The notes under the pieces are model-generated. The model did no database searches and had not been told where the DNA came from. It saw only the letters and a program-made list of their open reading frames with translations. Made by a program: the position numbers and the translations under genes. A DNA stretch of 64,000 nt from positions 248,001 through 312,000 of the IMG/VR virus record IMGVR_UViG_3300049793_000366; one strand, 5' to 3'. Positions within the stretch are counted from its first letter, which is position 1; the number at the start of each line of letters is the position of its first letter. Of the stretch, positions 1 to 64,000 are shown piece by piece.

Positions 1-812
1 GATTGATGTGCCTCATCACAAGCTACTGTATGAAACTGTTTAAAGAATTCTTTTGGCCATTTCTCTAATGATTGATAGCATCCAATATAAATATTAGGAT
101 CACTAACGCCAGAATATTTACGTGGCTTATCAGACATTATCTCTTCTATCCTAAGGTCACATACTGGATATTTACTATCGTTTATTATAGCGTCTATTTT
201 AGAGTCTCTAACGGCTTGCATATTATTCTCACCATAATTGTATTCCATAATATTATCATAGAATTGTGTAACAAGTGATATAGACGGAACAATAATTAAT
301 ATTTTAGCATTTGGGTCAATCTTATGAAGTGTGTATAGAATAACAATTGATATTACTAATGATTTACCACCTGATGTAGCAACCTCAGCCATACAGTACC
401 TATTCTTCATTATCTTATAGGCAGTTTCTATCTGGTAGTCATATGGTGTGAATGACTTCCACTCATTTGTTTTCTTATCTAAAACTTTGTGATTTTTGAA
501 AAATTCAGTACAAAATTCTTGCACTGATTCGAGTGTGATATCTCTATTAAGCGGGAAGTCTTTTTTATTTTCAATGTCGAATTTAACACCTATTTCCTTA
601 GCAGCTAATAAGCATTCCTTCCATAATCCGAGATTAACCTTACCGGCATCGAAGTATGTTATATTACCATCCCACACGCCCATCTTAACAGCGGGCATGA
701 ATTTCCAACCTTTGGGTTTTCTCGTCAACCAAATATCCAACTGGTGGTACTCGATTCTTGTTGCTGACGATAAGATTAATTTTTCTTTTTCTGCATCATA
801 TCTGAATATCAT
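1..812 (-). CDS. uvsW: UvsW-like SF2 DNA helicase, N-terminal part (runs off the window start)
   Basis: Not in the ORF track; translated by hand from ATG at 812: MIFRYDAEKEK...GVWDG...PYDYQ (Q motif)...ATSGGKS (Walker A)...IIVPSISLVTQ (Ia)...CDEAHQ (Walker B). Confidence 0.9.
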   Translation of the reverse strand, partial: MIFRYDAEKEKLILSSATRIEYHQLDIWLTRKPKGWKFMPAVKMGVWDGNITYFDAGKVNLGLWKECLLAAKEIGVKFDIENKKDFPLNRDITLESVQEFCTEFFKNHKVLDKKTNEWKSFTPYDYQIETAYKIMKNRYCMAEVATSGGKSLVISIVILYTLHKIDPNAKILIIVPSISLVTQFYDNIMEYNYGENNMQAVRDSKIDAIINDSKYPVCDLRIEEIMSDKPRKYSGVSDPNIYIGCYQSLEKWPKEFFKQFHTVACDEAHQ

Positions 813-820
813 TAAGTTAC

Positions 821-847
821 TTATATCATTTTAAGTATATATTGTTT
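821..847 (-). promoter_or_regulatory. Putative phage middle promoter (AAAC-N16-GATATAA) for uvsW
   Basis: Matches the RAAC-N15/16-nnTAnAA motif recurring upstream of replication genes. Confidence 0.6.
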
Positions 848-909
848 TTGTTCAGTTTTATACGAGGGAGAAGACTATTACGGATATATAAAAGAAAAAT
901 CTAAAAATC

Positions 910-1305
910 ATGGAATTTTTAAAGAAAATAGCGAAATGGTGGAACGAAGACGTTAGAGGAAAAAAATGCACGGATGCTACGAAGTGTACCGAAAGTACAA
1001 CTTGTTGTGCTGAAGTTAAGTTAGAAGCTCCTGTTGCTGAAACTCAAGTTGTTGAAGAAATCAAAACTGGGTTACCTATCGAGAATTATATTCCACAGGT
1101 AGAAGATGAGGCTAAGGAAGTTATCACGATGTCTCCTGTTTCTGTAACTGAAACACCGGCTGCTGAGAATGAATTATCTCCTGCTGAGAAAGTAGAAAAG
1201 AAGAAATCAGCTTCTCCTGCTAAAGCACCAGCTAAAAAGAAGAAGCCTTCTAATAAGAATAAGGCTAAGAAATCCCCTACACCTAAGAAGCCAAAAGCAG
1301 AATAA
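910..1305 (+). CDS. Hypothetical protein with acidic middle and Lys/Pro-rich histone-like tail
   Basis: ORF; low-complexity KKKK/PAK tail; GATATATA at 883-890. Confidence 0.65.
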   Translation: MEFLKKIAKWWNEDVRGKKCTDATKCTESTTCCAEVKLEAPVAETQVVEEIKTGLPIENYIPQVEDEAKEVITMSPVSVTETPAAENELSPAEKVEKKKSASPAKAPAKKKKPSNKNKAKKSPTPKKPKAE

Positions 1306-2793
1306 TTACTCTGCTTCTGCTTCGGCGGTAGGTTCTGGTACAGGAACTTCCTCAACGGAAGTTTCCATGTCCGGGCTCAATGCTGTTTCTAACGTTGTTA
1401 GTGCGGTATCTAACCAAGTAGATGCTCTACTTCTCCTTCGAGTAGTTCTTGCTGGTCGAGCTTGTTCTTGAGACCTTTCATATTCTATCTCATTAGTTCT
1501 TTGCTCAAGGTAGCTTGTCATTATTGATATGATATCACTACGCTCGTGTATGGTTCTATAATGATTATTTAAGATGTCAATAATCTCACCTTCAGTGATG
1601 ATTTTATTTTCAATCTTTTCCAATTCTTCTTTAACAACCTTATCACGATTTTTGATAGCATCAAGTCTTTGATTTATCAATTCTCGGTCATTGAATTCTT
1701 CGAAGTTTTCATTGAAAATGTAATCATCAAATTCTCTGATGAATTCAGAATCATCACGCAATAAATAACAATCATTTATAGAAGACCAGTATAAATTGCA
1801 CTCTGCTGTATTAAACGGTTCTTCTTTGGATTTATAGTGAAGATTTTTCAGCAAATCTTTATGCTCATAGGCATCTGTTAGACTATCTACACCCAATGAT
1901 CCTGCGTATCGATTAACAGAACCATCACCAGAGATAAGAACTTTAATGTTGTTCTCGTTATCTGGTTTGTAGTTGAATAACTCACCAGTCTCAGTATTTA
2001 TCCATTTGAACGTATCAACATATGGATAGTATTCAAATGAGAAATTCTTAAGCTTAAGTGAAAGTTTTTGACGAACTTGTTTACCATTTGATTCTAAATG
2101 ATAAGTCCAGTTCCAATTCTGTTTGGCTTTGTATAGAAACCCATTCTTATTAGCCCATTGTTTGAAGTAATAAGACCACTGTTCATCATTGATAGTGTAA
2201 ATTCTATCCATGACCTTATGTGATTCTAATTCCCACAATAACGCTCTACCAATTAACTTATCATCAGAGTCGAGAGCTATTAGCATTTTAACTGACTCTG
2301 GATTCTGTGTGTATAGTTCTAAGAATTTACCACAACCATCGTGCTTCATACAAGACTGTCCTAATGTACCAGCCTGGTCAGCATATGATGTATAGTGATA
2401 GAATTCCGGGATTTCATCGCCAGAAACAACCTTGAATTGTAAGTCTCTTTGTCCTACTACTGAACGTAATAGGTTTGAAAACTTTTCAACTTCTCTGTTA
2501 TCGAAGCAGTTGAAAATTTTATTTACGAACGAACCATATTTTGTATGGTATCGCGATGGTGATGTCCAAACATCTTCATCATTCTTCTGAATCTTCTCAA
2601 CACGTTCTGGTGTTAAGTATGATATTTTATACGGGTCGTCATTAGAGATAGATAAAAAATCAATATGATTTTCTACTAATCTACTCGCATCTATATTCTG
2701 AGAAGCGAGTAGGGCGGCAATCGGTGAATCTTCTTTTATTTGCTCTAAGTAGCGGTGAAAAGAATCAGAAATGTAAATGTGCTTAGACTTCAT
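1306..2793 (-). CDS. Conserved jumbo-phage hypothetical protein (SCM / GRALLW / MDRIY / YPYxDT motifs)
   Basis: Long ORF; start moved to ATG 2793 because the track TTG lies inside the -7 promoter box. Confidence 0.75.
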   Translation of the reverse strand: MKSKHIYISDSFHRYLEQIKEDSPIAALLASQNIDASRLVENHIDFLSISNDDPYKISYLTPERVEKIQKNDEDVWTSPSRYHTKYGSFVNKIFNCFDNREVEKFSNLLRSVVGQRDLQFKVVSGDEIPEFYHYTSYADQAGTLGQSCMKHDGCGKFLELYTQNPESVKMLIALDSDDKLIGRALLWELESHKVMDRIYTINDEQWSYYFKQWANKNGFLYKAKQNWNWTYHLESNGKQVRQKLSLKLKNFSFEYYPYVDTFKWINTETGELFNYKPDNENNIKVLISGDGSVNRYAGSLGVDSLTDAYEHKDLLKNLHYKSKEEPFNTAECNLYWSSINDCYLLRDDSEFIREFDDYIFNENFEEFNDRELINQRLDAIKNRDKVVKEELEKIENKIITEGEIIDILNNHYRTIHERSDIISIMTSYLEQRTNEIEYERSQEQARPARTTRRRSRASTWLDTALTTLETALSPDMETSVEEVPVPEPTAEAEAE

Positions 2794-2799
2794 ATTTGA

Positions 2800-2831
2800 C
2801 AAATGTATATAATTTAATCCTAATTACCAAA
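2800..2831 (-). promoter_or_regulatory. Bacteroidota sigma-A type early promoter TTTG-N20-TACATTTG
   Basis: -33/-7 consensus with 20 nt spacer, 6 nt before the ATG. Confidence 0.8.
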
Positions 2832-2833
2832 TT

Positions 2834-3178
2834 TTACGGACATAAAACTGGTTCAAATTTTCCCTCAATGACTGCTCCCTTCTCTACTGATAGCTGAGAA
2901 GCGGATATTGTTCCTTTTATTTTAGCTGTTGATTTTACCACTAAAAGTCCTGAAACACAGATAGTTCCGTCAAATAGTCCGGAAATCTCTGCTTCGCCAC
3001 TTTTTAGTGATCCTTCGTAACTACCTGATTTACCGATGGTTGACTTTCCGACTATATCGGCTTTCCCGATGAATGACCCGTCCAGTCTTATATTTTCCCC
3101 AGTTAACTCACCACTAATGTGTGTACCTTCACCGAAGATGTTTACTGAGATATTTTTTGATGTTGCTTTTGTGAACAT
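2834..3178 (-). CDS. Bactofilin (CcmA / polymer-forming cytoskeletal family)
   Basis: Beta-helix Gly/hydrophobic pattern IFGEGTHISGEL...IRLDG...IKGTISASQLSVEKGAVIEG. Confidence 0.85.
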   Translation of the reverse strand: MFTKATSKNISVNIFGEGTHISGELTGENIRLDGSFIGKADIVGKSTIGKSGSYEGSLKSGEAEISGLFDGTICVSGLLVVKSTAKIKGTISASQLSVEKGAVIEGKFEPVLCP

Positions 3179-3190
3179 ATTTTTTGGTTT

Positions 3191-3655
3191 TTATTCTGAA
3201 AATGTTAATATTCTAACTTCTTTATTGTGGTGTAGTTTCTTGATTAAGAAATACAATTCTTTACCATTTTTCGTTAAGTCCTTGAAGTCAGCATACCATA
3301 GGGTATAGTCACGCTTCTCAAAGATTGCATCAATCCATCCAACACAAATTGCTGTTTGCATGGGTACTGATTCTTGGTTTTCCTCATGCGGGAAATATAG
3401 TTTGTCATATTGTTGGTATTGTTTTTCTAAATCAAGAATATCATCTACCTCACTTATATTTTTACTAATTGGTCTGGACATAACATCGTCTGATACAAAT
3501 GTACCAACACGATTGACATGAATATTTGCTGTCTCTGTCCATCTGTCTTTTGCGTTGAGTGTATCAAAAGCACATATGTATATCATGGTTCGACCTTGGT
3601 CAACCCTGTTTATAGACGGATTATTCACTGGGAATTTTACAAAGCCGTTATTCAT
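3191..3655 (-). CDS. Hypothetical protein
   Basis: ORF in a tightly packed minus-strand operon. Confidence 0.7.
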   Translation of the reverse strand: MNNGFVKFPVNNPSINRVDQGRTMIYICAFDTLNAKDRWTETANIHVNRVGTFVSDDVMSRPISKNISEVDDILDLEKQYQQYDKLYFPHEENQESVPMQTAICVGWIDAIFEKRDYTLWYADFKDLTKNGKELYFLIKKLHHNKEVRILTFSE

Positions 3656-3902
3656 CTACGACTTTTTTAATTAATTCATCGCGCTTATCACTCTTATAAG
3701 TTTTTTCATCATAAACTTCAATAATGAATCCATCTATTGTGAATTCACTAGCCCAGCAATCCCAGGTTTTATATTGTGGATGCTCGTTGAGTGCCAATTT
3801 CTTGGCTTTGTCTTCACTTTCTGCTACATAAGTAAATGATGGTAATGATTGGTGCCACCCGCCATCATTAAATGTAACTTTCCAAATTTTCAGTGCGCTC
3901 AT
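3648..3902 (-). CDS. Hypothetical protein with C-terminal R-tag (KRDELIKKVV)
   Basis: Overlapping operon ORF; shared motif. Confidence 0.7.
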   Translation of the reverse strand: MSALKIWKVTFNDGGWHQSLPSFTYVAESEDKAKKLALNEHPQYKTWDCWASEFTIDGFIIEVYDEKTYKSDKRDELIKKVVDE

Positions 3903-4303
3903 GTTATTATATTTAGAATCTTGTTATCTCTTAAATCCGTATATCCCTTAAAGCAGAATAGGTCTATTCTAATGATAACCTGTGAAAATCCATAATACAA
4001 GCTATCGACTATTCTCTGTACTGGTACACTCGTTGTTCCGTTCTTTCTCGTAATGGGACCAGATATTATCTCTAAGTAACAATTGAGTTCATCTGTCCAA
4101 TCTCCAACTTCATCTATCTCGTATTTGTGAAAAGGTTTAAGTTTGCTGTATGCGTTCTTAAAGTTTTCTCTATCTTCTTCGTCATTGAATCTATTGATGT
4201 GATACTCTGTGAACCACTTATCTATAAATTCGATATCATTTATCTTTTCATTGAAGATGATGTATTTACCGTCAAATATGTAATCATTCGGATTAATCAC
4301 CAT
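3899..4303 (-). CDS. Hypothetical protein with C-terminal R-tag (LRDNKILNII)
   Basis: Overlapping operon ORF; shared motif. Confidence 0.7.
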   Translation of the reverse strand: MVINPNDYIFDGKYIIFNEKINDIEFIDKWFTEYHINRFNDEEDRENFKNAYSKLKPFHKYEIDEVGDWTDELNCYLEIISGPITRKNGTTSVPVQRIVDSLYYGFSQVIIRIDLFCFKGYTDLRDNKILNIIT

Positions 4304-4685
4304 CTTCTTTATTTAAAATATCACCAAGTCTTTTATCTCTCATGTATTGATTGGCATTGTTAAACCATTCAATACTTCTACTTTCTACCCAAGCTTCGTT
4401 CTTACCTTTACAGTGTATTGTAGAAAGACAATCATTCTCATTTGATGATGTATTTGGATATACCTTAACTATTCTTACTTTAGTGTGTGTACCAGCTATT
4501 TGTAGTTCTTCTACTTCGATGTAACCCTTTGAGCTATATCCACTGACGTTTATGATACCAAATCTACCAGTACCTCTTTCTTCCCATAAAGTCTTAACGA
4601 ATTGAATCTTCTGTTTAGTCATTAGACTCCAGACGATAAATCCGCCAAAGACTGCTCCGCATATGATATAAATAATTTCGGTCAT
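4293..4685 (-). CDS. Membrane-anchored hypothetical protein with C-terminal R-tag (MRDKRLGDIL)
   Basis: N-terminal hydrophobic helix; first gene after an early promoter. Confidence 0.75.
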   Translation of the reverse strand: MTEIIYIICGAVFGGFIVWSLMTKQKIQFVKTLWEERGTGRFGIINVSGYSSKGYIEVEELQIAGTHTKVRIVKVYPNTSSNENDCLSTIHCKGKNEAWVESRSIEWFNNANQYMRDKRLGDILNKEDGD

Positions 4686-4693
4686 ATTTTAAA

Positions 4694-4725
4694 CAAAGAT
4701 AATCTAATTATTGGACTTTTCCAAA
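4694..4725 (-). promoter_or_regulatory. Bacteroidota sigma-A type early promoter TTTG-N20-TATCTTTG
   Basis: Consensus -33/-7 boxes, 20 nt spacer. Confidence 0.8.
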
Positions 4726-5988
4726 TGTTTTTTCTAATCTATTATTAAATATGGACTCAATTTCGGACTTCCACTTCTTAGGAAATACAATAGAATCGTG
4801 AATTGTAAACAACTTAACATCCGGATATTTGGTCATTATTTCTTTAATTACCTCATTGAAAATAAACTGAGACTCAGCACGTTGAAGCTCGTGAGCTAAA
4901 GTACGGTGGTTCTTATTAAGATTCTTATAAGTCTTGATGAAATCGTGGATGGTTGGGAAGACTTTATGGAATAAATTATCTTCTTTTGCTTTTCTGTGGT
5001 TAGTTCCAAAGAAAACCTTGTAAATCAGAGTTTTAACTTCTTTCTTATCTTTAATACCCAAGCAATCCATCAAATGTTGATATAATAATCCTTCGTGTGT
5101 TAAAAATTTAAATAGTTCGTATTCCCTTGAGCTTATTACTAAGTTAAGCTCGTGAGCATCAATAATTTTGGTTAGAAATAACGGTTGTGAGTTTGAAATA
5201 TCTACTTCACAAACTTCTTCACCATCTATCATAAGATGCGTCTTTCTAATATATGATTTGAGTCTGGTAAAGTTTGTATGAAATCTACCATATTCATCAA
5301 AATGATAATGTATGTGTTTTTCGTGAATACAATCTATTGCATATCGGTTACTGTTATAAACATCAATATCCCTTCTTAATTTATCAACATAGTCATCAGC
5401 TTGTTCTTTATCAATTGATATGTAGAATAAATCATTTACTAATTTCTCCTGTATATGTTTCTCAATATTAGACTCAATGGTATCGTTCTCATTAGATACA
5501 TTGATTTTATATTTCTTAAGTAATGTACTATCGTAGTTTTTAAATCGCTTGCTTGTGCCTACAAATAGCTCTGGTGATAATTCAAATGTTTTACAACGTG
5601 AGCGTTGCTTACAATAATTGTGTATTAGTTTCAATACACCACTTTGATTTAGGTATTCGAGATAGTGATTATAGTCAGTGCCATATTTTTCTCTTAGAAT
5701 TTCAGATGAAAGTCTTATGGCTAATTTCTTTTCGTAGTAATATTTGAACATCAAACCACTTGTGATGTCTATTAGATATGAAACTTTTAGTCGAACTTCT
5801 TTGTCAATCTGAGCTTTCTTTTTCCTTGAGTATATACTTCGTTTTAAGAAGACATATTTCTGTGACGAAATAGATTCAAGTTGTGGTGGTAATAATTGTA
5901 ATAAGTACTTTTTGCTTTTTAATTTATTCTTTGTGTCTAAAGCATGAGCGGATGTTTTTACTGTTGGTCTTTCAAGTTCGAGTAGCAT
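4708..5988 (-). CDS. Minimal family-A polymerase-fold protein with no exonuclease domain
   Basis: GRFHT, EVDISNSQP (motif A), KTLIYKVFFG (motif B-like), LQRAES, IHDSI (motif C); start set at ATG 5988, downstream of the promoter. Confidence 0.65.
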   Translation of the reverse strand: MLLELERPTVKTSAHALDTKNKLKSKKYLLQLLPPQLESISSQKYVFLKRSIYSRKKKAQIDKEVRLKVSYLIDITSGLMFKYYYEKKLAIRLSSEILREKYGTDYNHYLEYLNQSGVLKLIHNYCKQRSRCKTFELSPELFVGTSKRFKNYDSTLLKKYKINVSNENDTIESNIEKHIQEKLVNDLFYISIDKEQADDYVDKLRRDIDVYNSNRYAIDCIHEKHIHYHFDEYGRFHTNFTRLKSYIRKTHLMIDGEEVCEVDISNSQPLFLTKIIDAHELNLVISSREYELFKFLTHEGLLYQHLMDCLGIKDKKEVKTLIYKVFFGTNHRKAKEDNLFHKVFPTIHDFIKTYKNLNKNHRTLAHELQRAESQFIFNEVIKEIMTKYPDVKLFTIHDSIVFPKKWKSEIESIFNNRLEKTFGKVQ

Positions 5989-6011
5989 TAAAATTGATAA
6001 TTCTTTTTTAG

Positions 6012-6038
6012 TTCTATGTAAAAAAGAAATCAAAGTTC
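6012..6038 (-). promoter_or_regulatory. Putative middle promoter GAAC-N16-CATAGAA
   Basis: Recurring motif. Confidence 0.6.
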
Positions 6039-6058
6039 ATACAACATCATGATATATT

Positions 6059-6250
6059 TTAACCTAATAAATCATCTATTTTAGAGTCACGTTTCATCAT
6101 TTTTTCAATCATTTGGTATTCCTTGATTAGTCTGGTTTCTTCCGCTGCATAGTCTATGTATTTGAAGTTTTTTAAATCTTCAATCATCTCCGGTGTCCAT
6201 ACTGCGTTGACTTTAAAGGTACCAACCATACCATTCTCATCGACACTCAT
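6059..6250 (-). CDS. Small protein: gp23-like major capsid fragment plus C-terminal R-tag
   Basis: KVNAVWTPEMIEDL...ID.AAE resembles the gp23-family KLKA.WT/S.ELAQDL...DAEAEL segment; ends KRDSKIDDLLG. Confidence 0.65.
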   Translation of the reverse strand: MSVDENGMVGTFKVNAVWTPEMIEDLKNFKYIDYAAEETRLIKEYQMIEKMMKRDSKIDDLLG

Positions 6251-7593
6251 TATTGTTGAAATCCTTTTTCTTCACCACCTAATTTATCATCTTCCATATC
6301 CTCCATACCCTCTTTTCCTGGTACGCCTTTTTTCTTCTTATCCTGTGGTGTTTGAAACTCTCTATATACATCTGGGTAAACATTATCCTCAGCATCTACA
6401 TCATATTTTATTTCGAAGAAATCCCCGAAATCAAGTAATCCTGATTTAGCAAGTGTTACTTCGGTGTGCTTTCTTAAAGATAAATCGATAATCTGTGATA
6501 TTTTATCAACGAATGCATTAAATAAACCAATTGTAGAATCGTTAAATACACCGATTGGTTTCTTTCTTTTTTTGTTGAATGAACCCAAAATAACTTTAAA
6601 TAAATATTCAATCTTAGGGTCTTCTATAAGTAAATCTTTTGTAACCTTATTCTTAATTAACTCTACGTTAATCTTGAATTTTTCCTTATCAAAGAAATCT
6701 GGAATAGAGAACTGAAATTCTAAAATATCATCCTTAGCATCTGACATATACATATTGAATAATTTTGAAATCAATGATATATAAGCGGTATCTCTTCTTG
6801 TTTCTTTTATCTTAACATCATCTACGTTTATAGATTGACAGTAATTCATAAAGTTCAATAAGATTAGAGAATATACTTCAACAAACTCAGTAGTGTTTGT
6901 ATCAGATATACGTCTGTATAATGGATTGAATATCTCGAATGATAAATCCTTGTCTTGTAATCTGATGATAATCTTCTCAGTATTTTGCTGAAAGTCATCC
7001 ATCAAGAAAGAATTCTTAGAATATGGGTTAAGTAGCTTATAGAAGAAAAACGCAAAGTTCTTTTCACCAAAAACATATTCTAAATCATCAGGAGATGTAT
7101 TTATGAAGTATTTTATAGCTTGTACTTGGTCTTGCCCTAAATTACCCTGAAATATAACTGGTAAGTGGTCTACATCAAATAAGCGAGAAAACTCAATAAG
7201 CTCATCAAGTGAGTAATCAAATTTGTTACCTTTACACATACCCGTCAACACTAAGCCATTTTTTGGCATACGCTGATATTGAATATTTGCTGGTTGATTA
7301 TCTGGGAAGTATTCGAATATGAACCACCATTTCTTTGGCATTAGTGATTTAACTCTATCATCAAATTTATTGAAATAGTCAAGAGCCGCATTATAGAAGT
7401 TCTGTAATGCTAGATCAATCTGATTAATTGGTTCTGACCCAAGAGATTTTGGTTTTATTCTGAACTGAGAGCCATCCCAGTTGACATATATTTTAGATCC
7501 TTGTACATCTTCATATACAATTATTTCATTCTCGAAAAGCTCATTTAAAAGCTGTTTATCACTATCGTGATTAAGGGTTATAAGTTTACTCAT
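6250..7593 (-). CDS. RNA-ligase (Rnl2)-like fold protein, catalytic Lys apparently absent
   Basis: YEDVQGS in place of EKxDG; FIFEYF, LPVIFQG, EKIIIR; late motif at 7622-7629. Confidence 0.45.
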   Translation of the reverse strand: MSKLITLNHDSDKQLLNELFENEIIVYEDVQGSKIYVNWDGSQFRIKPKSLGSEPINQIDLALQNFYNAALDYFNKFDDRVKSLMPKKWWFIFEYFPDNQPANIQYQRMPKNGLVLTGMCKGNKFDYSLDELIEFSRLFDVDHLPVIFQGNLGQDQVQAIKYFINTSPDDLEYVFGEKNFAFFFYKLLNPYSKNSFLMDDFQQNTEKIIIRLQDKDLSFEIFNPLYRRISDTNTTEFVEVYSLILLNFMNYCQSINVDDVKIKETRRDTAYISLISKLFNMYMSDAKDDILEFQFSIPDFFDKEKFKINVELIKNKVTKDLLIEDPKIEYLFKVILGSFNKKRKKPIGVFNDSTIGLFNAFVDKISQIIDLSLRKHTEVTLAKSGLLDFGDFFEIKYDVDAEDNVYPDVYREFQTPQDKKKKGVPGKEGMEDMEDDKLGGEEKGFQQ

Positions 7594-7621
7594 AAGTATT
7601 TACGTTTTTTATACTATATGG

Positions 7622-7665
7622 TATATATTAAATTTTGGTTTTGTTCAAACAATATTTAATATATA
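7622..7665. promoter_or_regulatory. Divergent pair of putative late promoters (AATATATA)
   Basis: AATATATA on minus at 7622-7629 and on plus at 7658-7665. Confidence 0.6.
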
Positions 7666-7669
7666 CATC

Positions 7670-8032
7670 ATGGGTAAGGAAATTAAGAAGTTTAAGGAAT
7701 ACAGTAACCTGTCATCAGACGCGGAATCTGAGACTTTTGACATGGATGGAAATAAAATTTCGGGTCCACTTGAGATAGAGTCAATAATTGACGTATTTAC
7801 TGACCCTTCTGAAATCCCAGGAGTTAGCGAATCCGCATCTGGTATTAGTTTCAATACGGATCTCTCTGTTAAAGAGGTTAAAAGAGGTGATAATATTTGG
7901 ATAACTGCTCTTTTGAGAAAACCAGGTACAACATCGTTCAATTCCCCAGCCGTACAAGGTGTTATAAAAGTTAGAGTTGTTGATATATACTACGGATTGC
8001 AATACTTAAATAAAGTAATTAATAATGGCTAA
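7670..8032 (+). CDS. Late protein with N-terminal capsid-targeting-like sequence
   Basis: Starts MGKEIKKFKEY; late motif 4 nt upstream. Confidence 0.7.
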   Translation: MGKEIKKFKEYSNLSSDAESETFDMDGNKISGPLEIESIIDVFTDPSEIPGVSESASGISFNTDLSVKEVKRGDNIWITALLRKPGTTSFNSPAVQGVIKVRVVDIYYGLQYLNKVINNG

Positions 8033-8549
8033 GAAAATACACGGTAAACAATTATTAGATAATACTATCGTGAAAACGATAAATGGTGTGACTTATTCAC
8101 ACCAAGGTATTACGTCATCTAATGACAGTAATGTTACTCTTAGTATTGTATCTGGTCAGACACATTCATTTAATCTTGGTTGGACTGGTGTATTACCAGT
8201 TAGTAGGGGTGGTTTGAGTAATTCAACATTCACTGCTTCACAGATTTTGATTATTGATTCAATGACATCATCTGTTATTAGTTCTGGTTATCTTTTTAAT
8301 GATGCTGGAACATCTGCTTTTGATGTGTGGTCAGCAAATAAGATAATTTCTTATACATCAATGATAAGTGGTTCTGGTTTATCAGCATCGTTAGCAGTTG
8401 GTAATAATGCTGGAACATATTCGATTGATATGAACCAAAATAAGATAATGAATGTAGCAACTGGTTCAAATAGATTAGACGCGACTAACTACGGTCAAAT
8501 GTATGATATGAGTGTTGAGATGTTAAAAATAATAAGCCTAAGAGTATGA
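8025..8549 (+). CDS. Virion or tail-fibre-associated protein
   Basis: Ser/Thr/Gly-rich; LPVSRGG, WSANKI and NVATG..DATNYGQ fibre motifs. Confidence 0.65.
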   Translation: MAKKIHGKQLLDNTIVKTINGVTYSHQGITSSNDSNVTLSIVSGQTHSFNLGWTGVLPVSRGGLSNSTFTASQILIIDSMTSSVISSGYLFNDAGTSAFDVWSANKIISYTSMISGSGLSASLAVGNNAGTYSIDMNQNKIMNVATGSNRLDATNYGQMYDMSVEMLKIISLRV

Positions 8550-10627
8550 TAATTTTAAATGCGACAACTAAATTATTGGAAATATCAGTCGATTCTGCAC
8601 CATCAGTAAATATTGATTGGGTATCGAATTGGATTGATATGGGTCAAGCATCTTTCGTACCGATGGCTTATAGTGGTGCTTTAGGTCCTTTGCTAACCTC
8701 TGATGTAGTAGTTCCAGCGCCAATATCCAATCATCAACATCAATTAAAATATCTATCGATATACAATTCTGATAGCACGGCTTTAACTTTTAATGTTTTC
8801 TATAATGATAATGGTACACTTAGAACTATTACTAAGATAACATTAGATTCAGGTGATACCTTAAGATATATTGATAGTGATGGATTTAGTGTTTTATTAT
8901 CAAATGGTGCTATTAAAACTGGTGTTGTTGGTCCTGCTGGTGCTACGGGTGCTGGTGCTGATTTCACAATTAATAGTTTAACATATTCAGCTCAATATTT
9001 AACATCATCTAATGATACGAATGTTAAATTAAATATAGTATCTAGTGTTGATACACATTCGTTTAATGTAACTTGGAATGGACAACTTCCTGTAAATAGA
9101 GGTGGTTCTAATAATGCTACTTTCTCTAACTTGGAATTACTTAGAATGAATTTAGCTGGGACAGCTTTTGAAAGTTCAGGATTAACATCTGGTCAGATAT
9201 CGGTAGTTGGTCATACTCATAACGCAATCGATACAATAGGATTCACATCATCTACAAGGGGTGTGTTAAGTGCTACTTTGCCTATTTTATATAGCTCATC
9301 TACTGGTATAATATCAAGTCAACAATCTACTTCAACACAGTCTGGTTATTTATCGACTACTGATTGGAACACATTTAATAACAAACAGTCATCTTTAACA
9401 TTCACTAATGGAGTGACGAATAATAGTGGAACTGTATCATTAACAACGACTGGTGCTACTGCTGGTGCGTATTCATTCGTAAATGCTACAATAGATGCAT
9501 ATGGTAGAGTAACAAATATATCAAGTAACCCTGCTTCGTCTTCAACACAGTCTGGTTATTTAACAACAACTGATTGGAACACATTTAACAACAAGCAATC
9601 AGTATTGACATTTGTGAATGGTGTGACTAATAACAGTGGAACTGTTTCATTAACAACTACTGGTGTTACACCAGGTACATATACATTTTCAACATTTGTA
9701 GTTGATACTTATGGTAGAATCTCATCAGCTTCTAATGGTTTGCAATCATCTTCAACACAATCAGGTTATTTAACAACAACTGATTGGAACACATTTAACA
9801 ACAAGCAATCAGCATTAGTATTTGTAAACGGTTTAACAAACAATGGTGGTACTGTTTCATTAACAACTACCGGAGCAACTGCTGGTTCTTATACATTCTT
9901 GAGCGCGACTATTGATGCCTATGGTAGAGTAACTGATATATTCAGCAATCCTGCTTCGTCTTCAACACAATCAGGTTATTTGACATCAACTGATTGGAAC
10001 ACATTTAACAATAAACAATCAACACTTGCTTTTCCTGATGGTGTTCAGAATGTGGGTGGTACTGTTTCGCTTACAAATACTGGTGTTACTGCTGGTACAT
10101 ATACAAATACAACTCTTACAGTAGATGCTAATGGTAGAATAACTTCTGCTTCAAATGGTTTAACGCAATCAGCATCTAATGTGATGTTCACTAATAATGA
10201 ATGGTTATCTACGGTAGTTGGTTCTGGTACAACAGCAATTGTAAACTCACTTGCTACTGATGGTAGATTATATACGAGATATACTGCGGCAAGTGGTGGT
10301 GGGCAATCTTGTACATTTATTTTTCAATCTCGTATACCAAGAGACTTTGTTGGATTCCCTTCTAATAACGTATTTATCGATTCGTATAAATCTACTGGTA
10401 CACCAACTTTCACATTTGAATTTTTGAATCCAAGTGGTGTTGTATATCAAACAACAAGTATTTTACCAGGTTCTAATACAACATGGACTAATAATAATTT
10501 TAGTTTAACTGGTACGTGGTCATCTGGTGATATAATAACATTCAGAGTTACTATATCGAGTCCATCGAATACGGCTGAACACCGAATTGATAGATTTGAA
10601 TTACAGTATAATAGTAAGATAGGGTAA
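8546..10627 (+). CDS. Tail fibre protein with 70-aa repeats
   Basis: Four copies of TQSGYLxTTDWNTFNNKQ with TGxTAGxY..T.DAYGR motifs; short collagen-like GPAGATG. Confidence 0.8.
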   Translation: MIILNATTKLLEISVDSAPSVNIDWVSNWIDMGQASFVPMAYSGALGPLLTSDVVVPAPISNHQHQLKYLSIYNSDSTALTFNVFYNDNGTLRTITKITLDSGDTLRYIDSDGFSVLLSNGAIKTGVVGPAGATGAGADFTINSLTYSAQYLTSSNDTNVKLNIVSSVDTHSFNVTWNGQLPVNRGGSNNATFSNLELLRMNLAGTAFESSGLTSGQISVVGHTHNAIDTIGFTSSTRGVLSATLPILYSSSTGIISSQQSTSTQSGYLSTTDWNTFNNKQSSLTFTNGVTNNSGTVSLTTTGATAGAYSFVNATIDAYGRVTNISSNPASSSTQSGYLTTTDWNTFNNKQSVLTFVNGVTNNSGTVSLTTTGVTPGTYTFSTFVVDTYGRISSASNGLQSSSTQSGYLTTTDWNTFNNKQSALVFVNGLTNNGGTVSLTTTGATAGSYTFLSATIDAYGRVTDIFSNPASSSTQSGYLTSTDWNTFNNKQSTLAFPDGVQNVGGTVSLTNTGVTAGTYTNTTLTVDANGRITSASNGLTQSASNVMFTNNEWLSTVVGSGTTAIVNSLATDGRLYTRYTAASGGGQSCTFIFQSRIPRDFVGFPSNNVFIDSYKSTGTPTFTFEFLNPSGVVYQTTSILPGSNTTWTNNNFSLTGTWSSGDIITFRVTISSPSNTAEHRIDRFELQYNSKIG
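9331..10150 (+). repeat. Tandem 210-bp (70-aa) coding repeat, about 4 units
   Basis: TCxGGTTATTT...TGATTGGAACACATTTAA at 9341, 9551, 9761 and 9971. Confidence 0.9.
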
Positions 10628-10648
10628 AAAATAAAAAATATATAGGAC

Positions 10649-13600
10649 ATGGCATTTTTAGGTAAGTATAAGATATATCAACCAGTTGACTTTGGAACTA
10701 CAATTGATCCAAACTATGTAATACAAACATCACTTGATAGTCAAGTATTTGATGATATTACGAGTTTGGAAAATTTTGATAATGTTATTGGTAGAATCAG
10801 TGGTACGGTTGGATATTATTCTAATATACGTAATGAGATGTCTTTGCTTATTGATAACTTTGGTGGATTCTTAGACCTTAGTACTGCTGAACAAGAAATT
10901 GTTTCAAGACATTTCTTAGTTTCTAAAGCTGATAGAGATACAATACATACAAGTGATGAACAAATAGCAAACGCAAAAAGAATACAAGCATTATTAGCAA
11001 AGGAAAATGAGGATGCTGGTTATAACTATAATGCTGTTGTATATGCTGATAGTAATTTAATAGCTGATGTTACCGATTATCAATCAATTGACTATTTATA
11101 TACACCACATTTAACTGTTGGTAGTATTTCATTTGGTGCTAGCGGCCCAACTGGTGGTTCTGATTTATATGCTACAATTTCAACTAAGGTTGATACAACT
11201 GATAATAGACTACACTACCAGAATGTTCTTAAAGTTAAGAAAAATCCTGGTGTTGGTGAATATTCAAGTATTAATGCCGCTTTAGCTGCTATTACTGATA
11301 ATAGTACAACTAATAGATATAGTATTACTGTTTATCCAGGTAAATATACTGAGAGTACAATTTATACTAAGCCTTTCGTTGAGATATCGGGTATAGCTAA
11401 CTTCAACACAATAATTGAAGTTAATGATTATACTAAAGATGTTGTTGTGTTATGTCCTAATACATCATTTAATAATTTCTTATTAACGGGAGCAACAGCA
11501 ACAGGAGCAGCTGCTTTCGCGGTAACTGCTTCTTTTGGACCTGGTGCTTCTTGTGAAATTAATAACATATCATTCCTAACAGTTAATACTATTTTTAGGT
11601 CTGCTCTTAGTGTTGGTCAATTTGCAATAGTTGGATTTTTAAATTCTAATGTTTCAACGTTTTCTAATGTTAAGAAAGGTATTGATATAAGTGGTGCTGG
11701 TTATACAATATTATCGTGGGCTAACTCTAAGAACAGCGTTGTTTCAACTATTAGTGATTTTGCTGAATTGAGAGGTTCTAATAATCGATTAATATTTACT
11801 GATTTTGGTTTGATTACACAACCTGCTTTGGGTGGTACAATGTCCAATTTCGTAAGAATATATGATGGTGCTACTATTGACTTAGTTGGTGTTTCTATTG
11901 ATGGTGCTGGGACAGCACTTAATAACGAAAATACTGGTTCTGGTGTTAACATACGTGCGAATGGATTTAATATTATTAATTCATTAACGAGTGATGTTGT
12001 AATTGGTCATCCATCTACAGTTGGTAACTTACAGGGTATTGTTGATTCATCAAAAGTTACAATAGATTCTACTAATTTTAGATTATCATATTCAGAACCA
12101 ACTGGTGGTTTCGTAATTACAGGTGATTTCACACTTGGTCAATCACAAGGTACGTTGGTTGAAATGGGTGCTATCATCGAAAGAGCATTAACTATGGGTG
12201 TTTATGAAGGTGGTGATATAGCTACTGTTTCAGCAAGTGGTTTTACCGTTTCGGTTGAAGCTGGTTTTGGTTACCTATGTGATGATGGTGAAGCAGACCA
12301 TACTATTAGAAAGATTTTCTGGGATAATGATTCAATTGCGGTATCACCATATACTAGTGAGTTCTTATATTACAACTCAAGCGGTACTTTATTAAAGTCA
12401 GCAACTAGATTAGAGTCTCAACATTATATATTCTTAGGTAGAACTGTTACTGATAGTAGTTCTATTGTTTCAATCATACCATCTAAATTATATGGTATGC
12501 ATTATAGCAATGATGTTGATACATTATTGAGAGATGGTTTTGGTTCTATTTATAAGAGTGGTTCATTGGTAAGTGAAGGAACATCTGATAGAACATTAGA
12601 TGTTACAAGTGGTGTTTATTACAATACCCAATATAAATACACACCTTCTGGTGGACTTCCAATTACATTTGATGCGTTTTATAAAAATGGTAGTGGTGGA
12701 TTTACAATAAGTCGTAATCAACAAGTATTACCTAATAGTACATATGATAATGGTTCGGGTACTTTAGTAAGTGCTACTGCTGGATATTATATGAAGTTCG
12801 CACTATACGTAGTTGGTGATGGTGCCAATGAAAAATATTTCATAGTACACCCACAAGAACAACATCTTACCCAGTTAGCAGCGGAACAAGGTAGTATTCC
12901 AATTGCTCCTTCATATTTTGATGCAAGTATTACATTGATAGCGAGTATCGTTGTTCAACAAGGTAATAGTAGCATAGTTAGTATATTTGATAATAGACCA
13001 ACATTATCATTTAAGGCAGAAAGTGTAACAGCATTATCTACACATGGTAACTTAGCTGGTCTATTAGAAGATGACCATCCTCAATATTTATTAGGTAATG
13101 GTACAAGAGCAATGAGTGGTAACTTAAACTTAGGTAACAATAATATTACCAATGTTGCTAATATAAATGGTATTAGTATTGCTACACACTCAAGTAGACA
13201 TTTACCAAATGGTGCTGACCCTCTTACAACTGGTACACCATCTACGGTTGGTACATCAAATCAAGAAGGTATTGGTAATGCTTTCTCAAGACAAGACCAC
13301 GTACACGCACATGGTTTTCAGACAAATGAATTACATCATGCCTTATCAACAACAGTATCACATGGTTTCATGTCATCTGTTGATAAGTATAAACTGGACT
13401 ATATACCAGGCAGTAGTGCAAGCTATTTCTCAGAACCTTTATATGTTAATGGTTTAACGGTTTCTGTTTTTCAAGCTACATCAACTCAATCTGGATATCT
13501 ATCTACGACTGACTGGAATACATTTAATAATAAGCAATCAACATTAACATTTACGAATGGTTTAACAACATCGTCTGGTACTATATCGTTAACGACTACT

Positions 13601-16231
13601 GGTGTGTCATCTGGTAGCTATACATTCTCTAATGTGACTGTTGACCAATATGGTAGACTTACTTCTGTTTCTAATGGTAGTCAAGCTACATCAACTCAGT
13701 CTGGATATTTATCTACGACTGACTGGAATACATTTAATAATAAATTAGGTACATCACTTACTTCATCTTATATACTTGTTGGTAACGGTTCTAATGTTGC
13801 TGTTGGTGCTACTGTAAGTGGTGATGCTACATTATCAAACACTGGTGTATTGACATTAAATAGTTCTGTTGTGAATGATAGTAAAATAGCATCACATACA
13901 TCTACTAAGATTACAATTACTAATAAGAGTCAATTAAATACAAGTGTTGTATATTCTGACCAAGGAAATACATTTAGTGTTGCTAAACAATCTTTCCAAT
14001 CAGATGGTACTTATGCTCCAATTAAACTTGGTGGTTTAGCATCTGACCCATCTTCATTAGAGGCTGGTGACTTTTGGTATAACTCAGCAGATCCTTCACT
14101 TAAGTTTAGAACTGGTAGTAATACTACACGCATTGTTGTTGATACCAGATTATCACAAACATTGTATAATAAGACTCTTGAATCACCAATGATTGCTACT
14201 ATTAGTAATGGTGGTGGTAGTATATCTGTACCATCTATATCAGTAATTGATACAATGGTTCTTAGAAATACTGCGGAGACATTGACAAATAAAACGTTAA
14301 CTGGTCCAACTATATCTTATATTTATAATACCGGAACAGTAACATTACCGACATCGACTGATACATTAGTTGGTAGAAATACAACAGATACATTGACAAA
14401 CAAAACGTTAACTGGTCCGACTATATCTACTATTTATAATACCGGAACATTGACACTTCCTACCACAACAGATACGTTAGTTGGTAGAGCTACTAGTGAT
14501 GTATTAACAAATAAGACAATTAGTGCTTCTGGTAATACAATCAGTGATGCTTCAATAGCAACTGGTGATTTATTGAAATCAAACGGTTCTAAATTCGTTA
14601 GATTTGGAATGGGTTCACCTTTACAAGTATTACGTGTTAATGCTGGTGGTACTGATTTAGAATATGCTAATCCATCTGCTGGTTCCGGAACTGTTACGAG
14701 TGTTGGTATGACAACATCGGGTGTCTTATACAACGTTAATACAACAATAACAACAAGTGGTACTTTCTCACTGACCTTATTAACACAAAATGCTAATTTA
14801 ATATTTGCTGGTCCATCTACTGGTGGTGCTACTACTCCATCATTTAGGTCATTGGTTACGGCTGATATGCCATCAACTGTTGTATTAAATAATCAATCAA
14901 ATACAATAACAAACACTGCTAATACATCAGTATTATCATTGGTTAGTAGTAACGCTTCATTCACGGGTGACGCATTAACTGTAAATGTTAGTGGTAACTC
15001 TGTATCACCATATAACCTATTTAAATTAACATCTACTTTATCTGGAACAAGTACTGATAAGTTAGTTGTTAGTAAAGAGGGTATGTTGAGAGTTCATGTT
15101 GGTACTGCTTCAATGATAACGGCACCAACATATTCTATTGCTCACTTTGTATCAAACATTGGTGCGAGCGCGAGCGTAATTGTCACTGATACGTATGGTA
15201 CTATTGGTGCTGGATATATGGGTCGTAGAGCAAGAGGTACATCTGATGCTCCAACAGCAGTTCAAACAAATGACATATTGACATCATTTATTGGTAGAGG
15301 TTATGGTGCTACTAATATGAATACATCAGATGGTTATATTAGGATTGTGGCAAGTCAGAACTTTACCGACACAGCACATGGTACTTATATTTCCTTCTAC
15401 ACAACTGGTACATCCAGTATTGTTGCTTCTGAGAAAATGAGAATAGGAGATGATGGTACTATCACATTAACAACTGCTCTACCTATTACGTCTGGTGGTA
15501 CTGGTCAGATAACACCGAATGATGCATTAAATGCTTTATTCCTATCTGCTACTGCCTCTGGTACAGATACATACACAGTTACATTAACTGGTATTACATC
15601 CATAACAACTGGTACAATTATTAGAATTGGCTTTACAAATGCCAATACAAGTACTGCTACACTTAATGTTAACTCATTGGGTGCAATAGCCATTGTAAAA
15701 GAAGGTGGTATAGCATTGAGAGCATCTGACATTGGTCCTGGTTCAATACATCACTTGATGTACGATGGTGTAAGCTGGACTATTGTGGCATCAAGTATGA
15801 CTCTGAAGTCTATTGTATTCTTCTCACCATCACAGGTTACTTCTGGTACAGCATTCACGCTTACTTTAGTTTCTAATGATAGAGTTGTTAGAACTTTATC
15901 TGGGTCTAACGTAACCAACACATCATATACTGAGATTGCTTTACCAGCAGATTTCATATCGTTTCCAACAGGAGCTTATAGAGTTGATTCGAATAGGTCT
16001 GGTAACGGTACTCTTACGGTTACTATTGGTAAAGGTGGAGTAGCAGATGCTACGATGAATGCATTAAGCTTAGTTGCTACTGCTACCAACTCAACTTGGG
16101 AGACCAAAAGTGGTACACCAACTAGTTCATATACTGCTGGTGATAGATTGTTAATTACTATGACTACAACAACTTCTGGTAACACAACAACGGCTGTTGG
16201 TAACGTAATACTTCAATATTATGGTAGATAA
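10649..16231 (+). CDS. Large tail fibre / tail spike protein (1860 aa)
   Basis: YSSINAALAAI..I.VYPGKY.E beta-helix cap, DDHPQY, RQDHVH, TLTNKTL repeats, two 70-aa repeats; AATATATA at 10637-10644. Confidence 0.8.
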   Translation: MAFLGKYKIYQPVDFGTTIDPNYVIQTSLDSQVFDDITSLENFDNVIGRISGTVGYYSNIRNEMSLLIDNFGGFLDLSTAEQEIVSRHFLVSKADRDTIHTSDEQIANAKRIQALLAKENEDAGYNYNAVVYADSNLIADVTDYQSIDYLYTPHLTVGSISFGASGPTGGSDLYATISTKVDTTDNRLHYQNVLKVKKNPGVGEYSSINAALAAITDNSTTNRYSITVYPGKYTESTIYTKPFVEISGIANFNTIIEVNDYTKDVVVLCPNTSFNNFLLTGATATGAAAFAVTASFGPGASCEINNISFLTVNTIFRSALSVGQFAIVGFLNSNVSTFSNVKKGIDISGAGYTILSWANSKNSVVSTISDFAELRGSNNRLIFTDFGLITQPALGGTMSNFVRIYDGATIDLVGVSIDGAGTALNNENTGSGVNIRANGFNIINSLTSDVVIGHPSTVGNLQGIVDSSKVTIDSTNFRLSYSEPTGGFVITGDFTLGQSQGTLVEMGAIIERALTMGVYEGGDIATVSASGFTVSVEAGFGYLCDDGEADHTIRKIFWDNDSIAVSPYTSEFLYYNSSGTLLKSATRLESQHYIFLGRTVTDSSSIVSIIPSKLYGMHYSNDVDTLLRDGFGSIYKSGSLVSEGTSDRTLDVTSGVYYNTQYKYTPSGGLPITFDAFYKNGSGGFTISRNQQVLPNSTYDNGSGTLVSATAGYYMKFALYVVGDGANEKYFIVHPQEQHLTQLAAEQGSIPIAPSYFDASITLIASIVVQQGNSSIVSIFDNRPTLSFKAESVTALSTHGNLAGLLEDDHPQYLLGNGTRAMSGNLNLGNNNITNVANINGISIATHSSRHLPNGADPLTTGTPSTVGTSNQEGIGNAFSRQDHVHAHGFQTNELHHALSTTVSHGFMSSVDKYKLDYIPGSSASYFSEPLYVNGLTVSVFQATSTQSGYLSTTDWNTFNNKQSTLTFTNGLTTSSGTISLTTTGVSSGSYTFSNVTVDQYGRLTSVSNGSQATSTQSGYLSTTDWNTFNNKLGTSLTSSYILVGNGSNVAVGATVSGDATLSNTGVLTLNSSVVNDSKIASHTSTKITITNKSQLNTSVVYSDQGNTFSVAKQSFQSDGTYAPIKLGGLASDPSSLEAGDFWYNSADPSLKFRTGSNTTRIVVDTRLSQTLYNKTLESPMIATISNGGGSISVPSISVIDTMVLRNTAETLTNKTLTGPTISYIYNTGTVTLPTSTDTLVGRNTTDTLTNKTLTGPTISTIYNTGTLTLPTTTDTLVGRATSDVLTNKTISASGNTISDASIATGDLLKSNGSKFVRFGMGSPLQVLRVNAGGTDLEYANPSAGSGTVTSVGMTTSGVLYNVNTTITTSGTFSLTLLTQNANLIFAGPSTGGATTPSFRSLVTADMPSTVVLNNQSNTITNTANTSVLSLVSSNASFTGDALTVNVSGNSVSPYNLFKLTSTLSGTSTDKLVVSKEGMLRVHVGTASMITAPTYSIAHFVSNIGASASVIVTDTYGTIGAGYMGRRARGTSDAPTAVQTNDILTSFIGRGYGATNMNTSDGYIRIVASQNFTDTAHGTYISFYTTGTSSIVASEKMRIGDDGTITLTTALPITSGGTGQITPNDALNALFLSATASGTDTYTVTLTGITSITTGTIIRIGFTNANTSTATLNVNSLGAIAIVKEGGIALRASDIGPGSIHHLMYDGVSWTIVASSMTLKSIVFFSPSQVTSGTAFTLTLVSNDRVVRTLSGSNVTNTSYTEIALPADFISFPTGAYRVDSNRSGNGTLTVTIGKGGVADATMNALSLVATATNSTWETKSGTPTSSYTAGDRLLITMTTTTSGNTTTAVGNVILQYYGR
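13471..13745 (+). repeat. Two further copies of the 210-bp repeat unit
   Basis: TCAAGCTACATCAACTCA..CTGGATAT at 13471 and 13681. Confidence 0.85.
14270..14520 (+). repeat. 111-bp (37-aa) TLTNKTLTGPTI coding repeat
   Basis: ATTGACAAAyAAAACGTTAACTGGTCC at 14281 and 14392, plus a degenerate third copy. Confidence 0.8.
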
Positions 16232-16246
16232 AAATTAGAGATATAA

Positions 16247-16873
16247 ATGAAGATAGCGAAATATAAAACAGAACAAGGCTGGGATTTAAGCAATAACATC
16301 GATAAGAATTATACGCTTGTTAGCTCAGTCAATACGGAGACTCAAGATGATTATACTAATGTTATGACATGGGTTTCAATTGTCTATAATTGTGTTTTTG
16401 ATTACACTAAGATGAGAGATTTTGCTAAGTCTGAATTTCTTCCTAATTGGGATAACTTATCATTAGATGAGAAGCGAGTTTTAGCTATACATTATATCTA
16501 TCCTCTTACTATATCACAACAAGATTTTGATGACTTAATAACACCAGAAACACAATTAAATGTATGGGTTAAATTAGCAAGAGATACTAAAACTTGTCGT
16601 GAAAAAAGGTGGGAAGCCGCTAGAAGAAAGATAAGTTTTTATTTAACCGAGGCTCAAACACTTGATTTGTATTTGGCTACCAAAGATTACTCTGTTGAAT
16701 ATAAAGATGCTAATATACCTAAGTTGAGTTGTTGGATAGCAAGTTCGGCTTATGCTCCGCTTGGTATTGACTTTACGGCTACTGGATTTTCTCAGAAGTC
16801 TTACTACACAACAACATTGAGAGATATACTTCTCGATATCTTGATTAATGGAAATTATGAGAGAACAATTTAA
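16247..16873 (+). CDS. Tail-fibre-associated protein, paralogous to the N-terminus of the 1860-aa fibre
   Basis: IAKYKTEQGWDLSNNIDKNY vs LGKYKIYQPVDFGTTIDPNY. Confidence 0.7.
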   Translation: MKIAKYKTEQGWDLSNNIDKNYTLVSSVNTETQDDYTNVMTWVSIVYNCVFDYTKMRDFAKSEFLPNWDNLSLDEKRVLAIHYIYPLTISQQDFDDLITPETQLNVWVKLARDTKTCREKRWEAARRKISFYLTEAQTLDLYLATKDYSVEYKDANIPKLSCWIASSAYAPLGIDFTATGFSQKSYYTTTLRDILLDILINGNYERTI

Positions 16874-16888
16874 AAATTAACAATTTAT

Positions 16889-17509
16889 ATGAATTCATTC
16901 GTGTCAAAAAAATATAACGATAGTAGAGATACTATACAAAATGGAGATATTATTCTTTACAGGGGTAGTAGCTTGATGGCACATTCAATTCAATATCTTG
17001 ATAAAGCTTATTATAATCATGTTGGTGTTGTATGGAAGGTTGAAGATCCAGACACTAAAGAATACAGACTATTAACGATGGATATGTGGACTAAAGGTTT
17101 ATGTCTTGTTCCACTTTCTGAAAGAATGTCTGAATATGATGACTTCTGTATCATCAGACCAGTTGTTAAAGATGCTGTTACTGATTCTGCTATATTTTCT
17201 TCACTAAAACAATGGGAGGGTAAAATCGGTTATGACTATATGTTATTATTGAGAATCGCGCTTATTAAGAAAATGGGTGTTGATATAAGCAATCTTGGTA
17301 AGTCTGATAAATATATTTGTTCAGAGTTCGCTCAATATTATTGTTCATTGTTAAATATAACAACATATGATAACATTAAGCTAATCACACCAGAAGATTT
17401 CCGAAGATTCATTGATTCTAACTTTAATATAATGCTGGATGATGCTCCATCGGTTAAATATCACAATACTAAGAAAGTTTGGAGCTTAAAGGGTACCTAT
17501 AATATTTAA
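16889..17509 (+). CDS. Permuted papain-like NlpC/P60 (YiiX/YebB-type) amidase
   Basis: GDIILYRG, YNHVG, GYDY, YICSEF, ITPED. Confidence 0.8.
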   Translation: MNSFVSKKYNDSRDTIQNGDIILYRGSSLMAHSIQYLDKAYYNHVGVVWKVEDPDTKEYRLLTMDMWTKGLCLVPLSERMSEYDDFCIIRPVVKDAVTDSAIFSSLKQWEGKIGYDYMLLLRIALIKKMGVDISNLGKSDKYICSEFAQYYCSLLNITTYDNIKLITPEDFRRFIDSNFNIMLDDAPSVKYHNTKKVWSLKGTYNI

Positions 17510-17527
17510 AATTTTATATATAGTACT

Positions 17528-18292
17528 ATGGGAATTAAGTCTTATAACAACTATATTGTGGAGGAATTCGAAGAACAAGACTTCGAGCCTATTAAATCGT
17601 TCAAGATACACAATACATTGAATGATTCTGTATGGGATGGTGATAAAATTAAACCGGAAATAAAGAAGTCTCTTATCAATGTAGCACAAGATTATTTCGA
17701 TTATATCGAAGTTAAAGCTGATATAAAAGATATCTACTTTACTGGTTCTCTTGCTAATTACAATTACTCCGAATATTCTGATTTTGATATACATTTAGTG
17801 ATTGACTTTACTGATGTTAATGATGACGTTGAACTTGTTCAGAGATATTTAGACTTTGCTGAGAAGTTATGGAAAGAACAACACGATATTAAAATAGAGG
17901 GATATGAAGCTGAATTATACTGTCAGGATATTAATCACAAAATGATTGCTACTGGTATATACTCGTTGATGAGCGATGAGTGGATAAGAAAGCCATCTAA
18001 AATTGACTGGGAACCAGACGATGAATTAATTAAGAAGAAAGCTTCTAAGTTAATGAGTGCAATCGATGAGCTAATAGAAACATCGGAAGATGAGCATATT
18101 GATTATCACGAATTGAAAGATAAGATGAAGAAGACCTGGAAAAAGGTTAAAGGTATGAGACAAGCTGGGCTTGACTCTAAAGAGGGTGAATACTCTACTG
18201 AGAATTTAGTTTTTAAATTACTCAGAAGAAATGGTTATATTGGAAAATATATGGCACTCAAAAGAAAAATGTTCGATAAGAAATATGCTTAA
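17528..18292 (+). CDS. Pol-beta superfamily nucleotidyltransferase with N-terminal capsid-targeting-like sequence
   Basis: FTGSLANYNYSEYSDFDIH (GS..DxD); MGIKSYNNYIVEE; TTATATATA at 17514-17522. Confidence 0.8.
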   Translation: MGIKSYNNYIVEEFEEQDFEPIKSFKIHNTLNDSVWDGDKIKPEIKKSLINVAQDYFDYIEVKADIKDIYFTGSLANYNYSEYSDFDIHLVIDFTDVNDDVELVQRYLDFAEKLWKEQHDIKIEGYEAELYCQDINHKMIATGIYSLMSDEWIRKPSKIDWEPDDELIKKKASKLMSAIDELIETSEDEHIDYHELKDKMKKTWKKVKGMRQAGLDSKEGEYSTENLVFKLLRRNGYIGKYMALKRKMFDKKYA

Positions 18293-18950
18293 AATATCAG
18301 AGGTTGACCAATTATTTAAAAGTATATTCGAAGAAGCGAAGGTTCTATCGGTTGAATCTGTATTTGAGACCGAAGCTGAATTTGATAAACTTGTTATTTC
18401 AATACATGAGATAACAATGGATGACATTGGTATTATTCATACTAAGTTTATTTTTATGGTTAATAAAGAAAGAACTGAATTGGTTGAAGACTCGTTCATT
18501 TACTTATTTGATATAAACTGTGTATATCACAAGGTTAGCATTGGTGATTTAGAAGAACTAAGAACTAAGATTAAAGATATTTTTGAATCAGTATCATTTG
18601 GTGATGATATTACTGCACTGTCTGACTTCCTTGAAGCACCAGCTATGTTTTTAAACTACTATATGATGAAAGCTGATGTAACTGGGTATTCTGTGTTTAA
18701 TGTTAAATACACACCGAAGTTTAAATTGGCTCCTTGCTCAGAAACGACATTTGATTTCGAAATTTCAGTTAATAACTCATATAATATTCATTTGAGTATT
18801 AAGAAGGTGAGTACACAAGATTCTCCTTCTATGTATAAATTACAATTCAGATTCTTAGACCATTCGGAAAATATAGAACTTGATTCGTTGAAAAATATTC
18901 ACATGAAGATAGGTTCTGGTATTGCTGAAATACTTGATAAATATTTATAA
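18285..18950 (+). CDS. Hypothetical protein
   Basis: ORF; start adjusted to ATG 18285, which overlaps the upstream stop. Confidence 0.7.
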   Translation: MLKISEVDQLFKSIFEEAKVLSVESVFETEAEFDKLVISIHEITMDDIGIIHTKFIFMVNKERTELVEDSFIYLFDINCVYHKVSIGDLEELRTKIKDIFESVSFGDDITALSDFLEAPAMFLNYYMMKADVTGYSVFNVKYTPKFKLAPCSETTFDFEISVNNSYNIHLSIKKVSTQDSPSMYKLQFRFLDHSENIELDSLKNIHMKIGSGIAEILDKYL

Positions 18951-19339
18951 TGAAATACCTAGAGAAATATAACGACACTTATTTAGCTAATGCTCCAAAA
19001 GAGGATATAGTTAAAGATTGGTTTATGGCTGAATTTGAAGGTAATAAATACTGTGATGTAGAGAATATCACGGTTACCAGAGGTGCCTATAATATGAGAA
19101 AGGGTATAAGATTTTACCAATATAAAGTAATACTGTTACAAGACTTTAGTAAATCCTCAGATATTCTTGCGAATAAAAGTACTAAGAGTGTAGAAAATTT
19201 TAATGATATCACTCTTAATAAGATGGAAAGAAAGTATAGTATAATAATCAATGAACATATGGTTAAGTTTAAATCATATAGTGAAGTAGAAACTACAATT
19301 AGCTTCTACTTCAGTGATCCTATATCATTTCATAACTAA
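18950..19339 (+). CDS. Hypothetical protein with capsid-targeting-like N-terminus
   Basis: MKYLEKYND; TAATG coupling. Confidence 0.65.
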   Translation: MKYLEKYNDTYLANAPKEDIVKDWFMAEFEGNKYCDVENITVTRGAYNMRKGIRFYQYKVILLQDFSKSSDILANKSTKSVENFNDITLNKMERKYSIIINEHMVKFKSYSEVETTISFYFSDPISFHN

Positions 19340-19340
19340 A

Positions 19341-21032
19341 TTATTGAACTTCTTCTATATTAGAGAAGATATCTTTATTAATTCTTATAATCCTATCAAA
19401 ATACTCCTGACTCAAAATAGAGTGATGTACTAAGAAGATATTGATGTTATAATCATTAGCAAACGCACGTAATAGCTCCAATATTGAATAAATACCCTCA
19501 ACATCAATTGAAGCGAAAACCTCATCTAAGAATAGAATATTAATGTGTCGCTTAGTTCTTATTAACTTTAAATAGGCAATCATAATTGCAATATTTACTT
19601 TCTTAGTTTCACCAGTTGATAGACTTTCATGTTCTACTTCACTTGACAATACTTTAATAGTAGCCGTGAATGTATCATCCAATATTACTTCAAATGGTAG
19701 ACCCATTTGCTTAATGTTCTCAGCAATGAAGTGGTTAATCGGTTTAATGATTGACGATATAATAGACTTCTTAACACCATCTTCTGAGAAGATTTTAGAA
19801 AGTTCTTTGTAGTATAATTCCTTATCCTTACAGTTATAAGAGTTATCCTGTGATATAGTCTTCTTCTCAGTTAATTCTACAATAGTGTTTTTAAATTCTG
19901 CTGTATTATCACTTGAATTGTCTTCATTGATTGACTCTTGTTGTTTCTGTAATTGCTCTAATTTAGTTTTAAGGTTGCGTAAGTAATAAGTCATATCATT
20001 ATAGACTTTATTGGTCTCATTAGATATACCAGTCAATTTATTCTGACGTTCTCTTATTGCTTTAATATTATTCTCAAGCTCAATTCTCATAGCATCCAAT
20101 GATGCTTTCTTCTCAACCAAACTATCTTTAAATTCGCTATGAATAGCATCAGTTAAATCGGATTGACAGGTAGGACACTTACCCAACTCATATAAGTCAA
20201 GTTGCTTCTGAACGTTCTTAATTTCATTCTGGATAGTGATGAATTCTTTCTTCTCTTTATCAATCTCATCGGTCAATTCTTTTTCCTTAACCTTTATTCT
20301 TTCAATCTTATCCTTTAAAGTTTGATACTCATCTTTCTTAGATGATATGTCTTCCTTAATTTGTTCTATCTCTACTTGCTTTGATTCTTTCTCTTTCTGA
20401 ATCGCTGTTTCGATTGAACGCTTGATAGAGTTTATTGAATCTTCGAGAGTTCTTATCTCAGAGTCTAATCTTACTATCTGTGCTTTATTCTCTTTATTGA
20501 TATCTTTTAATATTGAATTTAATATATTGATAACTTCTAAATTGAATAACTTATCCAATAACAATTGCTTTTCTTCTGTTGATAATGATATGAAGTTTTT
20601 GAAGTCGTTTATACTCATTGATATGAAAGACTTGAAAGTTTCTATATCTACCCCAACATACTTTTGTATCTTATCTTCAAGATTTGATTTACCAGCTTTG
20701 TCATTAGGTATACCATTTTCGATTAGGGTTAAAACATTCGGGTTTAGACCACGTTGTATTTCAACTTCTGTTCCGTTTGAAACAAATTCAATTTTAGTGA
20801 ATAATTCGTTGTTGATTCTGTTTGGTAGAGTTGCTTGTGTAACCCATTTTTTCCTTTTTCCTCTAACTTTACCGTAGAGTGAATAATCGATTGATTCTAT
20901 CAGAGAAGATTTCCCGTTACCGTTCTGCCCGACTAATAATATTAGTTCGCCTTTTTCTGTATTTAATACTAAGTGTTGTTCGTTGTTTCCAAATGATTTG
21001 AAGTTACGTAGACTGATGCCTTTTATAATCAT
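19341..21032 (-). CDS. gp46: gp46/SbcC/Rad50-like recombination ATPase
   Basis: GQNGNGKSS, CPTC hook, coiled coil, LSTGE, FLDEVF, VHH. Confidence 0.95.
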   Translation of the reverse strand: MIIKGISLRNFKSFGNNEQHLVLNTEKGELILLVGQNGNGKSSLIESIDYSLYGKVRGKRKKWVTQATLPNRINNELFTKIEFVSNGTEVEIQRGLNPNVLTLIENGIPNDKAGKSNLEDKIQKYVGVDIETFKSFISMSINDFKNFISLSTEEKQLLLDKLFNLEVINILNSILKDINKENKAQIVRLDSEIRTLEDSINSIKRSIETAIQKEKESKQVEIEQIKEDISSKKDEYQTLKDKIERIKVKEKELTDEIDKEKKEFITIQNEIKNVQKQLDLYELGKCPTCQSDLTDAIHSEFKDSLVEKKASLDAMRIELENNIKAIRERQNKLTGISNETNKVYNDMTYYLRNLKTKLEQLQKQQESINEDNSSDNTAEFKNTIVELTEKKTISQDNSYNCKDKELYYKELSKIFSEDGVKKSIISSIIKPINHFIAENIKQMGLPFEVILDDTFTATIKVLSSEVEHESLSTGETKKVNIAIMIAYLKLIRTKRHINILFLDEVFASIDVEGIYSILELLRAFANDYNINIFLVHHSILSQEYFDRIIRINKDIFSNIEEVQ

Positions 21033-21058
21033 GCATATTCGTTAATTTTTCTCTTGTA

Positions 21059-21093
21059 TTCTATGCTTTTATTGTTGAATTGTTTAATATATA
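21059..21093. promoter_or_regulatory. Back-to-back middle (minus, AAAC-N16-CATAGAA) and late (plus, AATATATA) promoters
   Basis: Motifs at 21059-21085 and 21086-21093. Confidence 0.6.
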
Positions 21094-21097
21094 GTAG

Positions 21098-21883
21098 ATG
21101 CGTTTGAAAAAATTCGATACTTTTAATGAGAGCTGGTATTCAGTAGCCGCTAGAATGGTTAACTCTACACCAAGTAAAGATAGAATTATGGATTTCAGTA
21201 AGCCAAGTAATAACGACTTTAGAGTACCAAGTGCTAAAATTATATATCCAGACAACGCAATTATTGAATTTGTCATACAGGAAAATATATACTCAGACAT
21301 CGAAACTTACAAATTATTAGAGCCAAAAATGGCAATGAATGGTGATAGAAGATGTTATAGTACGGCGCTTATGTATTATACATTATTTGGTAGTGGTCTT
21401 CAATTTGATAACTTTGAAGAATATACATTGGTTAGGGGATATTTAAATAAAGCTGACGTAAATGAACACACATTTGATGGTTATATCGTGGGTGATAATG
21501 GATTTTATGAAACTGGTATAAGATTATCTACGAAAGAAGCGGGAAATTACGTATATTCACCTCTTGATGATGGTCTTATACAAATATTAACTAGTAATAA
21601 AGATACTTTTCACTATTTACGAAAGAATGTATCTGTTGGTAAGAAGTTACTTTATAAGGTAAAGGATCACATTTTAGATGATAATGAAATAGATTTAAGA
21701 ACAGAAATTGGTGGCGTACCAGCGGTTTTAATATTATATAGCAATATAGCATTTAACTGGGATTATAAACAAGCAGAAGCTTGTAAAGCCATTCTAAACT
21801 ATGCTGGATTAGCATCATTTAGAGGTATAAACATTGCTTCGATAAAAGGATTTAGTGATTTAGGAGAACTATTCTATGTATAA
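21098..21883 (+). CDS. Late protein with capsid-targeting-like N-terminus
   Basis: MRLKKFDTFNES. Confidence 0.7.
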   Translation: MRLKKFDTFNESWYSVAARMVNSTPSKDRIMDFSKPSNNDFRVPSAKIIYPDNAIIEFVIQENIYSDIETYKLLEPKMAMNGDRRCYSTALMYYTLFGSGLQFDNFEEYTLVRGYLNKADVNEHTFDGYIVGDNGFYETGIRLSTKEAGNYVYSPLDDGLIQILTSNKDTFHYLRKNVSVGKKLLYKVKDHILDDNEIDLRTEIGGVPAVLILYSNIAFNWDYKQAEACKAILNYAGLASFRGINIASIKGFSDLGELFYV

Positions 21884-22619
21884 TAAAATATATGAATTCT
21901 GCGCGGTTAGAAACCTTGGTGGTGTTTTTAAAAACAGTGCTGATGAACCAACACCAAGAGTTAAATTTATAATGAATCTTCTGAATTCAGAGGGTATCGA
22001 ATTCACACTTGATAAGTTTGTCTCTAATGAAACTACGTGTTATAATATCATAATGAAAGGTACATCAAATAGAATGGTTGTAGCTCATCATGATGTTGCT
22101 AACCCTGCTGTTGATAACGCTAATGATAATAGCTGTTCTGTTATAAATGCTATAATGGTTAAGAAGTTATTACCGGCTATGAATGTAGTTCTAACGGATG
22201 GTGAAGAATACGGTGGTATAGGCGCAAATTATTTGTCTGCTCAGATAAACAACGGTGATTTCGGAGCTATTGAATGGGTTCTTAACTTGGAATTAACTGG
22301 TATTGGTGGTAAGAATTTCTTCATAGGAAATTACACTGGTAAATTATACGACCACATCAAATCACTATTTGAATGTCCAGTTTTAAATACACCATTTAAT
22401 GATTCTGTTATTTTCAGAAAAAACAATATAGATTCGGTTGTTATAAATCCGTTACCAATATTATTAGACGGAGAATCACCACTTAAATACAATGGTGTTT
22501 TCTTAGACCATAAAATACTATACAGATGTCACACACCACAGGACACTGTTGATAAAATAAGTACGGGCGAAATGAAAGAGTTCGTAGAAGAAGTGGTTAT
22601 AAAAATACTAACATCGTAA
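21876..22619 (+). CDS. M28 family metallopeptidase
   Basis: VAHHD, ANDN.S, DGEE.G, NLE, C-terminal H(TPQD). Confidence 0.85.
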   Translation: MYNKIYEFCAVRNLGGVFKNSADEPTPRVKFIMNLLNSEGIEFTLDKFVSNETTCYNIIMKGTSNRMVVAHHDVANPAVDNANDNSCSVINAIMVKKLLPAMNVVLTDGEEYGGIGANYLSAQINNGDFGAIEWVLNLELTGIGGKNFFIGNYTGKLYDHIKSLFECPVLNTPFNDSVIFRKNNIDSVVINPLPILLDGESPLKYNGVFLDHKILYRCHTPQDTVDKISTGEMKEFVEEVVIKILTS

Positions 22620-22766
22620 ATGAAGTATATTAGGTTATATGAAGAATTTGTACTTAGTGGAGTAGAAACAGAAGAAGATGAATTACAGGATGTAAAAATC
22701 CTGAATAACGAAGTTACCCAGGATTCAAATGGTGTAATAAACATTAAAGGTTGGTCTAAGTATTAG
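22620..22766 (+). CDS. 48-aa acidic protein with capsid-targeting-like N-terminus (missing from the ORF track)
   Basis: MKYIRLYEEFVLSGVETEEDELQD...GWSKY*; ATG abuts the upstream stop. Confidence 0.6.
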   Translation: MKYIRLYEEFVLSGVETEEDELQDVKILNNEVTQDSNGVINIKGWSKY

Positions 22767-23112
22767 ACTGAGTACCAACTGTAATCTCAGATTCATCAAT
22801 ATGTTCACCGAAAATTAAATCTTGTGGTACATATTTACTCAAATCTAAATCATCGATAGAATTAATCATCTGTGCGTGTGGTACTGTTAGTTTCTTAAGC
22901 TGAACCAGTAATCCCTCGTAGTGAGAATGTTCTTCAATATCTGATACATTTAGTTTATCTTTTAATGCATCTGTTATAGTAACAACACACTTTTCGTTGT
23001 TATACCAGTAAGTGATATCATAAGCAGTGCTATCTATCACTAAAGTCACTAATGTTAATATACCATCACCGACTCTACCCATGTAGTCTTTTATAGAAAT
23101 GTTCCAATTCAT
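22756..23112 (-). CDS. Hypothetical protein
   Basis: ORF in operon. Confidence 0.7.
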   Translation of the reverse strand: MNWNISIKDYMGRVGDGILTLVTLVIDSTAYDITYWYNNEKCVVTITDALKDKLNVSDIEEHSHYEGLLVQLKKLTVPHAQMINSIDDLDLSKYVPQDLIFGEHIDESEITVGTQSNT

Positions 23113-23116
23113 AATT

Positions 23117-23314
23117 TTATTCTTCTTTTAATAATTCGTCTATTTTAGTTTCTCTGTTTGACATTTTAATTCTGCTTATCAATTCATCAGATGTACTATT
23201 TAGATATTCTGTATATGAGATGCTTTTATCCAACTCTTTTGCTATATACTCAGAATAGTCAATTTGTGCATTTAATGCTTCCATAACATATTCTTGGTAG
23301 CTAATTGTGTTCAT
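23117..23314 (-). CDS. Small protein with 14-aa YxEY repeats and C-terminal R-tag (NRETKIDELL)
   Basis: ISYQEYV / IDYSEYI / ISYTEYL. Confidence 0.7.
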   Translation of the reverse strand: MNTISYQEYVMEALNAQIDYSEYIAKELDKSISYTEYLNSTSDELISRIKMSNRETKIDELLKEE

Positions 23315-23516
23315 CTATGACAATTTTTATTTTTTCATCTCGTTTTCTACTACCGAAAGTAGATACTATTTCATTTAACTCAGATAAATCATCTGGTATT
23401 GAACCAGCGTTATACCAATTGCCATCCAAAAACACACATATTATACTTTCATCTGCGTTAAAAAAACAATCTCCATGTTGTGGGTTCTTAATAGGACCTG
23501 ATAACCAATTTAGCAC
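23301..23516 (-). CDS. Small protein with fibre-like P..GD.FFN...W motif and C-terminal R-tag (KRDEKIKIVI)
   Basis: ORF after a middle promoter. Confidence 0.65.
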   Translation of the reverse strand: MLNWLSGPIKNPQHGDCFFNADESIICVFLDGNWYNAGSIPDDLSELNEIVSTFGSRKRDEKIKIVIDEHN

Positions 23517-23521
23517 TTTGG

Positions 23522-23548
23522 TTATAGTAAATTCATCTATGTTTGTTT
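23522..23548 (-). promoter_or_regulatory. Putative middle promoter AAAC-N16-ACTATAA
   Basis: Recurring motif. Confidence 0.55.
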
Positions 23549-23552
23549 AAAT

Positions 23553-23581
23553 AAAAAAAGCGACCATTTAAGTCGCTTTTT
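23553..23581. terminator. Intrinsic terminator
   Basis: AAAAAGCGAC-loop-GTCGCTTTTT. Confidence 0.85.
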
Positions 23582-23582
23582 A

Positions 23583-23948
23583 TTATTGTCCTCCGCCATC
23601 TGGTGGCAATGGTGGTTGTGGTTCCTCAATCGGTGGAGTTGGTGGTGTAGGTGGTGTATTAGTTAATACATCCTTCTCACCAGACTTCTTCAAACCTAAT
23701 AATACAAGGTGATGTGATAGAATCATACCGAAGATAACAATGTGTGGAGTTGGTACTTCATACGTTTCTCCACCACCTTTATTCCAAGTAACAATAGCGT
23801 TTCCTATTTCAATACCAGCGAATACTATTCCAGCGAATAGAATACTAGCTAATATATAATATGAAGAAACTCTGATGTGTGAAACCTTCCCAGCAGCGTT
23901 AAGCACAGATTTAGCAATGATGCTAAAATTTTTCTTTAAAAAATCCAT
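23583..23948 (-). CDS. Two-TM membrane protein with Pro-rich tail (holin-like candidate)
   Basis: Two hydrophobic segments; late motif at 23970-23977; own terminator. Confidence 0.55.
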   Translation of the reverse strand: MDFLKKNFSIIAKSVLNAAGKVSHIRVSSYYILASILFAGIVFAGIEIGNAIVTWNKGGGETYEVPTPHIVIFGMILSHHLVLLGLKKSGEKDVLTNTPPTPPTPPIEEPQPPLPPDGGGQ

Positions 23949-23985
23949 AGTTTTCCAGTTATTTTATAGTATATATTATTCTATA

Positions 23986-24015
23986 AAACAAAGAAGCCCT
24001 CAACTGAGGGCTTCT
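23986..24015 (-). terminator. Intrinsic terminator
   Basis: AGAAGCCCTCA-AC-TGAGGGCTTCT followed by a T-rich tract on minus. Confidence 0.8.
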
Positions 24016-24016
24016 A

Positions 24017-24541
24017 CTATTTCTTTTTCTTAGTCTTACCTAAGTTTTTAACCTTTTTGTCGTCTATCTTTTCGTCTTTATCTTTAGACTTTTTAGTATC
24101 GATGACTTTCTTCTCAGATAATACAGCACTTCCTACTAAGTCCATTACTCTATTTACTGCGTCTTCGATATCACCAGCAACTACTGGGATTTTCTTAGTA
24201 CCAGTATTCGCGCCTTTGACTAAGAATCCGTCAAATTCTGCTACATACTCAATTCTGGTACCATCTTGTTCAATTGTATTACCCATTGGTTCAACACCCA
24301 ATGCTTCTGCTAACTGTTTCATAGCTCTGTCACCAATATAACCAGTTTCTCCTTCATATTCATCTACAACATCAGTAGAAGCTTCTGGTGCTATTTCTGG
24401 TGAATTACCTTCGTGTGGTACTTCTTGTGTATCATCTGGCGTAGAAGCCTCTAAATTAGCATCCTCGTCATTTATAATTGAATCTTGGAATTCCTCGTTT
24501 TTCTTGATAAATTCGCCATATCCTTTAATAATTCTGTTCAT
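24017..24541 (-). CDS. Acidic late protein with capsid-targeting-like N-terminus and Lys-rich tail
   Basis: MNRIIKGYGEFIKKNEE. Confidence 0.7.
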   Translation of the reverse strand: MNRIIKGYGEFIKKNEEFQDSIINDEDANLEASTPDDTQEVPHEGNSPEIAPEASTDVVDEYEGETGYIGDRAMKQLAEALGVEPMGNTIEQDGTRIEYVAEFDGFLVKGANTGTKKIPVVAGDIEDAVNRVMDLVGSAVLSEKKVIDTKKSKDKDEKIDDKKVKNLGKTKKKK

Positions 24542-24565
24542 AGTAAAAATATTTTTTAGTAAGTC

Positions 24566-24587
24566 TATATATTATAAATTATATATA
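24566..24587. promoter_or_regulatory. Divergent late promoters
   Basis: AATATATA on minus at 24566-24573; TTATATATA on plus at 24579-24587. Confidence 0.55.
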
Positions 24588-24591
24588 CATT

Positions 24592-25053
24592 ATGAAACAC
24601 TTGAAGTCATTTAAGATATTTAATGAGTCTTATTCAACAAGGGCTAACTTTAATCCACTTGAACCTGTTCATATGCCACACTCTGATAATGTTTATGGTT
24701 ATAGAATGCCTGGTGAGGGTGGTGATGATAGCGTTGTTGGTGATGAGTTTAGCAAACTAATGGTTTCTAAGTTAGTTTCTGAGGATGACATTCGTTGGTC
24801 TACTTATAATGCTGTTAAAATAGCACTTGATTATTGGGATGCGATAAGTGATGAAGAATGGATAGAAGTTGACGAAGAATTTAAGCAACGTGTAATAGAA
24901 AATCCTGAGAACCCAGCACCAGCTATAATTAAATTTCTGAAAAGATATGATAACTTAGATGAAGAGTTACTAAGACTCAAAGCTAAGATTGAAGGATTTA
25001 TCGAGAAGGATAAAGGATTCTTCGGTAGATTGAAAGACCGTTTTAAAAAGTAA
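24592..25053 (+). CDS. Late protein with capsid-targeting-like N-terminus
   Basis: MKHLKSFKIFNES. Confidence 0.7.
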   Translation: MKHLKSFKIFNESYSTRANFNPLEPVHMPHSDNVYGYRMPGEGGDDSVVGDEFSKLMVSKLVSEDDIRWSTYNAVKIALDYWDAISDEEWIEVDEEFKQRVIENPENPAPAIIKFLKRYDNLDEELLRLKAKIEGFIEKDKGFFGRLKDRFKK

Positions 25054-26290
25054 AATACTCATCTTGCTTTGCATACTTTCTCTGTTCGTGTATTATCTTA
25101 CGAGCTTTCAAAGACATGAGTAAAACATCATCATCTGATATATCAGCATTTGATATCTTACACACTCTCAATATACCGTTTGTTGTTTCAGTATCAGTGA
25201 GTTCTTCTAATTTTTTAATAACCAATATTTGCTCATTGAAGTTTAATCCTTCTAACGTTATTTCAATCTGTTGTATGTTTGTATAATATTTGTTTAACAG
25301 TTCAATATCTGAGTCAGATGTAGTTGATGTTAAATATTCCTTATCTCTTGACCACATATGACCGAACTTATCCCACATACGTTCTCTTACAGGGCTATCG
25401 AATACATTTCTAATATAGAAATCCAAATCATTCAGAGAATGTAGATGTCTAACACCAGTATAACCAGATGTAAGTAAAATCTCTGATAATAGATCCTGAT
25501 TCCTGGTTCTATCAACCGTGTTGAATGTCCATAGCTTACCATTTGTCTCACCCTTCCAACCAGCGTCTTTCCATTCATCCGTATCAACAGATTGTAGTAT
25601 GATATTATATTCGGCTAATTCTTCAATCCACTCGAACTTAATCATATTCATATATTTCTCACCAAAGTAATGTCTGATGTAATTTTCAAAGCCTTGTTTA
25701 CGAGCTATTGTTAAATATTTAAATTCGATTTTCTTATTTAACTTAGCACCTAACTCATCTCTCTTCTTAAGAATTCTAACAAGTGTATGAGATGGTGTAT
25801 TGGCACAAACTACTTTCAATTCACTCGTTTTTATGAATTCATCGAAATGTTTTGAGTAAAACAATTCACCAGTTTCTAAATCATAACCAACTTGTGTACA
25901 GTTTATATCAAATGATTCGATTATCAGATTAGGGTCACATATGTTTGATGTATATGTAACCGTATTCAAAAGACCATCTCTGGAATGTTCTTCTATGCGA
26001 TAGAATTTATTATGACTTGACTCGTATTTAATACCAGAATATGTATCAATCTTCCTGGCCTTTTCTTTTTCAATCCAAGTATATTTTTTGTATCTATCCT
26101 TATCTAAAGATGAAGACTCAATGAATCCACCATAAACAAAAATATCAATGTCGTTGACCGGTATTGATTTTCCTGTAACCTTTTCCCAGATTTTATTTGC
26201 GATGGCACCACCGGCTAATAATCCTTGCTTTGGTAATTGTTGTAATTGGTTTAGTTCGTTGATTATCTCTGGAACATATTTAGTCCACAT
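25043..26290 (-). CDS. Nucleotidyltransferase (CCA-adding / poly(A) polymerase head-like)
   Basis: LLAGGAI...NDIDIF...SFDINCTQ. Confidence 0.7.
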   Translation of the reverse strand: MWTKYVPEIINELNQLQQLPKQGLLAGGAIANKIWEKVTGKSIPVNDIDIFVYGGFIESSSLDKDRYKKYTWIEKEKARKIDTYSGIKYESSHNKFYRIEEHSRDGLLNTVTYTSNICDPNLIIESFDINCTQVGYDLETGELFYSKHFDEFIKTSELKVVCANTPSHTLVRILKKRDELGAKLNKKIEFKYLTIARKQGFENYIRHYFGEKYMNMIKFEWIEELAEYNIILQSVDTDEWKDAGWKGETNGKLWTFNTVDRTRNQDLLSEILLTSGYTGVRHLHSLNDLDFYIRNVFDSPVRERMWDKFGHMWSRDKEYLTSTTSDSDIELLNKYYTNIQQIEITLEGLNFNEQILVIKKLEELTDTETTNGILRVCKISNADISDDDVLLMSLKARKIIHEQRKYAKQDEYFTF

Positions 26291-26292
26291 AA

Positions 26293-26841
26293 TTAAATTT
26301 TATTAAGGTTGATAGTTCGTGTTATATGTTTGCATATCTCATCTGCTGCTAAATGGATATCGTCTTTTTCAATATTATATTCTATGTAAGGAATTTTATT
26401 ATCAGTCAATAGTTTTTTGTATTCACTATCTACTTGTAATGCACCTTCTAATGTTTGTGTTCTACCGTTTGGATTGTATTCAGTAGAACGACATAAATGA
26501 TAGTTTACTGTGTTTAATTTAAAAAACTCATATAGAACTAAGTCTTTTAAATATGTGTTATTTGTTTCATCATATATGATTGAATTAATCAAAGGTGAAT
26601 CAGTAATAACAACATCTACTTTACCATTTAATCTATATAATCGACTGTGTTGTTTTCCGAAAATATAAATTTGATTTTTAAGCTTATGAAAACTCTCTTC
26701 CCAAACAACATCCTTTGCATATTCTAATGCCATTTCGCAATCGATATTTCTCTTCTTTAATATTGCGAATATTTCAGCACAGAAGGTACTTTTGCCAGTA
26801 CCAGGTCCTCCAAATAAATTTACAAATAATGTTTGTTTCAT
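26293..26841 (-). CDS. NadR/Ttd14-type AAA kinase-like protein
   Basis: NLFGGPGTGKST, EYAK, ITDSPL, GRTQ. Confidence 0.8.
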   Translation of the reverse strand: MKQTLFVNLFGGPGTGKSTFCAEIFAILKKRNIDCEMALEYAKDVVWEESFHKLKNQIYIFGKQHSRLYRLNGKVDVVITDSPLINSIIYDETNNTYLKDLVLYEFFKLNTVNYHLCRSTEYNPNGRTQTLEGALQVDSEYKKLLTDNKIPYIEYNIEKDDIHLAADEICKHITRTINLNKI

Positions 26842-26855
26842 GTTTCTCTCTTGTA

Positions 26856-28301
26856 TTATAGTCCACCGAATATATCCATAATCACGGTCAATCTTGATGT
26901 TATCTCAGGCATACCTAATGGATCAATAATTGAATTGATAGGTGATAAGATACATTTAAAAAATTGTGTGTCGTAATCAATTTCTGGAGCATACTCTACT
27001 GGATGCGATCCTCTTATGTATGCGAATACGTTATTGTCACCCTTACAATAGTAATATTTAATCTTAGTACCAGATTTGATAAATGTGTATTTATCTTGAT
27101 ACTTTTGATTCTTATATAGTAAGTGATTATATAACGCCGCTGCTTTTACTGCAAAGTGCGCTCCACTCACGAATTCTAGTTTCTCTTTATCATCAAGAAC
27201 TTTCTCGTTGTAGTTAGAACATGATGACTGCATTGCTATCTCATCGATATCTGCTAATTCAAATTCTTTACGTAAGCCTTTTACTAACTTTAATAATTCT
27301 TTGATGTTGAATGATTCTGGATTTGTAAATAAATATTTTACAATATCTACAATCTTCTCCCTTGCGAAAGCTGGTGTTGATGAACGTACAAGCTCTACAC
27401 CTTTTGGATATAAGTACTTGAAACGTTCGTGTGGAATACCATCCTCCCAAGATACGTGTTGTATGTATTTCTTCTTAGCGATGTTTATAATAGACTCTGA
27501 TACACGCTCTAACTCGAAATCTTCCTTATTGTCTACACCGAATGAACCAGCGTATTCTTCTAATGAATCTCTAAAGAATTGTGCTATTCTGAATTTATCA
27601 ACAGCGTGTACAAAATCTAACTCTCTGAAAAAGTTAGGGATAATCTTAGTAGTAACATCTTTTAAATCCTTACTACCAACAAAGTAGCCATCAATAACTA
27701 ATGTTTCTATATTATTATCAGCTATAACATTTTTAATGTTTTTTAAGCCACCTATACCAAAGTTATCATACTCTGCTATGTAACCAATGAAACTTGGATT
27801 ATCAATTTCAATATCAATTTCATTTCTAAGTAATATTGCAAATGGTTTATCGATAGTTGATAAGAACTCATCATTGATTACTTGATTTTTCCAATCACAT
27901 CTTTTTATAGCTGGACCAAATCCAACAAACACTGAGTCGGTATCAGCGTAGATACTAACTTCTAAATCGCCTGGTTTTTCTGGGTCTATTGGTGTTAATG
28001 GTTTTACATTTTTAATATAAAGCATATTATGTAAATCAGTATCAAGATGCCATTGATTCCACCAATAATCTTGAGTTTTCTTAGACATGGTTTTAGTTAA
28101 ATCACGTCCTTGTGCTGTTATCGTACCAGCTACTTGGTTATTGAATAATATGAAGTGTTGATTAGCGAAGGCTCCATATGAACCATTTAGTACGAGTTTA
28201 AGAGCTAATTGCAAGGCATTATAATAATCCACTTCTTTTTTAAGTGTATTAGCCTTGTTTTTAAGTTCTTCTATTTTATTTATCTTTTCCGTCCTTGTCA
28301 T
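26856..28301 (-). CDS. Family B DNA polymerase, C-terminal subunit (split gp43B-like)
   Basis: KLVLNGSYG (motif B), YADTDS (motif C), AKKKY, KGVE..RSSTP; no exonuclease or motif A. Confidence 0.9.
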   Translation of the reverse strand: MTRTEKINKIEELKNKANTLKKEVDYYNALQLALKLVLNGSYGAFANQHFILFNNQVAGTITAQGRDLTKTMSKKTQDYWWNQWHLDTDLHNMLYIKNVKPLTPIDPEKPGDLEVSIYADTDSVFVGFGPAIKRCDWKNQVINDEFLSTIDKPFAILLRNEIDIEIDNPSFIGYIAEYDNFGIGGLKNIKNVIADNNIETLVIDGYFVGSKDLKDVTTKIIPNFFRELDFVHAVDKFRIAQFFRDSLEEYAGSFGVDNKEDFELERVSESIINIAKKKYIQHVSWEDGIPHERFKYLYPKGVELVRSSTPAFAREKIVDIVKYLFTNPESFNIKELLKLVKGLRKEFELADIDEIAMQSSCSNYNEKVLDDKEKLEFVSGAHFAVKAAALYNHLLYKNQKYQDKYTFIKSGTKIKYYYCKGDNNVFAYIRGSHPVEYAPEIDYDTQFFKCILSPINSIIDPLGMPEITSRLTVIMDIFGGL

Positions 28302-28309
28302 ACAATTAA

Positions 28310-28335
28310 TTATACTCAGAAGAGTGTGATTGTTT
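28310..28335 (-). promoter_or_regulatory. Putative middle promoter AAAC-N15-AGTATAA
   Basis: Recurring motif directly upstream of the polymerase subunit. Confidence 0.6.
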
Positions 28336-28341
28336 AATTTT

Positions 28342-29292
28342 TTATGATACTAATTTTTCCAAATTATTTATCCGCTTCCATTCTTTAGTTCCCATAAATA
28401 TTAGCTCATATTCTTGTAGAAAAGCTGCATAACTACCCATAACTTTTATGGCATCTTCTGCCCATTTGGAATCTCTGTTTGGTACTAAGTGATATGGAAT
28501 CCATTGTTTGACGTATATGTTTTTATCATCATAAACAAGGTCTTTGAAATGATTCTCACCATTAGGAGTACCGAGTATTGTTATCTTAGTGTTTTTTCGC
28601 GCTATTGCTGTTAGTTGATATACTTGACTGAATCTTCTTACAGCAGTAGGTGATAAGTGACCATAACCATCTACAATAGTAAAATCATAAGTCATACCCA
28701 AAGTTGAACCAGCACTGCCGTAGAATGTTCCTATTTTAATACATGAGCCATTATCGAATACTATTCTACTATTTGACATACTGAGTATACCAAGTTTAGC
28801 ATAGTAAGGTAAATTCTCATATAGAATTTTAATTTTTTCTAAAATTCTTTTAGCACCATCTATTTTATTATCCGTTATAAGTATTTTCTTATCATCCTGA
28901 TATGCATAGTGTAAAGCTTGTAATGCCAATATCAATGTCATTCCACTTTGTCTGGAATTGATTATAGTGTTAAACCTATTTGATTTGTAATTTTGTAAGG
29001 CTTGTGCTTGATATGGACGAAGTGAGACTGATGCGTAGCCTAAGTTACCAGTTAATGTTTTTGTAAGAGATAATAAATACTCAGGATCATCTTGTATTTT
29101 AAGTTTAGATGCTATTTCTTCTTCTGTGTAGTCGAATATAATACCAGATGCGCGATGTGCCTCATTTCTCCTATAATATGGTTGTGTGCGTGGGTATTCT
29201 GGTTCAATACCTAATAAACCTCCTAATTTCTTATCTCGGTTCTTTTGTTTCTCACTTCTACATTCTAATAATTCTGTTGACCAATTACTCAT
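28342..29292 (-). CDS. Degenerate terminase large-subunit ATPase domain (gp17-like) with R-tags at both ends
   Basis: LRPYQ, SRQSGMT (K>M), IVDGY (DE>DG), GTPNGENHF, FLQEYEL; no nuclease domain. Confidence 0.8.
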   Translation of the reverse strand: MSNWSTELLECRSEKQKNRDKKLGGLLGIEPEYPRTQPYYRRNEAHRASGIIFDYTEEEIASKLKIQDDPEYLLSLTKTLTGNLGYASVSLRPYQAQALQNYKSNRFNTIINSRQSGMTLILALQALHYAYQDDKKILITDNKIDGAKRILEKIKILYENLPYYAKLGILSMSNSRIVFDNGSCIKIGTFYGSAGSTLGMTYDFTIVDGYGHLSPTAVRRFSQVYQLTAIARKNTKITILGTPNGENHFKDLVYDDKNIYVKQWIPYHLVPNRDSKWAEDAIKVMGSYAAFLQEYELIFMGTKEWKRINNLEKLVS

Positions 29293-29854
29293 TTATAAAA
29301 TCGCGTACTATTTTCTCTGCTTCAAGCAGTGCAATATCTAAATCACGATTTAGTATTTGATAGTCGAACTTATCTGCTGTTTTTAGTTCAGTTTCCGCTT
29401 TATCTAAGCGTCTTTCTATACTCTCAGGTGTTTCGGTTCGTCTTAACTTCAATCGTTCTTCTAAGTCTTTAATAGAGGGTGGTAATACTATTATTGATAT
29501 GGCTTTATCACCAAATTGCTTTTTAAGATTTAAAGCACCAATAACATCCATATCAAATATCACATCTTTACCATTTTCCCATATTCTATTCACTTCTGAC
29601 TTTAATGTACCATAGAAATTATTGGTATATACCTCTTCCCATTCAACAAATTCTTCTTTTTCAATTTTATTTTTGAACTCATCAATTGATAGAAAATGGT
29701 AGTCTTTACCATCGATTTCGCCCCTTCTTATTGGGCGACTCGTTGCTGATATAGAAAATGATATTTCATTACTTAAAATACTCAGCAAATGCTTTACTAT
29801 CGTGGTTTTACCAGCTCCAGATGGTGCCGCAAATATTATTAATTTACCCTTCAT
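29285..29854 (-). CDS. gmk: Guanylate kinase
   Basis: APSGAGKTT, SATSRPIR.GE.DG.DYHF, YGT, DMDVIGA. Confidence 0.95.
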   Translation of the reverse strand: MKGKLIIFAAPSGAGKTTIVKHLLSILSNEISFSISATSRPIRRGEIDGKDYHFLSIDEFKNKIEKEEFVEWEEVYTNNFYGTLKSEVNRIWENGKDVIFDMDVIGALNLKKQFGDKAISIIVLPPSIKDLEERLKLRRTETPESIERRLDKAETELKTADKFDYQILNRDLDIALLEAEKIVRDFINE

Positions 29855-29874
29855 AGACTTAATTACTTTAGAAC

Positions 29875-29909
29875 TTATATTCATAAAGAGATGATTGTTT
29901 CAATATATA
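29875..29909. promoter_or_regulatory. Back-to-back middle (minus, AAAC-N15-AATATAA) and late (plus, AATATATA) promoters
   Basis: Motifs at 29875-29900 and 29902-29909. Confidence 0.6.
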
Positions 29910-29913
29910 CTAC

Positions 29914-30390
29914 ATGATTAATTTTTTAAAAATGTTGAAGTTGATTCTCAGGTCTAAAATAAATCATTTCATATCTATTGATTCTGCTACTTACTTTAAG
30001 TGGCGTTATTTGATACAGATATTAATAAGACTAAATAAGAACTACGTAGCGTGTGAGGTATTCAGAACGCGATACAAGGGACTAAGGAATATTGTGATTA
30101 TTGGTTTAAAGTGGAATGGTAAGAATGTAAAGAGAAGAACAAATGGGTACGCAAAGCAGTGGATATTAAGACATAAGAAGTATAACTGCCCTTATTGTGA
30201 ACAAAAGCTAACACCAGTTAATGCTACTAGTGACCATATTGTACCAATATCAGTTGGTGGTAATAATTGTCAAGTAAATATAATAGTTTGTTGTAAAGAT
30301 TGTAATGGTGAGAGAGGTGATAGAGAATTCTATTCCTACTTAAGATATAAGAATAAAAAATATGCGAATATTAAATTCCCATTTTTATAA
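29914..30390 (+). CDS. HNH endonuclease
   Basis: CPYC...DHIVP.S.GG.N...N...CKDCN. Confidence 0.9.
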   Translation: MINFLKMLKLILRSKINHFISIDSATYFKWRYLIQILIRLNKNYVACEVFRTRYKGLRNIVIIGLKWNGKNVKRRTNGYAKQWILRHKKYNCPYCEQKLTPVNATSDHIVPISVGGNNCQVNIIVCCKDCNGERGDREFYSYLRYKNKKYANIKFPFL

Positions 30391-31087
30391 GTGCTAACTC
30401 TCTTGATACGCTTTTCATCTCATTATATTGCTCTTCGTTTACGATGACACTAAGCTCTTTCAATTTACCAACTTCGTGTAGATTGTAACCACCTCTTATT
30501 TCAACCTTGTCATCCGTTACTGATGCGTCAACAACTGATAATTCAAGTATTGATGATTTTTTACCGAATAAAATTCGAGTATCGAAATAATTTATATATG
30601 GGTCAACATAGAGTGGTATATTATTCCATCTACCGACTACATCTATTATACCAGCACTACCATTTCTAATTCTTGCATCTGGTGTGTAATACATTGAATC
30701 TTGTAGATATGAACCAATTTGTGCATTTGTTATAATAAAATCAGCTTCTCTGGTTTCATACGCTAACCTTATATCTAAATCTCTAAGTATATCTTTATAT
30801 TCAAATGATATAACGCCATTTATATGACTAAATACAAATCCTGCTTTTTCAGCACTGTCATAAATTGTTTGACATAGTTTCCTTTGAATTTGTGTGATGT
30901 ATTGTTCTATTATAGCAGTAGTAAATCGTCCTTCACCAACTGAATCGAATGCTGGGTCGTTTCTATTTATAGCTATGCTAATACCAATCTCTTCTGATAG
31001 TGTATTTACTTTTGGTGTAGACCAATTAAATATTTCTATTATCTTTAACTTGTTTATTAAATTTGCTGTTATATTTTCTTTTAGCAT
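30371..31087 (-). CDS. Truncated gp23-like major capsid paralog with degenerate R-tag (start uncertain)
   Basis: ADFIITNAQIGSYL...VGRWNNIPLYVDPY...ILFGKK resembles the gp23 C-terminal half; ends SRELALIKMGI. Confidence 0.6.
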   Translation of the reverse strand: MLKENITANLINKLKIIEIFNWSTPKVNTLSEEIGISIAINRNDPAFDSVGEGRFTTAIIEQYITQIQRKLCQTIYDSAEKAGFVFSHINGVISFEYKDILRDLDIRLAYETREADFIITNAQIGSYLQDSMYYTPDARIRNGSAGIIDVVGRWNNIPLYVDPYINYFDTRILFGKKSSILELSVVDASVTDDKVEIRGGYNLHEVGKLKELSVIVNEEQYNEMKSVSRELALIKMGI

Positions 31088-32234
31088 CCGGATTGTACTC
31101 TTTTTTTTGCTTAGGGATCCACACCGCATCGTATTGGTCTCTAGAGAAAAACTTTGGTAAGTCTAACTTCTTATATGGGTCACCACCTGTAAGCTGTGCT
31201 AACTTATTTAAATCTTTTATAGCTGATATCCTTTGTAAGTAAGTAAATGGGTCTGATGGCTTTTTCTTCTCTATTAAATTATCAAACAATTTCTTCCAAA
31301 GAAATACAGAGAAGCCTTCTTTTAATTTCATTGCTGAGTTCTTATGTCCTGTACCATCATTATCAAAGAAATATTGCATATCGAGATTGGCTTCTATGAA
31401 TCTCATGTCAGTATTAACACCAACAACACCAATAGAATTAGGATAGAACAATGAGTCGAGATATCCTTCGAATACTGTTACTTTTTCCATAACATCGATA
31501 TTTAAAATACCAAAATAATAAGATAGCTTATTATATAGTACCAATTCGTTTAAGTCAAAGTCTGCTAATTTTTCCTCACCATATAACCATTTGTATAAAC
31601 TCTCATAATTATAGATTTTGAAAAATCTGGCTCTACCATCTTTCATATTTCTAATCTGCATCCCTAATACTTTACCACCTCTTCTATTCAGAAGACATAT
31701 AATACCTTCTTTTGATTCAGCATTTCTCCAATAGTTACCTTCATAAATATTACTAATTACATCTTCTGGTATACCTCGTTTTGTAACCAGGTAGTGATAT
31801 GTTGGTGAACCTTTTTCTACTGGTTTAAAATCTGTTATTGGTGTTTCGTATGTATTGAATAGCTTAGTCAATTCTTCCAAAGAAAGAAGTTTACTCATCT
31901 GTGTCTCAACCGCATTGTCCTCGAAGTCTGAATAAGTTACATTACTTGCTATGTGTTCTATGATTTCCAATTTAACACCAGGGTCCAATTGTTGATTGAA
32001 ATCTCGACACATCTTATCAAACGATGTTCTGTGGTCACAGTTAAAGCAAACGAATATTAATTTATTCCACCATATATTTCCTCTCTTGGCATTTCGGTCA
32101 GTAGAAGAGTCACCACAATATGGACAAGCAAAATTCATCCTATCGTGGTAGTCATATATACGTCTCTTCTCAACCAATTTAAATTGGGTGTTAAGTATGT
32201 CTTGAAGACTATTTTTTATATATGATTTGTCCAT
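31026..32234 (-). CDS. gp61: DNA primase (gp61-like)
   Basis: CPYCGDS...CFNC zinc domain; Toprim FEGYLDS, FFDND. Confidence 0.9.
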   Translation of the reverse strand: MDKSYIKNSLQDILNTQFKLVEKRRIYDYHDRMNFACPYCGDSSTDRNAKRGNIWWNKLIFVCFNCDHRTSFDKMCRDFNQQLDPGVKLEIIEHIASNVTYSDFEDNAVETQMSKLLSLEELTKLFNTYETPITDFKPVEKGSPTYHYLVTKRGIPEDVISNIYEGNYWRNAESKEGIICLLNRRGGKVLGMQIRNMKDGRARFFKIYNYESLYKWLYGEEKLADFDLNELVLYNKLSYYFGILNIDVMEKVTVFEGYLDSLFYPNSIGVVGVNTDMRFIEANLDMQYFFDNDGTGHKNSAMKLKEGFSVFLWKKLFDNLIEKKKPSDPFTYLQRISAIKDLNKLAQLTGGDPYKKLDLPKFFSRDQYDAVWIPKQKKEYNPDAKRKYNSKFNKQVKDNRNI

Positions 32235-32236
32235 AA

Positions 32237-32298
32237 TTTGGATTTTAAGCCTAAATTTATTATCTTTACATATTGTATTATTTTTTTAGAAATGGTTT
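32237..32298. promoter_or_regulatory. Face-to-face early (plus, TTTG-N20-TATCTTTA) and middle (minus, AAAC-N15-AATACAA) promoters
   Basis: Motifs at 32237-32268 and 32273-32298. Confidence 0.65.
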
Positions 32299-32300
32299 AA

Positions 32301-32612
32301 ATGAAGTATGGAACATTCTTAATAATTGAAGCTTGTGAGAAGCTTGGGTTTCCTGTTGTAATAAACAAGACTGATAAAATAGTGACTATAACTGATGTGT
32401 ATAATGATATCACTTATACATTTAGCGTGATTAATGTTGATAATTTCACCAAAGAGTTTTACGAGAACTCTGGTAGAATTAAATATCGCAATCAATCTAT
32501 ATCCGCGTATGTACACAAAGAGATTAAAGAGCTTAGAAAAGATCCACATTTCGATAAAAGATGGAATACCATAAGACTGAGAAACAGCAACTTAGCTCAG
32601 TTATTAGGATAA
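32301..32612 (+). CDS. Early hypothetical protein with C-terminal R-tag (LRNSNLAQLL)
   Basis: ORF; motif. Confidence 0.7.
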   Translation: MKYGTFLIIEACEKLGFPVVINKTDKIVTITDVYNDITYTFSVINVDNFTKEFYENSGRIKYRNQSISAYVHKEIKELRKDPHFDKRWNTIRLRNSNLAQLLG

Positions 32613-32625
32613 AAATGATCCAAAA

Positions 32626-32657
32626 TTTGGTAGTCCGGTATTTATTTACTATATTTG
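32626..32657 (+). promoter_or_regulatory. Early promoter TTTG-N20-TATATTTG
   Basis: Perfect Bacteroidota consensus. Confidence 0.85.
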
Positions 32658-32685
32658 TATCAAATAAATCTAAAAACTGAAAAAC

Positions 32686-33849
32686 ATGGCTATTAGAACA
32701 CGCAGAAATTTCAACGAAAGAAAACCTTTCAATAAGCAAGAACTGTTTAAGTTCATTGATAAATTTGAAATCGAAATGGATGGTGATTTGCTTATCACTA
32801 AGTTTGACGGACGTATTGTTAAGTCTGTTAGTGTTTCAAATAGATATGAAATATTTGATTTCCGTAGTTACTTAAAAGATAAGATTGCTCTTATCTCTGA
32901 GAATTTCGAAATCACTGAGTACAGTCACTACTTCACTGGTGGTATTCAAGAAATTCGTTTGTTCTCTGATAAAGTTACAATCGGTGAAGACGTTTATGAG
33001 AAGTGTTTCTACTTCCTTAACTCAACCGATAAGACAAGAGTTCTTAACATGAACCTTGGTTTTTACAACCGCACGAAAGATGTGTATTTCGCATTCTCTA
33101 AGTCAGAGTTCTCTCTTCGTAAGAAACACTTAACGGGTGTTACTGAAGCTGCTAACAGTTTGACTATCAAGTTTTCTGAGCAACCATTTGATGAAGAGAT
33201 TAAAGCGATGAAATCTCTTTTGAATCACTCAGTTAAGCTTTCTAAAATTCAAGAAATTCTTGTACAAACAGAACGCGAGTCTGACACAAATTCATCAGGG
33301 CATTTACGTTTCGATGCTTTCAAAACAGCACTTGAAAGACGTATGCGTACAAACAAAAATGAGCAAAACATTTTACGCACAAGTTCTGAGAGTTTAGAAA
33401 AGAAATACAGTGGTAAAGACGGTGATAGATATGACTTCTACGTAGATGCTTATGATACATTCGTTATCTATACAAGCTTATTCGCTTACCGTGACTCATA
33501 TACCATCGCAAAAGAAACTGAACGCATTTTGAACATCACACAACAGATGATTCGTAATACAAAGCTTGATGCTTTATTCTCTTTACTTGATGAAAAGCTT
33601 GACCCATCTGAAATCGTTAAGACTAAGAGAGAAAACAGAAGTGTAGAAGAATTCGATGGATTCAAAGTGGGTGATAAAGTAACTTGGATGTTGCGTTCAG
33701 CTAAAACCAAGATGCGCGGTAAGATTACAAACCTACGAGCATATAAAGGTGATACAAGCAAGATGATTGCTAAAATCAAAACAAAGGATGCTACTTATGA
33801 AGCATACGTATCTAAATTAGTAAAAGAAGAATCGAAAGTAGTAGCATAA
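32686..33849 (+). CDS. DUF932-like protein with internal R-tag and C-terminal KOW/SH3-like domain
   Basis: FLNSTDKT...LGFY..RKKH; IRNTKLDALF; FKVGDKVTW. Confidence 0.5.
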   Translation: MAIRTRRNFNERKPFNKQELFKFIDKFEIEMDGDLLITKFDGRIVKSVSVSNRYEIFDFRSYLKDKIALISENFEITEYSHYFTGGIQEIRLFSDKVTIGEDVYEKCFYFLNSTDKTRVLNMNLGFYNRTKDVYFAFSKSEFSLRKKHLTGVTEAANSLTIKFSEQPFDEEIKAMKSLLNHSVKLSKIQEILVQTERESDTNSSGHLRFDAFKTALERRMRTNKNEQNILRTSSESLEKKYSGKDGDRYDFYVDAYDTFVIYTSLFAYRDSYTIAKETERILNITQQMIRNTKLDALFSLLDEKLDPSEIVKTKRENRSVEEFDGFKVGDKVTWMLRSAKTKMRGKITNLRAYKGDTSKMIAKIKTKDATYEAYVSKLVKEESKVVA

Positions 33850-34076
33850 TGGTAGAACGTCCTTGGAAGAAAAGTAAAAACACAAATAATAACGATAAGA
33901 TTTACTCACCAGAAGATTATTCTGGTGAGTTTAATCATTTAATAATGGAGAAGGAAGTTATAACACAGCTACTCTCTTTAACTAAGGATTATAATCAAAC
34001 AGCATACGGGCTTAAAATCTCAAAGAGAACTCTGCTGAGAAGAATCAAAGCACATCAAATACAAGTAGATGTATAA
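33849..34076 (+). CDS. Fis-type HTH protein
   Basis: NQTAYGLKISKRTLLRRIKAHQI. Confidence 0.7.
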   Translation: MVERPWKKSKNTNNNDKIYSPEDYSGEFNHLIMEKEVITQLLSLTKDYNQTAYGLKISKRTLLRRIKAHQIQVDV

Positions 34077-34461
34077 GAAAATGACCACCGATTTACTCAC
34101 AGCTTATGATTTAATCTGGGAGTCAAAGTACACGACAGTTATACTTGGTGTTGGTACGCAGATAGATGAAGGAGTGACTGAGCTTGTTATCGATTATGTA
34201 GAAATATCAAAGTCTAAAATACCTCTTAGAGATAAAGAGGTATTTGGCGTTTCAGATGATTGTATAACGCTATCTGACTTTATATCAGATGTTTACTATC
34301 CGCAAAGACAGGCACCGGATGATTCCTGTGTAAAGGATGTTAATAAAACTTTAGGTAAATGGTGGGTTAATAATCAACTATTTAAGATTGTGAGTATAGA
34401 AGAATATCTAAACTGGAAATCAGAACAACGTAATAACACCATTGATACAATAATAGAATGA
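34069..34461 (+). CDS. Hypothetical protein with C-terminal R-tag (QRNNTIDTII)
   Basis: ORF; motif. Confidence 0.7.
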   Translation: MYKKMTTDLLTAYDLIWESKYTTVILGVGTQIDEGVTELVIDYVEISKSKIPLRDKEVFGVSDDCITLSDFISDVYYPQRQAPDDSCVKDVNKTLGKWWVNNQLFKIVSIEEYLNWKSEQRNNTIDTIIE

Positions 34462-35054
34462 TGAAAGTAGCTATAACTGGTGAAATGGGAGCAGGTAAAT
34501 CCTTCTGTGCGGAATTATTCGCAAAGCTTGGTGTACCTGTTTTTAACTTTGACAAAGCGGTTAAGGAGCAACAGAATATAAATAAAAAACTAAGAGCGGA
34601 GATTATCGAAGCATTTGGAAATGTTTATATTGATGATAGGCTTAATATTCCAGTTGTTAGAAAATTAGTATTTGAAGACTCTGATGAATCAAGAAGTAAT
34701 CTGAAAAGACTAACAAAAATATGCTCTCCTTATGCACAAAACGCTTTTGATGAATTCTCTGAACAAAATTCAAAACACCCTTACACACTCGCTGAATCTG
34801 CTATCTTATTTGAGTCCGGACTTAATCGCTCTTTCGATAGGATTATTTATGTCACCGCAGATGCGGAATTAAGGCTAAAGAAAGCCATTGAACGCGATGG
34901 TATAACAGAGTTTGAATATAAACAGAGAATGAAAGACCAAATGGATTCTGAAATGAAGAAGAAGGGTTCTCAATTTATTATTACAAACGACTACACTGAT
35001 AATCTATTAACTCAGGTTGAGTCTTTACATAAAAGATTAGTATCGCTATGTTAG
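34458..35054 (+). CDS. coaE: Dephospho-CoA kinase
   Basis: AITGEMGAGKS, ESAILFESG, RDG, RMKDQM, IITND. Confidence 0.9.
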   Translation: MMKVAITGEMGAGKSFCAELFAKLGVPVFNFDKAVKEQQNINKKLRAEIIEAFGNVYIDDRLNIPVVRKLVFEDSDESRSNLKRLTKICSPYAQNAFDEFSEQNSKHPYTLAESAILFESGLNRSFDRIIYVTADAELRLKKAIERDGITEFEYKQRMKDQMDSEMKKKGSQFIITNDYTDNLLTQVESLHKRLVSLC

Positions 35055-35425
35055 AAGCCAAAATGCTCTCATATAAAAAGTTTGCACTGGTATTAGACCT
35101 ACCAGTTATGTCTACTGAGAAAGCCGCTAAGTATGGTGATATAACAGAGCATAGATGGACTACGATTGAATATATGATTCGATACCGTATTCCTGTTTCT
35201 GTTGTTTCTAATAACTATATCAATCCTTGCGATGATAAGAAATCGATAAAGCAATTTTTCGATAGCAAATTCAAAGGTCGTTATAGAATTGTATCTGAGA
35301 ATAAATCTGTTAGACTACCAGATGGTAGAATAATGAATGTATATTTACCAACAAACATAAAAGTATTTAAAAGTTTACAAGAGTTGAGAGATATCTCAAT
35401 TGAATCACTATTAGAGGAAGATTAA
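35048..35425 (+). CDS. Hypothetical protein with C-terminal R-tag (LRDISIESLL)
   Basis: ORF; motif. Confidence 0.7.
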   Translation: MLEAKMLSYKKFALVLDLPVMSTEKAAKYGDITEHRWTTIEYMIRYRIPVSVVSNNYINPCDDKKSIKQFFDSKFKGRYRIVSENKSVRLPDGRIMNVYLPTNIKVFKSLQELRDISIESLLEED

Positions 35426-35426
35426 T

Positions 35427-35888
35427 ATGACAACACGACCATTTATTTTATATTTTAGCTTCATGCTTACATTTTTAGCACTCGCTATATTTGTACACCC
35501 GTTATACACGATAGGCTGTGCTGTACCGGCAGTTGTACTCACTATTATGGAGTTTATAATATGCTCTGATTCTGATGATAGTAAAATTTTTGCGTTTGTC
35601 TATATTGGTAAACTAAAAAGGGTGAAAACAGAATTTAGTAGATTCTATGTAACCGTCAATAATAAAAAACGTTCTGTTTTATATCAAGATAAGTTTTTTT
35701 ATATGAAAAGTATATCATATACAGGTTTTGAAAATATGGATAAGCTAAAGGAGTGGGTGAAGCATAATGTTGAATATACTTGTTCAAACATTAAAGCTAA
35801 ATCAGATTTAAAGAAGGAATTGATGTTATGGAATGGCCACATTGATAAACAGGTCGAAAGAAATGAAAAATTAAACGAAGTATTATGA
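35427..35888 (+). CDS. Membrane protein with C-terminal R-tag (ERNEKLNEVL)
   Basis: Two N-terminal TM segments; motif. Confidence 0.7.
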   Translation: MTTRPFILYFSFMLTFLALAIFVHPLYTIGCAVPAVVLTIMEFIICSDSDDSKIFAFVYIGKLKRVKTEFSRFYVTVNNKKRSVLYQDKFFYMKSISYTGFENMDKLKEWVKHNVEYTCSNIKAKSDLKKELMLWNGHIDKQVERNEKLNEVL

Positions 35889-37159
35889 AGGTAGATGTAC
35901 TATTAGGATTGCAATGGGGTGACGAGGGAAAAGGAAAACTTGTTGATTTTATAACTCCGAATTACGATATAATCGCGAGATTTCAAGGTGGTGCTAATGC
36001 TGGTCATACACTTATATTCAATGGTGAGAAACACGTATTACATTTGATACCATCTGGTATTTTCAGAGATAATTGTGTGAATGTTATTGGTAGTGGTGTA
36101 GTTATCGATCCTATATCATTAAAAGAAGAAATACAAACATTAGAATCATTTGGTATAGATGTTAAATCTAAACTTCTGATTTCAAGAAGAGCGCATTTGA
36201 TATTACCGACACATAGACTTTTAGATAAAGCTTCTGAGCAATCAAAAGGTAAAAGTAAAATTGGTTCAACACTTAAGGGAATTGGACCAGCTTATATGGA
36301 CAAGACTGGTAGAAATGGAATTCGCGTTGGTGATATAAAGAATGATAGTAAATTAAATTATCAGAAGTTAGTTCAAAAACATTTGGATTTATTATCTATC
36401 TATGAAGATTTTGAAATTGATGCAAATCAATATGAAGCAGAAGAATTAAAATGGTTTGATGCTATTGAGTTCATTAAATCATATAATATTGTTGATGCTG
36501 AACATTATATTAATAAAGCACTGAGTAATAGAAAGACTGTACTTGCTGAGGGCGCACAGGGTTCTATGTTAGATGTTGACCATGGTACATATCCATTTGT
36601 TACATCTTCCAACACAACAATCTCTGGTGTTTGCTCTGGTCTTGGTGTATCACCACACGCAATTGGTAACATAACTGGTATATTCAAAGCGTATGCTACT
36701 CGCGTTGGTTCTGGTCCATTTCCTACTGAGCTTGATAATGAAGTAGGTGAAAAGATGAGAAGTATCGGTGGTGAATTTGGTGCTACGACAGGTAGACCAA
36801 GACGCTGTGGTTGGTTAGACCTACCAGCATTGAAATATGCTATAATGATTAACGGTGTTACTGAGTTAAATATGATGAAACTTGATGTACTCAGTGGATT
36901 TGAAACTATACAAGTTTGCACTGGGTATCAAATTGGTGATGAAATATTTACAGAAACAATTCCATTTGATTTAAGCACTGAGATAAAACCAATATTGAAA
37001 GAATTCAAAGGTTGGAATGTGGATATCACGGCTATTAGAAATTTCGAAGACTTACCTCAACTTGCTAAGGATTATATTTCATTTATACAATTGGAAACCA
37101 ATAAACCAATCACTCGTATATCTGTTGGTCCCGACAGAACACAGACTATTATGAGATAG
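35885..37159 (+). CDS. purA: Adenylosuccinate synthetase
   Basis: QWGDEGKGK, RFQGGANAGHT, EGAQG..LD.DHGTYPFVTSS, GATTGRPRRCGW. Confidence 0.97.
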   Translation: MKVDVLLGLQWGDEGKGKLVDFITPNYDIIARFQGGANAGHTLIFNGEKHVLHLIPSGIFRDNCVNVIGSGVVIDPISLKEEIQTLESFGIDVKSKLLISRRAHLILPTHRLLDKASEQSKGKSKIGSTLKGIGPAYMDKTGRNGIRVGDIKNDSKLNYQKLVQKHLDLLSIYEDFEIDANQYEAEELKWFDAIEFIKSYNIVDAEHYINKALSNRKTVLAEGAQGSMLDVDHGTYPFVTSSNTTISGVCSGLGVSPHAIGNITGIFKAYATRVGSGPFPTELDNEVGEKMRSIGGEFGATTGRPRRCGWLDLPALKYAIMINGVTELNMMKLDVLSGFETIQVCTGYQIGDEIFTETIPFDLSTEIKPILKEFKGWNVDITAIRNFEDLPQLAKDYISFIQLETNKPITRISVGPDRTQTIMR

Positions 37160-37163
37160 TATT

Positions 37164-37189
37164 AAACTTTTTGATTTTACATCATAGAA
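37164..37189 (+). promoter_or_regulatory. Putative middle promoter AAAC-N15-CATAGAA
   Basis: Recurring motif. Confidence 0.6.
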
Positions 37190-37213
37190 GTAAAATAACT
37201 TAAATTTTACTAT

Positions 37214-38374
37214 ATGATTATTAACTTAAAATCAAAAACAGATTTATCTGGTATCTACGTTGTTTACACTGGGTCTACAAACTTAGAAAAAGCAGGATGG
37301 TACGGACTATCACATTTAATGGAGCATTTAATGTGTAAAACTTTCGACCATTTACAAGAAGAATTTGACCAAGACGGTATCGACTGGAATGCTTGGACAT
37401 CTGACAACGAGATTGTATTTTATCTAACTGGTTTAGATAAGAAAATCGAGAAGTGGAAATATAAATTTGTAGAGTTACTTGGTAACTTCACAATTACTGA
37501 TGAACAGCTTCAAAACGAAAAGCGAATTGTACTTGAAGAGTATATGGATTCGTTTAACGGTCAAGCTGAAGCACACTTTCAGAATCTATCAAGAAAAAAG
37601 TTCGGTCACTACTCACCAATTGGTTTGAGAAAAGACATCGAGAACACAACTCTTAAAGACTGTAAAGACTTCTTCGACTTACAGTATGCTAAGCCAACTA
37701 AAATTATCAATGTATCAGCTAAATCTAAATTTGATGCTGATGTAGAGTTTTCAACAACTGAAATAGCACCAGATTATAAATTCGGTGATTATGATGTAGA
37801 ACTTGAGTTAAATAACGACTTCAAAGACAAAACATCAATTATCATGTTAACACCATTAATCGAAGAAGACTTCGCTTATGTTAACATCATCACTGCTATG
37901 TTGGGTTATGGTTTGAACTCACCTTTATATCAAGAAGTTCGTGAGAACAGAGGATTGTGTTATTACATATCAACTTATCAATCAAGAATGTTTGATAAAG
38001 GTATCGTTAGTATCTCAACAGTAACATCTAATGCAAATGCTCAAGCTGTTATTGACACGGTTAAAATGGTATTAGCAGATCCGGATAAATATTTGACAAA
38101 AGAAAGGTTGAATACGATTATCGAGAACATGAAAGTTCGTAAGAAGAAATCAAAAATCAATCGTTATAACAATGTTTATAAATGGATTGGACCGAGTGAG
38201 TGGTCAAATGATGATATAATTGATACCATCAAATTAAAAGACATCAAGAAAGTATATAAAAAATACTTCAACCCTGATATGTTATACATATCAAATGATA
38301 AAACCGAATTCACTACACCAAAAGAATCAAAAGCTAAAAAGGCACCAGCTAAAAAAGTTAAAAGTGCCCAATAG
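37214..38374 (+). CDS. M16 (insulinase) zinc peptidase
   Basis: HLMEH, NAWT, EKRIVLEE, SPLYQEVRENRGLCY. Confidence 0.9.
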   Translation: MIINLKSKTDLSGIYVVYTGSTNLEKAGWYGLSHLMEHLMCKTFDHLQEEFDQDGIDWNAWTSDNEIVFYLTGLDKKIEKWKYKFVELLGNFTITDEQLQNEKRIVLEEYMDSFNGQAEAHFQNLSRKKFGHYSPIGLRKDIENTTLKDCKDFFDLQYAKPTKIINVSAKSKFDADVEFSTTEIAPDYKFGDYDVELELNNDFKDKTSIIMLTPLIEEDFAYVNIITAMLGYGLNSPLYQEVRENRGLCYYISTYQSRMFDKGIVSISTVTSNANAQAVIDTVKMVLADPDKYLTKERLNTIIENMKVRKKKSKINRYNNVYKWIGPSEWSNDDIIDTIKLKDIKKVYKKYFNPDMLYISNDKTEFTTPKESKAKKAPAKKVKSAQ

Positions 38375-38594
38375 TTTTAACTACTCATACACCGCGTGTA
38401 AATGTGGTACAGTACCAGTAAAGGGCGATATATTTAGGTATATATCGCCCTATGGTTCTGAGTATGAAGCAACAGTAAAATCAATAGAGGGTTCTAGTAT
38501 TGTATCTGAAAAGGGTATTAAATATGCTTGTAGTGAGGTAATAATTATTACCAAAATAAAAGAAAGGCAAAAAAAGTTGGACAAATTGTTATAA
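38364..38594 (+). CDS. Small SH3/KOW-like protein with C-terminal R-tag (ERQKKLDKLL)
   Basis: Probable GTG start at 38364; motif. Confidence 0.6.
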   Translation: MPNSFNYSYTACKCGTVPVKGDIFRYISPYGSEYEATVKSIEGSSIVSEKGIKYACSEVIIITKIKERQKKLDKLL

Positions 38595-38607
38595 TGTCCT
38601 ATATTTG
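38576..38607 (+). promoter_or_regulatory. Early promoter GTTG-N20-TATATTTG
   Basis: Consensus boxes, 20 nt spacer. Confidence 0.75.
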
Positions 38608-38610
38608 CAT

Positions 38611-38889
38611 ATGAATCCGAGTGAACTTTGGTTATTAAAACAAACCATTAAAAACGGCACATATAAATTTAAGGTTGGTGACGTAGTTGTTGTTTCACAT
38701 AGAAACAATAAAGGTTATCCTAAAAAACTGCACGATGATGTTGACTATAAAATAGTAGCAATTGAAGGTGAGTCAGTGAGCCTTGTGAGTGACGGCTTGG
38801 ATAAGTATAATGCTATTAAAGTAAATAGATACTACGTTATGCCAAAAGGTATAATACGTGATATAAAACTTGATTTAATATTTAAATAA
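38611..38889 (+). CDS. Small SH3/KOW-like protein with C-terminal R-tag (IRDIKLDLIF)
   Basis: FKVGDVVVV; motif. Confidence 0.7.
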   Translation: MNPSELWLLKQTIKNGTYKFKVGDVVVVSHRNNKGYPKKLHDDVDYKIVAIEGESVSLVSDGLDKYNAIKVNRYYVMPKGIIRDIKLDLIFK

Positions 38890-38891
38890 TT

Positions 38892-39323
38892 ATGAATACA
38901 ATTGACTCCTTTGACGGAGAATATAGATTTTTATCAAACTTCTGGCCATGTGTGGTTGTTTATGATGGTATTACATATCCATCTACTGAACATTATTATG
39001 TAGCAATGAAAACCACTGACCCTTCATTAAGAAAGCAAGCTTCTCTTGTGTCAACTTCTGGTCAAGTTAAAAAGTTCGGAAGAACTCTTGAGTTACGTCC
39101 TGATTGGGATGATGTTAAACTTCAAGTAATGGAATATGCCTTAAAACAAAAATTTGCTGACCCTGAATTACGTGCTAAACTAATAGCAACTGGTGACGCT
39201 GAATTAATTGAAGGCAATTGGTGGGGTGATGTATTCTGGGGCGTTTGTAAAGGTAAAGGTGAGAATCACCTTGGTCGTTTATTAATGAAACTTAGAAAAG
39301 AAATTACTTCAAATTCTCAATAG
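38892..39323 (+). CDS. NADAR (YbiA-like) family protein
   Basis: FLSNF, STEHYY.A.K, KKFGR, L.QKF, LIEGN.WGD.FWG, GENHLG.LLM. Confidence 0.92.
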   Translation: MNTIDSFDGEYRFLSNFWPCVVVYDGITYPSTEHYYVAMKTTDPSLRKQASLVSTSGQVKKFGRTLELRPDWDDVKLQVMEYALKQKFADPELRAKLIATGDAELIEGNWWGDVFWGVCKGKGENHLGRLLMKLRKEITSNSQ

Positions 39324-40047
39324 CAAAGTTATAGTGTTCTTCTTTTAGTTCACTACCTATATAATCTCTACCCATCTTAATACAACCTTTAGCTGTTGTT
39401 CCAGAACCCATAAATGGGTCATATATTAATGAACCTACTGGGAAGTAAACATCAATTAACTGACAAACTAAATCTGTTGAATATAGAGCTTTCAATGGTG
39501 CCTTATTTTGGTCATTGTTTGGTGCTTCAATATAATTAAGATAGTTTTTATAGAACTTCTGTTTAGTCTTTTCGTTTATTTTAGAGATAGTCTTATTAGC
39601 AGTGAAATTAGTAAGATGTTTCTTCTGAACAAAAACATACACTGGTTCAACTATTCTGGATAGCTTAGTTGGGCTTGTTTGAAATGGAATTGCATTCGAT
39701 TTCTTCCAGTAAATAATATCTGCTAATGTAAGATCCGTTTCTTGGTGAACCTTTGCTACTAATAGATTAGGTAGTACCGGATTTTCGTGTGTATATGAAA
39801 GATTATATAATACAACTCCGGTATCTTTCACTACTCTCTGAAACTCTTTAAACTCACTTAATCTAACAGATAGATATTCCTCTTCGGTTAGATTATCGAA
39901 CTCAGCATATCCCGTATTATAATACATATCACTACGAGTGGTTGATATATTATAAGGCGGTGAACAAATGACACCATCGATGAAATTATCGGGCATTTTG
40001 TTCATAGTATTTAAACAATTCTCGTGGAATATGTTGTTTCTAAGCAT
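39304..40047 (-). CDS. DNA amino-methyltransferase (beta class, SPPY, probably N4-cytosine)
   Basis: CSPPY before DPFMGSGTT. Confidence 0.9.
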   Translation of the reverse strand: MLRNNIFHENCLNTMNKMPDNFIDGVICSPPYNISTTRSDMYYNTGYAEFDNLTEEEYLSVRLSEFKEFQRVVKDTGVVLYNLSYTHENPVLPNLLVAKVHQETDLTLADIIYWKKSNAIPFQTSPTKLSRIVEPVYVFVQKKHLTNFTANKTISKINEKTKQKFYKNYLNYIEAPNNDQNKAPLKALYSTDLVCQLIDVYFPVGSLIYDPFMGSGTTAKGCIKMGRDYIGSELKEEHYNFAIENLK

Positions 40048-40053
40048 ATTAAC

Positions 40054-40118
40054 TTATATGTTAAAAACGAAGTTGGTTGATAACTTTGCTTAAACTTTTT
40101 CAGTGATATCAGATACAA
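40054..40118. promoter_or_regulatory. Divergent middle promoters
   Basis: CAAC-N15-CATATAA on minus (40054-40079); AAAC-N16-GATACAA on plus (40092-40118). Confidence 0.55.
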
Positions 40119-40123
40119 CTTCA

Positions 40124-40387
40124 ATGAAAGTTATGTGTATTCAAAACAATTTGGATAATAAACCAGTGAAAAATATCACTGTTGGTAAAGTTTATGTAGC
40201 TCAGGATGTGACAGATATGAAAAAACAATTTGCACATCAATCAGAAAGTCCGTATATTTTCAATATTCCTGATAAGGACGTATATCAGATACCAGATGAT
40301 GCTGGTGGTAGATATAGTCTTTATGATATTAGGTTATTTAAACCGATATCAGAAATAAGGTATGAAAAACTAAATTTGTTGTTATGA
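40124..40387 (+). CDS. Small SH3-like protein with C-terminal R-tag (IRYEKLNLLL)
   Basis: MKVMCI...ITVGKVY; motif. Confidence 0.7.
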   Translation: MKVMCIQNNLDNKPVKNITVGKVYVAQDVTDMKKQFAHQSESPYIFNIPDKDVYQIPDDAGGRYSLYDIRLFKPISEIRYEKLNLLL

Positions 40388-40950
40388 GTAATGAAGAAAT
40401 ACAAGCAATTTTAAATAAGTGGTCTATTAAAATGACCATCGAAGATATTATTAAATGTTGGTCTGAATCACATAGACACTTTCATACAACCAAGCATTTA
40501 TATGATTTAATTGACAAAATAAATCAACGAAAAAACTCTATATCAGTAAACGATTATGAGAAGCTTATTATAGTTGCTTTATTCCACGACATAGTTTATG
40601 ACCCTAAATCACCAACAAATGAAGAAGACTCAGCCAGAGTGTTTATCAATTCTTTAACTAAAGAAGATGCTGGTACTAAAGAAATATATCAAGCTATTCT
40701 TGATACAAAGACACACGAAGCAAATACATTCATATCAAAAATATTCTGTTCACTTGATATGTCAGTAATCGAGGGTAATTTCAATGATTTACTTGAGTGG
40801 GAAAAAGGAATATGGGGTGAGTATCAAATATTTGGTAAAGAAGCCTATAAAATGGGTAGATTGAAATTTCTAAATACTTTACCAGCCGAATATCCGCAAA
40901 ATGCTGATAATTTAAATAAGCTCATTAAATGGGTTGAAGAGAATTATTAA
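40384..40950 (+). CDS. HD-superfamily metal-dependent phosphohydrolase
   Basis: RHFHT..H, ALFHDIVYDP, NEEDSA. Confidence 0.85.
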   Translation: MSNEEIQAILNKWSIKMTIEDIIKCWSESHRHFHTTKHLYDLIDKINQRKNSISVNDYEKLIIVALFHDIVYDPKSPTNEEDSARVFINSLTKEDAGTKEIYQAILDTKTHEANTFISKIFCSLDMSVIEGNFNDLLEWEKGIWGEYQIFGKEAYKMGRLKFLNTLPAEYPQNADNLNKLIKWVEENY

Positions 40951-41552
40951 TTCTGATTCGCTTGGTCTAATTCCTTAGATAATGGTGTGTTAAGAAAGCT
41001 ACCTAAACCTAAATCAGTTAATACATCTTTAAGTGTGATATCAATTACACCGTTTATCAATTCTTCGAACGGTAAATCTTCATACACTTCAATTACTGCC
41101 TTAGTTTCATCATATTCATTTGGATTAGAACCTTTGATTATGACTAAATTTTCTTCGGTCATTTCTAAGTCGTATCTTCTGTATAATATCGTAGATAAGA
41201 AAGAGCCTTTTGCTTCTTTCTCAATCGAAAGAACAACAAGCCAAATACCATCAGAGAAATAGTATTTAAATATACCATTTTCATCTTTACCAGCACCACA
41301 AGCTTTTGGGTTATTAGATATCAAGCATTGTTCTAAGAATGTATGGAAGTGTGCTAATTTATCGTGAAATATAACAAATTGAGAATCGGTATCGATGCCA
41401 GTTGGAGTTGATGCTAATTGTTTGAAGTCTATCAATCCCTGTAAGATTGGAATTTCCATTCTGGATTTTATATCATCAGTGTCAAACAATTCGTTAAACT
41501 TCTTTAATCTACTATTCAATCCAAAGGATTGTCTACTATTTAATCTTGACAT
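40947..41552 (-). CDS. Late hypothetical protein (RLKKFNELF near N-terminus)
   Basis: Late motif at 41573-41580. Confidence 0.65.
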   Translation of the reverse strand: MSRLNSRQSFGLNSRLKKFNELFDTDDIKSRMEIPILQGLIDFKQLASTPTGIDTDSQFVIFHDKLAHFHTFLEQCLISNNPKACGAGKDENGIFKYYFSDGIWLVVLSIEKEAKGSFLSTILYRRYDLEMTEENLVIIKGSNPNEYDETKAVIEVYEDLPFEELINGVIDITLKDVLTDLGLGSFLNTPLSKELDQANQN

Positions 41553-41578
41553 CGAATATACCTATTTTTAAGTATATA

Positions 41579-42316
41579 TTAATAGTTCATTATAAGAATT
41601 TCGTCACGAGTACCCTTTCTGGTATGCCATTCCCATCTATAAGAATCAGTAGGATATAGTTCTTCTAACATTCTGTTATAATAATAGCTTAAACAGAATT
41701 TACCATCAATATTTGATAGAATGTTGCTCAATTCGCGATGTCTCTGTCTATCGAAGTTATGAAAGTGATAATAATTTTCAGTATTGAAATATGGTGGGTC
41801 AACATAGAACAATGTATTCTCCGAATCATATTTATTGATACAATCAATGAAGTCTAATCCTTCTATATCAGAAATGTTTGCTATTTTATCACTAAATCTT
41901 TTCTGATTGATGTGTATCTTATATGCTTGCCAACCGCCAGCTCTGAATGAGCCGCTTAATATAGTTTGTTGTGATAAGCTATTAGCTAAAACATATGCCC
42001 ACCTCATAGCCATTTCGAAATTAGGTGCAGTGAAGATATCTGTTATTTCAGATTGATATTGATAATATAATTTCTCGGATGTTGGTATTTCACTTATGAA
42101 GTCAGCAAATGCTGGGTCTTTCATACACAGAAATAAATTGTAGTTTAGTGGATTGATATCATTATAGACTGCTTTGATATCATTTCTGAATAATGAAAAA
42201 TAAGTGGAGTACATTCCACCAAAAGGTTCAATGAATGTATTCCACGATTCATCAGGGGGTAAGTTTCTAAGTATAAATGGACTTAGTTTAACTTTATTTC
42301 CAATATATGGTAGCAT
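41579..42316 (-). CDS. Dam-like DNA adenine methyltransferase (D12 family)
   Basis: PYIGNK, EPFGG, YND, YVDPPY. Confidence 0.9.
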   Translation of the reverse strand: MLPYIGNKVKLSPFILRNLPPDESWNTFIEPFGGMYSTYFSLFRNDIKAVYNDINPLNYNLFLCMKDPAFADFISEIPTSEKLYYQYQSEITDIFTAPNFEMAMRWAYVLANSLSQQTILSGSFRAGGWQAYKIHINQKRFSDKIANISDIEGLDFIDCINKYDSENTLFYVDPPYFNTENYYHFHNFDRQRHRELSNILSNIDGKFCLSYYYNRMLEELYPTDSYRWEWHTRKGTRDEILIMNY

Positions 42317-43110
42317 TAAATATTAAGTATTAAGTCCGTTTTAACGTATTCGTATTCTTCAAATATCTCACCAAAGTAAGTGATGCACTCTTGTACAAAG
42401 TCTTCGTATTCTACTTCACCTTCAAATATGTTTTCATGTTGAAGCTCGTGAAACACACCTTTTAAATCAATTTTAAATTGTAAAGTTGCCTCATCCTTTT
42501 GTACAAATTGTGATAGTTGCGATATTGCATCATCATCTAAATCTTCTAACATCGGTATATGTTTCCAATAGAACATATCATCAATTCCCTGAAATACTAA
42601 TTTTTTGTATTCTTCAACGCTTGGGAAAACCACTGAGTTTGCTAATTTACCATATTTAGTTTTATGATAACCATACGCATATCTCATAGTTGCTTCTGCT
42701 ACTAAATCATCAGGATTATGACCACCGCCACCACCAAATTCAAATTTGTATTTCTTCTGACCAGTCAGTGACTCACAATACATAAGATATAAATCTACTA
42801 ACCCATTCATTTGACTAATAGGGTGAAGGTCTTCTTCAAACTCTTCATCTATGTCAACATATCTTGTTACATCTTCTTCTGATTCGAATAGTTGAACTAC
42901 GGTTGACTTATCCCAACCCTTAGCTAACATACGTTGTTTGAATAAATTCAAATCTGAGTTTGGATCTCTATTTGTCTTAGCAAGTTCATTACCATATAAT
43001 GATATTTGTGACCCAAACTTCGCACAAACGCTGTATAAATCAATTACAAACTTTTCCAACGTTGGATTAGAGCTTGATTCTTTGTATAGATTGTATTTCT
43101 TTATAATCAT
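42316..43110 (-). CDS. Late acidic protein with capsid-targeting-like N-terminus
   Basis: MIIKKYNLYKES; AATATATA at 43115-43122. Confidence 0.7.
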   Translation of the reverse strand: MIIKKYNLYKESSSNPTLEKFVIDLYSVCAKFGSQISLYGNELAKTNRDPNSDLNLFKQRMLAKGWDKSTVVQLFESEEDVTRYVDIDEEFEEDLHPISQMNGLVDLYLMYCESLTGQKKYKFEFGGGGGHNPDDLVAEATMRYAYGYHKTKYGKLANSVVFPSVEEYKKLVFQGIDDMFYWKHIPMLEDLDDDAISQLSQFVQKDEATLQFKIDLKGVFHELQHENIFEGEVEYEDFVQECITYFGEIFEEYEYVKTDLILNI

Positions 43111-43132
43111 AGTTTATATATTAAAAATTGTC

Positions 43133-44098
43133 TTAAAATTTACGCTCATTTAAATATTTTAAGAAGTTAAAAGACATATCTTCTTTACCGGCAATCATTT
43201 CCCTTGTAATCTTTATCTCTTCTACATTATCCCATGTTAGTCCTTTTTCTATGAAATGTTCAGCCGCATCTTTAGCTACTTTTGATTTAACGGTTTTACA
43301 GGCAATTCCATACATAGCAAAGAATCTTTGTAGAACCTTAGCACATCTTAAACCAGCCTGGTCATCATCCGCCCATATTGTTATGCTTTTTGGGTAATAT
43401 TCTATCACTTTTAGTAACTGTGGACCTGACCACATCGCTGATGATACTGATATTGCTTCTTTACCTTGTTTAATGAGTGCCATCATATCAAATAGACCTT
43501 CACAGATGAAGATTTCATGTGATTTGAGGTTATTTATATTCCAAACCGACAAATCCGGACAAGCTAAACCATATTTTAGCTTACCAATGTCTGATAATTT
43601 ACGAATAGCGCAATTTACAAGCTTATTATTCTCAAATAGTGGAATAAGTATGCCACCACCTTCTAAGCCATCGGATAATATTGGTGCTAAAAGCGGATGA
43701 ACAGTGCAATTAAGTATCTCTAATGCTCTGTGGTCGGTTATATAGCTCATTCCACCAAGTTTGTATGTATCAATCATACTATTATCTATACCACGAGCAT
43801 TTAACCAATTTCTTTCTAAATCTGATATATTTTTATGGGCATCCAATACTAAATCAGTCAAATTGCTTAAATCCAGTGGTTTAACTAAGACATCAGGTGC
43901 GTTCATATCTATTTGACTCTTCTCCACCTCAACCATTCTATCTTCTTGATAGATGTTCTGAACCCATTCTATTTTACTCTCGATATCGTCCAGTAAATCC
44001 CAATTTAAATCACTTGGTACGAAATTCTGTACAACACCTTCTACTGAGCGATTATTGTATAAAATGAAAGCTAATTCATCCGTTTTCCACTTCTTCAT
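43133..44098 (-). CDS. Second Toprim primase-like protein lacking the zinc-binding domain
   Basis: WLNARGI, ILIPL, ICEGLFD, WADDDQAG, KDAAE. Confidence 0.8.
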   Translation of the reverse strand: MKKWKTDELAFILYNNRSVEGVVQNFVPSDLNWDLLDDIESKIEWVQNIYQEDRMVEVEKSQIDMNAPDVLVKPLDLSNLTDLVLDAHKNISDLERNWLNARGIDNSMIDTYKLGGMSYITDHRALEILNCTVHPLLAPILSDGLEGGGILIPLFENNKLVNCAIRKLSDIGKLKYGLACPDLSVWNINNLKSHEIFICEGLFDMMALIKQGKEAISVSSAMWSGPQLLKVIEYYPKSITIWADDDQAGLRCAKVLQRFFAMYGIACKTVKSKVAKDAAEHFIEKGLTWDNVEEIKITREMIAGKEDMSFNFLKYLNERKF

Positions 44099-44116
44099 AG
44101 GTCATGTTATTTTGTA

Positions 44117-44157
44117 TTGTATTTATTTGGATATTCAATGTTCATTTTGTATATTTG
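44117..44157. promoter_or_regulatory. Overlapping divergent middle (minus, GAAC-N16-AATACAA) and early (plus, TTTG-N20-TATATTTG) promoters
   Basis: Motifs at 44117-44143 and 44126-44157. Confidence 0.7.
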
Positions 44158-44179
44158 TGGACTAATCCATAAAATATCT

Positions 44180-44626
44180 ATGAACTACGGGAAAATTGAT
44201 AAGCTTATTGGTAAACACATGAGATCCAACTTCGGAAAAAGTTCCGAAAGACGAGATTATTTTAAAATGGAGCGAGAAGATAAGCGCGGTGGTTTCAAAG
44301 GGTATGGTGAGAAGAATGGCATTATGTATTTAGCCGATGTAATGAATTCTTACTACATCGATGTGAACATAATGCCTAAGGTTGAAGAAAAAGATGCAAC
44401 AGAGGGTACTGTTAAGATGGTATTTCGTGCTGACGATGATGATTTGATAAGAATATACTTTAACTTCAAAGACACGAATGAAATAAATGTAAAATATTTT
44501 ATGGAGCTTGTGTGGGAATATTTACAGATGGAGAAAAGATGGCACAGCAAAGTTCACGAGTTCTCGAATGGAATCTTATCACCGGAATTCTTGAGAAATA
44601 ATCAAATAGAAAATATTTTAAAATGA
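44180..44626 (+). CDS. Early hypothetical protein with C-terminal R-tag (LRNNQIENIL)
   Basis: Start at ATG 44180 after the promoter. Confidence 0.7.
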   Translation: MNYGKIDKLIGKHMRSNFGKSSERRDYFKMEREDKRGGFKGYGEKNGIMYLADVMNSYYIDVNIMPKVEEKDATEGTVKMVFRADDDDLIRIYFNFKDTNEINVKYFMELVWEYLQMEKRWHSKVHEFSNGILSPEFLRNNQIENILK

Positions 44627-45363
44627 GAGCATTATTAGAAAAAAACGAACTTAAAGAATGGATTGATGATTTCGTTTATATGTCGAAGTCTAAATTTATG
44701 GATTTGGGTGTAGAAGTTATTGCTTTCAATGGTGATAACTTAAAAACACTCGAAGCTTTAAACCCATCAAAGAATGATATTCTAATTGGTTCTGTTGAAG
44801 CAACCGAAAGGTTTTTCAATCTGATTGGTGTACCTGTTCCGAATTATATCGGTTATCCTGAGTCTTTAAAGAAATATCTACACCGCAATATTGAAACTAT
44901 GAAGTTCAGTGAACTTGATGGTAAAACATTTCCTTATTTCGTTAAACCGAAGAACGGTGTTAAAGCATTTACTGGCTCACTTGTTCAGAATGAAACACAG
45001 AAGAGTTTTCTTGTTAGTTTCGATAATGTTATTAGTGATACTGAGTTATACGTTAGTGATCCTATCAATTTCATTACTGAATACAGATGCTTTGTGCATA
45101 AGAAAGAACTGAAGGGTATTCAGTATTATTTGGGTGACTTTAAAAAGTTTCCAAGCATAGAAACAATTGAATCTATGATACGCGACTATGATAACTGTAA
45201 TGTATCATATACGCTTGATGTTGGTGTGCTTGAGAACGGTGAAACTGCTTTGGTTGAAGTCAATGATATGTGGGCTATTGGTTCATATGGGTTTGATGCT
45301 AAAACATATGTGAGAATGAGCATTGATAGGTTTGTGGAGATTTATGCTAAAGCCAAAGTATAA
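44623..45363 (+). CDS. ATP-grasp domain protein (DUF4343/R2K-like)
   Basis: FVKP...K.FTG, EYRCFV, YTLDVG, LVEVND. Confidence 0.8.
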   Translation: MRALLEKNELKEWIDDFVYMSKSKFMDLGVEVIAFNGDNLKTLEALNPSKNDILIGSVEATERFFNLIGVPVPNYIGYPESLKKYLHRNIETMKFSELDGKTFPYFVKPKNGVKAFTGSLVQNETQKSFLVSFDNVISDTELYVSDPINFITEYRCFVHKKELKGIQYYLGDFKKFPSIETIESMIRDYDNCNVSYTLDVGVLENGETALVEVNDMWAIGSYGFDAKTYVRMSIDRFVEIYAKAKV

Positions 45364-45661
45364 TATAGGCGACTTCATTGTTAATGACTCTGATGATTGG
45401 GCATCATTCTATCCACACTGTCAGAGATTCAGACAAATAGGACATATCGGTGTTATAATAGATAGAAAAGTAGAAACTAATCCTTTATGTCCACTATATG
45501 GTACTTGGGGTTATTTAATTGCTTTTAATGTTGGTGTGTATTGTAGCAAAGCAGAAAATCAAATTAGAAGAGATAATAGGATTTTAGAATCAAGTAAAAT
45601 AAAACTCGAAGCTATTAAATTAATAGAATTGAGAGAGATAAAATTGAATGAATTATTATGA
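45344..45661 (+). CDS. Small SH3/KOW-like protein with C-terminal R-tag (LREIKLNELL)
   Basis: KYNIGDFI; motif. Confidence 0.65.
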   Translation: MLKPKYNIGDFIVNDSDDWASFYPHCQRFRQIGHIGVIIDRKVETNPLCPLYGTWGYLIAFNVGVYCSKAENQIRRDNRILESSKIKLEAIKLIELREIKLNELL

Positions 45662-46434
45662 AAGATGTTTATGTACTCGGTGACATACATTGTAACTTTG
45701 CAGTTATAGCAAACTGGATTATACAAAATCAAATAACAAACACCATACTTATACAGGTTGGTGATTTTGGTATTGGGTTTTCAAATCTACAAGCAGATGT
45801 TATGAAGAAGCTTGATGATTTGCTTGCTAGTACGAATAATATATTATATGTTATCAGAGGCAACCACGACAATCCATCGTGCTTTGTTTATTCTACTAAC
45901 GTGGTAATATCATTATATGATAGAAATGGTGAAGTAGATTGTAGTGACTTAGAACAAGTCATACGTAATCTTAAACAGATACATTTATTACCAGATTACA
46001 CAGTTCTTGATATCAATGATGAGAAGTGGTTGTTTATTGGTGGTGCTATTTCAATTGATAGAAAGGTAAGAGTGCTTGGTACATCTTATTGGATTGATGA
46101 AAAGTTTATATACGATGAAGAGAAAGTATCTACGTTTGAAAATATAGATAGAGTAATAACACATTCATCACCGGACTTTTGTCCACCAGTTAAACTTACA
46201 CCAATTGTTTATTCTTTCGCGAAGCACGATGGTTCATTGATATCAGAGCTATTATATGAGAGAAAACAATTCACAGCAATGTTTTCTAAGCTACAAGAGA
46301 AAAACAAAATAAAGAGTTGGTACTTCGGTCACTTTCATCAGCATTCACATATCTATCACGGTGTAACTGAGTTTATTGGTTTAGATATAGATGAATTCAA
46401 ACAAGTATTATCTAAGGACGACTATGTACATTAA
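45658..46434 (+). CDS. Calcineurin-like metallophosphoesterase
   Basis: GDIH, GDFG, RGNHD, THS, GHFH. Confidence 0.9.
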   Translation: MKDVYVLGDIHCNFAVIANWIIQNQITNTILIQVGDFGIGFSNLQADVMKKLDDLLASTNNILYVIRGNHDNPSCFVYSTNVVISLYDRNGEVDCSDLEQVIRNLKQIHLLPDYTVLDINDEKWLFIGGAISIDRKVRVLGTSYWIDEKFIYDEEKVSTFENIDRVITHSSPDFCPPVKLTPIVYSFAKHDGSLISELLYERKQFTAMFSKLQEKNKIKSWYFGHFHQHSHIYHGVTEFIGLDIDEFKQVLSKDDYVH

Positions 46435-46744
46435 AGGCAACGCTACATGGAAGTGTAAAATTACAATGTCTTCATCACCAAGAATGGAGAATGCAATATG
46501 GAAACAAGATTTTATAAAAGATAAATGGTACGATGTAGAATATGAGATTCATTCAAATCCTGAAACAGCGAGAATAAATGGTGGTTACAGAAAGATATGG
46601 GTGGTTAATGAGTCTGGTAAAAGAGTTGAGTTTGGTTCTACGCACATTAGGATTATGTTCCATAACGAATACAACAAAACTGATATGAGGGAAAGTCAAA
46701 TTGATAATATTTTAAACGACGATGGACACAGCGAGAATACTTAA
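46424..46744 (+). CDS. Hypothetical protein with C-terminal R-tag (MRESQIDNIL)
   Basis: ORF; motif. Confidence 0.65.
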   Translation: MYIKGNATWKCKITMSSSPRMENAIWKQDFIKDKWYDVEYEIHSNPETARINGGYRKIWVVNESGKRVEFGSTHIRIMFHNEYNKTDMRESQIDNILNDDGHSENT

Positions 46745-47792
46745 ACAATTAAAGCTTGAAATACCTGATGATAGCATAAGACAAACATATCTTATGATGT
46801 TACTATCAAAATCATCCGGTAGTGATTCATTTAAAGGTGTTACTGATTCAGTATTGTTATCAATGGAAGATATGTTCAAAGATAAAGATGGTATATTCAA
46901 TGATATGTATAATGATATACTAAGAGAAAAGCAATCACGTAGAAATAATAAGTTAGAAAGTCTAAATTTAAAGAGTATGAAAAGATTTGAATTCAACGCA
47001 AACAATATGGTTGATGCTTCTCATTATATTTATAACCGAGCTATTCAGTTATTGAAATATGGTGTTAAACTAAAGTCTATGGACGAAGTTGGCTTCGGTG
47101 TTGATGCTACATTCATCTATAATGGTGAAGAATATCATGGTATATACATACTCGAAGAATTCAGAGGTAAAAAGCTCTATGATTCTTATGTCAAAACAAA
47201 TGACTATAAAGTAATCACACATATCGATTGTCAGATAGAAGATTATTTGAAGAAACATAATATTGAATATGTTTGTTTAGGTGAATTTGAACAAACACCG
47301 GAGTATAAATGGATGCAAAGTATTTATGGTGATGATAGAGCTAAACGTTCTGATGTTTACTTTATGAATCATGTAGATGAAGGTCTTGCTGTATTAGAAT
47401 GGATTGGTGCCTCTGATGTTGCGAAAAGAGCATATACTCTTCATCCTATTTTTCAATCTGATGAAGACTTGAAGAATAATTACAATGCTGATTATAAGGA
47501 TATAGATGCTAAAGTAATTGTTGCTTCAATGGAATATCGTTCTGTTGCTAATGAATATTTATCAACCAGAAGCATCAATGATATATCAGAGATTAGACTA
47601 TCACCATTGAAAGATGTGAATGATATGTTAATTGCTGATAAGGTTCAGAATTACAAAGACTTCGAACAATATCACATGGGTAAACACATTCGTTCTATTG
47701 AATTGAATGAATATTTTATCAATTGGTTAATGAAATTAGGCGTAAGAATGAATTACGAAAAATGGAAAAGAGACTTACAAATAAAATTCTAA
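46722..47792 (+). CDS. Fusion of an R-tagged 85-aa module, a GNAT-like segment and a SpoT/Mesh1-like HD-fold domain
   Basis: RRNNKLESL; IYILEEFRGKKL; RAKRS..YFMNH, AYTLHP, LIADKVQN. Confidence 0.55.
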   Translation: MDTARILKQLKLEIPDDSIRQTYLMMLLSKSSGSDSFKGVTDSVLLSMEDMFKDKDGIFNDMYNDILREKQSRRNNKLESLNLKSMKRFEFNANNMVDASHYIYNRAIQLLKYGVKLKSMDEVGFGVDATFIYNGEEYHGIYILEEFRGKKLYDSYVKTNDYKVITHIDCQIEDYLKKHNIEYVCLGEFEQTPEYKWMQSIYGDDRAKRSDVYFMNHVDEGLAVLEWIGASDVAKRAYTLHPIFQSDEDLKNNYNADYKDIDAKVIVASMEYRSVANEYLSTRSINDISEIRLSPLKDVNDMLIADKVQNYKDFEQYHMGKHIRSIELNEYFINWLMKLGVRMNYEKWKRDLQIKF

Positions 47793-48127
47793 AAAAGAAT
47801 TTAGAAATACATATTTTAGAATCAGAGATTGCCTTTTCATATATGCTACGTAAGAGAGAAGCATATGAAAGAGGTTCTGATGTTGATCCATTTCAAGTAT
47901 TTACTTATAATGAAATTATAACTAAGTTAGATAGACCATTGTGTGTAATGAAGAATGCAATGCAATTGGACTTAGAAGATGATAAAAATTATAGTAATAC
48001 TTTTTCATATATCTGTATGTCAATGTCTGAGAGGGGTAATAATGAATTTAAAGCAAATGATTTTAAGAGTTATAGAGATAGTTATATAAGAGAAAATAAA
48101 ATAGAAAGCATATTAAATGATATCTGA
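47762..48127 (+). CDS. Hypothetical protein with C-terminal R-tag (IRENKIESIL)
   Basis: ORF; start uncertain. Confidence 0.65.
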   Translation: MEKRLTNKILKKNLEIHILESEIAFSYMLRKREAYERGSDVDPFQVFTYNEIITKLDRPLCVMKNAMQLDLEDDKNYSNTFSYICMSMSERGNNEFKANDFKSYRDSYIRENKIESILNDI

Positions 48128-48545
48128 AATTAAAGACATACTTAAAGAGGGTAAGATAGAAACGTTGGAACAATTTAAGCCCATATTTATGGGATTTGCT
48201 GATGTCACTTATTCATATTGTGGTTATATAAGAACATCTGTTTATGTAAAGGCAAAAGAAGCTGGTGAGTTAGAATATTATAAAGAGAAATCAAATCAAT
48301 GGGAAGTGTTTATGCGAGGTCATGTTGATTTGTTTATTGATATGTATGAGCAAGACCGTTATATGTCAGTTTATAACAATAGTAATCTAGAAATGTTATT
48401 TAATCAAGTGGGTACAGTATGGCAAAATGTATCACAACTATCAGAAGAAGCTAACTACCGATTGGATCTTAATTTACTCACTTTTATGAATTATTACAGA
48501 GATTTAATCAGAGTGGATAAGCTTAATAATTTATTAAAAGAATAG
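48117..48545 (+). CDS. Hypothetical protein with C-terminal R-tag (IRVDKLNNLL)
   Basis: ORF; motif. Confidence 0.7.
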   Translation: MISEIKDILKEGKIETLEQFKPIFMGFADVTYSYCGYIRTSVYVKAKEAGELEYYKEKSNQWEVFMRGHVDLFIDMYEQDRYMSVYNNSNLEMLFNQVGTVWQNVSQLSEEANYRLDLNLLTFMNYYRDLIRVDKLNNLLKE

Positions 48546-48547
48546 TA

Positions 48548-48573
48548 GAACTTTCATCCCAATAGCTATATAA
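48548..48573 (+). promoter_or_regulatory. Putative middle promoter GAAC-N15-TATATAA
   Basis: Recurring motif. Confidence 0.6.
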
Positions 48574-48596
48574 ATGGATAAATCAAATGTATCCAT

Positions 48597-49160
48597 ATGA
48601 ATATAGTTTTAATTGGGAAACCAGGTTCCGGTAAGGGAACAGCTTGTAAGCAGATAGCAGATGAATTCGGTCATACAGTTGTAGTAGCTGGTGATTTATT
48701 AAGAACTGAGAGAGCATCTGGTTCTAAACTGGGAAAGAGAATACAATCTATAATTGATAGAGGTAACTTAGTTCCGAACGACATGATTAATGAAATCATG
48801 GAACAAGAATTCAAAAAAGAATCTAACAATCCAAACTTTTTAATTGATGGTTACCCAAGAACTGTTATGCAAGCAATTTCGCTTGACCAAATGGTTAAGG
48901 TTGACTTAGTACTTTACTTCGATGTTGCGGATGATATAATTCTTAAACGAATTGAAGAGCGTGGTAAAGTATCTGGTAGAGCAGACGACCAGGACATCGA
49001 AATAACCAAACAACGTTTATCAAATTATTATACTGAGACTTACCCAGCAGTTGAATATTACAAAAAGCAAAATAAGCTTAAAACTCTTGATGCTTCGAAA
49101 TCGGCAGAAGATGTTTATGTTGATATACTTGATATATTAGGTCAAGTTGAAAAAAATTAG
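48597..49160 (+). CDS. adk: Adenylate kinase (short LID)
   Basis: GKPGSGKGT, GDLLR, G.LVP, IDGYPRT..QA, GRADD. Confidence 0.95.
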   Translation: MNIVLIGKPGSGKGTACKQIADEFGHTVVVAGDLLRTERASGSKLGKRIQSIIDRGNLVPNDMINEIMEQEFKKESNNPNFLIDGYPRTVMQAISLDQMVKVDLVLYFDVADDIILKRIEERGKVSGRADDQDIEITKQRLSNYYTETYPAVEYYKKQNKLKTLDASKSAEDVYVDILDILGQVEKN

Positions 49161-49169
49161 TATATTAGT

Positions 49170-49619
49170 GTGGGATTTAACAAACGGTTCGTGAATAAAG
49201 AAACAATATTAATAGCATTAAAAGAAGAAGGAGTAAAGGGACTTATACAAGTACTTAATGCTGATGCTTTGATAACCGATGAGTGGGCAAGTCTATTCAT
49301 TGATGATTACTCAAAAAACACGAAGGGGTTTTTAAAAGCAAGAACATTAATAGAATCTGAAACTAAATTCTCATCAACGCATAGTGTTATCTATGGTCAC
49401 AAGTGTTGGAATGATATTGAATCACCAGCTTGTTTATTGGTTATGATGTACACTGACCCAAGCTGGACAGAAGTACTTAAATCTATCGAAATGTTTAACC
49501 CAATTATAGATAAAGATGATGTTGGTAAATTCGACAGATTAAAAGTCAAAGCAATCAAATCTGCAACTCAGTACTTCGATTTAAAAGTAAGAACTGAGAA
49601 TTTAGAAAAACTTATTTAA
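49170..49619 (+). CDS. Hypothetical protein with C-terminal R-tag (VRTENLEKLI)
   Basis: GTG start; motif. Confidence 0.7.
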   Translation: MGFNKRFVNKETILIALKEEGVKGLIQVLNADALITDEWASLFIDDYSKNTKGFLKARTLIESETKFSSTHSVIYGHKCWNDIESPACLLVMMYTDPSWTEVLKSIEMFNPIIDKDDVGKFDRLKVKAIKSATQYFDLKVRTENLEKLI

Positions 49620-49651
49620 AAATAGAGGCTGGTATATTGAATATATAATTA

Positions 49652-50374
49652 ATGGATTTTTCTGTTAATTATTACCTAGTGTTGGGTGTCTCCAATAAAT
49701 CTACGGATAAAGAAATAAAGCTTGCTTATTACGATAAGTCAAAGACGCTTCACCCAGATAAAGGTGGGGATCCGGAAGAGTTTAAAAAAGTAGCTGAAGC
49801 CTACAAAGTATTATCTTCAAAAGAAGGTCGATTAGAATATAATAAGAAATCAAAATTCGGAAGTGATTACGAAGAATTGTGGGACTTATTAAACTTCGAG
49901 TTCTCAAACATCAACAAAGTTTACGATAAGGATGGATTAGATAAATTCAAGAAGAACGAAATTCTTGATATTGTCTATACAATCGATGATACCTTCAATG
50001 GTAACATAGAATATGAGCGTTGGATTACTTGTAAAACGTGCAATGGTTCTGGTGGTGTCGAAGGTAAGTTCGCGATTAAAGATGCGTCAGGTAAAGTTAT
50101 AACCAATTTACAGACAGGTGATGAATGTGACTTCTGTGAAGGTTCTGGTAAACAAATGTGGGATGGTCAAGAGTGTTCATATTGTAATGGTAAGGGTAAA
50201 TTCAGCTCTGTCGCTTGTAGTTCGTGTAATGGCCAGAAAAGAATTCTATTTAAAGAGCGATTTAAAATATCACCCAATAAGATAAGTTCGGACAAATTTA
50301 GGGTGGATTTCCGAGGAAATCAGTCTAAAGATGGTAAAATAGGTCACCTTTGGTTGGTTAAGAAGAAACTTTAA
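49652..50374 (+). CDS. DnaJ-like co-chaperone (J domain and zinc fingers)
   Basis: LHPDKGG; four CxxCxGx repeats; AATATATA at 49640-49647. Confidence 0.9.
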   Translation: MDFSVNYYLVLGVSNKSTDKEIKLAYYDKSKTLHPDKGGDPEEFKKVAEAYKVLSSKEGRLEYNKKSKFGSDYEELWDLLNFEFSNINKVYDKDGLDKFKKNEILDIVYTIDDTFNGNIEYERWITCKTCNGSGGVEGKFAIKDASGKVITNLQTGDECDFCEGSGKQMWDGQECSYCNGKGKFSSVACSSCNGQKRILFKERFKISPNKISSDKFRVDFRGNQSKDGKIGHLWLVKKKL

Positions 50375-50426
50375 TTGACTGATAATCAGCATTTTAGCAA
50401 TTATTTTTAATTTTAGGACGAAAAAA

Positions 50427-50458
50427 TTTGGTAATCCGAGTATTTCATCCTATATTTG
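50427..50458 (+). promoter_or_regulatory. Early promoter TTTG-N20-TATATTTG
   Basis: Perfect consensus. Confidence 0.85.
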
Positions 50459-50492
50459 TATTATAAATTAATAATAACTTAAATCAACTACT

Positions 50493-51065
50493 ATGAAAAT
50501 GCTAAAAAGTCTACTTATCGTTTTAATGACAGTTTTAACTGTTAATTCATTCTCTCAGACTGTTCATACTTTTAACTATACCGACAATGGTATGACTTTC
50601 ACTTGTAATTCCGGTGATACCGTATTATTCTATAATAATAGTGGTGTTAATGTGTATGCAATATCTGTTGATGGTGGTTCTCCTATAACTGGTGTGACCT
50701 CGAATGGTTCATTTGCTACTTATAAGTATGTAGTTCCAGTAACAGCATCAATGACTCACACGTTAGTAATGGCTACCGCTGGTGGTAATAGCACATCATA
50801 TTGGAATGTCACTTCTATTACAACGGGTATTAGTTCACATAGTTCTCTTGAAACTAATATTAGAGTGTTCCCTAATCCTGTTATTGACTTCTTAAATATA
50901 ACAACTCCTATTGACGCTACTCTTAAATTATACAATATCAATGGTCAATTAGTTATGACTGAGAAAGTAACAGAGGGTGATAATAAAATTTTTGTTGAAA
51001 ATTTAGCATCTGGTATCTATATCGCTACGGTGAATAGTAAAGTTGTTAAGTTAGTCAAGCCGTAA
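50493..51065 (+). CDS. Secreted protein with T9SS type-A C-terminal sorting domain
   Basis: Signal peptide ending SFS-Q; VFPNPV..FLNI...LYNINGQLV...LASGIYI...KLVK. Confidence 0.9.
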   Translation: MKMLKSLLIVLMTVLTVNSFSQTVHTFNYTDNGMTFTCNSGDTVLFYNNSGVNVYAISVDGGSPITGVTSNGSFATYKYVVPVTASMTHTLVMATAGGNSTSYWNVTSITTGISSHSSLETNIRVFPNPVIDFLNITTPIDATLKLYNINGQLVMTEKVTEGDNKIFVENLASGIYIATVNSKVVKLVKP

Positions 51066-51093
51066 TGAGTGTGTGTATCGTGTATGTCAAAGA

Positions 51094-51124
51094 CAAAAAA
51101 GGGAGATAATATCTCCCTTTTTTG
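51094..51124. terminator. Bidirectional intrinsic terminator
   Basis: CAAAAAAGGGAGAT-AAT-ATCTCCCTTTTTTG between convergent genes. Confidence 0.9.
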
Positions 51125-51130
51125 TTTCTG

Positions 51131-54100
51131 TTATTCTGGTATTATGAAAACTGCTATCTCTATTTCTACATCTATTGGATTGAAACCACCACCACTTCCT
51201 GGTGCTGATACTATCGAGTCAGTACTTAATACGACATTATCAATGAATGAGAAGTTCTGGTTAGTATAATCAATATATGGAGCTACCGCAGTGTATGGTA
51301 TCTGTAAACCATAGTTAATATTAGATGCTGTCGCATTCGTATATTTATAGAACGGTATCATGTCTACCTCATAGAACTTTAGATTATCTAATACAGCAGA
51401 GAAAGATCCACCGATGTACATATCCATATCAACTCTATTATAGAAATATTCCATTTTTTTCATTGTTGGATCTGGATTACTTCTCACTGGATTATGCTGA
51501 TACATATACGCACCATCTATATCAGCATTGAAGTATAAATTTTCCAATGGACCTATTGGTATTACAACTTCAAATCCTAATATTATAATGGTTATAAATT
51601 CAACTCTATTACCATACATATCACCACCATATATTCCAGCAGTACCAGACCAAGTATAACTATCAAACTCAACCATTGTGTATCTACCAATTTCTAAACT
51701 ATCCAATATAGAATCATGTGTTAGTATTGCTAAGTTACTCTCATCAGTTGAGAAAGATACTCCTTTTGGTTTTGTATTATTTGGATATCCATCCATTATG
51801 AATAATGCTGGTTCGCTAATACCATCCACTAACGATGGATTAGTTACATCTTGATATAATGCCTTACTAAGAGTACCATAAACATTAGATACTGTCCAAC
51901 CATACGTGTAGATGTTTGGTCTGTTGAATTTGGAAGCTCTATCAATAAAATCGACATATGTATTATACTTATAACCTAAATTATAATCTCTAAATGTGAG
52001 TGAATTACTATCACGCATATTAGATACTGATTCTAAAATATCACTTGTAATTAAACCTTGATAGTTTGTTCTAGTATATTCATTACCACTATCATCTAAT
52101 ATAATTTGGTCAAAGAAAATATTAGATACATACTTAGTATCATAATTGATATCCATCCAAGAATTATATAAATGTGTTGTTGATGTTGTAGCAACGTCCA
52201 TATCTTTGAACTTCATCTTCTGAATAACAGATGTAGAAACAGTTCCAGTTTGAGTAGCTATAAATCTACCACCTTCGAAGCTACCATCTATCCAGTGTGT
52301 CTTATCCATCACTGTTAAGAAAGGGAATCCAGCAAATAACCCTGAATTCCAAATACCAGTAAACTTACCATTTAAGAAAGCACCTGATAACCAAATATTC
52401 TTACTGACATGAATTTTATGACTCTCTGAATCTTTAACAATTTCATGTATAGGGAAATTAACCATTGCTTCAACAGTTAAACTTCTCGATGTTGGATTAG
52501 AAACAATTGTATAGTAACCTCTTATTAGTTTTCTTCTCTCATTAATATCATGTGATGTGACGTTACTAATAGAAACAACATCACCAGCAGTTAAACCACC
52601 GAATGTTGCACCAGTAACAGTAAATTGCCATCTACTGCGTGTTATTTGAATACAGCGAGTAACATCATCTAATTCAATATATGATGATGCAGTAGCGTAT
52701 TGTACACCGCCTATTATGCTTGTAGTATCAACTCTCCATCCATTATTCCAAACACCATTTTCCCAAACACCACCTAAGAATCGGCCATTACCAGCTTTTG
52801 TTCTGATACCTTTACCACTAACTGTTGCTGAGTATGTCCAGCTACCATAGCTTGGTAATGGACCAACTGTACCTACAATTGAACCAGAACCATAAACGAT
52901 TGGTGTGTTCAATATGGTATTATTCAGTGTACTATATGTGCCTGTTGTGTTGAACGCATTCCATAAGTGTAAATTGGTATTTGTTGCCGAAGTATCAATT
53001 TTTACGTAGTTTAATATTTGATGCGCTCTTAATAATAACTCAGTTGTTTCTTTTGAGTATGTTCCAATATTTCCACTGCCGTTTGATACGCTACCAACTA
53101 TATAGTCAGAGCCATACCAGTTACCATTTTTCCATGTACCATCTTTCCACACTATATTCCTTGCGAAACCATACCACCAAACACCATCTTTCCAGAAAGC
53201 ACCAGACATTGTACCATTTTTCCATAAACCATTCTCCCAACATGAATATGCGAATTCACCATCATTCCATATACCGTTATTCCAGTAACAAGATTGTGTA
53301 CCATATTCAAATGTACTCATTGTAGCATTGTTAGCTTTATATGAGTAACCATCAGAACCTAAGTATGTATCTACACGATAGTCAGTTCTTGACAACGGTG
53401 TTGGTAGTAAACCACCCGCTGTACCGTAAATATAATTTAAACTCAATGGGCGAAGAACAAACGGATTGAAATAACCATTTGTCCATGTACCATTCTTCCA
53501 AACACCATTCATCCACATAGAGTTAGTGAACTCAGCATTAGAGTGGTCTACTGTACCATTTATCCATTTGACATTTTCGAATAAAACTTTGTTGTTATTC
53601 TTAACTTCATCCTTACGTCTAATTAATGTTGTGAATAATTTCTTATCCTTATTTAATTTTCTTGTATCATCGATTACAGTTCCATTTACCCAAAGACCTC
53701 TGAAAGAAGCAGTAGGATTCAAGAAGAAGTTATTGAATTGTGTCTTACCAGCAACAGCAGAAAAAGTAGCTGCGTTACTTGTAAATGTACCTTTCATAAA
53801 TACACCATTCTTCCAAACTTTACCTTGAAATCTACCATCGTTAAATGAACCATCAGCCCAAGATGAATCAAATACACCATTGTTGAAATTACCATTATGC
53901 CAGTTAGTAATAAAGTTATGTCGAACTTCATCAAATGGTGCATATGTTAATTCACCTTGTGTAATAATCTGTGCGTGGTCGAAGCTATAGCCATCGGCTC
54001 CGAAGTAACCATTATTGAAGTTACCATTCATCCAGAACGCGGCATTTCCTTGAAAATAACCACCATTAAAGTTACCGTTTTTCCAAACAGCGAAATTCTT

Positions 54101-57100
54101 AAATATGGCCCCACTTTCCATAACAGATGAATTACCAAATGGTAAATCAGTTATTACTACTGAATATGTTCCTGTCTTCTGAACACCTGTAATTACAGCC
54201 GCATCATTATATGATGTGTTTAATGAATCAGAGAATTTATTAATGAATATTTTAGATCCGGTTCCGTAAACACCATTATCAACATTTGTAGAATCATTAA
54301 TAAATAATCCTAAATTACCAGACACATAACTTGTGTCAATCCAATAGACTGGTGCTGGTGAATTTCCTTGAAATATACCATCATTAAATTCTCCATTCTC
54401 CCAAATAAATGTATCTAACCACGTAGAACCCAGTGTAGCATTTCTAGCAACACCATTATACCAATGACCAGATAACATAGAATTCTTCTCTATGCTAAAT
54501 CGAGTATCACCGAATTCACCATTATAGTGATTACCAAAATACCAATATGTATTATAAATTTTACCATTTAGCTTATCACCATTATACCAAATACTGTTGT
54601 ACATTTCTCCATTTTCGAATGTACCGTTATGCCATGTATAACCATAAGGAGACTGCATCCAGCTTCTATATAAGACAGGATTTACCGGATTAGTAGTCCA
54701 AGTCCATACGATTGGTTCAAAGTCACCAGTAGCGTTCTGATTCGTTGAGTCAGCGAAAATACCGTTCTTAAATATACCACTATTCCACATAGATTGCTTT
54801 ATCAATCCATTTGTAAATGTACCCTTAACCCAATATGAGTCATAAACTATACCACTTGTAAATGTTGGATAGTCGAATACACAATTGTAGAAAATACCTG
54901 ATTTGATATTGGTATTATTACCAAGTCTTGTTTGCTTGAAGTATGTGCCATTAACTGCATCATAATATTGAGAGTCAACATCAGTTACATCAGATGTGAA
55001 TAAGAAATTAATTACTTTAAGTGTATCAACATTAGTTCTAACAAGTGATGTATCAAAATTATTAAAGTTTCTATTCGCTATCGTAGAGTTTTTGAAGAAT
55101 GTTCTTGCAAATACACCAGACTGTACAGTTGACTTGTTTATTTTTACTTTACTAATACTTAAGAAGTTTGGCATATTCATACCGAAGTAACTACTTATGT
55201 TACTAGGGTTTGTAGTAGCATCATATGTATAGAAGAAGCCTGAGTTAAATCCATAATTAGTTTGGATTAACAATCTTGTGTTATACATAGTATTTAAGTT
55301 AGTAATTGCCTCAGAATCTAAAGCATCTAAATATAAAACTCTCGTTGAGCCAGAGAATGCCATTGTTGTAACAGTATAAGCACCATTCAATGAATATGCT
55401 TGTGTCGTTTCAGACATAGTAGCAGACATAGGATCAGGACTTGAAACTGGAATCCAAACAATATTATCTAAATAAATAACATCACCTGGTGTGAAGTTAT
55501 TATCTAACCAACTCGTATTAAGAGCTGAATATTTTAAATTTATCTGTAATGATTGTGTTGAACCAACTGAAATATCCAATTGATTATTAGCATTCTGACT
55601 AACTTGATAGTTGTAGTTATTAATTAAGTTACCATACTCCCATGTTGAGTTATCCATGTAGCCAGATTCATACTCAGCATCAATAATATATGGTGTTTCA
55701 ATTACATCAAGTCTATTGAATTTCAATACCCAATCATACCACTGTTTAGCAGTAGTAATTGATGCTATGAATCCTGGGAAATTATATTCCATAGTGATAT
55801 CCAATGACGGCTTCTCTATGTCAGCAACCTGTGTTGTAATTGGTAATACAAGTCCTATTCCAAAGAATGTGAAGTACGCAAATGTAGTTTCATCTCTCAC
55901 TGTGTTTTCAGCCGCAGTTTTAACAACGCAGTTAATTTCACCAGCCATTGAAGCACCACTGAACATTTTTATTTCTTCGTTGTACTTATTTAAGTAAAAT
56001 ACATTTTCGAACTTATCGAATGTTGCATCCTTGTCAAATTTAATACCCTTTAAATAGAAAGATTCAAGGTTTGATAATTTATGAATATCTGTTTCATTGA
56101 TGTATAGCTTATATCGAACTGTTTGCTTACCGTCTATCGTTGTGTAAAAGAATTTACTAATATCAGTTATAACAATAGATGAATCGGCTTTGAATTTTGA
56201 ATTAGATAAAACTGATTTAGAAATATGTGAATTCAAAACACTTGAATTTGAAAACTTACCTTCTAATACATTAGTTGATTGAACCTTTACGTTTGAATAG
56301 TTACCATTGTAAATAAATGAATCAGCTATTTTACCACTTTTGATAGTAACATCAGTTGAGAATGTAGTTCCTGTTATATAATTTGGTACAGCAGAAGCAG
56401 TGTATGATAATTTACCCAACTGTGCGTTAATGAAGTTACCATTAGTAACTACACTTGATTGTATAGAACAGTCAAGGAAATAATTATAACCATTCCCTCT
56501 ATTATTTGATTTATCTGTTGTTTGTTTTGCTAATCCATTATCAATAGTTGAATAGTAGGAGTCCTGTACAATAGAATCTGATAATGATTGAATATCACCT
56601 GATATCCAGTTAGTATTAACAGCAACACCAGATTGCCAAAGACTCTTTTCGTTTTTCTTCCAATTAATTCTATTATCATATGAACCATATACACCATCTG
56701 ACCAAGAACCATTAAATTCACCTCTTCTGAAATTTGATTTGGATATTATTGCTTCTCTGTATGTATGATTAACCTTCCATGTCGCAGTAGGTGAATCAAA
56801 TTCATATACAAACGATGTTTTATAATCAGTAGCATTACCACTACCATTGATATGCGTAAAATCATTACCCATAACAACTACGTTACCAGATTGACTTGCT
56901 GAAACATATGTATTGATATTATTAATATCGTATATGTTAGTCATATTAAACCAAGAGTATGTTCCTGGTGTAGGCTCATTCAATACATAAAATCCAACAC
57001 CTACGTTTCCGAATATTGTTGAGTATGTACCATTTGAGTATAAGATGTTATCTAATCCAATTTCAAATCTGTATTGTTCAGTTGATGTTGAATTTACTCT

Positions 57101-57526
57101 CACTTGAGATAAATATAAAGCTTCACTATCAGAAAAACAGCTCCAAACTTTAATGTGTTCATCAAATTTAGTTTCATTCCAAGGTAGTGCGTCATTATAA
57201 TCCAAGTCAATAGTGATTGCACACTTATCAATTTTTAAGATTCTATAACCATCGTTACCTGCTCTATATCTGTCTTTCTTGACCTTATCATTAGAATCGT
57301 AGTTACCATTTATAATGAATACTCTGTCACCAACTACTAAGTTGGTATTTACTTCAGTATAAATCTTAGTTTTAGCAAATCCACCAATTTCATCCGGTTC
57401 TATAAAGTTTATTAATCTTGATGAAAACTTTCTCGATTTTCCTGATATAGAAGTTAGTGATGCAATTGAGGCGGATGCGCTTAATATTAGATTTCTAAGA
57501 GAACTTGAATTAAGTGTAAGAGCCAT
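51131..57526 (-). CDS. 2131-aa putative virion protein with G-x-[WF]-x-[NDG] pentapeptide repeats
   Basis: Many W.NG.F.NG / W.NG.W.NG runs; TTATATATA upstream at 57547-57555. Confidence 0.7.
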   Translation of the reverse strand: MALTLNSSSLRNLILSASASIASLTSISGKSRKFSSRLINFIEPDEIGGFAKTKIYTEVNTNLVVGDRVFIINGNYDSNDKVKKDRYRAGNDGYRILKIDKCAITIDLDYNDALPWNETKFDEHIKVWSCFSDSEALYLSQVRVNSTSTEQYRFEIGLDNILYSNGTYSTIFGNVGVGFYVLNEPTPGTYSWFNMTNIYDINNINTYVSASQSGNVVVMGNDFTHINGSGNATDYKTSFVYEFDSPTATWKVNHTYREAIISKSNFRRGEFNGSWSDGVYGSYDNRINWKKNEKSLWQSGVAVNTNWISGDIQSLSDSIVQDSYYSTIDNGLAKQTTDKSNNRGNGYNYFLDCSIQSSVVTNGNFINAQLGKLSYTASAVPNYITGTTFSTDVTIKSGKIADSFIYNGNYSNVKVQSTNVLEGKFSNSSVLNSHISKSVLSNSKFKADSSIVITDISKFFYTTIDGKQTVRYKLYINETDIHKLSNLESFYLKGIKFDKDATFDKFENVFYLNKYNEEIKMFSGASMAGEINCVVKTAAENTVRDETTFAYFTFFGIGLVLPITTQVADIEKPSLDITMEYNFPGFIASITTAKQWYDWVLKFNRLDVIETPYIIDAEYESGYMDNSTWEYGNLINNYNYQVSQNANNQLDISVGSTQSLQINLKYSALNTSWLDNNFTPGDVIYLDNIVWIPVSSPDPMSATMSETTQAYSLNGAYTVTTMAFSGSTRVLYLDALDSEAITNLNTMYNTRLLIQTNYGFNSGFFYTYDATTNPSNISSYFGMNMPNFLSISKVKINKSTVQSGVFARTFFKNSTIANRNFNNFDTSLVRTNVDTLKVINFLFTSDVTDVDSQYYDAVNGTYFKQTRLGNNTNIKSGIFYNCVFDYPTFTSGIVYDSYWVKGTFTNGLIKQSMWNSGIFKNGIFADSTNQNATGDFEPIVWTWTTNPVNPVLYRSWMQSPYGYTWHNGTFENGEMYNSIWYNGDKLNGKIYNTYWYFGNHYNGEFGDTRFSIEKNSMLSGHWYNGVARNATLGSTWLDTFIWENGEFNDGIFQGNSPAPVYWIDTSYVSGNLGLFINDSTNVDNGVYGTGSKIFINKFSDSLNTSYNDAAVITGVQKTGTYSVVITDLPFGNSSVMESGAIFKNFAVWKNGNFNGGYFQGNAAFWMNGNFNNGYFGADGYSFDHAQIITQGELTYAPFDEVRHNFITNWHNGNFNNGVFDSSWADGSFNDGRFQGKVWKNGVFMKGTFTSNAATFSAVAGKTQFNNFFLNPTASFRGLWVNGTVIDDTRKLNKDKKLFTTLIRRKDEVKNNNKVLFENVKWINGTVDHSNAEFTNSMWMNGVWKNGTWTNGYFNPFVLRPLSLNYIYGTAGGLLPTPLSRTDYRVDTYLGSDGYSYKANNATMSTFEYGTQSCYWNNGIWNDGEFAYSCWENGLWKNGTMSGAFWKDGVWWYGFARNIVWKDGTWKNGNWYGSDYIVGSVSNGSGNIGTYSKETTELLLRAHQILNYVKIDTSATNTNLHLWNAFNTTGTYSTLNNTILNTPIVYGSGSIVGTVGPLPSYGSWTYSATVSGKGIRTKAGNGRFLGGVWENGVWNNGWRVDTTSIIGGVQYATASSYIELDDVTRCIQITRSRWQFTVTGATFGGLTAGDVVSISNVTSHDINERRKLIRGYYTIVSNPTSRSLTVEAMVNFPIHEIVKDSESHKIHVSKNIWLSGAFLNGKFTGIWNSGLFAGFPFLTVMDKTHWIDGSFEGGRFIATQTGTVSTSVIQKMKFKDMDVATTSTTHLYNSWMDINYDTKYVSNIFFDQIILDDSGNEYTRTNYQGLITSDILESVSNMRDSNSLTFRDYNLGYKYNTYVDFIDRASKFNRPNIYTYGWTVSNVYGTLSKALYQDVTNPSLVDGISEPALFIMDGYPNNTKPKGVSFSTDESNLAILTHDSILDSLEIGRYTMVEFDSYTWSGTAGIYGGDMYGNRVEFITIIILGFEVVIPIGPLENLYFNADIDGAYMYQHNPVRSNPDPTMKKMEYFYNRVDMDMYIGGSFSAVLDNLKFYEVDMIPFYKYTNATASNINYGLQIPYTAVAPYIDYTNQNFSFIDNVVLSTDSIVSAPGSGGGFNPIDVEIEIAVFIIPE

Positions 57527-57575
57527 TAAATTAAACTACTTTTTCTTATATATAAATAAAGTTATTCTATCAATT

Positions 57576-58337
57576 ATGTTTATAGCTACCAACCTAAAAA
57601 TATTTCTAATGGCACTGTTACCGGCTATAACATACGGTATGGTTATCTTTATATCATCTCGATATAAGTCAATTTCAATCAAAAAAGGCTTAGGTTACTT
57701 TGCACTCGGTGCTATTTCGGTCACTTTCGTTAATGCCTTTCAATTTACTTTCCCGTACTATCAGGATTGGGTTTTAAGCGAATCCATGCCTATTACAACA
57801 CTATTATTCAAAGCTATATTACAAGTAGCGTTATTAGAAGAGCTGTGTAAATTAGCATCATATAGATTCATTGACTCAGTAAGGCATCGAATTGAACTCA
57901 GACGAGATAAACCAGTAGCTACTATGTTCTATGCGTGTATGGTGTCTGCTGGGTTCGCGGTTATAGAGAATCTTCATTATGTGATGGCTTTCTTTGATAA
58001 AGTAGCACCAAGTGAGTTATTATTAACAAGAGCTTTGAGTGCTGTAATTGTACATATGGTTTGTGGGTTATTTATGGGCTATTTTATAGCACTTGGTAAT
58101 TTAAAGGGTGATATTGATATTTCCGCTATTTCAATCATTCTAAGAAAGAATCCTAGGTGGAGAAAAACACTATACACGACAATTGGTGTCAGTGTTGCTA
58201 TTCTATATCACGGTATATACGATTTTATGGCTTTCTTGGGTGCCAATTTGTTTAATATCATAATTGTCGGACTCTTGATTGCTTATATAATGCATAAACA
58301 ATTGAATTCCATATCAGGTGTCAGAAAACTTCGATAA
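57576..58337 (+). CDS. PrsW family intramembrane glutamic protease
   Basis: Multi-TM; LEELCK, GFAVIEN, VH...G, HGIYD. Confidence 0.85.
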   Translation: MFIATNLKIFLMALLPAITYGMVIFISSRYKSISIKKGLGYFALGAISVTFVNAFQFTFPYYQDWVLSESMPITTLLFKAILQVALLEELCKLASYRFIDSVRHRIELRRDKPVATMFYACMVSAGFAVIENLHYVMAFFDKVAPSELLLTRALSAVIVHMVCGLFMGYFIALGNLKGDIDISAISIILRKNPRWRKTLYTTIGVSVAILYHGIYDFMAFLGANLFNIIIVGLLIAYIMHKQLNSISGVRKLR

Positions 58338-58343
58338 TTTTTA

Positions 58344-58374
58344 TTTGGTTTGATTTAAATTTTTAATATATTTG
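58344..58374 (+). promoter_or_regulatory. Early promoter TTTG-N19-TATATTTG
   Basis: Consensus boxes. Confidence 0.8.
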
Positions 58375-58378
58375 TATT

Positions 58379-58954
58379 ATGATAATATGGACAATTATAT
58401 CAGTTAACGTCTTAGTAAGTACGTTTTTATTGATAAAGGTTTTGAGAATGAAGGAAATTACAATAAAGGAAACTATTATTAAAGAAGTTCCAGTTGAAAG
58501 AGTAGTTTATAAAGCACCTGACTATTTACTAAATAATCCACAGGTATTATTCAGAATGCCAGAGTTTACTATGTCAGAAAAAGACATATTCAATATAGTT
58601 AGGTCTTTGGAAGAAGATATTGACAAATGGGCATTCTCACTGAGTACACTTGGTGGTGATTCTTTCTTTGTAGAACGTACAACCGCAAGTAATAAAAGAA
58701 TTCAGTTATATATCGATGGTTTAAGTAAAAAGGACGATAAGGATTTAAGAGTCAGAATGCTTCAACCTATAAACATGGATATTGACAAGAAATGGAATGA
58801 TACTTTCAAACATCTTTTGTTTCCAGAGTTTAGAACACTTTATAATAAAAAAGTAAAAGCTGAAATGGACAAAAGCTCAGAATTGAGTGAGGATATCAGT
58901 GGTTTATTAAGTAAAACTCAGAAAAGAGACGACACTCTAAATAAGTTATTATAA
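58379..58954 (+). CDS. Membrane-anchored early protein with C-terminal R-tag (KRDDTLNKLL)
   Basis: N-terminal TM segment; motif. Confidence 0.75.
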   Translation: MIIWTIISVNVLVSTFLLIKVLRMKEITIKETIIKEVPVERVVYKAPDYLLNNPQVLFRMPEFTMSEKDIFNIVRSLEEDIDKWAFSLSTLGGDSFFVERTTASNKRIQLYIDGLSKKDDKDLRVRMLQPINMDIDKKWNDTFKHLLFPEFRTLYNKKVKAEMDKSSELSEDISGLLSKTQKRDDTLNKLL

Positions 58955-59334
58955 TGCGATATTCATTTGATTTCGACTGTACTTTAGGAGAGCCAATTAT
59001 ACAAAAGTTGGCTTCTTTTCTTATTGCAGGTGGTGCAGAACTTTGGATAATAACGACCAGATGTAGCGATTCTGATGGTAGAAAACCAGAATTCGGTAGA
59101 AATAGTTCTGTTTATAGCGTTGCTAAAAGACTTGGTATACCAGAAGACAGAATAATTCTTACAGAGGGTGATTTCAAGTGGAAAAAGGTCAAAGAACTTA
59201 ATATAGACATACACTTCGATGATGTTCCAGAAGAAGTAGAATTTATCATCCAAAATGGCGGAAACGCCATGTTAATCTGGGATGATACGTGTAAATTATC
59301 AATAAAATCAGAGCATTTCGGTACACTTGCATAA
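58954..59334 (+). CDS. HAD-superfamily hydrolase
   Basis: SFDFDCTL, ITTR, K, HFDD. Confidence 0.75.
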   Translation: MRYSFDFDCTLGEPIIQKLASFLIAGGAELWIITTRCSDSDGRKPEFGRNSSVYSVAKRLGIPEDRIILTEGDFKWKKVKELNIDIHFDDVPEEVEFIIQNGGNAMLIWDDTCKLSIKSEHFGTLA

Positions 59335-59357
59335 TTGGAATTTTATCCGTACATTTA
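59326..59357 (+). promoter_or_regulatory. Early promoter variant CTTG-N20-TACATTTA
   Basis: Near-consensus, 20 nt spacer. Confidence 0.55.
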
Positions 59358-59375
59358 CGGTAAATTAAATCAAAA

Positions 59376-59891
59376 ATGGTAATAAAATTATCCCCTGCTA
59401 AATTAGAGTTTGTTTTGAATAAAGCAATTGCTCACTTTGAGGCTGGTAGTTCGATTAAGATAGATACCCCAATTTATAGTGATACTGAGTACAAATTCAG
59501 TGGTGAAGAAACGATTGATATGCCACTAAAACCAAATGAAACAGGTTATGTAGCCGGTACTTCTAAAACAAAGAGGAAGCAATTTCATTTCAGTTATTGT
59601 ATATCCATAAAGGATAATAAGTTAACCAGAATCAGAGTGAATAGTGATGGTGACATAACATATGTATTCGATGGTACTGAGAGTAAGAAGTTAACATCTG
59701 ATTTTATTAAGCGTTTCTTTCTCAAGATATATGAAATTGAGAATGCTGAATTTAAAAAGGTTTACGCATCCTATGACGATACAGAAGAGCGAAATGAAAA
59801 ATTATCGGAATTACTTGGTAGCACAGAAGGAGAAGAAAAGAAAGAAATTATAAACAATAAAGAAGTCGCCAAGAAGAAATGGTGGCAATAA
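59376..59891 (+). CDS. Hypothetical protein with near-C-terminal R-tag (ERNEKLSELL)
   Basis: ORF; motif. Confidence 0.7.
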   Translation: MVIKLSPAKLEFVLNKAIAHFEAGSSIKIDTPIYSDTEYKFSGEETIDMPLKPNETGYVAGTSKTKRKQFHFSYCISIKDNKLTRIRVNSDGDITYVFDGTESKKLTSDFIKRFFLKIYEIENAEFKKVYASYDDTEERNEKLSELLGSTEGEEKKEIINNKEVAKKKWWQ

Positions 59892-59898
59892 AAAGAAA

Positions 59899-60441
59899 AT
59901 GAAATATATTATATTAGACCTTGAAGCAACCTGTTGGGAGCAAAAAGGACACGGAAACAAAAACGAAATCATCGAAATTGGTGCATTATGTATCAACGAT
60001 GATGGTAAGATTGAGAGTGAGTTCTCTGAATTCATTAAACCAACATTAAACCCTATTTTATCAGACTTCTGTAAGAGTTTGACCAGCATCAAGCAAGAAG
60101 ATGTTGATTATGCTGATAAATTCGATAAAGTGATTGAACGCTTTAAGAGTTGGATTGGTGATAATGACTATGTGTTATGTAGTTGGGGATTTTATGATAA
60201 GACTCAGTTCGAATCAGACTGTAACATACATAAATTAGATACTAAGTGGTTGAGGAATCATATTAGTCTGAAACATCAATACACGGGCATTAAGGGTCTT
60301 AAAAAGCATATTGGGATGTCTGGTGCGTTAGCCTTAGAAAAGCTTATGCTTGAAGGTACACATCACAGAGGTATTGATGATGCCAGAAATATTGCTAAGA
60401 TATTCGTTAAACAATTTAATAATTGGAAATTCAATGTGTGA
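59899..60441 (+). CDS. DEDDh 3'-5' exonuclease (ERI1/KapD-like)
   Basis: LDLEATC, EIIEIG, SWG.YD, HHRGIDDA. Confidence 0.9.
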   Translation: MKYIILDLEATCWEQKGHGNKNEIIEIGALCINDDGKIESEFSEFIKPTLNPILSDFCKSLTSIKQEDVDYADKFDKVIERFKSWIGDNDYVLCSWGFYDKTQFESDCNIHKLDTKWLRNHISLKHQYTGIKGLKKHIGMSGALALEKLMLEGTHHRGIDDARNIAKIFVKQFNNWKFNV

Positions 60442-60856
60442 TTATAGAGTTTTATTAGTTAATGACAAAGAAGAATGCTTTGTTATTGATAAGGGTTTAA
60501 AATTCTTCTCCAAAGAAGAACCTAAAGATAAAAACTCATTTGTTTGGTATTCACCAACCACTAAGGTTTTTAACCTTACAATCAGAGTTAGAATGAATGC
60601 TGATTGTCAAAATTGGTTGAGTATAAACAATACTGAATTAAGTGTTTATGTTTATAATAAAGAAAGTAAGAAATGGTTAGGTTATGCTGAGACCACTCTT
60701 AAAAGAAGGGGTTTATCTAAGACAACTGAATGGACAATAGAAGATGTGATGCTGAAGTATAAAAGTGAAGTTAGTATGACATCCGATTTAATTGAAAGCT
60801 TGGATTCATTCACTAAACAAGTATTGCGAGATTCGACTTTAAATGAACTATTATAG
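60434..60856 (+). CDS. Hypothetical protein with C-terminal R-tag (LRDSTLNELL)
   Basis: Start adjusted to ATG 60434. Confidence 0.7.
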   Translation: MCDYRVLLVNDKEECFVIDKGLKFFSKEEPKDKNSFVWYSPTTKVFNLTIRVRMNADCQNWLSINNTELSVYVYNKESKKWLGYAETTLKRRGLSKTTEWTIEDVMLKYKSEVSMTSDLIESLDSFTKQVLRDSTLNELL

Positions 60857-61265
60857 GTTATTCGAAAGAATTGGCTTTAAGAGAAAGAAGGAAGCTATGC
60901 TACCTGGTTCTGAGTATGACTATACTAACAGAAAGGGAACATATGTTCTTAAAAATCACATTCTAAGCGAAGTGAAAGGCTATGAATCTACACATAGATA
61001 TTACACAAGCTGGGAATATAAAATTAATGATGAATTGTCAATTTGGATTAATACATTCAAAATGTCTTCATTCACTGCTTACATCATCGACACAAGACCA
61101 AACGATAAATATAACATCGTTAATCAAATAATACTTGACAAGTACGATAGGTCACAGTCTTTGTCACCAAATATATGGGAAGCAATACTATTATCTCTAC
61201 CAGAGAGATATTCCTATGTGTCCAATCAATTATTAAGAAAAATACAGTTAGATAGACTTTTCTAA
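60843..61265 (+). CDS. Hypothetical protein with C-terminal R-tag (LRKIQLDRLF)
   Basis: ORF; motif. Confidence 0.7.
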   Translation: MNYYRLFERIGFKRKKEAMLPGSEYDYTNRKGTYVLKNHILSEVKGYESTHRYYTSWEYKINDELSIWINTFKMSSFTAYIIDTRPNDKYNIVNQIILDKYDRSQSLSPNIWEAILLSLPERYSYVSNQLLRKIQLDRLF

Positions 61266-61474
61266 GCTTCCGCAAGCTTTATGAATAGCTGTGAGTAGTG
61301 TAAAACACTCACTGGTACAACCATAAAAGTACCATCATCCAAATAAGCCTGAAATGGCTCATTGAAGTAGGTCACTGTGTAATCCTTCAATTTTTCGTAT
61401 TCTTCCTCGGTCACATCAAGTGTCTCGCACTTGTATTGTCCAAACTGTGTATGTAGTTCTAAAAACACTTTCAT
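61262..61474 (-). CDS. Hypothetical protein
   Basis: ORF filling the gap. Confidence 0.6.
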   Translation of the reverse strand: MKVFLELHTQFGQYKCETLDVTEEEYEKLKDYTVTYFNEPFQAYLDDGTFMVVPVSVLHYSQLFIKLAEA

Positions 61475-61551
61475 AAGCTATTTATTAATTTATTTTCTAA
61501 AGTTTACAAAACAAAGTGAAAATAAAGACATATAGAAATGATATATAATTT

Positions 61552-62193
61552 ATGAAAAACCTTAGCTCAAGATTTAAGAAGTTCAATGGCGAGTTCATTC
61601 CAGATATTGTAGAATATCTACGGACTTACATCGAAAGAGACCCAACTGTAACAATTTCAGTTGGTTGTGACTCAATTCAGAAACGTAGAAGAACAATTTA
61701 CGCTGTGACGATTATGTTGTATAACACGGATATTCGTAATGGCGCCCATGTAGTCTTCTTCCGTGAATCTTGTATTAAGATCCGCGATACCAACGAAAGG
61801 TTGGATAGAGAAGCTATGCTTGCTTATGAAGTAGCAGAAGAGTTAAATGCATTATTAGAACCATTTTATTCAAGAAGTGACCTAAACGTTTCTAGTAGAA
61901 GAGCATATAAGTATCACTTAGCCAAATGTATGGGTGAATATGCTAATGTTGCACTAATTGATGAACAAAAAGTTGTTGAAAATATTTCTTTATCTGAGGA
62001 TGAAAAAACAAGGGAATATCGATTAATTGACTTACATTTGGACTTTAATCCAAGTGCCGGACTTAGCGGACGCAATCGTTCAAATGCGGCTTATAAAAAA
62101 CACACACCTTGGTTAAGAGGATGTCTGTATCGTGTATGGTGTAAACCACTAGCATACGCTGCTACATCTGCTGCTGATTTATTGTTACAATAA
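61552..62193 (+). CDS. RNase H-like YkuK family protein
   Basis: VGCDS, RLDREA, HLDFN, AATSAAD. Confidence 0.75.
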   Translation: MKNLSSRFKKFNGEFIPDIVEYLRTYIERDPTVTISVGCDSIQKRRRTIYAVTIMLYNTDIRNGAHVVFFRESCIKIRDTNERLDREAMLAYEVAEELNALLEPFYSRSDLNVSSRRAYKYHLAKCMGEYANVALIDEQKVVENISLSEDEKTREYRLIDLHLDFNPSAGLSGRNRSNAAYKKHTPWLRGCLYRVWCKPLAYAATSAADLLLQ

Positions 62194-62203
62194 TAATTAA
62201 AAA

Positions 62204-62797
62204 ATGAAAAAAGTATTAGTAAATGTATTGGGACTATCTTATAGTCAAACGCAAAGCGGAGCTTATGCTGTTGTATTGTCTGAACCCAAAGGTAACAGGA
62301 AGTTACCAATTATCGTTAACTCAACCGATGCACAAACAATTGCACTTAGGTTAGAAGGTATTAAAACACAACGTCCACTGACACATGATTTGTTTAAGTC
62401 ATTCACAGAGGTCTTTAATGCGGATCTTGTTGAGGTTAGTATTTATAGCTTAGTAGAAGGTATCTTTATGACTAAGTTAGTATTTAATGATGGTGTTCAA
62501 GATATTGAACTCGATTGTACAATTGGTGATGGTATAGCACTTGCTATGATTTACCAAAGTCCAATCTATGTCGCTGAGTTTGTAATCAGCTCTGCTGGTA
62601 TTGTTGTTGATGAAGACGATGTTGCTCGATATGAAGATGGTGAGGACGTTGACGATGCCGAAATTATTGAAGAAAAACCAAGAAGAAGCACTGTCGAAGA
62701 GTTGGAAATTATGTTACAAAAAGCACTTGATGATGAACAGTATGAAGTCGCTGCTCAAGTGCGTGATAAAATAAATTCGTTAAAAGAAAATCGCTAA
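62204..62797 (+). CDS. Bifunctional nuclease (DUF151) with C-terminal UVR domain
   Basis: LPII...AQTIA...RPLTHDL; ALDDEQYEVAAQVRDKI. Confidence 0.9.
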   Translation: MKKVLVNVLGLSYSQTQSGAYAVVLSEPKGNRKLPIIVNSTDAQTIALRLEGIKTQRPLTHDLFKSFTEVFNADLVEVSIYSLVEGIFMTKLVFNDGVQDIELDCTIGDGIALAMIYQSPIYVAEFVISSAGIVVDEDDVARYEDGEDVDDAEIIEEKPRRSTVEELEIMLQKALDDEQYEVAAQVRDKINSLKENR

Positions 62798-62838
62798 AAC
62801 GTAATATCCATAAGGAAAATTATTATATATAGGATATT

Positions 62839-63054
62839 ATGACCTCTATTATTAAGATATACTGCTTACGTATTCGATTACGAAAACTCAAAAAAAGAAG
62901 AGACGAGGCGATGGCCAAACTCATTTCAGCTCACCCAAGTAGGGCCGCTAAAATGGATAGACCTGAGGACTTAGACTCGAAATTATTTGAGGAAATAGAC
63001 AGACAGATAGTAAAGTATAAAAGACTTATAGAAAAAGCAAAAAAAGAGAGTTAA
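62839..63054 (+). CDS. Small basic late hypothetical protein
   Basis: TTATATATA at 62823-62831. Confidence 0.55.
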   Translation: MTSIIKIYCLRIRLRKLKKRRDEAMAKLISAHPSRAAKMDRPEDLDSKLFEEIDRQIVKYKRLIEKAKKES

Positions 63055-63070
63055 TTAACTCTCTTTTTTT
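63039..63070. terminator. Bidirectional terminator (32-bp perfect palindrome)
   Basis: AAAAAAAGAGAGTTAATTAACTCTCTTTTTTT between convergent genes. Confidence 0.8.
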
Positions 63071-63641
63071 ATAGTAGCATATTTAAGCTTATAATTCTTT
63101 CCAGTGATGCTATCTCATTTCGAATATCTTCTCTATCTATAACAGGAACACGACTAGTATTTTGATGGAAAATATTACCACCTGGATAAGCATATCTTGT
63201 ACTCTTCACTAAATCCTTTTCTATTTTAGGATATAACTCTCTGAATAAATCGAGAGCATTATGTATTTTAATGTAGTCAGTTAGTATTTGAAAAAAATCA
63301 ACATCGTGTTTACTAAATGTATCGTGTATCTTTGGATTCATAGCGTATGTTTTAACCGCATTTAATATATCCTCTTTGACTATCTCTTCACCTCTCTTAT
63401 TGAGTAAGAGAAGTCTTCTATCTGGCTTAGAGAAGTTTTTTACAAAATAAAATGGCTTATCTAATTTATGTAGATGTGTTATTATTTTCTTAATCTCGGT
63501 ATAGTACCCAATGTCAAAATTTATAAGATAGCTATCGGAATTTGATTCGTATCTAAGTATTGGTCTTGTGTGTATATTGAAACAATACAAACAATCATCC
63601 TTTATACTCCAGCTATTATTTAATATTAATTTATCAAGCAT
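63069..63641 (-). CDS. Hypothetical protein with C-terminal R-tag (ERIISLNMLL)
   Basis: ORF; motif. Confidence 0.7.
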   Translation of the reverse strand: MLDKLILNNSWSIKDDCLYCFNIHTRPILRYESNSDSYLINFDIGYYTEIKKIITHLHKLDKPFYFVKNFSKPDRRLLLLNKRGEEIVKEDILNAVKTYAMNPKIHDTFSKHDVDFFQILTDYIKIHNALDLFRELYPKIEKDLVKSTRYAYPGGNIFHQNTSRVPVIDREDIRNEIASLERIISLNMLL

Positions 63642-63723
63642 CTATATTTTACTACTAAAAGTAAGAATGTTTAAATATAATAATAATATATAGTAATAAG
63701 AAATAAAAATACTAAAATACTAG

Positions 63724-64000
63724 ATGTCAGGAATAATTCAGGGTAAAAATGATATAAACGCTGTTGAGGTGCCTACTGATAAGTATCACATTGTTGTGGA
63801 TTTAGATGGTAAGCTTAAGAAGAAGTCATTCGATGGATCAATTGTTGATTTAGAGACTGGTGCCGCATATACAAGTGTTGAGAAGGTTTTCGAGTGTAAT
63901 ATAAACTATGATTTTGATGCAGGATTCACCGCAACAAATCTAACGAGTTTAATGGAACATAAGAATAGTCACATAGGTGCAAGTTTTTCTCATTATCAGA
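63724..64000 (+). CDS. Late, probably virion, protein (partial; runs off the window end)
   Basis: MSGIIQGKNDIN... open to the window end; AATATATA at 63685-63692. Confidence 0.6.
   Translation, partial: MSGIIQGKNDINAVEVPTDKYHIVVDLDGKLKKKSFDGSIVDLETGAAYTSVEKVFECNINYDFDAGFTATNLTSLMEHKNSHIGASFSHYQ

What the first reader, a model, noticed from the sequence alone, without database searches (positions are those of the whole stretch)
6059..31087. Broken pieces of morphogenesis proteins fused to the tag: possible decoy library
SEEN: up to five tagged ORFs resemble non-functional fragments of assembly proteins. They are a gp23-like segment (6059), a gp23-like C-terminal half (30371), a terminase ATPase with mutated Walker motifs (28342), a YxEY repeat (23117) and a fibre-like motif (23301). 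They sit outside structural operons and four lie behind middle promoters. KNOWN: bacterial defences sense these protein classes (Avs sensors detect terminase or portal; CapRel and Lit respond to capsid protein). INFERENCE: these baits are made before the real late proteins and could bind immune sensors and carry them to the tag receptor. Alternatively they act as dominant-negative poisons of competing phages, or as assembly timers.
Basis: partly seen in the sequence, partly recalled or inferred. Interest (0 to 1): 0.85.

Follow-up and report, generated by a model that had tools for sequence, protein, structure and literature searches.

The report
Tagged, disabled capsid and terminase copies
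A 712-kb phage keeps conserved, disabled copies of its own capsid protein and DNA-packaging ATPase among its replication genes, each carrying a short docking peptide that a quarter of the neighbouring genes also carry; what they do is unknown, and nothing shows they are immune decoys.

Summary
The window comes from a 711,805-bp Mahaphage-clade phage that uses the standard genetic code. Three of the five ORFs really derive from head-assembly proteins. ORF 6059-6250 is a 63-aa piece of the gp23 capsid protein (strand plus start of the spine helix). ORF 30371-31087 is a 238-aa stripped-down but complete HK97/gp23 core, not a broken half. ORF 28342-29292 is a T4-type terminase ATPase domain with no nuclease domain, no Walker A lysine and no Walker B glutamate.

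All three are intact and conserved in relatives. They are under purifying selection but evolve faster than the replication enzymes. Full-length capsid and terminase genes coexist with them in the clade. The YxEY and "fibre-like" ORFs have no detectable relation to assembly proteins.

The tag is real: 21 of 83 ORFs carry it, against 0.3 expected. It sits on otherwise unrelated proteins, is absent around capsid genes, and resembles the clamp-binding tails of T4 gp43, gp55 and gp33. Two of the derivatives lie in a conserved block: primase, mini-gp23, HNH, pseudo-terminase, DNA polymerase.

My best reading is that these are tethered, non-enzymatic adaptors or regulators linking replication to head assembly (confidence 0.3). 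The decoy idea is neither supported nor excluded.

The parts
6059..6250 (-). micro-gp23: a 63-aa ORF made of a gp23 capsid-protein segment (strand plus first half of the spine helix, equal to residues about 309-359 of the LR756502 capsid protein), followed by a canonical C-terminal tag (6062-6094)
   Evidence: Translation. Orthologues sit at the same position after the 447-aa gene in L016, L018 and LR756502. Pfam Gp23 E 2.1e-9 and 4.6e-5 for two orthologues. hhalign of 4 orthologues against capsid proteins: E 2.2e-5, probability 76%.
6250..7593 (-). 447-aa gene of unknown function. Its stop overlaps the micro-gp23 start, and it is the conserved upstream partner in all relatives.
   Evidence: No Pfam or PHROG family.
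23301..23516 (-). It is a real conserved gene of unknown function. Tag at 23304-23345.
   Evidence: Orthologue with GTG start and tag in L001 15660-15869. dN 0.27, dS about 1.1. No family hit. Weak Mtd_N lead only.
23117..23314 (-). 65-aa tagged ORF with three [IS]-x-Y-x-E-Y-[VIL] repeats. It is lineage-specific. Tag at 23120-23158.
   Evidence: Absent from the syntenic place in L001. No reliable relative.
28342..29292 (-). pseudo-terminase: a 316-aa T4-type TerL ATPase domain only. Degenerate Walker A at 28936-28956 (SRQSGMT). Degenerate Walker B at 28666-28683 (FTIVDG). N-terminal tag at 29206-29241. C-terminal tag at 28345-28377.
   Evidence: Family alignments. AF2 model. Foldseek best match T4 gp17 ATPase 2o0j, E 8e-18.
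29285..29884 (-). Guanylate kinase. Its stop overlaps the pseudo-terminase start, so they share an operon. A TATATA-type motif lies at 29903.
   Evidence: Pfam Guanylate_kin 2e-43..
29914..30390 (+). HNH endonuclease on the opposite strand between mini-gp23 and pseudo-terminase. It is conserved at this place in four relatives and is the most conserved of the ten genes compared with L001 (89% aa identity to L001).
30371..31087 (-). mini-gp23: a 238-aa compact HK97/gp23-type core (N-terminal helices, spine helix, A- and P-domain strands) ending in a C-terminal helix with a tag variant. It overlaps the 3' end of the primase gene.
   Evidence: AF2 pLDDT 86.5. Foldseek results. hhalign against gp23 capsid proteins E 1.2e-28.
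31026..32234 (-). DNA primase-like gene, the first gene of the conserved block
   Evidence: phrog_47 at 1e-15. Synteny.
26856..28301 (-). C-terminal half of a family B (gp43-like) DNA polymerase, the last member of the block. Its tail (VIMDIFGGL) fits the tag pattern and aligns with the T4 gp43 clamp-binding tail.

Best explanation
SHOWN. Three ORFs are intact, conserved, fast-evolving paralogues of the phage's own head-assembly proteins that have lost what makes those proteins work.
- A 63-aa gp23 spine-helix segment.
- A 238-aa bare HK97 core without the parts of gp23 that precede the strand before the spine helix.
- A terminase ATPase domain without its catalytic residues or its nuclease domain.
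They are encoded in non-structural operons. Two of them belong to a conserved block: primase, mini-gp23, HNH, (kinase), pseudo-terminase, polymerase. Each carries the clade-wide terminal peptide [LIK]-R-[DNE]-x-K-[IL]-[NDE]-x-[LIV]-[LFI]. In the pseudo-terminase model this peptide is a short helix on a poorly predicted, probably flexible tether at each end.

INFERRED. The peptide is a T4-type sliding-clamp-binding epitope (compare gp43 SLDFLFG, gp55 SLDFLYEAND, gp33 TLDFLL). The disabled paralogues would then be held on DNA-loaded clamps at the replisome. There they would act as non-enzymatic adaptors or brakes that bind their active counterparts (terminase, capsid subunits or their partners). 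This would couple, or delay, packaging and head assembly relative to replication. It would extend the gp17-gp55-gp45 coupling known in T4.
For: Homology and loss of function.

Conservation and selection.

Active full-length copies in the clade. A true capsid gene lies on the same contigs as micro-gp23. LR756502 holds in one genome a true capsid gene, a true 712-aa terminase with intact GKT and DE motifs, and a micro-gp23.

Conserved replication-block synteny in the window, L001, L182 and L184.

Tag statistics:
- 21 of 83 ORFs against 0.3 expected.
- 46 distinct tags across sequences with GC from 25% to 44%.
- Tagged proteins are unrelated once the tag is removed.
- 0 of 291 ORFs next to capsid genes carry it.
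- In LR756502, 1 of 61 ORFs carries it in the 180-229 kb block against 10 of 65 in the 229-278 kb block.

The tags are modelled as helices on low-confidence tethers.

T4 clamp-binding tails were read from the T4 genome. They are described as interchangeable hydrophobic-acidic epitopes on flexible linkers that still work when internal (PMC2988020). This window's polymerase tail fits the tag pattern.

A gp44-like clamp loader exists in the clade.

The T4 terminase-gp55-clamp link is described in PMC9026906.
Against: - No clamp gene was identified in the window or the fetched loci.
- No binding could be tested.
- The tag has a conserved Arg and Lys upstream that the T4 tails lack, and aliphatic rather than aromatic last residues.
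- A quarter of the ORFs in this window being clamp clients would be unprecedented.
- No known role links a capsid-fold protein to the replisome.
- In L182 the polymerase continues 22 residues past the motif, so its tail register is uncertain.
- The mini-gp23 tag is a variant.
- The window genome's own full-length capsid and terminase genes were not fetched.
Confidence: 0.3

Rival explanations
1. Immune decoys or sponges. The early-made, disabled look-alikes bind host sensors of terminase or capsid protein (Avs, Upx, CapRel, Lit type) without triggering them. The tag takes the complex to a common receptor or protease.
For: They are true look-alikes of sensed protein classes. They are encoded outside the late operons. 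They evolve 2.5-4 times faster than neighbouring enzymes, as arms-race genes do. Loss of the Walker A lysine would remove the bound ATP that EcAvs2 contacts, which could uncouple binding from activation.
Against: There is no evidence of sensor binding. Avs proteins fire on target binding, and the T4 terminase-ATPase paralogue vs.8 is toxic with EcAvs2. The fixed position inside a replication block in four relatives is not typical of anti-defence islands. The tag is shared with about 20 unrelated proteins and resembles a clamp-binding tail.
Confidence: 0.15
2. Dominant-negative assembly poisons or timers. The truncated capsid pieces and the dead ATPase co-assemble with capsid subunits or the pentameric packaging motor. 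The targets are either co-infecting relatives or satellites (exclusion), or the phage's own proteins until late.
For: Dead subunits of ring ATPases and capsid fragments are classic poisons (established knowledge). The proteins are conserved yet fast-evolving. Their sequence is far from the clade's very conserved true capsid and terminase proteins (31% against at least 73% identity within the clade).
Against: At 31% identity to the clade's own terminase, co-assembly is uncertain. This reading does not explain the tag or the replication-block synteny. There is no evidence for competitors.
Confidence: 0.2
3. The tag addresses another hub: a degron or adaptor site for a phage or host protease, a compartment or scaffold, or another abundant partner. 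The three paralogues have been re-used for functions unrelated to their origin.
For: The tag sits on many unrelated small proteins. A ClpP gene sits inside the block in L182. M16 and M28 peptidases are encoded nearby. C-terminal peptides are also how HK97-fold shells and encapsulins recruit cargo (established knowledge), and mini-gp23 is encapsulin-sized.
Against: Zero to five variable residues follow the tag, which argues against recognition of the free C-terminus. The tag is absent from proteins encoded next to the capsid gene. The encapsulin cargo-peptide consensus is not present. The similarity to T4 tails is more specific.
Confidence: 0.2
4. Non-functional relics of an old duplicated or foreign head module (capsid, HNH, terminase) decaying inside the replication region.
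For: The order capsid-like, HNH, terminase-like recalls a packaging module. Catalytic residues are lost.
Against: The ORFs are intact and of constant length in six to eight lineages down to 43% identity. dN is well below a saturated dS. Both tags and many core residues are conserved.
Confidence: 0.03

Closest known systems
T4 vs.8 (standalone terminase-ATPase-like protein of T4-like phages)
   Same: A separate gene encoding only a TerL-type ATPase domain, outside the head operon, function unknown (bioRxiv 10.64898/2026.04.30.721860; sequence read).
   Different: vs.8 keeps Walker A (GKS) and Walker B (DE), is 219 aa and has no tag. The family here is 306-318 aa, has lost both motifs and carries a tag at each end. 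Direct profile comparison is weak (probability 2.5%), so common origin is not shown.
T4 gp24 and other capsid-protein paralogues (vertex proteins)
   Same: A second gp23-derived HK97-fold gene in the same genome.
   Different: From my own knowledge, not checked here: gp24 is full-length, late, encoded in the head operon and built into the capsid. Mini-gp23 (238 aa) and micro-gp23 (63 aa) lack the N-terminal half of gp23, lie in replication or early operons and carry a docking tag.
Clamp-binding C-terminal epitopes of T4 gp43, gp55 and gp33 (PIP-like motifs)
   Same: A hydrophobic-acidic core of the form hydrophobic, D/N/E, any residue, hydrophobic, hydrophobic. It lies at or within a few residues of the C-terminus, on a linker, and is portable between unrelated proteins.
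   Different: Here there is an extra conserved Arg and Lys, and Leu/Ile instead of Phe/Tyr. The motif is found on about 25% of ORFs in this region rather than on three proteins. Clamp binding is untested.
Encapsulin shells with C-terminal cargo-loading peptides
   Same: An HK97-fold protein of about 240-300 aa, plus many proteins sharing a short C-terminal peptide. Encapsulins are among the structural matches.
   Different: Sequence homology is to gp23, not to encapsulins. The peptide does not match the encapsulin cargo consensus. Mini-gp23 itself carries a tag-like end. Shell formation is unknown.
Phage anti-defence decoys and sponges
   Same: Small early proteins that could intercept host immunity.
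   Different: My searches found no case of a phage-encoded disabled copy of its own capsid or terminase protein acting as a decoy. No binding evidence exists here.

Membership tests
Gp23-type major capsid protein (Pfam PF07068, HK97 fold) | Significant profile homology to gp23 capsid proteins | tested here: met
   Mini-gp23 family against 9 true capsid proteins: probability 99.8%, E 1.2e-28. Micro-gp23 orthologues: Pfam Gp23 E 2.1e-9 and 4.6e-5, and 4-sequence profile E 2.2e-5. The window's micro copy alone is weak.
Gp23-type major capsid protein (Pfam PF07068, HK97 fold) | Full-length architecture (about 420-620 aa, including the N-terminal half of gp23 that precedes the strand before the spine helix) | tested here: not met
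   238 aa and 63 aa. Homology covers only capsid-protein columns 303-512 and 291-341 of 562. True capsid proteins of the clade are 550-616 aa.
Gp23-type major capsid protein (Pfam PF07068, HK97 fold) | Encoded in the head-morphogenesis gene cluster | tested here: not met
   The neighbours are primase, HNH, guanylate kinase and polymerase. The true capsid gene lies about 30 kb away on a relative's contig and about 10 kb away in LR756502.
Large terminase subunit, T4 type (Terminase_6N plus nuclease) | TerL ATPase fold and sequence | tested here: met
   Pfam 3e-5, phrog_5989 6e-24. Foldseek best match T4 gp17 ATPase 2o0j, E 8e-18, TM 0.69.
Large terminase subunit, T4 type (Terminase_6N plus nuclease) | Walker A lysine (G-K-T/S) and Walker B Asp-Glu | tested here: not met
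   Walker A reads GMT, GMS, GIT, GST, GSS, GAN or GLT. Walker B reads DG, DD, DN, ES, DR or DN in the eight members, and only P0006 keeps DE. The true TerL of LR756502 has GKT and DE.
Large terminase subunit, T4 type (Terminase_6N plus nuclease) | C-terminal RNase H-like nuclease domain | tested here: not met
   The protein ends right after the ATPase domain with the tag. The alignment to the 550-aa true TerL shows the whole nuclease part missing.
T4 vs.8-like standalone terminase-ATPase paralogues | Specific sequence relationship to vs.8 and intact Walker motifs | tested here: inconclusive
   hhalign aligns the Walker regions but with probability 2.5%, E 0.018. vs.8 keeps GKS and DE, and this family does not.
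T4-type sliding-clamp-binding epitope | Short hydrophobic-acidic motif at or near the C-terminus on a flexible linker, portable between proteins | tested here: met
   The tag core [IL]-[NDE]-x-[LIV]-[LFI] plus 0-3 residues (one of 46 has 5), compared with SLDFLFG, SLDFLYEAND and TLDFLL. The tethers have low confidence in the model. Tagged proteins are unrelated.
T4-type sliding-clamp-binding epitope | Binds the gp45-type (or host) sliding clamp | not testable with these tools
   No complex prediction or assay was available. The clamp gene was not identified. Only a gp44-like clamp loader was found in LR756502.
Immune decoy or sponge | Binds a host sensor of terminase or capsid protein and prevents its activation | not testable with these tools
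   No host is known and no sensor was available. The literature shows that a terminase-ATPase paralogue can activate EcAvs2.
Encapsulin system | Encapsulin-family shell protein plus cargo with the family's targeting peptide | tested here: not met
   The fold match is generic HK97. Sequence kinship is to gp23. The tag does not resemble encapsulin cargo peptides (from my own knowledge of their consensus).

The most novel reading that the evidence does not exclude
A whole clade of the largest known phages uses one short terminal peptide as an address label on a large share of its early proteome. It has deliberately kept labelled, disabled mimics of its own capsid protein and packaging ATPase.
Probability: 0.15. 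Interest if true: 0.9.

Novelty: new variant of a known kind. Interest (0 to 1): 0.62.

Why it matters
Capsid proteins and terminases are the phage proteins that bacterial immune sensors most often detect, and they are the core of virion assembly. Finding that megaphages keep conserved genes for a 63-aa capsid fragment, a minimal capsid fold and a dead terminase ATPase gives concrete, small, expressible proteins to work with. All three are placed among replication genes and all carry a portable docking peptide.

These proteins allow direct tests of three questions:
- how packaging and assembly are coupled to replication in very large genomes;
- whether phages use self-mimics against immunity or against competitors;
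- what the clade-wide tag binds.

If the tag is a clamp-binding motif, it would be by far the largest viral set of clamp clients known.

Tried and rejected
1. Stop-codon recoding as the cause of 'broken' genes. Re-reading TGA, TAG or TAA merges no neighbouring genes into longer ones; the extra long ORFs mostly overlap genes already called (most with TAA, the commonest stop). Coding is dense under the standard code.

2. The tag as a DNA-level repeat or promoter. Codons for the conserved residues vary synonymously, and Ile/Leu/Val interchange needs first-base changes.

3. The tag as the conserved end of one paralogous family. There is no similarity between the 21 tagged proteins once the tag is cut off.

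4. The tag as a capsid or scaffold targeting signal. None of 291 ORFs flanking true capsid genes carries it. This is not fully excluded without virion proteomics.

5. The terminase fragment as half of a split active terminase. The catalytic lysine is lost in all eight members, and the clade has a conserved full-length TerL.

6. Mini-gp23 as a truncated pseudogene. It models confidently as a whole HK97 core and belongs to a family of 150-315-aa proteins.

7. Pfam on 19 other tagged ORFs and PHROGs on 10 of them, to see whether these too are fragments of structural proteins. No hits at all.

8. Fetching this genome's own capsid and terminase genes. The hit lists (120 proteins, 80 loci) were saturated by closer relatives of the queries. 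One alignment was too diverse to search with.

9. Looking for a gp45 clamp in the window and next to the LR756502 clamp loader. None was recognised.

10. Literature searches for the tag, for megaphage terminase paralogues and for capsid or terminase decoys. Nothing was found beyond T4 vs.8.

Full report
WHAT THE WINDOW IS. The window has 32% GC and is densely coding under the standard code. Re-reading any stop codon as sense does not join neighbouring genes into longer ones. It has no near-identical match among deposited phages. Its proteins place it on a 711,805-bp JGI metagenome contig (3300049793, Ga0497410_0000003). A 709,085-bp relative exists in GenBank (JAWVHH010000009.1). Its capsid-type relatives are the 634-735 kb genomes of the Mahaphage clade, which are predicted to infect Bacteroidetes. 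The region holds T4-like replication and recombination genes: a primase, the C-terminal half of a family B polymerase, a gp46-like SbcC, and a UvsW-like helicase. It also holds nucleotide kinases, methylases, peptidases and many unknowns.

THE TAG.
- A C-terminal peptide fitting R-x3-[LIV]-x2-[LIVM]-[LIVFM] plus 0-5 residues ends 21 of 83 ORFs. The pattern's internal frequency predicts 0.3.
- Codons for the conserved residues differ between copies, so selection acts on the peptide.
- From 46 distinct copies the consensus is [LIK]-R-[DNE]-x-K-[IL]-[NDE]-x-[LIV]-[LFI], followed by 0-3 residues.
- It recurs in relatives whose GC ranges from 25% to 44% and in LR756502. It is kept in orthologues.
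- The tagged proteins share no similarity once the tag is cut off. Nineteen of them have no Pfam family, and ten of those no PHROG family either.
- None of 291 ORFs flanking true capsid genes in 80 related loci carries the tag. In LR756502 it marks 1 of 61 ORFs in the 180-229 kb block, which holds the terminase and tail-like genes, against 10 of 65 in the 229-278 kb block.

ORF 28342-29292, the pseudo-terminase.
- It matches T4-type large terminases only over their ATPase domain: Pfam Terminase_6N, phrog_5989, and about 31% identity to cyanophage gp17.
- Its AlphaFold model (pLDDT 72.5, core 80-95) best matches the T4 gp17 ATPase domain (2o0j, E 8e-18, TM 0.69).
- Eight family members are known, 306-318 aa long and 43-65% identical. 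All lack the Walker A lysine, all but one lack the Walker B glutamate, and all lack the nuclease domain.
- All keep one tag near the N-terminus and one at the C-terminus. In the model both tags are short helices on low-confidence tethers.

ORF 30371-31087, mini-gp23.
- The real start is Met15, giving 238 aa.
- It belongs to a family of 150-315-aa proteins. The family profile matches nine true gp23 capsid proteins at probability 99.8%, E 1.2e-28. The match covers the part from the strand before the spine helix almost to the end.
- The model is confident (pLDDT 86.5, pTM 0.82). It aligns along nearly its whole length with small complete HK97-fold capsid proteins, encapsulins and gp23-type capsid proteins.
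- At the sequence level it is the 'C-terminal half' of gp23. Together with its own N-terminal helices it forms a compact whole core.
- It ends in a helix with a tag variant. Other family members end in canonical tags.

ORF 6059-6250, micro-gp23.
- On its own it gives only a weak match to capsid proteins.
- An ORF of 53-67 aa with the same W-T-x-E/V-x3-D motif and a C-terminal tag directly follows the orthologue of the 447-aa gene in IMG/VR relatives and in LR756502.
- Two of these orthologues hit Pfam Gp23 (E 2.1e-9, above the curated cut-off, and E 4.6e-5).
- The four-sequence profile matches the capsid proteins at residues about 309-359, with E 2.2e-5 and probability 76%.
- It is a conserved gene made of a capsid-protein segment plus the tag.

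ORFs 23301-23516 and 23117-23314.
- The 71-aa ORF is a real gene. Its GTG start, body and tag are all conserved in the 709-kb relative, and it is under purifying selection. No profile links it to a fibre protein. There is only a sub-threshold language-model neighbour with Mtd_N.
- The 65-aa ORF has three clear Y-x-E-Y repeats and a canonical tag. It is absent from the relative and has no meaningful relative.
- These two are tagged small proteins of unknown origin, like about twenty others in the window.

NOT RELICS AND NOT THE ONLY COPIES.
- Between the window and the 709-kb relative, synonymous sites are saturated (dS about 1.1-3).
- dN is 0.34 for the pseudo-terminase, 0.50 for mini-gp23 and 0.27 for the 71-aa ORF. 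For polymerase, primase, SbcC, kinases and HNH it is 0.08-0.16.
- So selection is purifying, but amino-acid change is 2.5-4 times faster than in the neighbouring enzymes.
- A true full-length capsid gene lies on the same IMG/VR contigs as micro-gp23.
- LR756502 carries in one genome a true capsid gene, a 712-aa terminase with intact GKT and DE motifs and a nuclease half, a gp44-like clamp loader, and a micro-gp23.
- True capsid and terminase proteins are at least 67% and at least 73% identical across hundreds of clade members.
- I could not fetch the window genome's own copies, because the hit lists were saturated.

CONTEXT.
- Mini-gp23 overlaps the end of the primase gene. The pseudo-terminase overlaps the end of the guanylate kinase gene. 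Micro-gp23 overlaps the end of the 447-aa gene.
- The block primase, mini-gp23, HNH (opposite strand), pseudo-terminase, polymerase C-half recurs in the 709-kb relative and in a more distant contig (L182). A short soil contig (L184) shows it as far as a cut pseudo-terminase.
- An ATATATA/TATATAT motif is about fifteen-fold enriched in intergenic DNA: 19 of 29 sites fall in 4.4% of the sequence. It heads the operons containing ORFs 6059, 23301 with 23117, and 28342. Its timing class is unknown, so 'middle promoters' cannot be confirmed.

WHAT THE TAG RESEMBLES.
- Read from the T4 genome, gp43 ends SLDFLFG, gp55 ends SLDFLYEAND and gp33 ends TLDFLL.
[quoted passage not shown] They sit on unstructured linkers and still work when placed internally (PMC2988020).
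- The tag core (for example KIDDLLG, KIDELLKEE, KLNELL) has the same pattern and the same position.
- The window's polymerase tail (VIMDIFGGL) fits the tag pattern and lies at the same distance from a PL-x-GM motif as the T4 tail does.
- T4 terminase is physically linked to the clamp through gp55 (PMC9026906).

MECHANISM.
- Shown: there are conserved disabled paralogues of capsid protein and terminase, with portable terminal peptides, inside replication or early operons.
- Inferred: the peptide docks on the sliding clamp (or another hub), and the paralogues act by binding rather than by catalysis. They would tie head assembly and packaging to replication, or hold it back. I give this 0.3.
- The decoy reading (0.15) has no direct support. 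It faces the problem that Avs-type sensors fire when they bind their target, and T4 vs.8, a terminase-ATPase paralogue, is toxic with EcAvs2. The loss of the ATP-binding lysine could however fit a non-activating binder.
- The other live rivals are a dominant-negative poison or timer (0.2) and a different hub such as a protease or shell (0.2). Neutral relics are practically excluded.

COMPARISON AND NOVELTY. The nearest known things are T4 vs.8, gp24-type capsid paralogues, T4 clamp-binding tails and encapsulin cargo peptides. None combines truncation or inactivation, a shared docking tag and a fixed place among replication genes. My literature searches found no description of the tag or of these families. 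I rate this a new variant of known kinds (inactive paralogues and docking motifs), with a real chance of being something more unusual.

LIMITS.
- No binding, expression timing or host is known.
- dN/dS values are rough because dS is saturated.
- The match between the tag and clamp-binding tails is a resemblance, not a test.
- The RB69 polymerase tail, which I compared only in my notes, is from memory and was not checked.

Noticed in passing
window 26856-28301 (-): Only the C-terminal half (fingers, palm, thumb) of the family B DNA polymerase is encoded here. The N-terminal exonuclease half is not adjacent in the window or in relatives, so the polymerase gene appears to be split, as I recall for some T4-like phages (not checked here). 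In L001 and L182 a 40-41-aa ORF precedes it; in the window that piece looks fused to the polymerase.
   Followed up: partly
window 29914-30390 (+): The HNH endonuclease between mini-gp23 and pseudo-terminase is the most conserved of the ten genes compared (89% aa identity to the 709-kb relative, dN 0.08). It keeps its place and opposite orientation in four relatives. This is unusual for a homing endonuclease and recalls terminase-associated HNH proteins.
   Followed up: partly
window, intergenic sites 836, 884, 7622, 7659, 10638, 17515, 21087, 23970, 24566, 24580, 29903, 38439, 41573, 43115, 49641, 57547, 61541, 62824, 63686: The motif ATATATA/TATATAT is strongly concentrated in the 4.4% of intergenic DNA (19 of 29 sites), typically 10-30 nt before start codons and often in divergent gene pairs. 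It is a likely phage promoter element, reminiscent of the T4 late TATAAATA.
   Followed up: partly
window 35885-37159 (+): An adenylosuccinate synthetase (Pfam E 4e-169). Its best PHROG is annotated as the PurZ-type enzyme of 2-aminoadenine genomes. I did not test whether it is PurA or PurZ.
   Followed up: no
window 10649-16231 (+) and 51131-57526 (-): Two giant ORFs (1860 and 2131 aa) with no Pfam or PHROG family at all. The 693-aa ORF just upstream of the first (8546-10627) has a weak tail-fibre PHROG hit.
   Followed up: no
L182 7260-7943: In a more distant relative a ClpP protease gene is inserted in the conserved block between the polymerase half and the AAA_28 gene. This is relevant to the idea that the tag could be a degron.
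   Followed up: no
window 23317-23550 (+): A 77-aa ORF lies antisense to the conserved 71-aa tagged gene. It is probably spurious. My crude gene call picked it in place of the real GTG-start gene, so the tag count of 21 of 83 is slightly low.
   Followed up: yes
window 59376-59891 (+) and 3-830 (-): Tag-like motifs also occur away from the C-terminus: 24 residues before the stop in the 171-aa ORF, and internally in the UvsW-like helicase fragment. Together with the N-terminal copy in the pseudo-terminase, this shows the motif is not strictly terminal.
   Followed up: no
window 39304-40047 (-), 41579-42316 (-), 44623-45363 (+), 49652-50374 (+), 37214-38374 (+), 21876-22619 (+): Accessory genes in the same region: two DNA methyltransferases (N6/N4 and Dam-like), an R2K ATP-grasp enzyme, a DnaJ-type chaperone, and M16 and M28 peptidases.
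   Followed up: no

What the first reader, a model, noticed from the sequence alone, without database searches (positions are those of the whole stretch)
7670..43110. A second address label: T4-like N-terminal capsid-targeting sequence on about 9 late proteins
SEEN: MGKEIKKFKEY (7670), MGIKSYNNYIVEE (17528), MKYLEKYND (18950), MRLKKFDTFNES (21098), MKYIRLYEEF (22620), MNRIIKGYGEFIKKNEE (24541), MKHLKSFKIFNES (24592), ..RLKKFNELF (41552) and MIIKKYNLYKES (43110). The consensus is [IL]K.[FY]..[FY]..E. All are directly behind, or in an operon with, the ATATATA motif, and none carries the R-tag. KNOWN: T4 internal proteins use an MKT[YF]xEF-type leader for head packaging, removed by gp21 after Glu. 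INFERENCE: a set of packaged and injected proteins, so the phage sorts its accessory proteome with two exclusive peptide labels.
Basis: partly seen in the sequence, partly recalled or inferred. Interest (0 to 1): 0.65.

Follow-up and report, generated by a model that had tools for sequence, protein, structure and literature searches.

The report
T4-like capsid-targeting leader, massively expanded
About one protein in ten of this 508-kb soil megaphage starts with the same short peptide, a longer cousin of phage T4's capsid-targeting leader, so it most likely marks proteins to be loaded into the phage head, trimmed there, and possibly delivered into the host with the DNA.

Summary
The nine N-termini are in the sequence. 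Six pass a strict profile test, two are marginal or not at the first ATG, and one fails. The motif is far bigger than reported. Genome-wide, 72 of about 706 proteins start with M-K-[HY]-[IL]-K-x-[FY]-[EN]-x-[FY], against 0.9 expected. It is selected at the amino-acid level and sits on unrelated proteins. The tagged genes mostly follow a TAATATATA late-promoter-like motif.

The same leader heads small ORFs in at least 120 uncultured viral contigs. There it is a sharp 13-mer ending in [IVL]-N-E. It is near chance level in 596 Gb of cellular genomes. The complete tag-bearing genomes, including this one, encode a T4-type portal, gp21-like protease-scaffold and gp23 capsid module.

The conserved positions (two aromatics three apart, then I-x-E) are the T4 CTS residues shown genetically to drive targeting (4, 7) and processing (8, 10). 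The same heptad recurs 11 times in this phage's protease-scaffold protein, 10 of them in a tandem array.

The T4-like reading is well supported by comparison but not experimentally shown. Packaging, cleavage and injection are inferred. The "second exclusive label" claim could not be tested. I rate it a new variant of a known kind.

The parts
7670..8032 (+). Tagged ORF (120 aa, MGKEIKKFKEY...). TAATATATA lies at 7657-7665, 4 nt before the ATG. It heads an operon with the tail-fibre-like gene at 8546-10627.
   Evidence: (14.6 bits). No Pfam or PHROG family.
17528..18292 (+). Tagged ORF (254 aa, MGIKSYNNYIVEE...). The body is a nucleotidyltransferase-like domain starting near residue 24. TATATA lies at 17515-17520, 7 nt before the ATG.
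   Evidence: phrog_36119, 3e-37; weak NTP_transf_2; 15.2 bits.
18950..19339 (+). It is not a member by my profile, because E replaces the invariant K. It has no promoter motif of its own and lies in the operon behind 17528.
   Evidence: (-4.7 bits).
21098..21883 (+). Tagged ORF (261 aa, MRLKKFDTFNES...), with an F-N-E|S cleavage-like end. TAATATATA lies at 21085-21093, 4 nt before the ATG. An untagged M28 peptidase (21876-22619) follows in the same operon.
   Evidence: (16.4 bits).
22620..22766 (+). Tagged mini-ORF (48 aa, MKYIRLYEEF...), the last gene of the 21098 operon.
   Evidence: (16.6 bits).
24017..24541 (-). Marginal member (174 aa, MNRIIKGYGEFIKKNEE...). TAATATATA lies at 24574-24566, 24 nt before the ATG, divergent from the gene at 24592.
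   Evidence: 9.5 bits, below the 10.2 threshold; 3.5 bits with the final profile.
24592..25053 (+). Best window member (153 aa, MKHLKSFKIFNES...), with the canonical M-K-H-L-K-x-F start and an F-N-E|S end. AATTATATA lies at 24577-24585, 6 nt before the ATG.
   Evidence: (20.8 bits).
40947..41552 (-). ORF (201 aa) with the motif (RLKKFNELF) at residues 16-24 of the first-ATG reading. An in-frame TTG at codon 12 would give MNSRLKKFNELF. A paralogue elsewhere in the genome (gene starting at G000 231999) begins MRLKKFNELFDT. TAATATATA lies at 41581-41573.
   Evidence: (13.7 bits at residue 16).
42316..43110 (-). Tagged ORF (264 aa, MIIKKYNLYKES...). TAATATATA lies at 43123-43115, 4 nt before the ATG. 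A Dam-type methyltransferase (41579-42316) is downstream.
   Evidence: (16.0 bits).

Best explanation
The motif is a capsid-targeting, protease-removable N-terminal leader of the T4 CTS type, in a longer form. In this genome it reads M-K-[HY]-[IL]-K-x-[FY]-[EN]-x-[FY]. The fuller family form is M-K-H-I-K-L-F-E-x-F-[IVL]-N-E.

Proposed mechanism (every step is inferred, none is shown):
1. Tagged genes are transcribed late from TAATATATA promoters, often as nearly leaderless mRNAs.
2. The two aromatic residues, three apart, dock the leader onto the scaffolding core. That core is built by the 757-aa gp21-like protease-scaffold protein, whose own C-terminal half carries tandem copies of the same [FY]-x-x-[FY]-[IL]-x-E heptad.
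3. The cargo is enclosed by the gp23-type shell.
4. The prohead protease cuts after the Glu of [ILV/F]-x-E, freeing the mature cargo inside the head.
5. Cargo may then enter the host with the DNA.

The cargo set is about 72 unrelated, mostly small and acidic proteins. It includes a CCA-adding tRNA nucleotidyltransferase, a NUDIX hydrolase, a P-loop kinase, a nucleotidyltransferase, an ankyrin-repeat protein and a STAND-like ATPase. I read these as ready-made host-takeover or counter-defence tools, but that is speculation.
For: Non-randomness and level of selection
- 72 tagged N-termini against 0.9 expected.
- Codons at the conserved positions follow genome codon usage: AAA/AAG 22/18, a mix of TTT/TTC/TAT/TAC, and I/L spread over 7 codons. 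Selection therefore acts on the peptide.
- The protein bodies are unrelated by BLASTP, apart from one pair. They carry unrelated Pfam domains that begin about 25-90 residues in.

Distribution
- It finds only 38 hits in 596 Gb of prokaryote genomes. About 10 of these look like tags, and all of those lie on MAG contigs.
- In 133 non-redundant viral examples, the positions the search did not constrain are [IVL] 62%, N 43% and E 66% at residues 11-13. Conservation stops after residue 13.

Link to a T4-type head
- All 5 of the 5 tag-bearing viral genomes that are at least 90% complete, and 24 of 50 contigs overall, encode a Gp23-family capsid protein.
- This genome has Portal_T4 (200 bits), a head maturation protease (phrog_207, 6e-30; PF03420 at 18.7 bits) and Gp23 (96 bits), in T4 gene order. 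Relatives share the module.

Link to T4 genetics
- The T4 CTS is MKTYQEFIAE. Residues 4 and 7 drive targeting and residues 8 and 10 drive processing, and gp21 cuts after L/I-x-E (PMC9026906). These are the aromatic, aromatic, I and E positions conserved in the tag.
- The T4 CTS scores in the top 0.03% of decamers on this genome's profile.

The protease-scaffold protein
- [FY]..[FY][ILV].E occurs 46 times in the proteome, and 11 of those are in the protease-scaffold protein. Ten of them form a 14-aa (42-nt) tandem array.
- Every tag-bearing relative examined has 2-14 such heptads in that protein. PTm1, PAU, pT24 and MA9V-2 have 0-1.

Capsid protein propeptides
- The capsid proteins of these phages share [IL]-[NY]-E-[NSD]-A near residues 42-46. 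In this genome it reads SINE|NA.
- In cultured PAU, N-terminal sequencing shows that about 65 residues are removed from the capsid protein (PMC5646251).

Cultured relatives
- PAU has 14 genes starting MKT[LI]xxL[YF]E. Eleven lie between 100 and 121 kb around the head genes (portal at 108 kb, capsid protein at 115 kb). They include the depositor-annotated scaffolding protein and an internal capsid protein.
- MA9V-2 has 4 genes starting MK[TN]F..F[IV]NE, one of them between portal and protease.
- The 735-kb phage LR756501 uses the short T4-like form MK.[FY]..[FY]INE.

Expression
- The TATATA motif precedes the portal-protease-capsid operon, the tail-fibre-like operon, both giant ORFs and the terminase operon. 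It does not precede the polymerase, primase or PurZ-like genes. This fits a late promoter.
Against: - There are no proteomic, N-terminal-sequencing or transcript data for this phage or any close relative. Only one DNA run holds the window.
- In this genome only 30 of 72 tags (42%, against 19% background) have a hydrophobic-x-E site within seven residues after the second aromatic. Many tags may therefore not be cleaved where the model says.
- Seventy-two distinct cargo species, 10% of the proteome, is far beyond any documented CTS set.
- The tagged bodies are acidic (median pI 5.0), whereas the T4 internal proteins are basic.
- The PAU labels 'scaffolding' and 'internal capsid protein' are the depositors' annotations with no stated basis. 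PHROGs gave no support for them.
- The co-occurrence of tag and gp23-type head could simply reflect shared ancestry within one phage clade.
- The complex prediction gave no answer.
Confidence: 0.65

Rival explanations
1. The leader is only a substrate or recognition signal for the phage protease (activation or turnover by cleavage), or a docking helix for some other shared phage partner such as a chaperone or another phage-built compartment. In this reading the proteins do not end up inside the capsid.
For: - The strongest in-genome link is to the protease-scaffold protein's own repeats, which are likely cleavage sites.
- The cargo number (72) and the acidic pI are atypical for head-internal proteins.
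- Nothing shown here places any tagged protein in a virion.
Against: - In T4 the gp21 protease acts inside the prohead, and the same leader residues that match here drive targeting.
- In the cultured relatives PAU and MA9V-2 the leaders sit on genes inside or next to the head-assembly cluster.
- Late-promoter association fits virion components.
Confidence: 0.15
2. The conserved start is an mRNA- or translation-level feature. It would be an AT-rich, unstructured 5' coding region needed to initiate translation on nearly leaderless late transcripts in a host without Shine-Dalgarno pairing.
For: - TATATA ends only 4-7 nt before the ATG in 33 of the 47 tagged genes that have the motif.
- No SD-like motif is found upstream of genes.
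- All conserved residues have AT-rich codons.
Against: - Synonymous codons vary freely at the conserved positions, and I/L and F/Y interchange.
- About 59 untagged genes use the same 0-9 nt promoter spacing without the tag.
- Among 136 tagged starts in other phages, only 29% have TATATA within 40 nt and 12% have it at leaderless distance, yet the peptide is conserved.
- Conservation is position-specific and stops sharply at residue 13.
Confidence: 0.05
3. The proteins are one diverged paralogous family, and the shared N-terminus is its last recognisable remnant. Alternatively, the match is a compositional accident of an AT-rich genome.
For: A few tagged genes have detectable paralogues (589/591, 596/593, 364/586). 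Tagged genes also cluster in hyperplastic stretches such as 456-461 kb.
Against: - Bodies range from 48 to 619 aa and carry unrelated known folds: ankyrin, PolyA_pol head domain, NUDIX, AAA_33.
- Shuffled N-termini give 0.9 hits against 72 observed.
- The reversed-pattern controls give 0 hits in this genome and 0-1 in the other records, against up to 34 real hits.
Confidence: 0.03

Closest known systems
[quoted passage not shown]
   Same: - An N-terminal leader of about 10 residues on otherwise unrelated proteins.
- The pattern K-x-[FY]-x-x-[FY]-[ILV]-x-E, with the aromatic pair and the I/E pair at the positions T4 genetics assigns to targeting and processing.
- The genome encodes gp20-, gp21- and gp23-type head genes.
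- Tagged genes lie in variable, hyperplastic regions.
   Different: - The common form here is three residues longer (M-K-H-I-K... against M-K-T-...).
- There are about 72 carriers (10% of genes) instead of a handful.
- The carriers are acidic, not basic, and include recognisable enzymes.
- The terminal cleavage site is degenerate in more than half of this genome's copies.
- No experimental evidence of packaging exists.
Propeptide-bearing head and inner-body or ejection proteins of phiKZ-like giant phages (phiKZ, 201phi2-1, SPN3US)
   Same: Dozens of head proteins are processed by a gp21-related prohead protease C-terminal to Glu after a short motif (PMC9026906). The capsids are very large and carry much internal protein.
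   Different: Those phages use S/A/G-x-E sites and have no single shared N-terminal leader sequence. Here one stereotyped 10-13-mer is reused, and the head genes are closer to T4's.
Leaders found here in the cultured relatives Sphingomonas phage PAU (MKT[LI]xxL[YF]E, 14 genes) and Chryseobacterium phage MA9V-2 (MK[TN]F..F[IV]NE, 4 genes)
   Same: They share the same clade of gp23-type jumbo phages of Bacteroidota-like hosts. The leader is at the very N-terminus of small unrelated ORFs, and many of those lie inside or beside the head-assembly cluster.
   Different: Copy number is low. The consensus differs in PAU. Their protease or scaffold proteins lack the YSEY[IL]AE repeat array. As far as my searches show, these leaders have not been described in the literature.
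Encapsulin cargo-loading peptides
   Same: A short terminal peptide directs unrelated cargo proteins into an HK97-fold shell. This is a functional analogy only.
   Different: Encapsulin peptides are C-terminal, are not cleaved, and bind the shell protein directly. There is no sequence relationship.

Membership tests
T4-type capsid targeting sequence (CTS) | A short conserved leader at the extreme N-terminus of otherwise unrelated proteins | tested here: met
   72 proteins carry it, and the invariant K falls at residue 5 in about half of the members first examined (23 of 46). Bodies are unrelated by BLASTP and Pfam.
T4-type capsid targeting sequence (CTS) | Sequence determinants of the T4 CTS: aromatic residues at positions 4 and 7 (targeting), and I/L at 8 and E at 10 (processing) | tested here: met
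   The aromatic pair three apart is near-invariant in this genome. The wider family adds [IVL] 62% and E 66% in register. The T4 CTS scores in the top 0.03% of decamers on the profile. The T4 determinants come from PMC9026906. The I/E half is weaker in this genome.
T4-type capsid targeting sequence (CTS) | The genome encodes a T4-type prohead: gp20 portal, gp21-family protease with a scaffolding core, and gp23 capsid protein | tested here: met
   PF07230 at 200 bits; phrog_207 at 6e-30, with PF03420 below its cut-off at 18.7 bits; PF07068 at 96 bits. The genes are in T4 order at G000 91592-97426.
T4-type capsid targeting sequence (CTS) | The leader ends in a prohead-protease site (hydrophobic-x-E) and is removed | tested here: inconclusive
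   A site is present in 93 of 133 viral examples, but in only 30 of 72 in this genome, against 19% background. Removal itself cannot be tested here.
T4-type capsid targeting sequence (CTS) | Carriers are found inside mature capsids, and the leader suffices to load a foreign protein | not testable with these tools
   No virion proteome exists for this uncultured phage. The complex prediction returned no answer.
T4-type capsid targeting sequence (CTS) | Expression together with the head genes (late) | tested here: inconclusive
   The TAATATATA-like motif lies upstream of 64% of tagged genes against 17% of untagged ones. It also precedes the structural operons but not the replication genes. No RNA data exist.
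phiKZ-type head propeptides | Cleavage at S/A/G-x-E by a gp175-type protease, with no common leader | tested here: not met
   Position P3 is hydrophobic (I, V, L or F), not S, A or G. A single stereotyped leader is present.

The most novel reading that the evidence does not exclude
A clade of uncultured 250-700-kb phages with T4-type heads loads dozens of different proteins into its capsid, about 10% of the proteome in this genome. It does so through one 13-residue leader that imitates a repeat unit of the phage's own protease-scaffold protein. The leader co-assembles with the scaffold and is clipped off by the same cuts that dismantle it. The cargo (tRNA CCA-adding enzyme, NUDIX hydrolase, P-loop kinase, nucleotidyltransferase, ankyrin and STAND-like proteins, and many orphans) would be a pre-made counter-defence and takeover kit injected with the DNA. 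The leader would then let virion cargo be read directly from metagenomic sequence.
Probability: 0.35. Interest if true: 0.8.

Novelty: new variant of a known kind. Interest (0 to 1): 0.68.

Why it matters
If the leader is a loading signal, the injected or packaged proteome of uncultured megaphages could be predicted from sequence alone, without culturing them. That would point to dozens of candidate early-acting effectors per genome. It would also show that the T4 CTS mechanism, known from a few proteins in one model phage, is ancient and widespread, and has been scaled up more than ten-fold in the largest phages. The scaffold-repeat resemblance suggests a concrete, testable idea for how a CTS is recognised, which is still unclear in T4. 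A 13-residue tag that loads arbitrary proteins into a very large capsid could also be useful for protein-delivery engineering.

Tried and rejected
- Complex prediction of the 757-aa protease-scaffold protein with the first 40 residues of the 24592 protein returned 'no answer' (score 0.02, controls not run). It counts neither for nor against binding.
- The genome-wide family search for PF03420 found nothing. A direct scan of the 757-aa protein did find it weakly (18.7 bits), and found PHROG 207 strongly. The first negative was therefore a sensitivity limit of the quick scan.
- A tblastn of a 403-aa tagged protein from a related contig against cultured phages gave no match.
- The long-form pattern is absent (0-1 hits) from cultured PTm1, PAU, MA9V-2, pT24, MaF61 and Lak-A1. 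These phages turned out to carry other leader forms or none.
- PHROG scans of the PAU leader-bearing proteins gave no functional names.
- Full-text searches for the leader strings found no paper, and the jumbo-phage comparative review does not mention such a leader.
- No RNA run holds the window, so promoter timing and transcript starts could not be checked.
C-terminal labels were not examined.
- I considered and rejected a host secretion or sorting signal, because the leader is at near-chance frequency in 596 Gb of cellular genomes.

Full report
**Context**

The window is bases 248001-312000 of a single 507,910-bp viral contig.
- GC content is 33%.
- IMG/VR classes the record as a 'provirus', and CheckV estimates 97% completeness.
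- Genes have A-rich upstream regions and no Shine-Dalgarno signal.
- The only public run that holds the window is a soil metagenome.
- The capsid protein is 53-65% identical to those of uncultured 635-735-kb phages (LR745206, LR756502, LR756504, LR756501), about 30% to the Prevotella Lak phages, and 25-27% to the cultured jumbo phages PTm1, PAU, MA9V-1/2, pT24 and MaF61.
- My own crude gene call gives 706 genes covering 90.7% of the contig. All proteome counts below rest on that call.

**The observation**

All nine quoted N-termini are present. I aligned every N-terminus containing K.[FY]..[FY] and built a profile from them. The consensus is M-K-[HY]-[IL]-K-x-[FY]-[EN]-x-[FY]. The invariant K sits at residue 5 in about half of the members first examined (23 of 46).

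Statistics for the profile, with the threshold set for 0.5 false N-terminal hits:
- 72 proteins qualify.
- 0.88 proteins (maximum 4) qualify after shuffling residues 2-20.
- 12 hits occur in 124,778 internal positions.
- Five more members appear behind a second Met, which points to mis-called starts.

Within the window:
- 24541 is marginal.
- 41552 has a good motif 15 residues in from the first ATG, with a TTG start just before it.
- 18950 fails.

**Peptide, not nucleotide**

- Codons at the conserved positions mirror genome usage. K is AAA/AAG 22/18, the aromatics use all four TTY/TAY codons, and I/L is spread over seven codons.
- Many untagged genes use the same promoter spacing.
- In other phages the peptide is conserved whatever lies upstream. 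Only 29% of 136 tagged starts have TATATA within 40 nt.
- Beyond the leader the proteins are unrelated. Only one tagged-tagged pair is detectable by BLASTP.
- Where a domain is recognisable, it starts about 25-90 residues in. Examples are the PolyA_pol head domain (CCA-adding enzyme), NUDIX, AAA_33, ankyrin repeats, a STAND-like ATPase and a nucleotidyltransferase.

**Promoter link**

- A TAATATATA-like motif lies within 60 nt upstream of 64% of tagged genes and 17% of other genes (odds ratio 8.8, p = 1e-16).
- In 33 of the 47 tagged genes that have the motif, it ends only 4-7 nt before the ATG. This implies nearly leaderless transcripts if the motif works like T4's -10-type late promoter. That step is inference.
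- The motif also precedes the portal-protease-capsid operon, the tail-fibre-like operon, the 1860-aa and 2131-aa ORFs and the terminase operon.
- It does not precede the polymerase, primase or PurZ-like genes.
- This is consistent with a late promoter, but no RNA data exist.

**Distribution**

A back-translated pattern for MKH[ILF]KxFExF gave the following:
All are at the starts of small unrelated ORFs.
- Only 38 stretches in 596 Gb of prokaryote genomes. Most of those are internal or out of frame. The roughly ten tag-like ones sit on MAG contigs, mostly binned as Bacteroidota.

In 133 non-redundant viral examples, the residues my pattern did not fix are [IVL] 62%, N 43% and E 66% at positions 11-13. 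Nothing is conserved after position 13. The full leader is therefore a sharply bounded 13-mer, M-K-H-I-K-L-F-E-x-F-[IVL]-N-E.

A more general pattern gave these counts:

| Genome | Hits | Reversed-pattern control |
|---|---|---|
| This genome | 25 | 0 |
| LR745206 | 26 | 0 |
| LR756504 | 34 | 0 |
| LR756500 | 14 | 1 |
| LR756501 | 1 | 0 |
| Lak-A1 | 1 | 1 |
| Five cultured relatives (PTm1, PAU, MA9V-2, pT24, MaF61) | 0-1 each | 0 |

**Link to a T4-type head**

- Of 50 tag-bearing viral contigs, 24 encode a Gp23-family capsid protein. That includes all five that are at least 90% complete. The remainder are 6-60% fragments of phages whose inferred size is roughly 250-700 kb.
- This genome has, in T4 order, a Portal_T4 protein (200 bits), a 757-aa head maturation protease (phrog_207, 6e-30; PF03420 at 18.7 bits) and a Gp23 capsid protein (96 bits).
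- Relatives share this module.

**Link to T4 genetics**

- The T4 CTS is MKTYQEFIAE.
- According to the review PMC9026906, residues 4 and 7 carry targeting and residues 8 and 10 carry processing. The gp21 protease cuts after L/I-x-E.
- Aligned from the cleavage end, these four residues (Y, F, I, E) fall on the conserved F7, F10, I11 and E13 of the 13-mer.
- The T4 decamer ranks in the top 0.03% of decamers on this genome's profile, despite a penalty for its Met.
- Short, T4-length forms also exist. LR756501 has MK.[FY]..[FY]INE, MA9V-2 has four MK[TN]F..F[IV]NE ORFs, and this genome has a few, such as MKKNYSEFINE.

**The protease-scaffold protein**

- The heptad [FY]..[FY][ILV].E occurs 46 times in about 153,000 residues of proteome.
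- Eleven of those 46 lie in the 757-aa protease-scaffold protein. Ten of them form a 14-aa repeat, Y-S-E-Y-[IL]-A-E-N-L-D-K-N-I-A.
- The repeat corresponds to a 42-nt tandem array of 10.7 copies.
- Every tag-bearing relative examined has 2-14 such heptads in the homologous protein. PTm1, PAU, pT24 and MA9V-2 have 0-1.
- I infer that this heptad is the extended recognition and cleavage unit of the prohead protease, and that the leader is a single copy of it with an N-terminal extension.

**Capsid-protein propeptide**

- The capsid proteins of these phages share [IL]-[NY]-E-[NSD]-A about 42-46 residues in. In this genome it reads S-I-N-E-N-A.
- In cultured PAU, N-terminal sequencing showed a 585-residue precursor maturing to 520 residues (PMC5646251 Table 1). 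That places the cut beside A-L-M-E-N-Y, to within one residue by my count.

**Cultured anchors**

- PAU has 14 genes starting MKT[LI]xxL[YF]E. Eleven lie between 100 and 121 kb around the head genes (portal at 108 kb, capsid protein at 115 kb). They include the genes its depositors call scaffolding (gp152) and internal capsid protein (gp154). The basis of those names is not stated, and PHROGs did not confirm them.
- MA9V-2's MKTFTYFINE ORF lies between the portal and protease genes.

**Weaknesses**

- Nothing here shows packaging, cleavage or injection.
- In this genome only 42% of tags (19% background) have a hydrophobic-x-E site just after the second aromatic. Among those that do, P2 is N in 14 of 30 and P1' is S in 12 of 30.
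- The tagged bodies are acidic (median pI 5.0, against 5.6 for the rest), unlike the basic T4 internal proteins.
- Seventy-two cargo species is unprecedented.
- The association between tag and head type may partly reflect common descent.
- The complex prediction was uninformative.

**Verdict**

- The best explanation is a T4-type capsid-targeting and processing leader in a longer variant, expanded to about a tenth of the proteome and shared by many uncultured jumbo phages and megaphages. My confidence is about 0.65.
- The string and keyword searches I ran found no description of it in the literature.
- The 'two exclusive labels' part of the interpretation remains untested.

Noticed in passing
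G000:C1:93393-95666 (outside the window; L124:13393-15666). The tandem array is at G000 94259-94707.: The 757-aa gp21-like protease carries a C-terminal scaffold-like, Glu-rich half. That half contains a 42-nt tandem array of 10.7 copies encoding Y-S-E-Y-[IL]-A-E-N-L-D-K-N-I-A. The array is conserved in copy-variable form (2-14 heptads) in all tag-bearing relatives examined and is absent from cultured relatives.
   Followed up: partly
Window-wide, for example 7657-7665, 21085-21093, 24577-24585 and 43115-43123. Genome-wide.: The TAATATATA-like motif ends only 4-7 nt before the ATG of many genes, both tagged and untagged, including the 1860-aa ORF at 10649. If it is a -10-type late promoter, these transcripts would be leaderless or nearly so.
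   Followed up: partly
window 35885-37159 (+): A 424-aa protein matches PHROG 1211 over its full length (5.9e-116). That family is annotated as '2-aminooxy adenylosuccinate synthetase' (PurZ/PurA-like). This raises the possibility of 2-aminoadenine (Z-base) DNA or another purine-pathway takeover.
   Followed up: no
window 26856-28301 (-) and 28342-29292 (-): The DNA polymerase and large-terminase matches each cover only part of their PHROG profiles (polymerase positions 490-839 of 856, terminase positions 251-456 of 807). The two genes lie next to each other. This suggests genes split by introns, inteins or homing elements, or separate subunits.
   Followed up: no
window 21876-22619 (+) and G000:C1:97610-98959: There are two M28-family metallopeptidases. 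One sits between two tagged genes in the window. The other lies immediately after the capsid gene and before a tagged gene. They could trim N-termini after leader removal, but that is speculation.
   Followed up: no
window 10649-16231 (+) and 51131-57526 (-): Two giant ORFs (1860 and 2131 aa) lie behind TATATA motifs and have no PHROG match. The first follows a tail-fibre-like gene (8546-10627).
   Followed up: no
G000:C1:456252-460692 and 399948-403108: These are dense runs of tagged small genes: 8 of 11 consecutive genes in the first stretch and 5 of 6 in the second. They are reminiscent of the hyperplastic internal-protein locus of T-even phages.
   Followed up: partly
JQ362498.1 (phage PAU) 90-121 kb; OR513085.1 (MA9V-2) 162.9-166.7 and 216-218 kb: Cultured jumbo phages carry their own stereotyped N-terminal leaders on 14 (PAU) and 4 (MA9V-2) small ORFs. 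Eleven of PAU's 14 and two of MA9V-2's four lie in or near the head-assembly genes. These are the easiest places to test the hypothesis experimentally.
   Followed up: partly
whole record: IMG/VR labels this 508-kb record a 'provirus', although CheckV estimates 97% completeness. I did not look for host flanks or an integrase.
   Followed up: no

What the first reader, a model, noticed from the sequence alone, without database searches (positions are those of the whole stretch)
28342..29292. Catalytically dead, nuclease-less terminase ATPase with a tag at each end
SEEN: the gp17-like motif order is intact (LRPYQ, SRQ.G.T, Walker B, coupling motif GTPNG, FxQEY). The Walker A Lys is Met (SRQSGMT) and the Walker B DE is DG. 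The ORF stops where the nuclease domain would start. Tags are at the N-terminus (RDKKLGGLL) and C-terminus (RINNLEKLV). It follows gmk under a middle promoter. INFERENCE: an intact frame with targeted loss of catalysis suggests a maintained pseudo-enzyme, such as a decoy for terminase-sensing immunity or a packaging regulator.
Basis: partly seen in the sequence, partly recalled or inferred. Interest (0 to 1): 0.75.

Follow-up and report, generated by a model that had tools for sequence, protein, structure and literature searches.

The report
Catalytically dead terminase-ATPase paralog, megaphage
A huge soil phage carries, beside its normal DNA-packaging enzyme, a second stand-alone copy of that enzyme's ATPase domain that has lost its catalytic residues yet is kept intact in a large undescribed family, so it probably works by binding something rather than by burning ATP.

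Summary
Window 28342-29292 (minus strand) encodes a 316-aa protein that is the whole N-terminal ATPase domain of a T4-type large terminase (TerL) and nothing else. Aligned to T4 gp17, K166 is Met, E256 is Gly and the coupling motif is altered. The adenine-binding YQ and the P-loop SRQxG are kept.

The same genome (a 508-kb virus record related to 'Mahaphage' huge phages) has a normal 723-aa TerL about 200 kb away, and no stand-alone nuclease half. The ORF is therefore a paralog, not a split terminase.

It is not a decaying copy. At least 56 clusters of short homologs all lack the Walker A lysine, while all 181 long relatives without a P-loop intein keep it. dN/dS is about 0.3, but the protein changes 3-4 times faster than its neighbours, and a close relative genome lacks it.

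The N-terminal 'tag' RDKKLGGLL is real. RDxK[IL]xx[IL]L ends 21 small proteins here and about 72 in a related phage. The C-terminal 'tag' is the ancestral hinge helix and matches the motif only loosely. The 'middle promoter' is not supported.

Best reading: a maintained pseudo-ATPase that acts as a TerL mimic. Whether its target is an immune sensor or the packaging machinery is untested.

The parts
28342..29292 (-). CDS of the 316-aa stand-alone TerL ATPase-domain paralog ('pseudo-terminase')
   Evidence: ORF; Pfam and PHROG hits; AF2 model and T4 gp17 superposition
29212..29238 (-). Residues 19-27, RDKKLGGLL. This is the N-terminal instance of the genome-wide motif RDxK[IL]xx[IL]L, inside predicted helix 14-27.
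   Evidence: The motif is conserved at this position in the short family.
29008..29022 (-). LRPYQ, the adenine-binding Q motif (T4 Y142/Q143). Retained.
28936..28956 (-). SRQSGMT, the Walker A remnant. The cis-Arg, Gln and Gly are kept; the lysine (T4 K166) is Met118.
28666..28683 (-). FTIVDG, the Walker B remnant. Asp208 is kept; the catalytic Glu (T4 E256) is Gly209.
28564..28581 (-). TILGTP(NG), the altered coupling motif (T4 T285-T287 become L-G-T)
28348..28386 (-). KEWKRINNLEKLV, the C-terminal helix (303-315). It is homologous to the hinge helix that follows the ATPase domain in full-length TerLs, and is a family-specific conserved block (GTKEWxRxxNLxKL).
29285..29884 (-). Guanylate kinase gene directly upstream. 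Its stop overlaps the paralog's start by 8 nt.
26856..28301 (-). C-terminal half of a split family-B DNA polymerase, 40 nt downstream. This adjacency is kept in three related genomes.
29914..30390 (+). HNH endonuclease gene, divergent from gmk. It is a conserved syntenic neighbour (77-89% identity in relatives).

Best explanation
The ORF encodes a maintained, non-catalytic paralog of the large-terminase ATPase domain: a pseudo-ATPase. It keeps the complete gp17-type N-domain fold (Rossmann subdomain I plus subdomain II), the adenine-binding YQ and the P-loop backbone with its cis-arginine. It has lost the residues needed to bind Mg-ATP productively and to hydrolyse it (Walker A Lys, catalytic Glu, coupling Thr), and it has no nuclease domain. 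It therefore cannot package or cut DNA.

I infer that it works stoichiometrically, as a molecular mimic of TerL that occupies surfaces made to recognise the TerL ATPase domain. Two target classes are possible. (a) Host immune sensors that use TerL as their trigger (Avs1-3, Upx). A look-alike without the ATP-loaded active site could bind them without activating them. (b) The phage's own packaging partners (portal clip, small terminase, the TerL ring). There it would act as a brake.

I favour (a) slightly, roughly 30% against 25%. The gene is accessory within its clade. It evolves 3-4 times faster than its neighbours. It sits among replication and nucleotide-metabolism genes rather than late genes.

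Its N-terminal RDxK[IL]xx[IL]L motif links it to the same unknown partner as dozens of small phage proteins.

Shown: homology, fold, loss of catalytic residues, family-wide conservation of that loss, purifying but relaxed selection, paralogy with an intact TerL, and motif sharing. Inferred: absence of ATPase activity, mode of action by binding, and the identity of the partners.
For: Homology and fold: (Z 28.5 to T4 gp17 residues 67-361).

Catalytic losses mapped on T4 numbering. In T4, even conservative changes in these signatures abolish packaging (PMC9958956, section 4.2.1).

The loss is a family trait. Among the 150 best representatives of a profile search, 56 of 70 proteins of 420 aa or less lack the lysine (M19, I13, S8, L5, V3 and others), and only 7 of those 56 keep DE. 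All 75 long proteins scored with an uninterrupted P-loop have GK[ST], and 72 of them have DE. A second search added 106 long proteins, all with K, and 2 short ones without it.

In a column-by-column comparison, only the Walker A K/T, the Walker B D, the catalytic E, the coupling T and a few others are lost. YQ, RQxG, PNG and the block R273-F299 are kept.

The K-less short forms group apart from canonical TerLs in a tree, and the genome's own TerL sits in the canonical clade.

An intact 723-aa TerL (SRQVGKT, MDEF, TSTPNG, nuclease domain) is present in the same genome.

Selection: dN is 0.34-0.54 against 0.08-0.16 for polB-C, HNH and primase. dN/dS is about 0.3 with dS saturated.

Accessory status: the gene is absent from the related 635-kb phage LR745206 and degenerate in LR756504.

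Precedents: ATPase-dead gp17 subunits still bind heads and depress packaging (PMC8589836). T4 vs.8, a stand-alone TerL-ATPase-like protein, activates Avs2. Avs2 and Avs3 read the TerL active site and its ATP, and the authors suggest that such paralogs may be anti-defence proteins (PMC13601566).

Motif sharing.
Against: No biochemical, expression or interaction data exist. Only one soil-metagenome DNA run holds the sequence.

Retention of YQ and SRQxG could mean that nucleotide is still bound, or even that some unusual catalysis survives.

If Avs-type sensors need the ATP-loaded active site, the mutant site may simply prevent binding. That would be evasion, not antagonism.

The host and its defence repertoire are unknown.

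A packaging role is weakened by the gene's absence from a close relative. An immune role has no direct support at all.

The conserved position next to the polB C-half in three genomes is not explained by either reading.

The one co-folding job gave no verdict.
Confidence: 0.55

Rival explanations
1. Packaging-motor regulator. The dead ATPase domain docks on the portal, the small terminase or the TerL ring through its retained subdomain II and ring surfaces. It slows or delays packaging, for example until replication of the very large genome is complete, or it blocks the terminases of co-infecting phages or satellites.
For: The best-conserved block shared with canonical TerLs is R273-F299 in subdomain II. 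The whole N-domain fold is kept. In T4, inactive gp17 subunits bind heads with wild-type affinity, join the pentamer and reduce packaging (PMC8589836). The TerS C-terminal domain binds the gp17 ATPase domain (PMC9958956).
Against: The gene is absent from the related 635-kb phage LR745206, which has the same TerL. It evolves 3-4 times faster than neighbouring core genes, although TerL itself is conserved. It is located with replication and nucleotide genes, 200 kb from TerL. No interaction was shown (one search gave no verdict).
Confidence: 0.25
2. Replication-linked accessory factor. The protein works with the split DNA polymerase (C-half immediately downstream), the HNH endonuclease and the nucleotide kinases, for example as a scaffold or DNA/nucleotide-binding subunit unrelated to packaging.
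For: The order HNH / (gmk) / paralog / polB C-half is kept in three genomes (own, L004, L011). There is translational overlap with gmk. The degenerate copy in LR756504 also abuts an HNH gene.
Against: The more distant family members P0005, P0006 and P0014 have no polymerase or HNH neighbours. LR745206 keeps polB-C and the HNH without the paralog. Neighbours are 77-89% identical while the paralog is 45-57% identical, which is unlike tightly co-evolving partners.
Confidence: 0.12
3. Functional split terminase. The ORF is the ATPase half, active through an unconventional site, and pairs with a separately encoded nuclease.
For: The genome does split another enzyme, polB, into two distant genes. 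An HNH nuclease gene lies next door. YQ and SRQxG are retained.
Against: The Walker A Lys, the catalytic Glu and the coupling Thr are lost, here and family-wide. A complete TerL with both domains exists. The only Terminase_6C match in the record lies inside that TerL.
Confidence: 0.03
4. Decaying remnant of a TerL duplication with no function.
For: Catalytic residues are lost and evolution is fast relative to neighbours.
Against: The frame is intact in every relative examined. dN/dS is about 0.3. The six closest members have 72 invariant positions between them, and the 56-sequence family keeps 4 invariant and 10 nearly invariant positions. A family-specific conserved C-terminal block is present. 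There are at least 56 clusters at 50% identity. The AF2 model is confident.
Confidence: 0.03

Closest known systems
T4 gp17 N-terminal ATPase domain (TerL, Pfam Terminase_6N; PDB 2O0H, 2O0J, 3CPE)
   Same: Same fold over nearly the whole protein: model residues 5-304 match gp17 residues 67-361 at Z 28.5. Same motif order. The adenine-binding YQ, the SRQxG P-loop with the cis-arginine, PNG and the subdomain II block are all retained.
   Different: The Walker A Lys is Met and the catalytic Glu is Gly. The coupling motif is altered. There is no nuclease domain. It is a second copy beside a complete TerL, and it carries an N-terminal RDxK[IL]xx[IL]L motif that the canonical TerLs of these phages lack.
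T4 vs.8, an uncharacterised stand-alone TerL-ATPase-like protein that activates EcAvs2 (PMC13601566)
   Same: A phage-encoded, nuclease-less paralog of the TerL ATPase domain. It is encoded away from the packaging genes, its function is unknown, and it is restricted to certain lineages.
   Different: vs.8 has 219 aa, covers only the Rossmann core, and keeps Walker A (GRQSGKS) and Walker B (IIDE). The present family has about 300 aa, includes subdomain II, and has lost the lysine. The sequence relation is weak (hhalign E 0.007, probability 5%).
Non-catalytic paralog subunits of P-loop and RecA-type machines in general (own knowledge: clamp-loader delta/delta', F1 alpha, Rad51 paralogs)
   Same: A catalytically disabled paralog is kept under selection beside an active one.
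   Different: No evidence here that it joins the active enzyme's oligomer. The gene is accessory, not core.

Membership tests
Large terminase subunit (T4 type, Terminase_6N + Terminase_6C) | Sequence and structural homology to the TerL ATPase domain | tested here: met
   Pfam PF03237 24.1 bits (cut-off 22); phrog_5989 6e-24; Z 28.5 to gp17
Large terminase subunit (T4 type, Terminase_6N + Terminase_6C) | Walker A G-K-[ST] lysine (T4 K166) | tested here: not met
   SRQSGMT: Met118 aligns with K166. Absent in all 56 short family clusters.
Large terminase subunit (T4 type, Terminase_6N + Terminase_6C) | Walker B Asp plus catalytic Glu (T4 D255, E256) | tested here: not met
   D208 is kept and E256 is Gly209. 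DE is kept in only 7 of 56 family clusters.
Large terminase subunit (T4 type, Terminase_6N + Terminase_6C) | ATPase coupling motif (T4 T285-T287; [TS]ST in relatives) | tested here: not met
   L240-G241-T242. The Thr at the last position is 99% conserved in canonical TerLs but only 48% in the family.
Large terminase subunit (T4 type, Terminase_6N + Terminase_6C) | C-terminal RNase-H-like nuclease domain | tested here: not met
   The ORF ends at about gp17 residue 373. The only Terminase_6C match in the genome lies in the 723-aa TerL.
Large terminase subunit (T4 type, Terminase_6N + Terminase_6C) | Adenine-binding Q motif and P-loop cis-arginine | tested here: met
   Y94/Q95 and R114/Q115/G117 are conserved (at least 95% for Q95, R114, Q115 and G117; 84% for Y94) in both K-less and canonical sets.
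Pseudoenzyme (maintained catalytically inactive paralog) | Catalytic residues lost while the fold and frame are conserved under purifying selection across orthologs | tested here: met
Pseudoenzyme (maintained catalytically inactive paralog) | Lack of enzymatic activity shown experimentally | not testable with these tools
   Inferred only from T4 mutagenesis summarised in PMC9958956
T4 vs.8-like stand-alone TerL-ATPase paralogs | Conserved Walker A and B motifs; about 220 aa core only | tested here: not met
   vs.8 has GRQSGKS and IIDE. The present protein has neither K nor E and has 316 aa including subdomain II.
T4 vs.8-like stand-alone TerL-ATPase paralogs | Specific sequence relatedness to vs.8 beyond general TerL homology | tested here: inconclusive
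   hhalign E 0.007, probability 5%, 114 columns
Proteins bearing the RDxK[IL]xx[IL]L terminal motif of Mahaphage-like phages | Match to the motif near a terminus | tested here: met
   Residues 19-27, RDKKLGGLL. 22 genome hits against 0.1 expected.
Proteins bearing the RDxK[IL]xx[IL]L terminal motif of Mahaphage-like phages | Second instance at the C-terminus | tested here: inconclusive
   RINNLEKLV lacks D2 and K4 and scores low. Ortholog P0014 has a perfect RDAKIDRII at its C-terminus.
Decoy or antagonist of terminase-sensing immunity (Avs1-3, Upx) | Binds the sensor and alters its activation | not testable with these tools
   Host and sensors are unknown, and Avs proteins exceed the size limit of the co-folding tool.

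The most novel reading that the evidence does not exclude
Mahaphage-like huge phages may use a short terminal peptide, RDxK[IL]xx[IL]L, as a sorting or docking signal. About 45 proteins in this genome and 72 or more in LR745206 carry it. The lysine-less terminase paralog would be a client or adaptor in that system. On this reading it is a TerL look-alike, made before packaging starts, that is delivered to a common hub. The hub could be the capsid interior (as with encapsulin cargo peptides), a protease, or a host target. There the paralog would blunt terminase-sensing immunity without triggering it, because the ATP-loaded active site that Avs2 and Avs3 read has been erased.
Probability: 0.12. 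Interest if true: 0.9.

Novelty: new variant of a known kind. Interest (0 to 1): 0.66.

Why it matters
TerL is the most conserved protein of tailed phages and a main 'pattern' read by bacterial innate immunity. This work shows a large, previously unnoted family of stand-alone TerL ATPase domains. There are at least 56 clusters at 50% identity among the best hits alone, and all have erased the same catalytic lysine.

The family gives a natural set of pseudo-terminases for three questions:
- What does the terminase fold do besides hydrolysing ATP?
- Do phages make non-activating mimics of their own immune triggers?
- Can packaging motors be regulated by dead subunits?

The shared terminal motif on dozens of small 'dark matter' proteins of the largest known phages is a concrete handle on their function. 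One receptor could explain many orphan genes.

Tried and rejected
1. Co-folding of the TerL N-domain (residues 1-445), the paralog and a 63-aa motif-bearing protein gave 'no answer' (score 0.01). It is evidence neither for nor against binding.
2. Promoter claim: sigma-70-like and MotA-box-like scans are at chance level, and no MotA box lies upstream of gmk.
3. Expression: only one soil-metagenome DNA run holds the region and no RNA run does.
4. Sliding clamp as the motif's receptor: no gp45-type clamp was found by PF09116 or PF02916 in the record. The polB C-half ends in a different tail (…VIMDIFGGL).
5. Pfam and PHROG scans of 13 different motif-bearing proteins, and of the putative small-terminase neighbour of TerL, found nothing apart from one sub-threshold PolyA_pol hit (E 0.0018, 19 bits, cut-off 23). 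Two internal motif hits are a UvsW-like helicase and polB-C, and are probably chance.
6. Paralog as the motif's receptor: unlikely as a general rule, because LR745206 has 72 C-terminal motif proteins and no paralog. A 310-aa LR745206 ORF with an N-terminal motif is not TerL-like.
7. Obligate HNH-paralog partnership: weakened, because LR745206 keeps the HNH without the paralog.
8. Cultured-phage relatives: tblastn with four family members returned canonical TerLs in every row shown, at 29-42% identity (PAU gp87 and the Lak and Mahaphage hits inspected are full-length TerLs). BFVD lists a few short TerL-like models (for example a 313-aa entry), but I could not retrieve them.
9. dN/dS: dS is saturated (above 1), so the ratios are rough. 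Only dN and the conclusion 'below 1' are used.
10. Literature searches found no description of lysine-less TerL paralogs.

Full report
WHAT IS THERE

Window 28342-29292 holds one intact ORF on the minus strand (316 aa, ATG start).
- It matches Pfam Terminase_6N (24.1 bits, cut-off 22) and PHROG 5989 'terminase large subunit' (6e-24).
- An AlphaFold2 model built on 56 homologs is confident (mean pLDDT 92.9, pTM 0.90).
- Its best structural matches are the T4 gp17 ATPase domain structures (Foldseek E 1e-20).
- VIA-align superposes model residues 5-304 on gp17 residues 67-361 (Z 28.5, 2.7 A).
- The protein is therefore the complete N-terminal ATPase domain of a T4-type large terminase, with Rossmann subdomain I and subdomain II, and nothing else.

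CATALYTIC MOTIFS

I aligned it directly with T4 gp17 taken from NC_000866, with the genome's own TerL and with a Mahaphage TerL. In T4 numbering:
- Kept: Y142/Q143 (adenine binding), S161, R162 (cis-arginine finger), Q163 and G165.
- K166 is Met118, and T167 is kept.
- D255 is kept, and the catalytic E256 is Gly209.
- The coupling motif T285-T287 reads L-G-T.
- F356 aligns with F299, and the ORF ends at about gp17 residue 373. This is just beyond the 1-360 ATPase domain, where the hinge to the nuclease domain begins.
- Motif coordinates were verified by translation.

[quoted passage not shown] Loss of ATPase activity is therefore a strong inference, but it has not been measured.

IT IS A PARALOG, NOT A SPLIT TERMINASE

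The window lies in a 507,910-bp IMG/VR virus record, and the protein database places the same protein on a 711,805-bp contig.
- About 200 kb away the genome encodes a 723-aa TerL with SRQVGKT, MDEF, TSTPNG and a nuclease domain.
- That TerL and its divergent neighbour gene resemble those of the 635-kb 'Mahaphage' LR745206.
- The only Terminase_6C match in the record is inside that TerL.

THE LOSS IS A FAMILY TRAIT

Five close homologs (306-318 aa, 43-65% identity) all lack the lysine (M, M, I, S, S). Their Walker B reads DD, DD, DN, ES and DE.

A profile search of 1.84 billion representatives gave 926 hits below 1e-30. Among the best 150:
- 56 of the 70 proteins of 420 aa or less lack the lysine (M19, I13, S8, L5, V3 and others).
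- Only 7 of those 56 keep DE.
- All 75 long proteins scored with an uninterrupted P-loop have GK[ST], and 72 have DE.
- Of 14 other long hits, 11 align in ways that suggest inteins or insertions in or near the P-loop. The other three (P0011, P0097, P0128; 512-612 aa) are K-less.

A second search added 106 long proteins, all with K, and two more K-less proteins of about 410 aa.

A column-by-column comparison of the 56 against the 75 shows a selective pattern:
- Lost: Walker A K and T, Walker B D, the catalytic E, the coupling T and a few neighbours.
- Retained: YQ, RQxG, PNG and the subdomain II block R273-D274-W277-G286-F291-E294-F299.

In a tree of the ATPase domain the K-less short forms group apart from canonical TerLs, and the genome's own TerL sits deep in the canonical clade. 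The paralog is therefore old, not a recent duplicate. The root of that tree is uncertain, and the search was seeded with the K-less family.

SELECTION AND DISTRIBUTION

I compared this genome with two relatives that keep the same gene order (a 709-kb NCBI contig, L004, and a 6-kb contig, L011).
- The paralog is 57% and 45% identical.
- polB-C, a primase-like gene and the HNH gene are 77-89% identical.
- dN is 0.34-0.54 against 0.08-0.16 for those neighbours.
- dN/dS is about 0.3. dS is saturated, so this is only a rough bound.
- The gene is missing from LR745206, where another gene sits upstream of polB-C.
- In LR756504 only a degenerate TerL-N-like ORF is found, next to an HNH gene.

The gene is thus intact and constrained, but fast-evolving and patchy. 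That is the profile of an accessory gene rather than a core one.

THE 'TAGS'

The N-terminal RDKKLGGLL is one instance of a striking genome-wide motif.
- RDxK[LIV]xx[LIV]L occurs 22 times, against 0.1 in shuffled proteomes.
- 21 of these lie 0-11 residues from the C-terminus of otherwise dissimilar proteins of 62-161 aa.
- A looser pattern gives 50 hits (43 C-terminal) against 1.2 expected.
- Codons vary synonymously, so the signal is in the protein.
- LR745206 has 90 hits, 72 of them C-terminal.
- Contigs carrying more distant paralogs (L005, L057) also carry such small proteins.
- Consensus from 117 instances: hydrophobic-R-[DE]-x-K-[IL]-[ND]-x-[IL]-L, then 0-2 residues.
- The motif is kept at the same N-terminal position across the closer K-less family. 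It is absent from the canonical TerLs of these phages.

The helix that carries the motif (residues 14-27) lies within the model range (5-304) that superposes on gp17, so it is probably part of the domain rather than a floppy tail.

The C-terminal RINNLEKLV is different. It aligns with the first helix after the ATPase domain of full-length TerLs. It matches the motif only at R1, L5, L8 and V9, and it scores poorly. One ortholog, P0014, nevertheless ends in a perfect RDAKIDRII. The two ends may therefore be functionally related in the family.

The receptor of the motif is unknown. Pfam and PHROG scans of motif-bearing proteins found nothing beyond one sub-threshold hit. The paralog cannot be the general receptor, because LR745206 has the motif without it.

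CONTEXT

The paralog's ATG overlaps the stop of a guanylate kinase gene by 8 nt. Forty nucleotides downstream starts the C-terminal half of a family-B DNA polymerase, whose N-terminal half lies 170 kb away.

The order HNH / (gmk) / paralog / polB-C is conserved in three genomes. It is not conserved around the more distant members.

No promoter evidence exceeds chance. No RNA data were found.

HOW IT MOST LIKELY WORKS

The fold and the partner-facing parts are kept. The catalytic residues are selectively erased, mostly to hydrophobic residues at the lysine position. I conclude that the protein is a pseudo-ATPase that acts by binding, as a mimic of the TerL ATPase domain.

Two target classes fit.

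(a) Host sensors that use TerL as a trigger.
- Published work shows that the ATPase domain alone activates EcAvs2 and Upx.
- Avs2 and Avs3 read active-site residues and the bound ATP.
- T4 encodes vs.8, a stand-alone TerL-ATPase-like protein with intact Walker motifs, which activates EcAvs2.
- The authors suggest that such proteins may be anti-defence factors (PMC13601566).
- A look-alike without the ATP-loaded site could occupy a sensor without closing it, or could simply be invisible to it.

(b) The phage's own packaging partners.
- In T4, ATPase-dead gp17 binds heads normally, joins the pentamer and slows packaging (PMC8589836).

The accessory, fast-evolving nature of the gene and its early or middle-gene neighbourhood tilt me slightly towards (a). 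Neither class is tested. A replication-linked role is a third, weaker option.

COMPARISON AND NOVELTY

The protein fails four of the six listed TerL features, so it should not be annotated as a terminase.

The nearest described thing is T4 vs.8, which differs in size, in domain content and in keeping its Walker motifs. The sequence relation is weak.

I found no description of lysine-less TerL paralogs. No close relative appeared among the top matches of four tblastn searches of sequenced phage isolates.

I rate it a new variant of a known kind: a stand-alone TerL-like paralog that here is a conserved pseudoenzyme. The terminal-motif system is an additional unexplained feature.

Noticed in passing
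Window 3899-4303(-), 4293-4685(-), 6059-6250(-), 23117-23314(-), 45344-45661(+), 47762-48127(+), and about 40 more across G000. Also LR745206 (loci L022-L055), L005 and L057.: Dozens of small, otherwise unrelated proteins with no Pfam or PHROG family match (13 were scanned) end in the same peptide, R-[DE]-x-K-[IL]-x-x-[IL]-L, followed by 0-2 residues. The strict pattern gives 22 hits against 0.1 expected, and the related 635-kb phage LR745206 has 72 C-terminal hits. A few proteins carry it near the N-terminus. It looks like a docking or sorting signal with an unknown receptor.
   Followed up: partly
Window 26856-28301(-); G000:C1 about 102,400-103,700(+): The family-B DNA polymerase is split into two genes 170 kb apart. 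The exonuclease plus motif A half is far from the finger/palm/thumb half. The C-half ends in …VIMDIFGGL, which resembles, from memory, the T4 gp43 clamp-binding tail.
   Followed up: partly
Window 29914-30390(+): The HNH endonuclease gene is 77-89% identical in relatives and is also present in LR745206. It behaves like a conserved resident gene rather than a mobile homing endonuclease.
   Followed up: partly
Window 30371-31129(-): A 252-aa ORF of unknown function evolves even faster than the paralog (41% and 28% identity where neighbours are about 80%). It overlaps the end of the primase-like gene (31026-32234) by about 100 nt, so its start may be mis-assigned.
   Followed up: no
Proteins P0039, P0059, P0085, P0087, P0090, P0118, P0143: Several long canonical TerLs of 770-1070 aa align as '…SHNT' at the Walker A site. 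This looks like inteins inserted in the P-loop.
   Followed up: no
Proteins P0028, P0161, P0226 (405-426 aa; contigs up to 134 kb): A second lysine-less subfamily (GIT, Walker B 'EE') has about 100 extra C-terminal residues ending in …SSTPLS.
   Followed up: no
L020 (LR756504.1, 635,694-636,320, at the record's end): A strongly degenerate TerL-N-like ORF (…NSEGTDM… in place of the P-loop) lies convergent with an HNH gene in a 636-kb Mahaphage. It runs off the end of the linear record.
   Followed up: partly
Whole record G000: IMG/VR labels the 507,910-bp record a 'provirus' cut from a contig of 711,805 bp. However, its TerL, gene order and motif system match free huge phages of 635-709 kb. The provirus call and its boundaries may be an artefact of trimming.
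   Followed up: no
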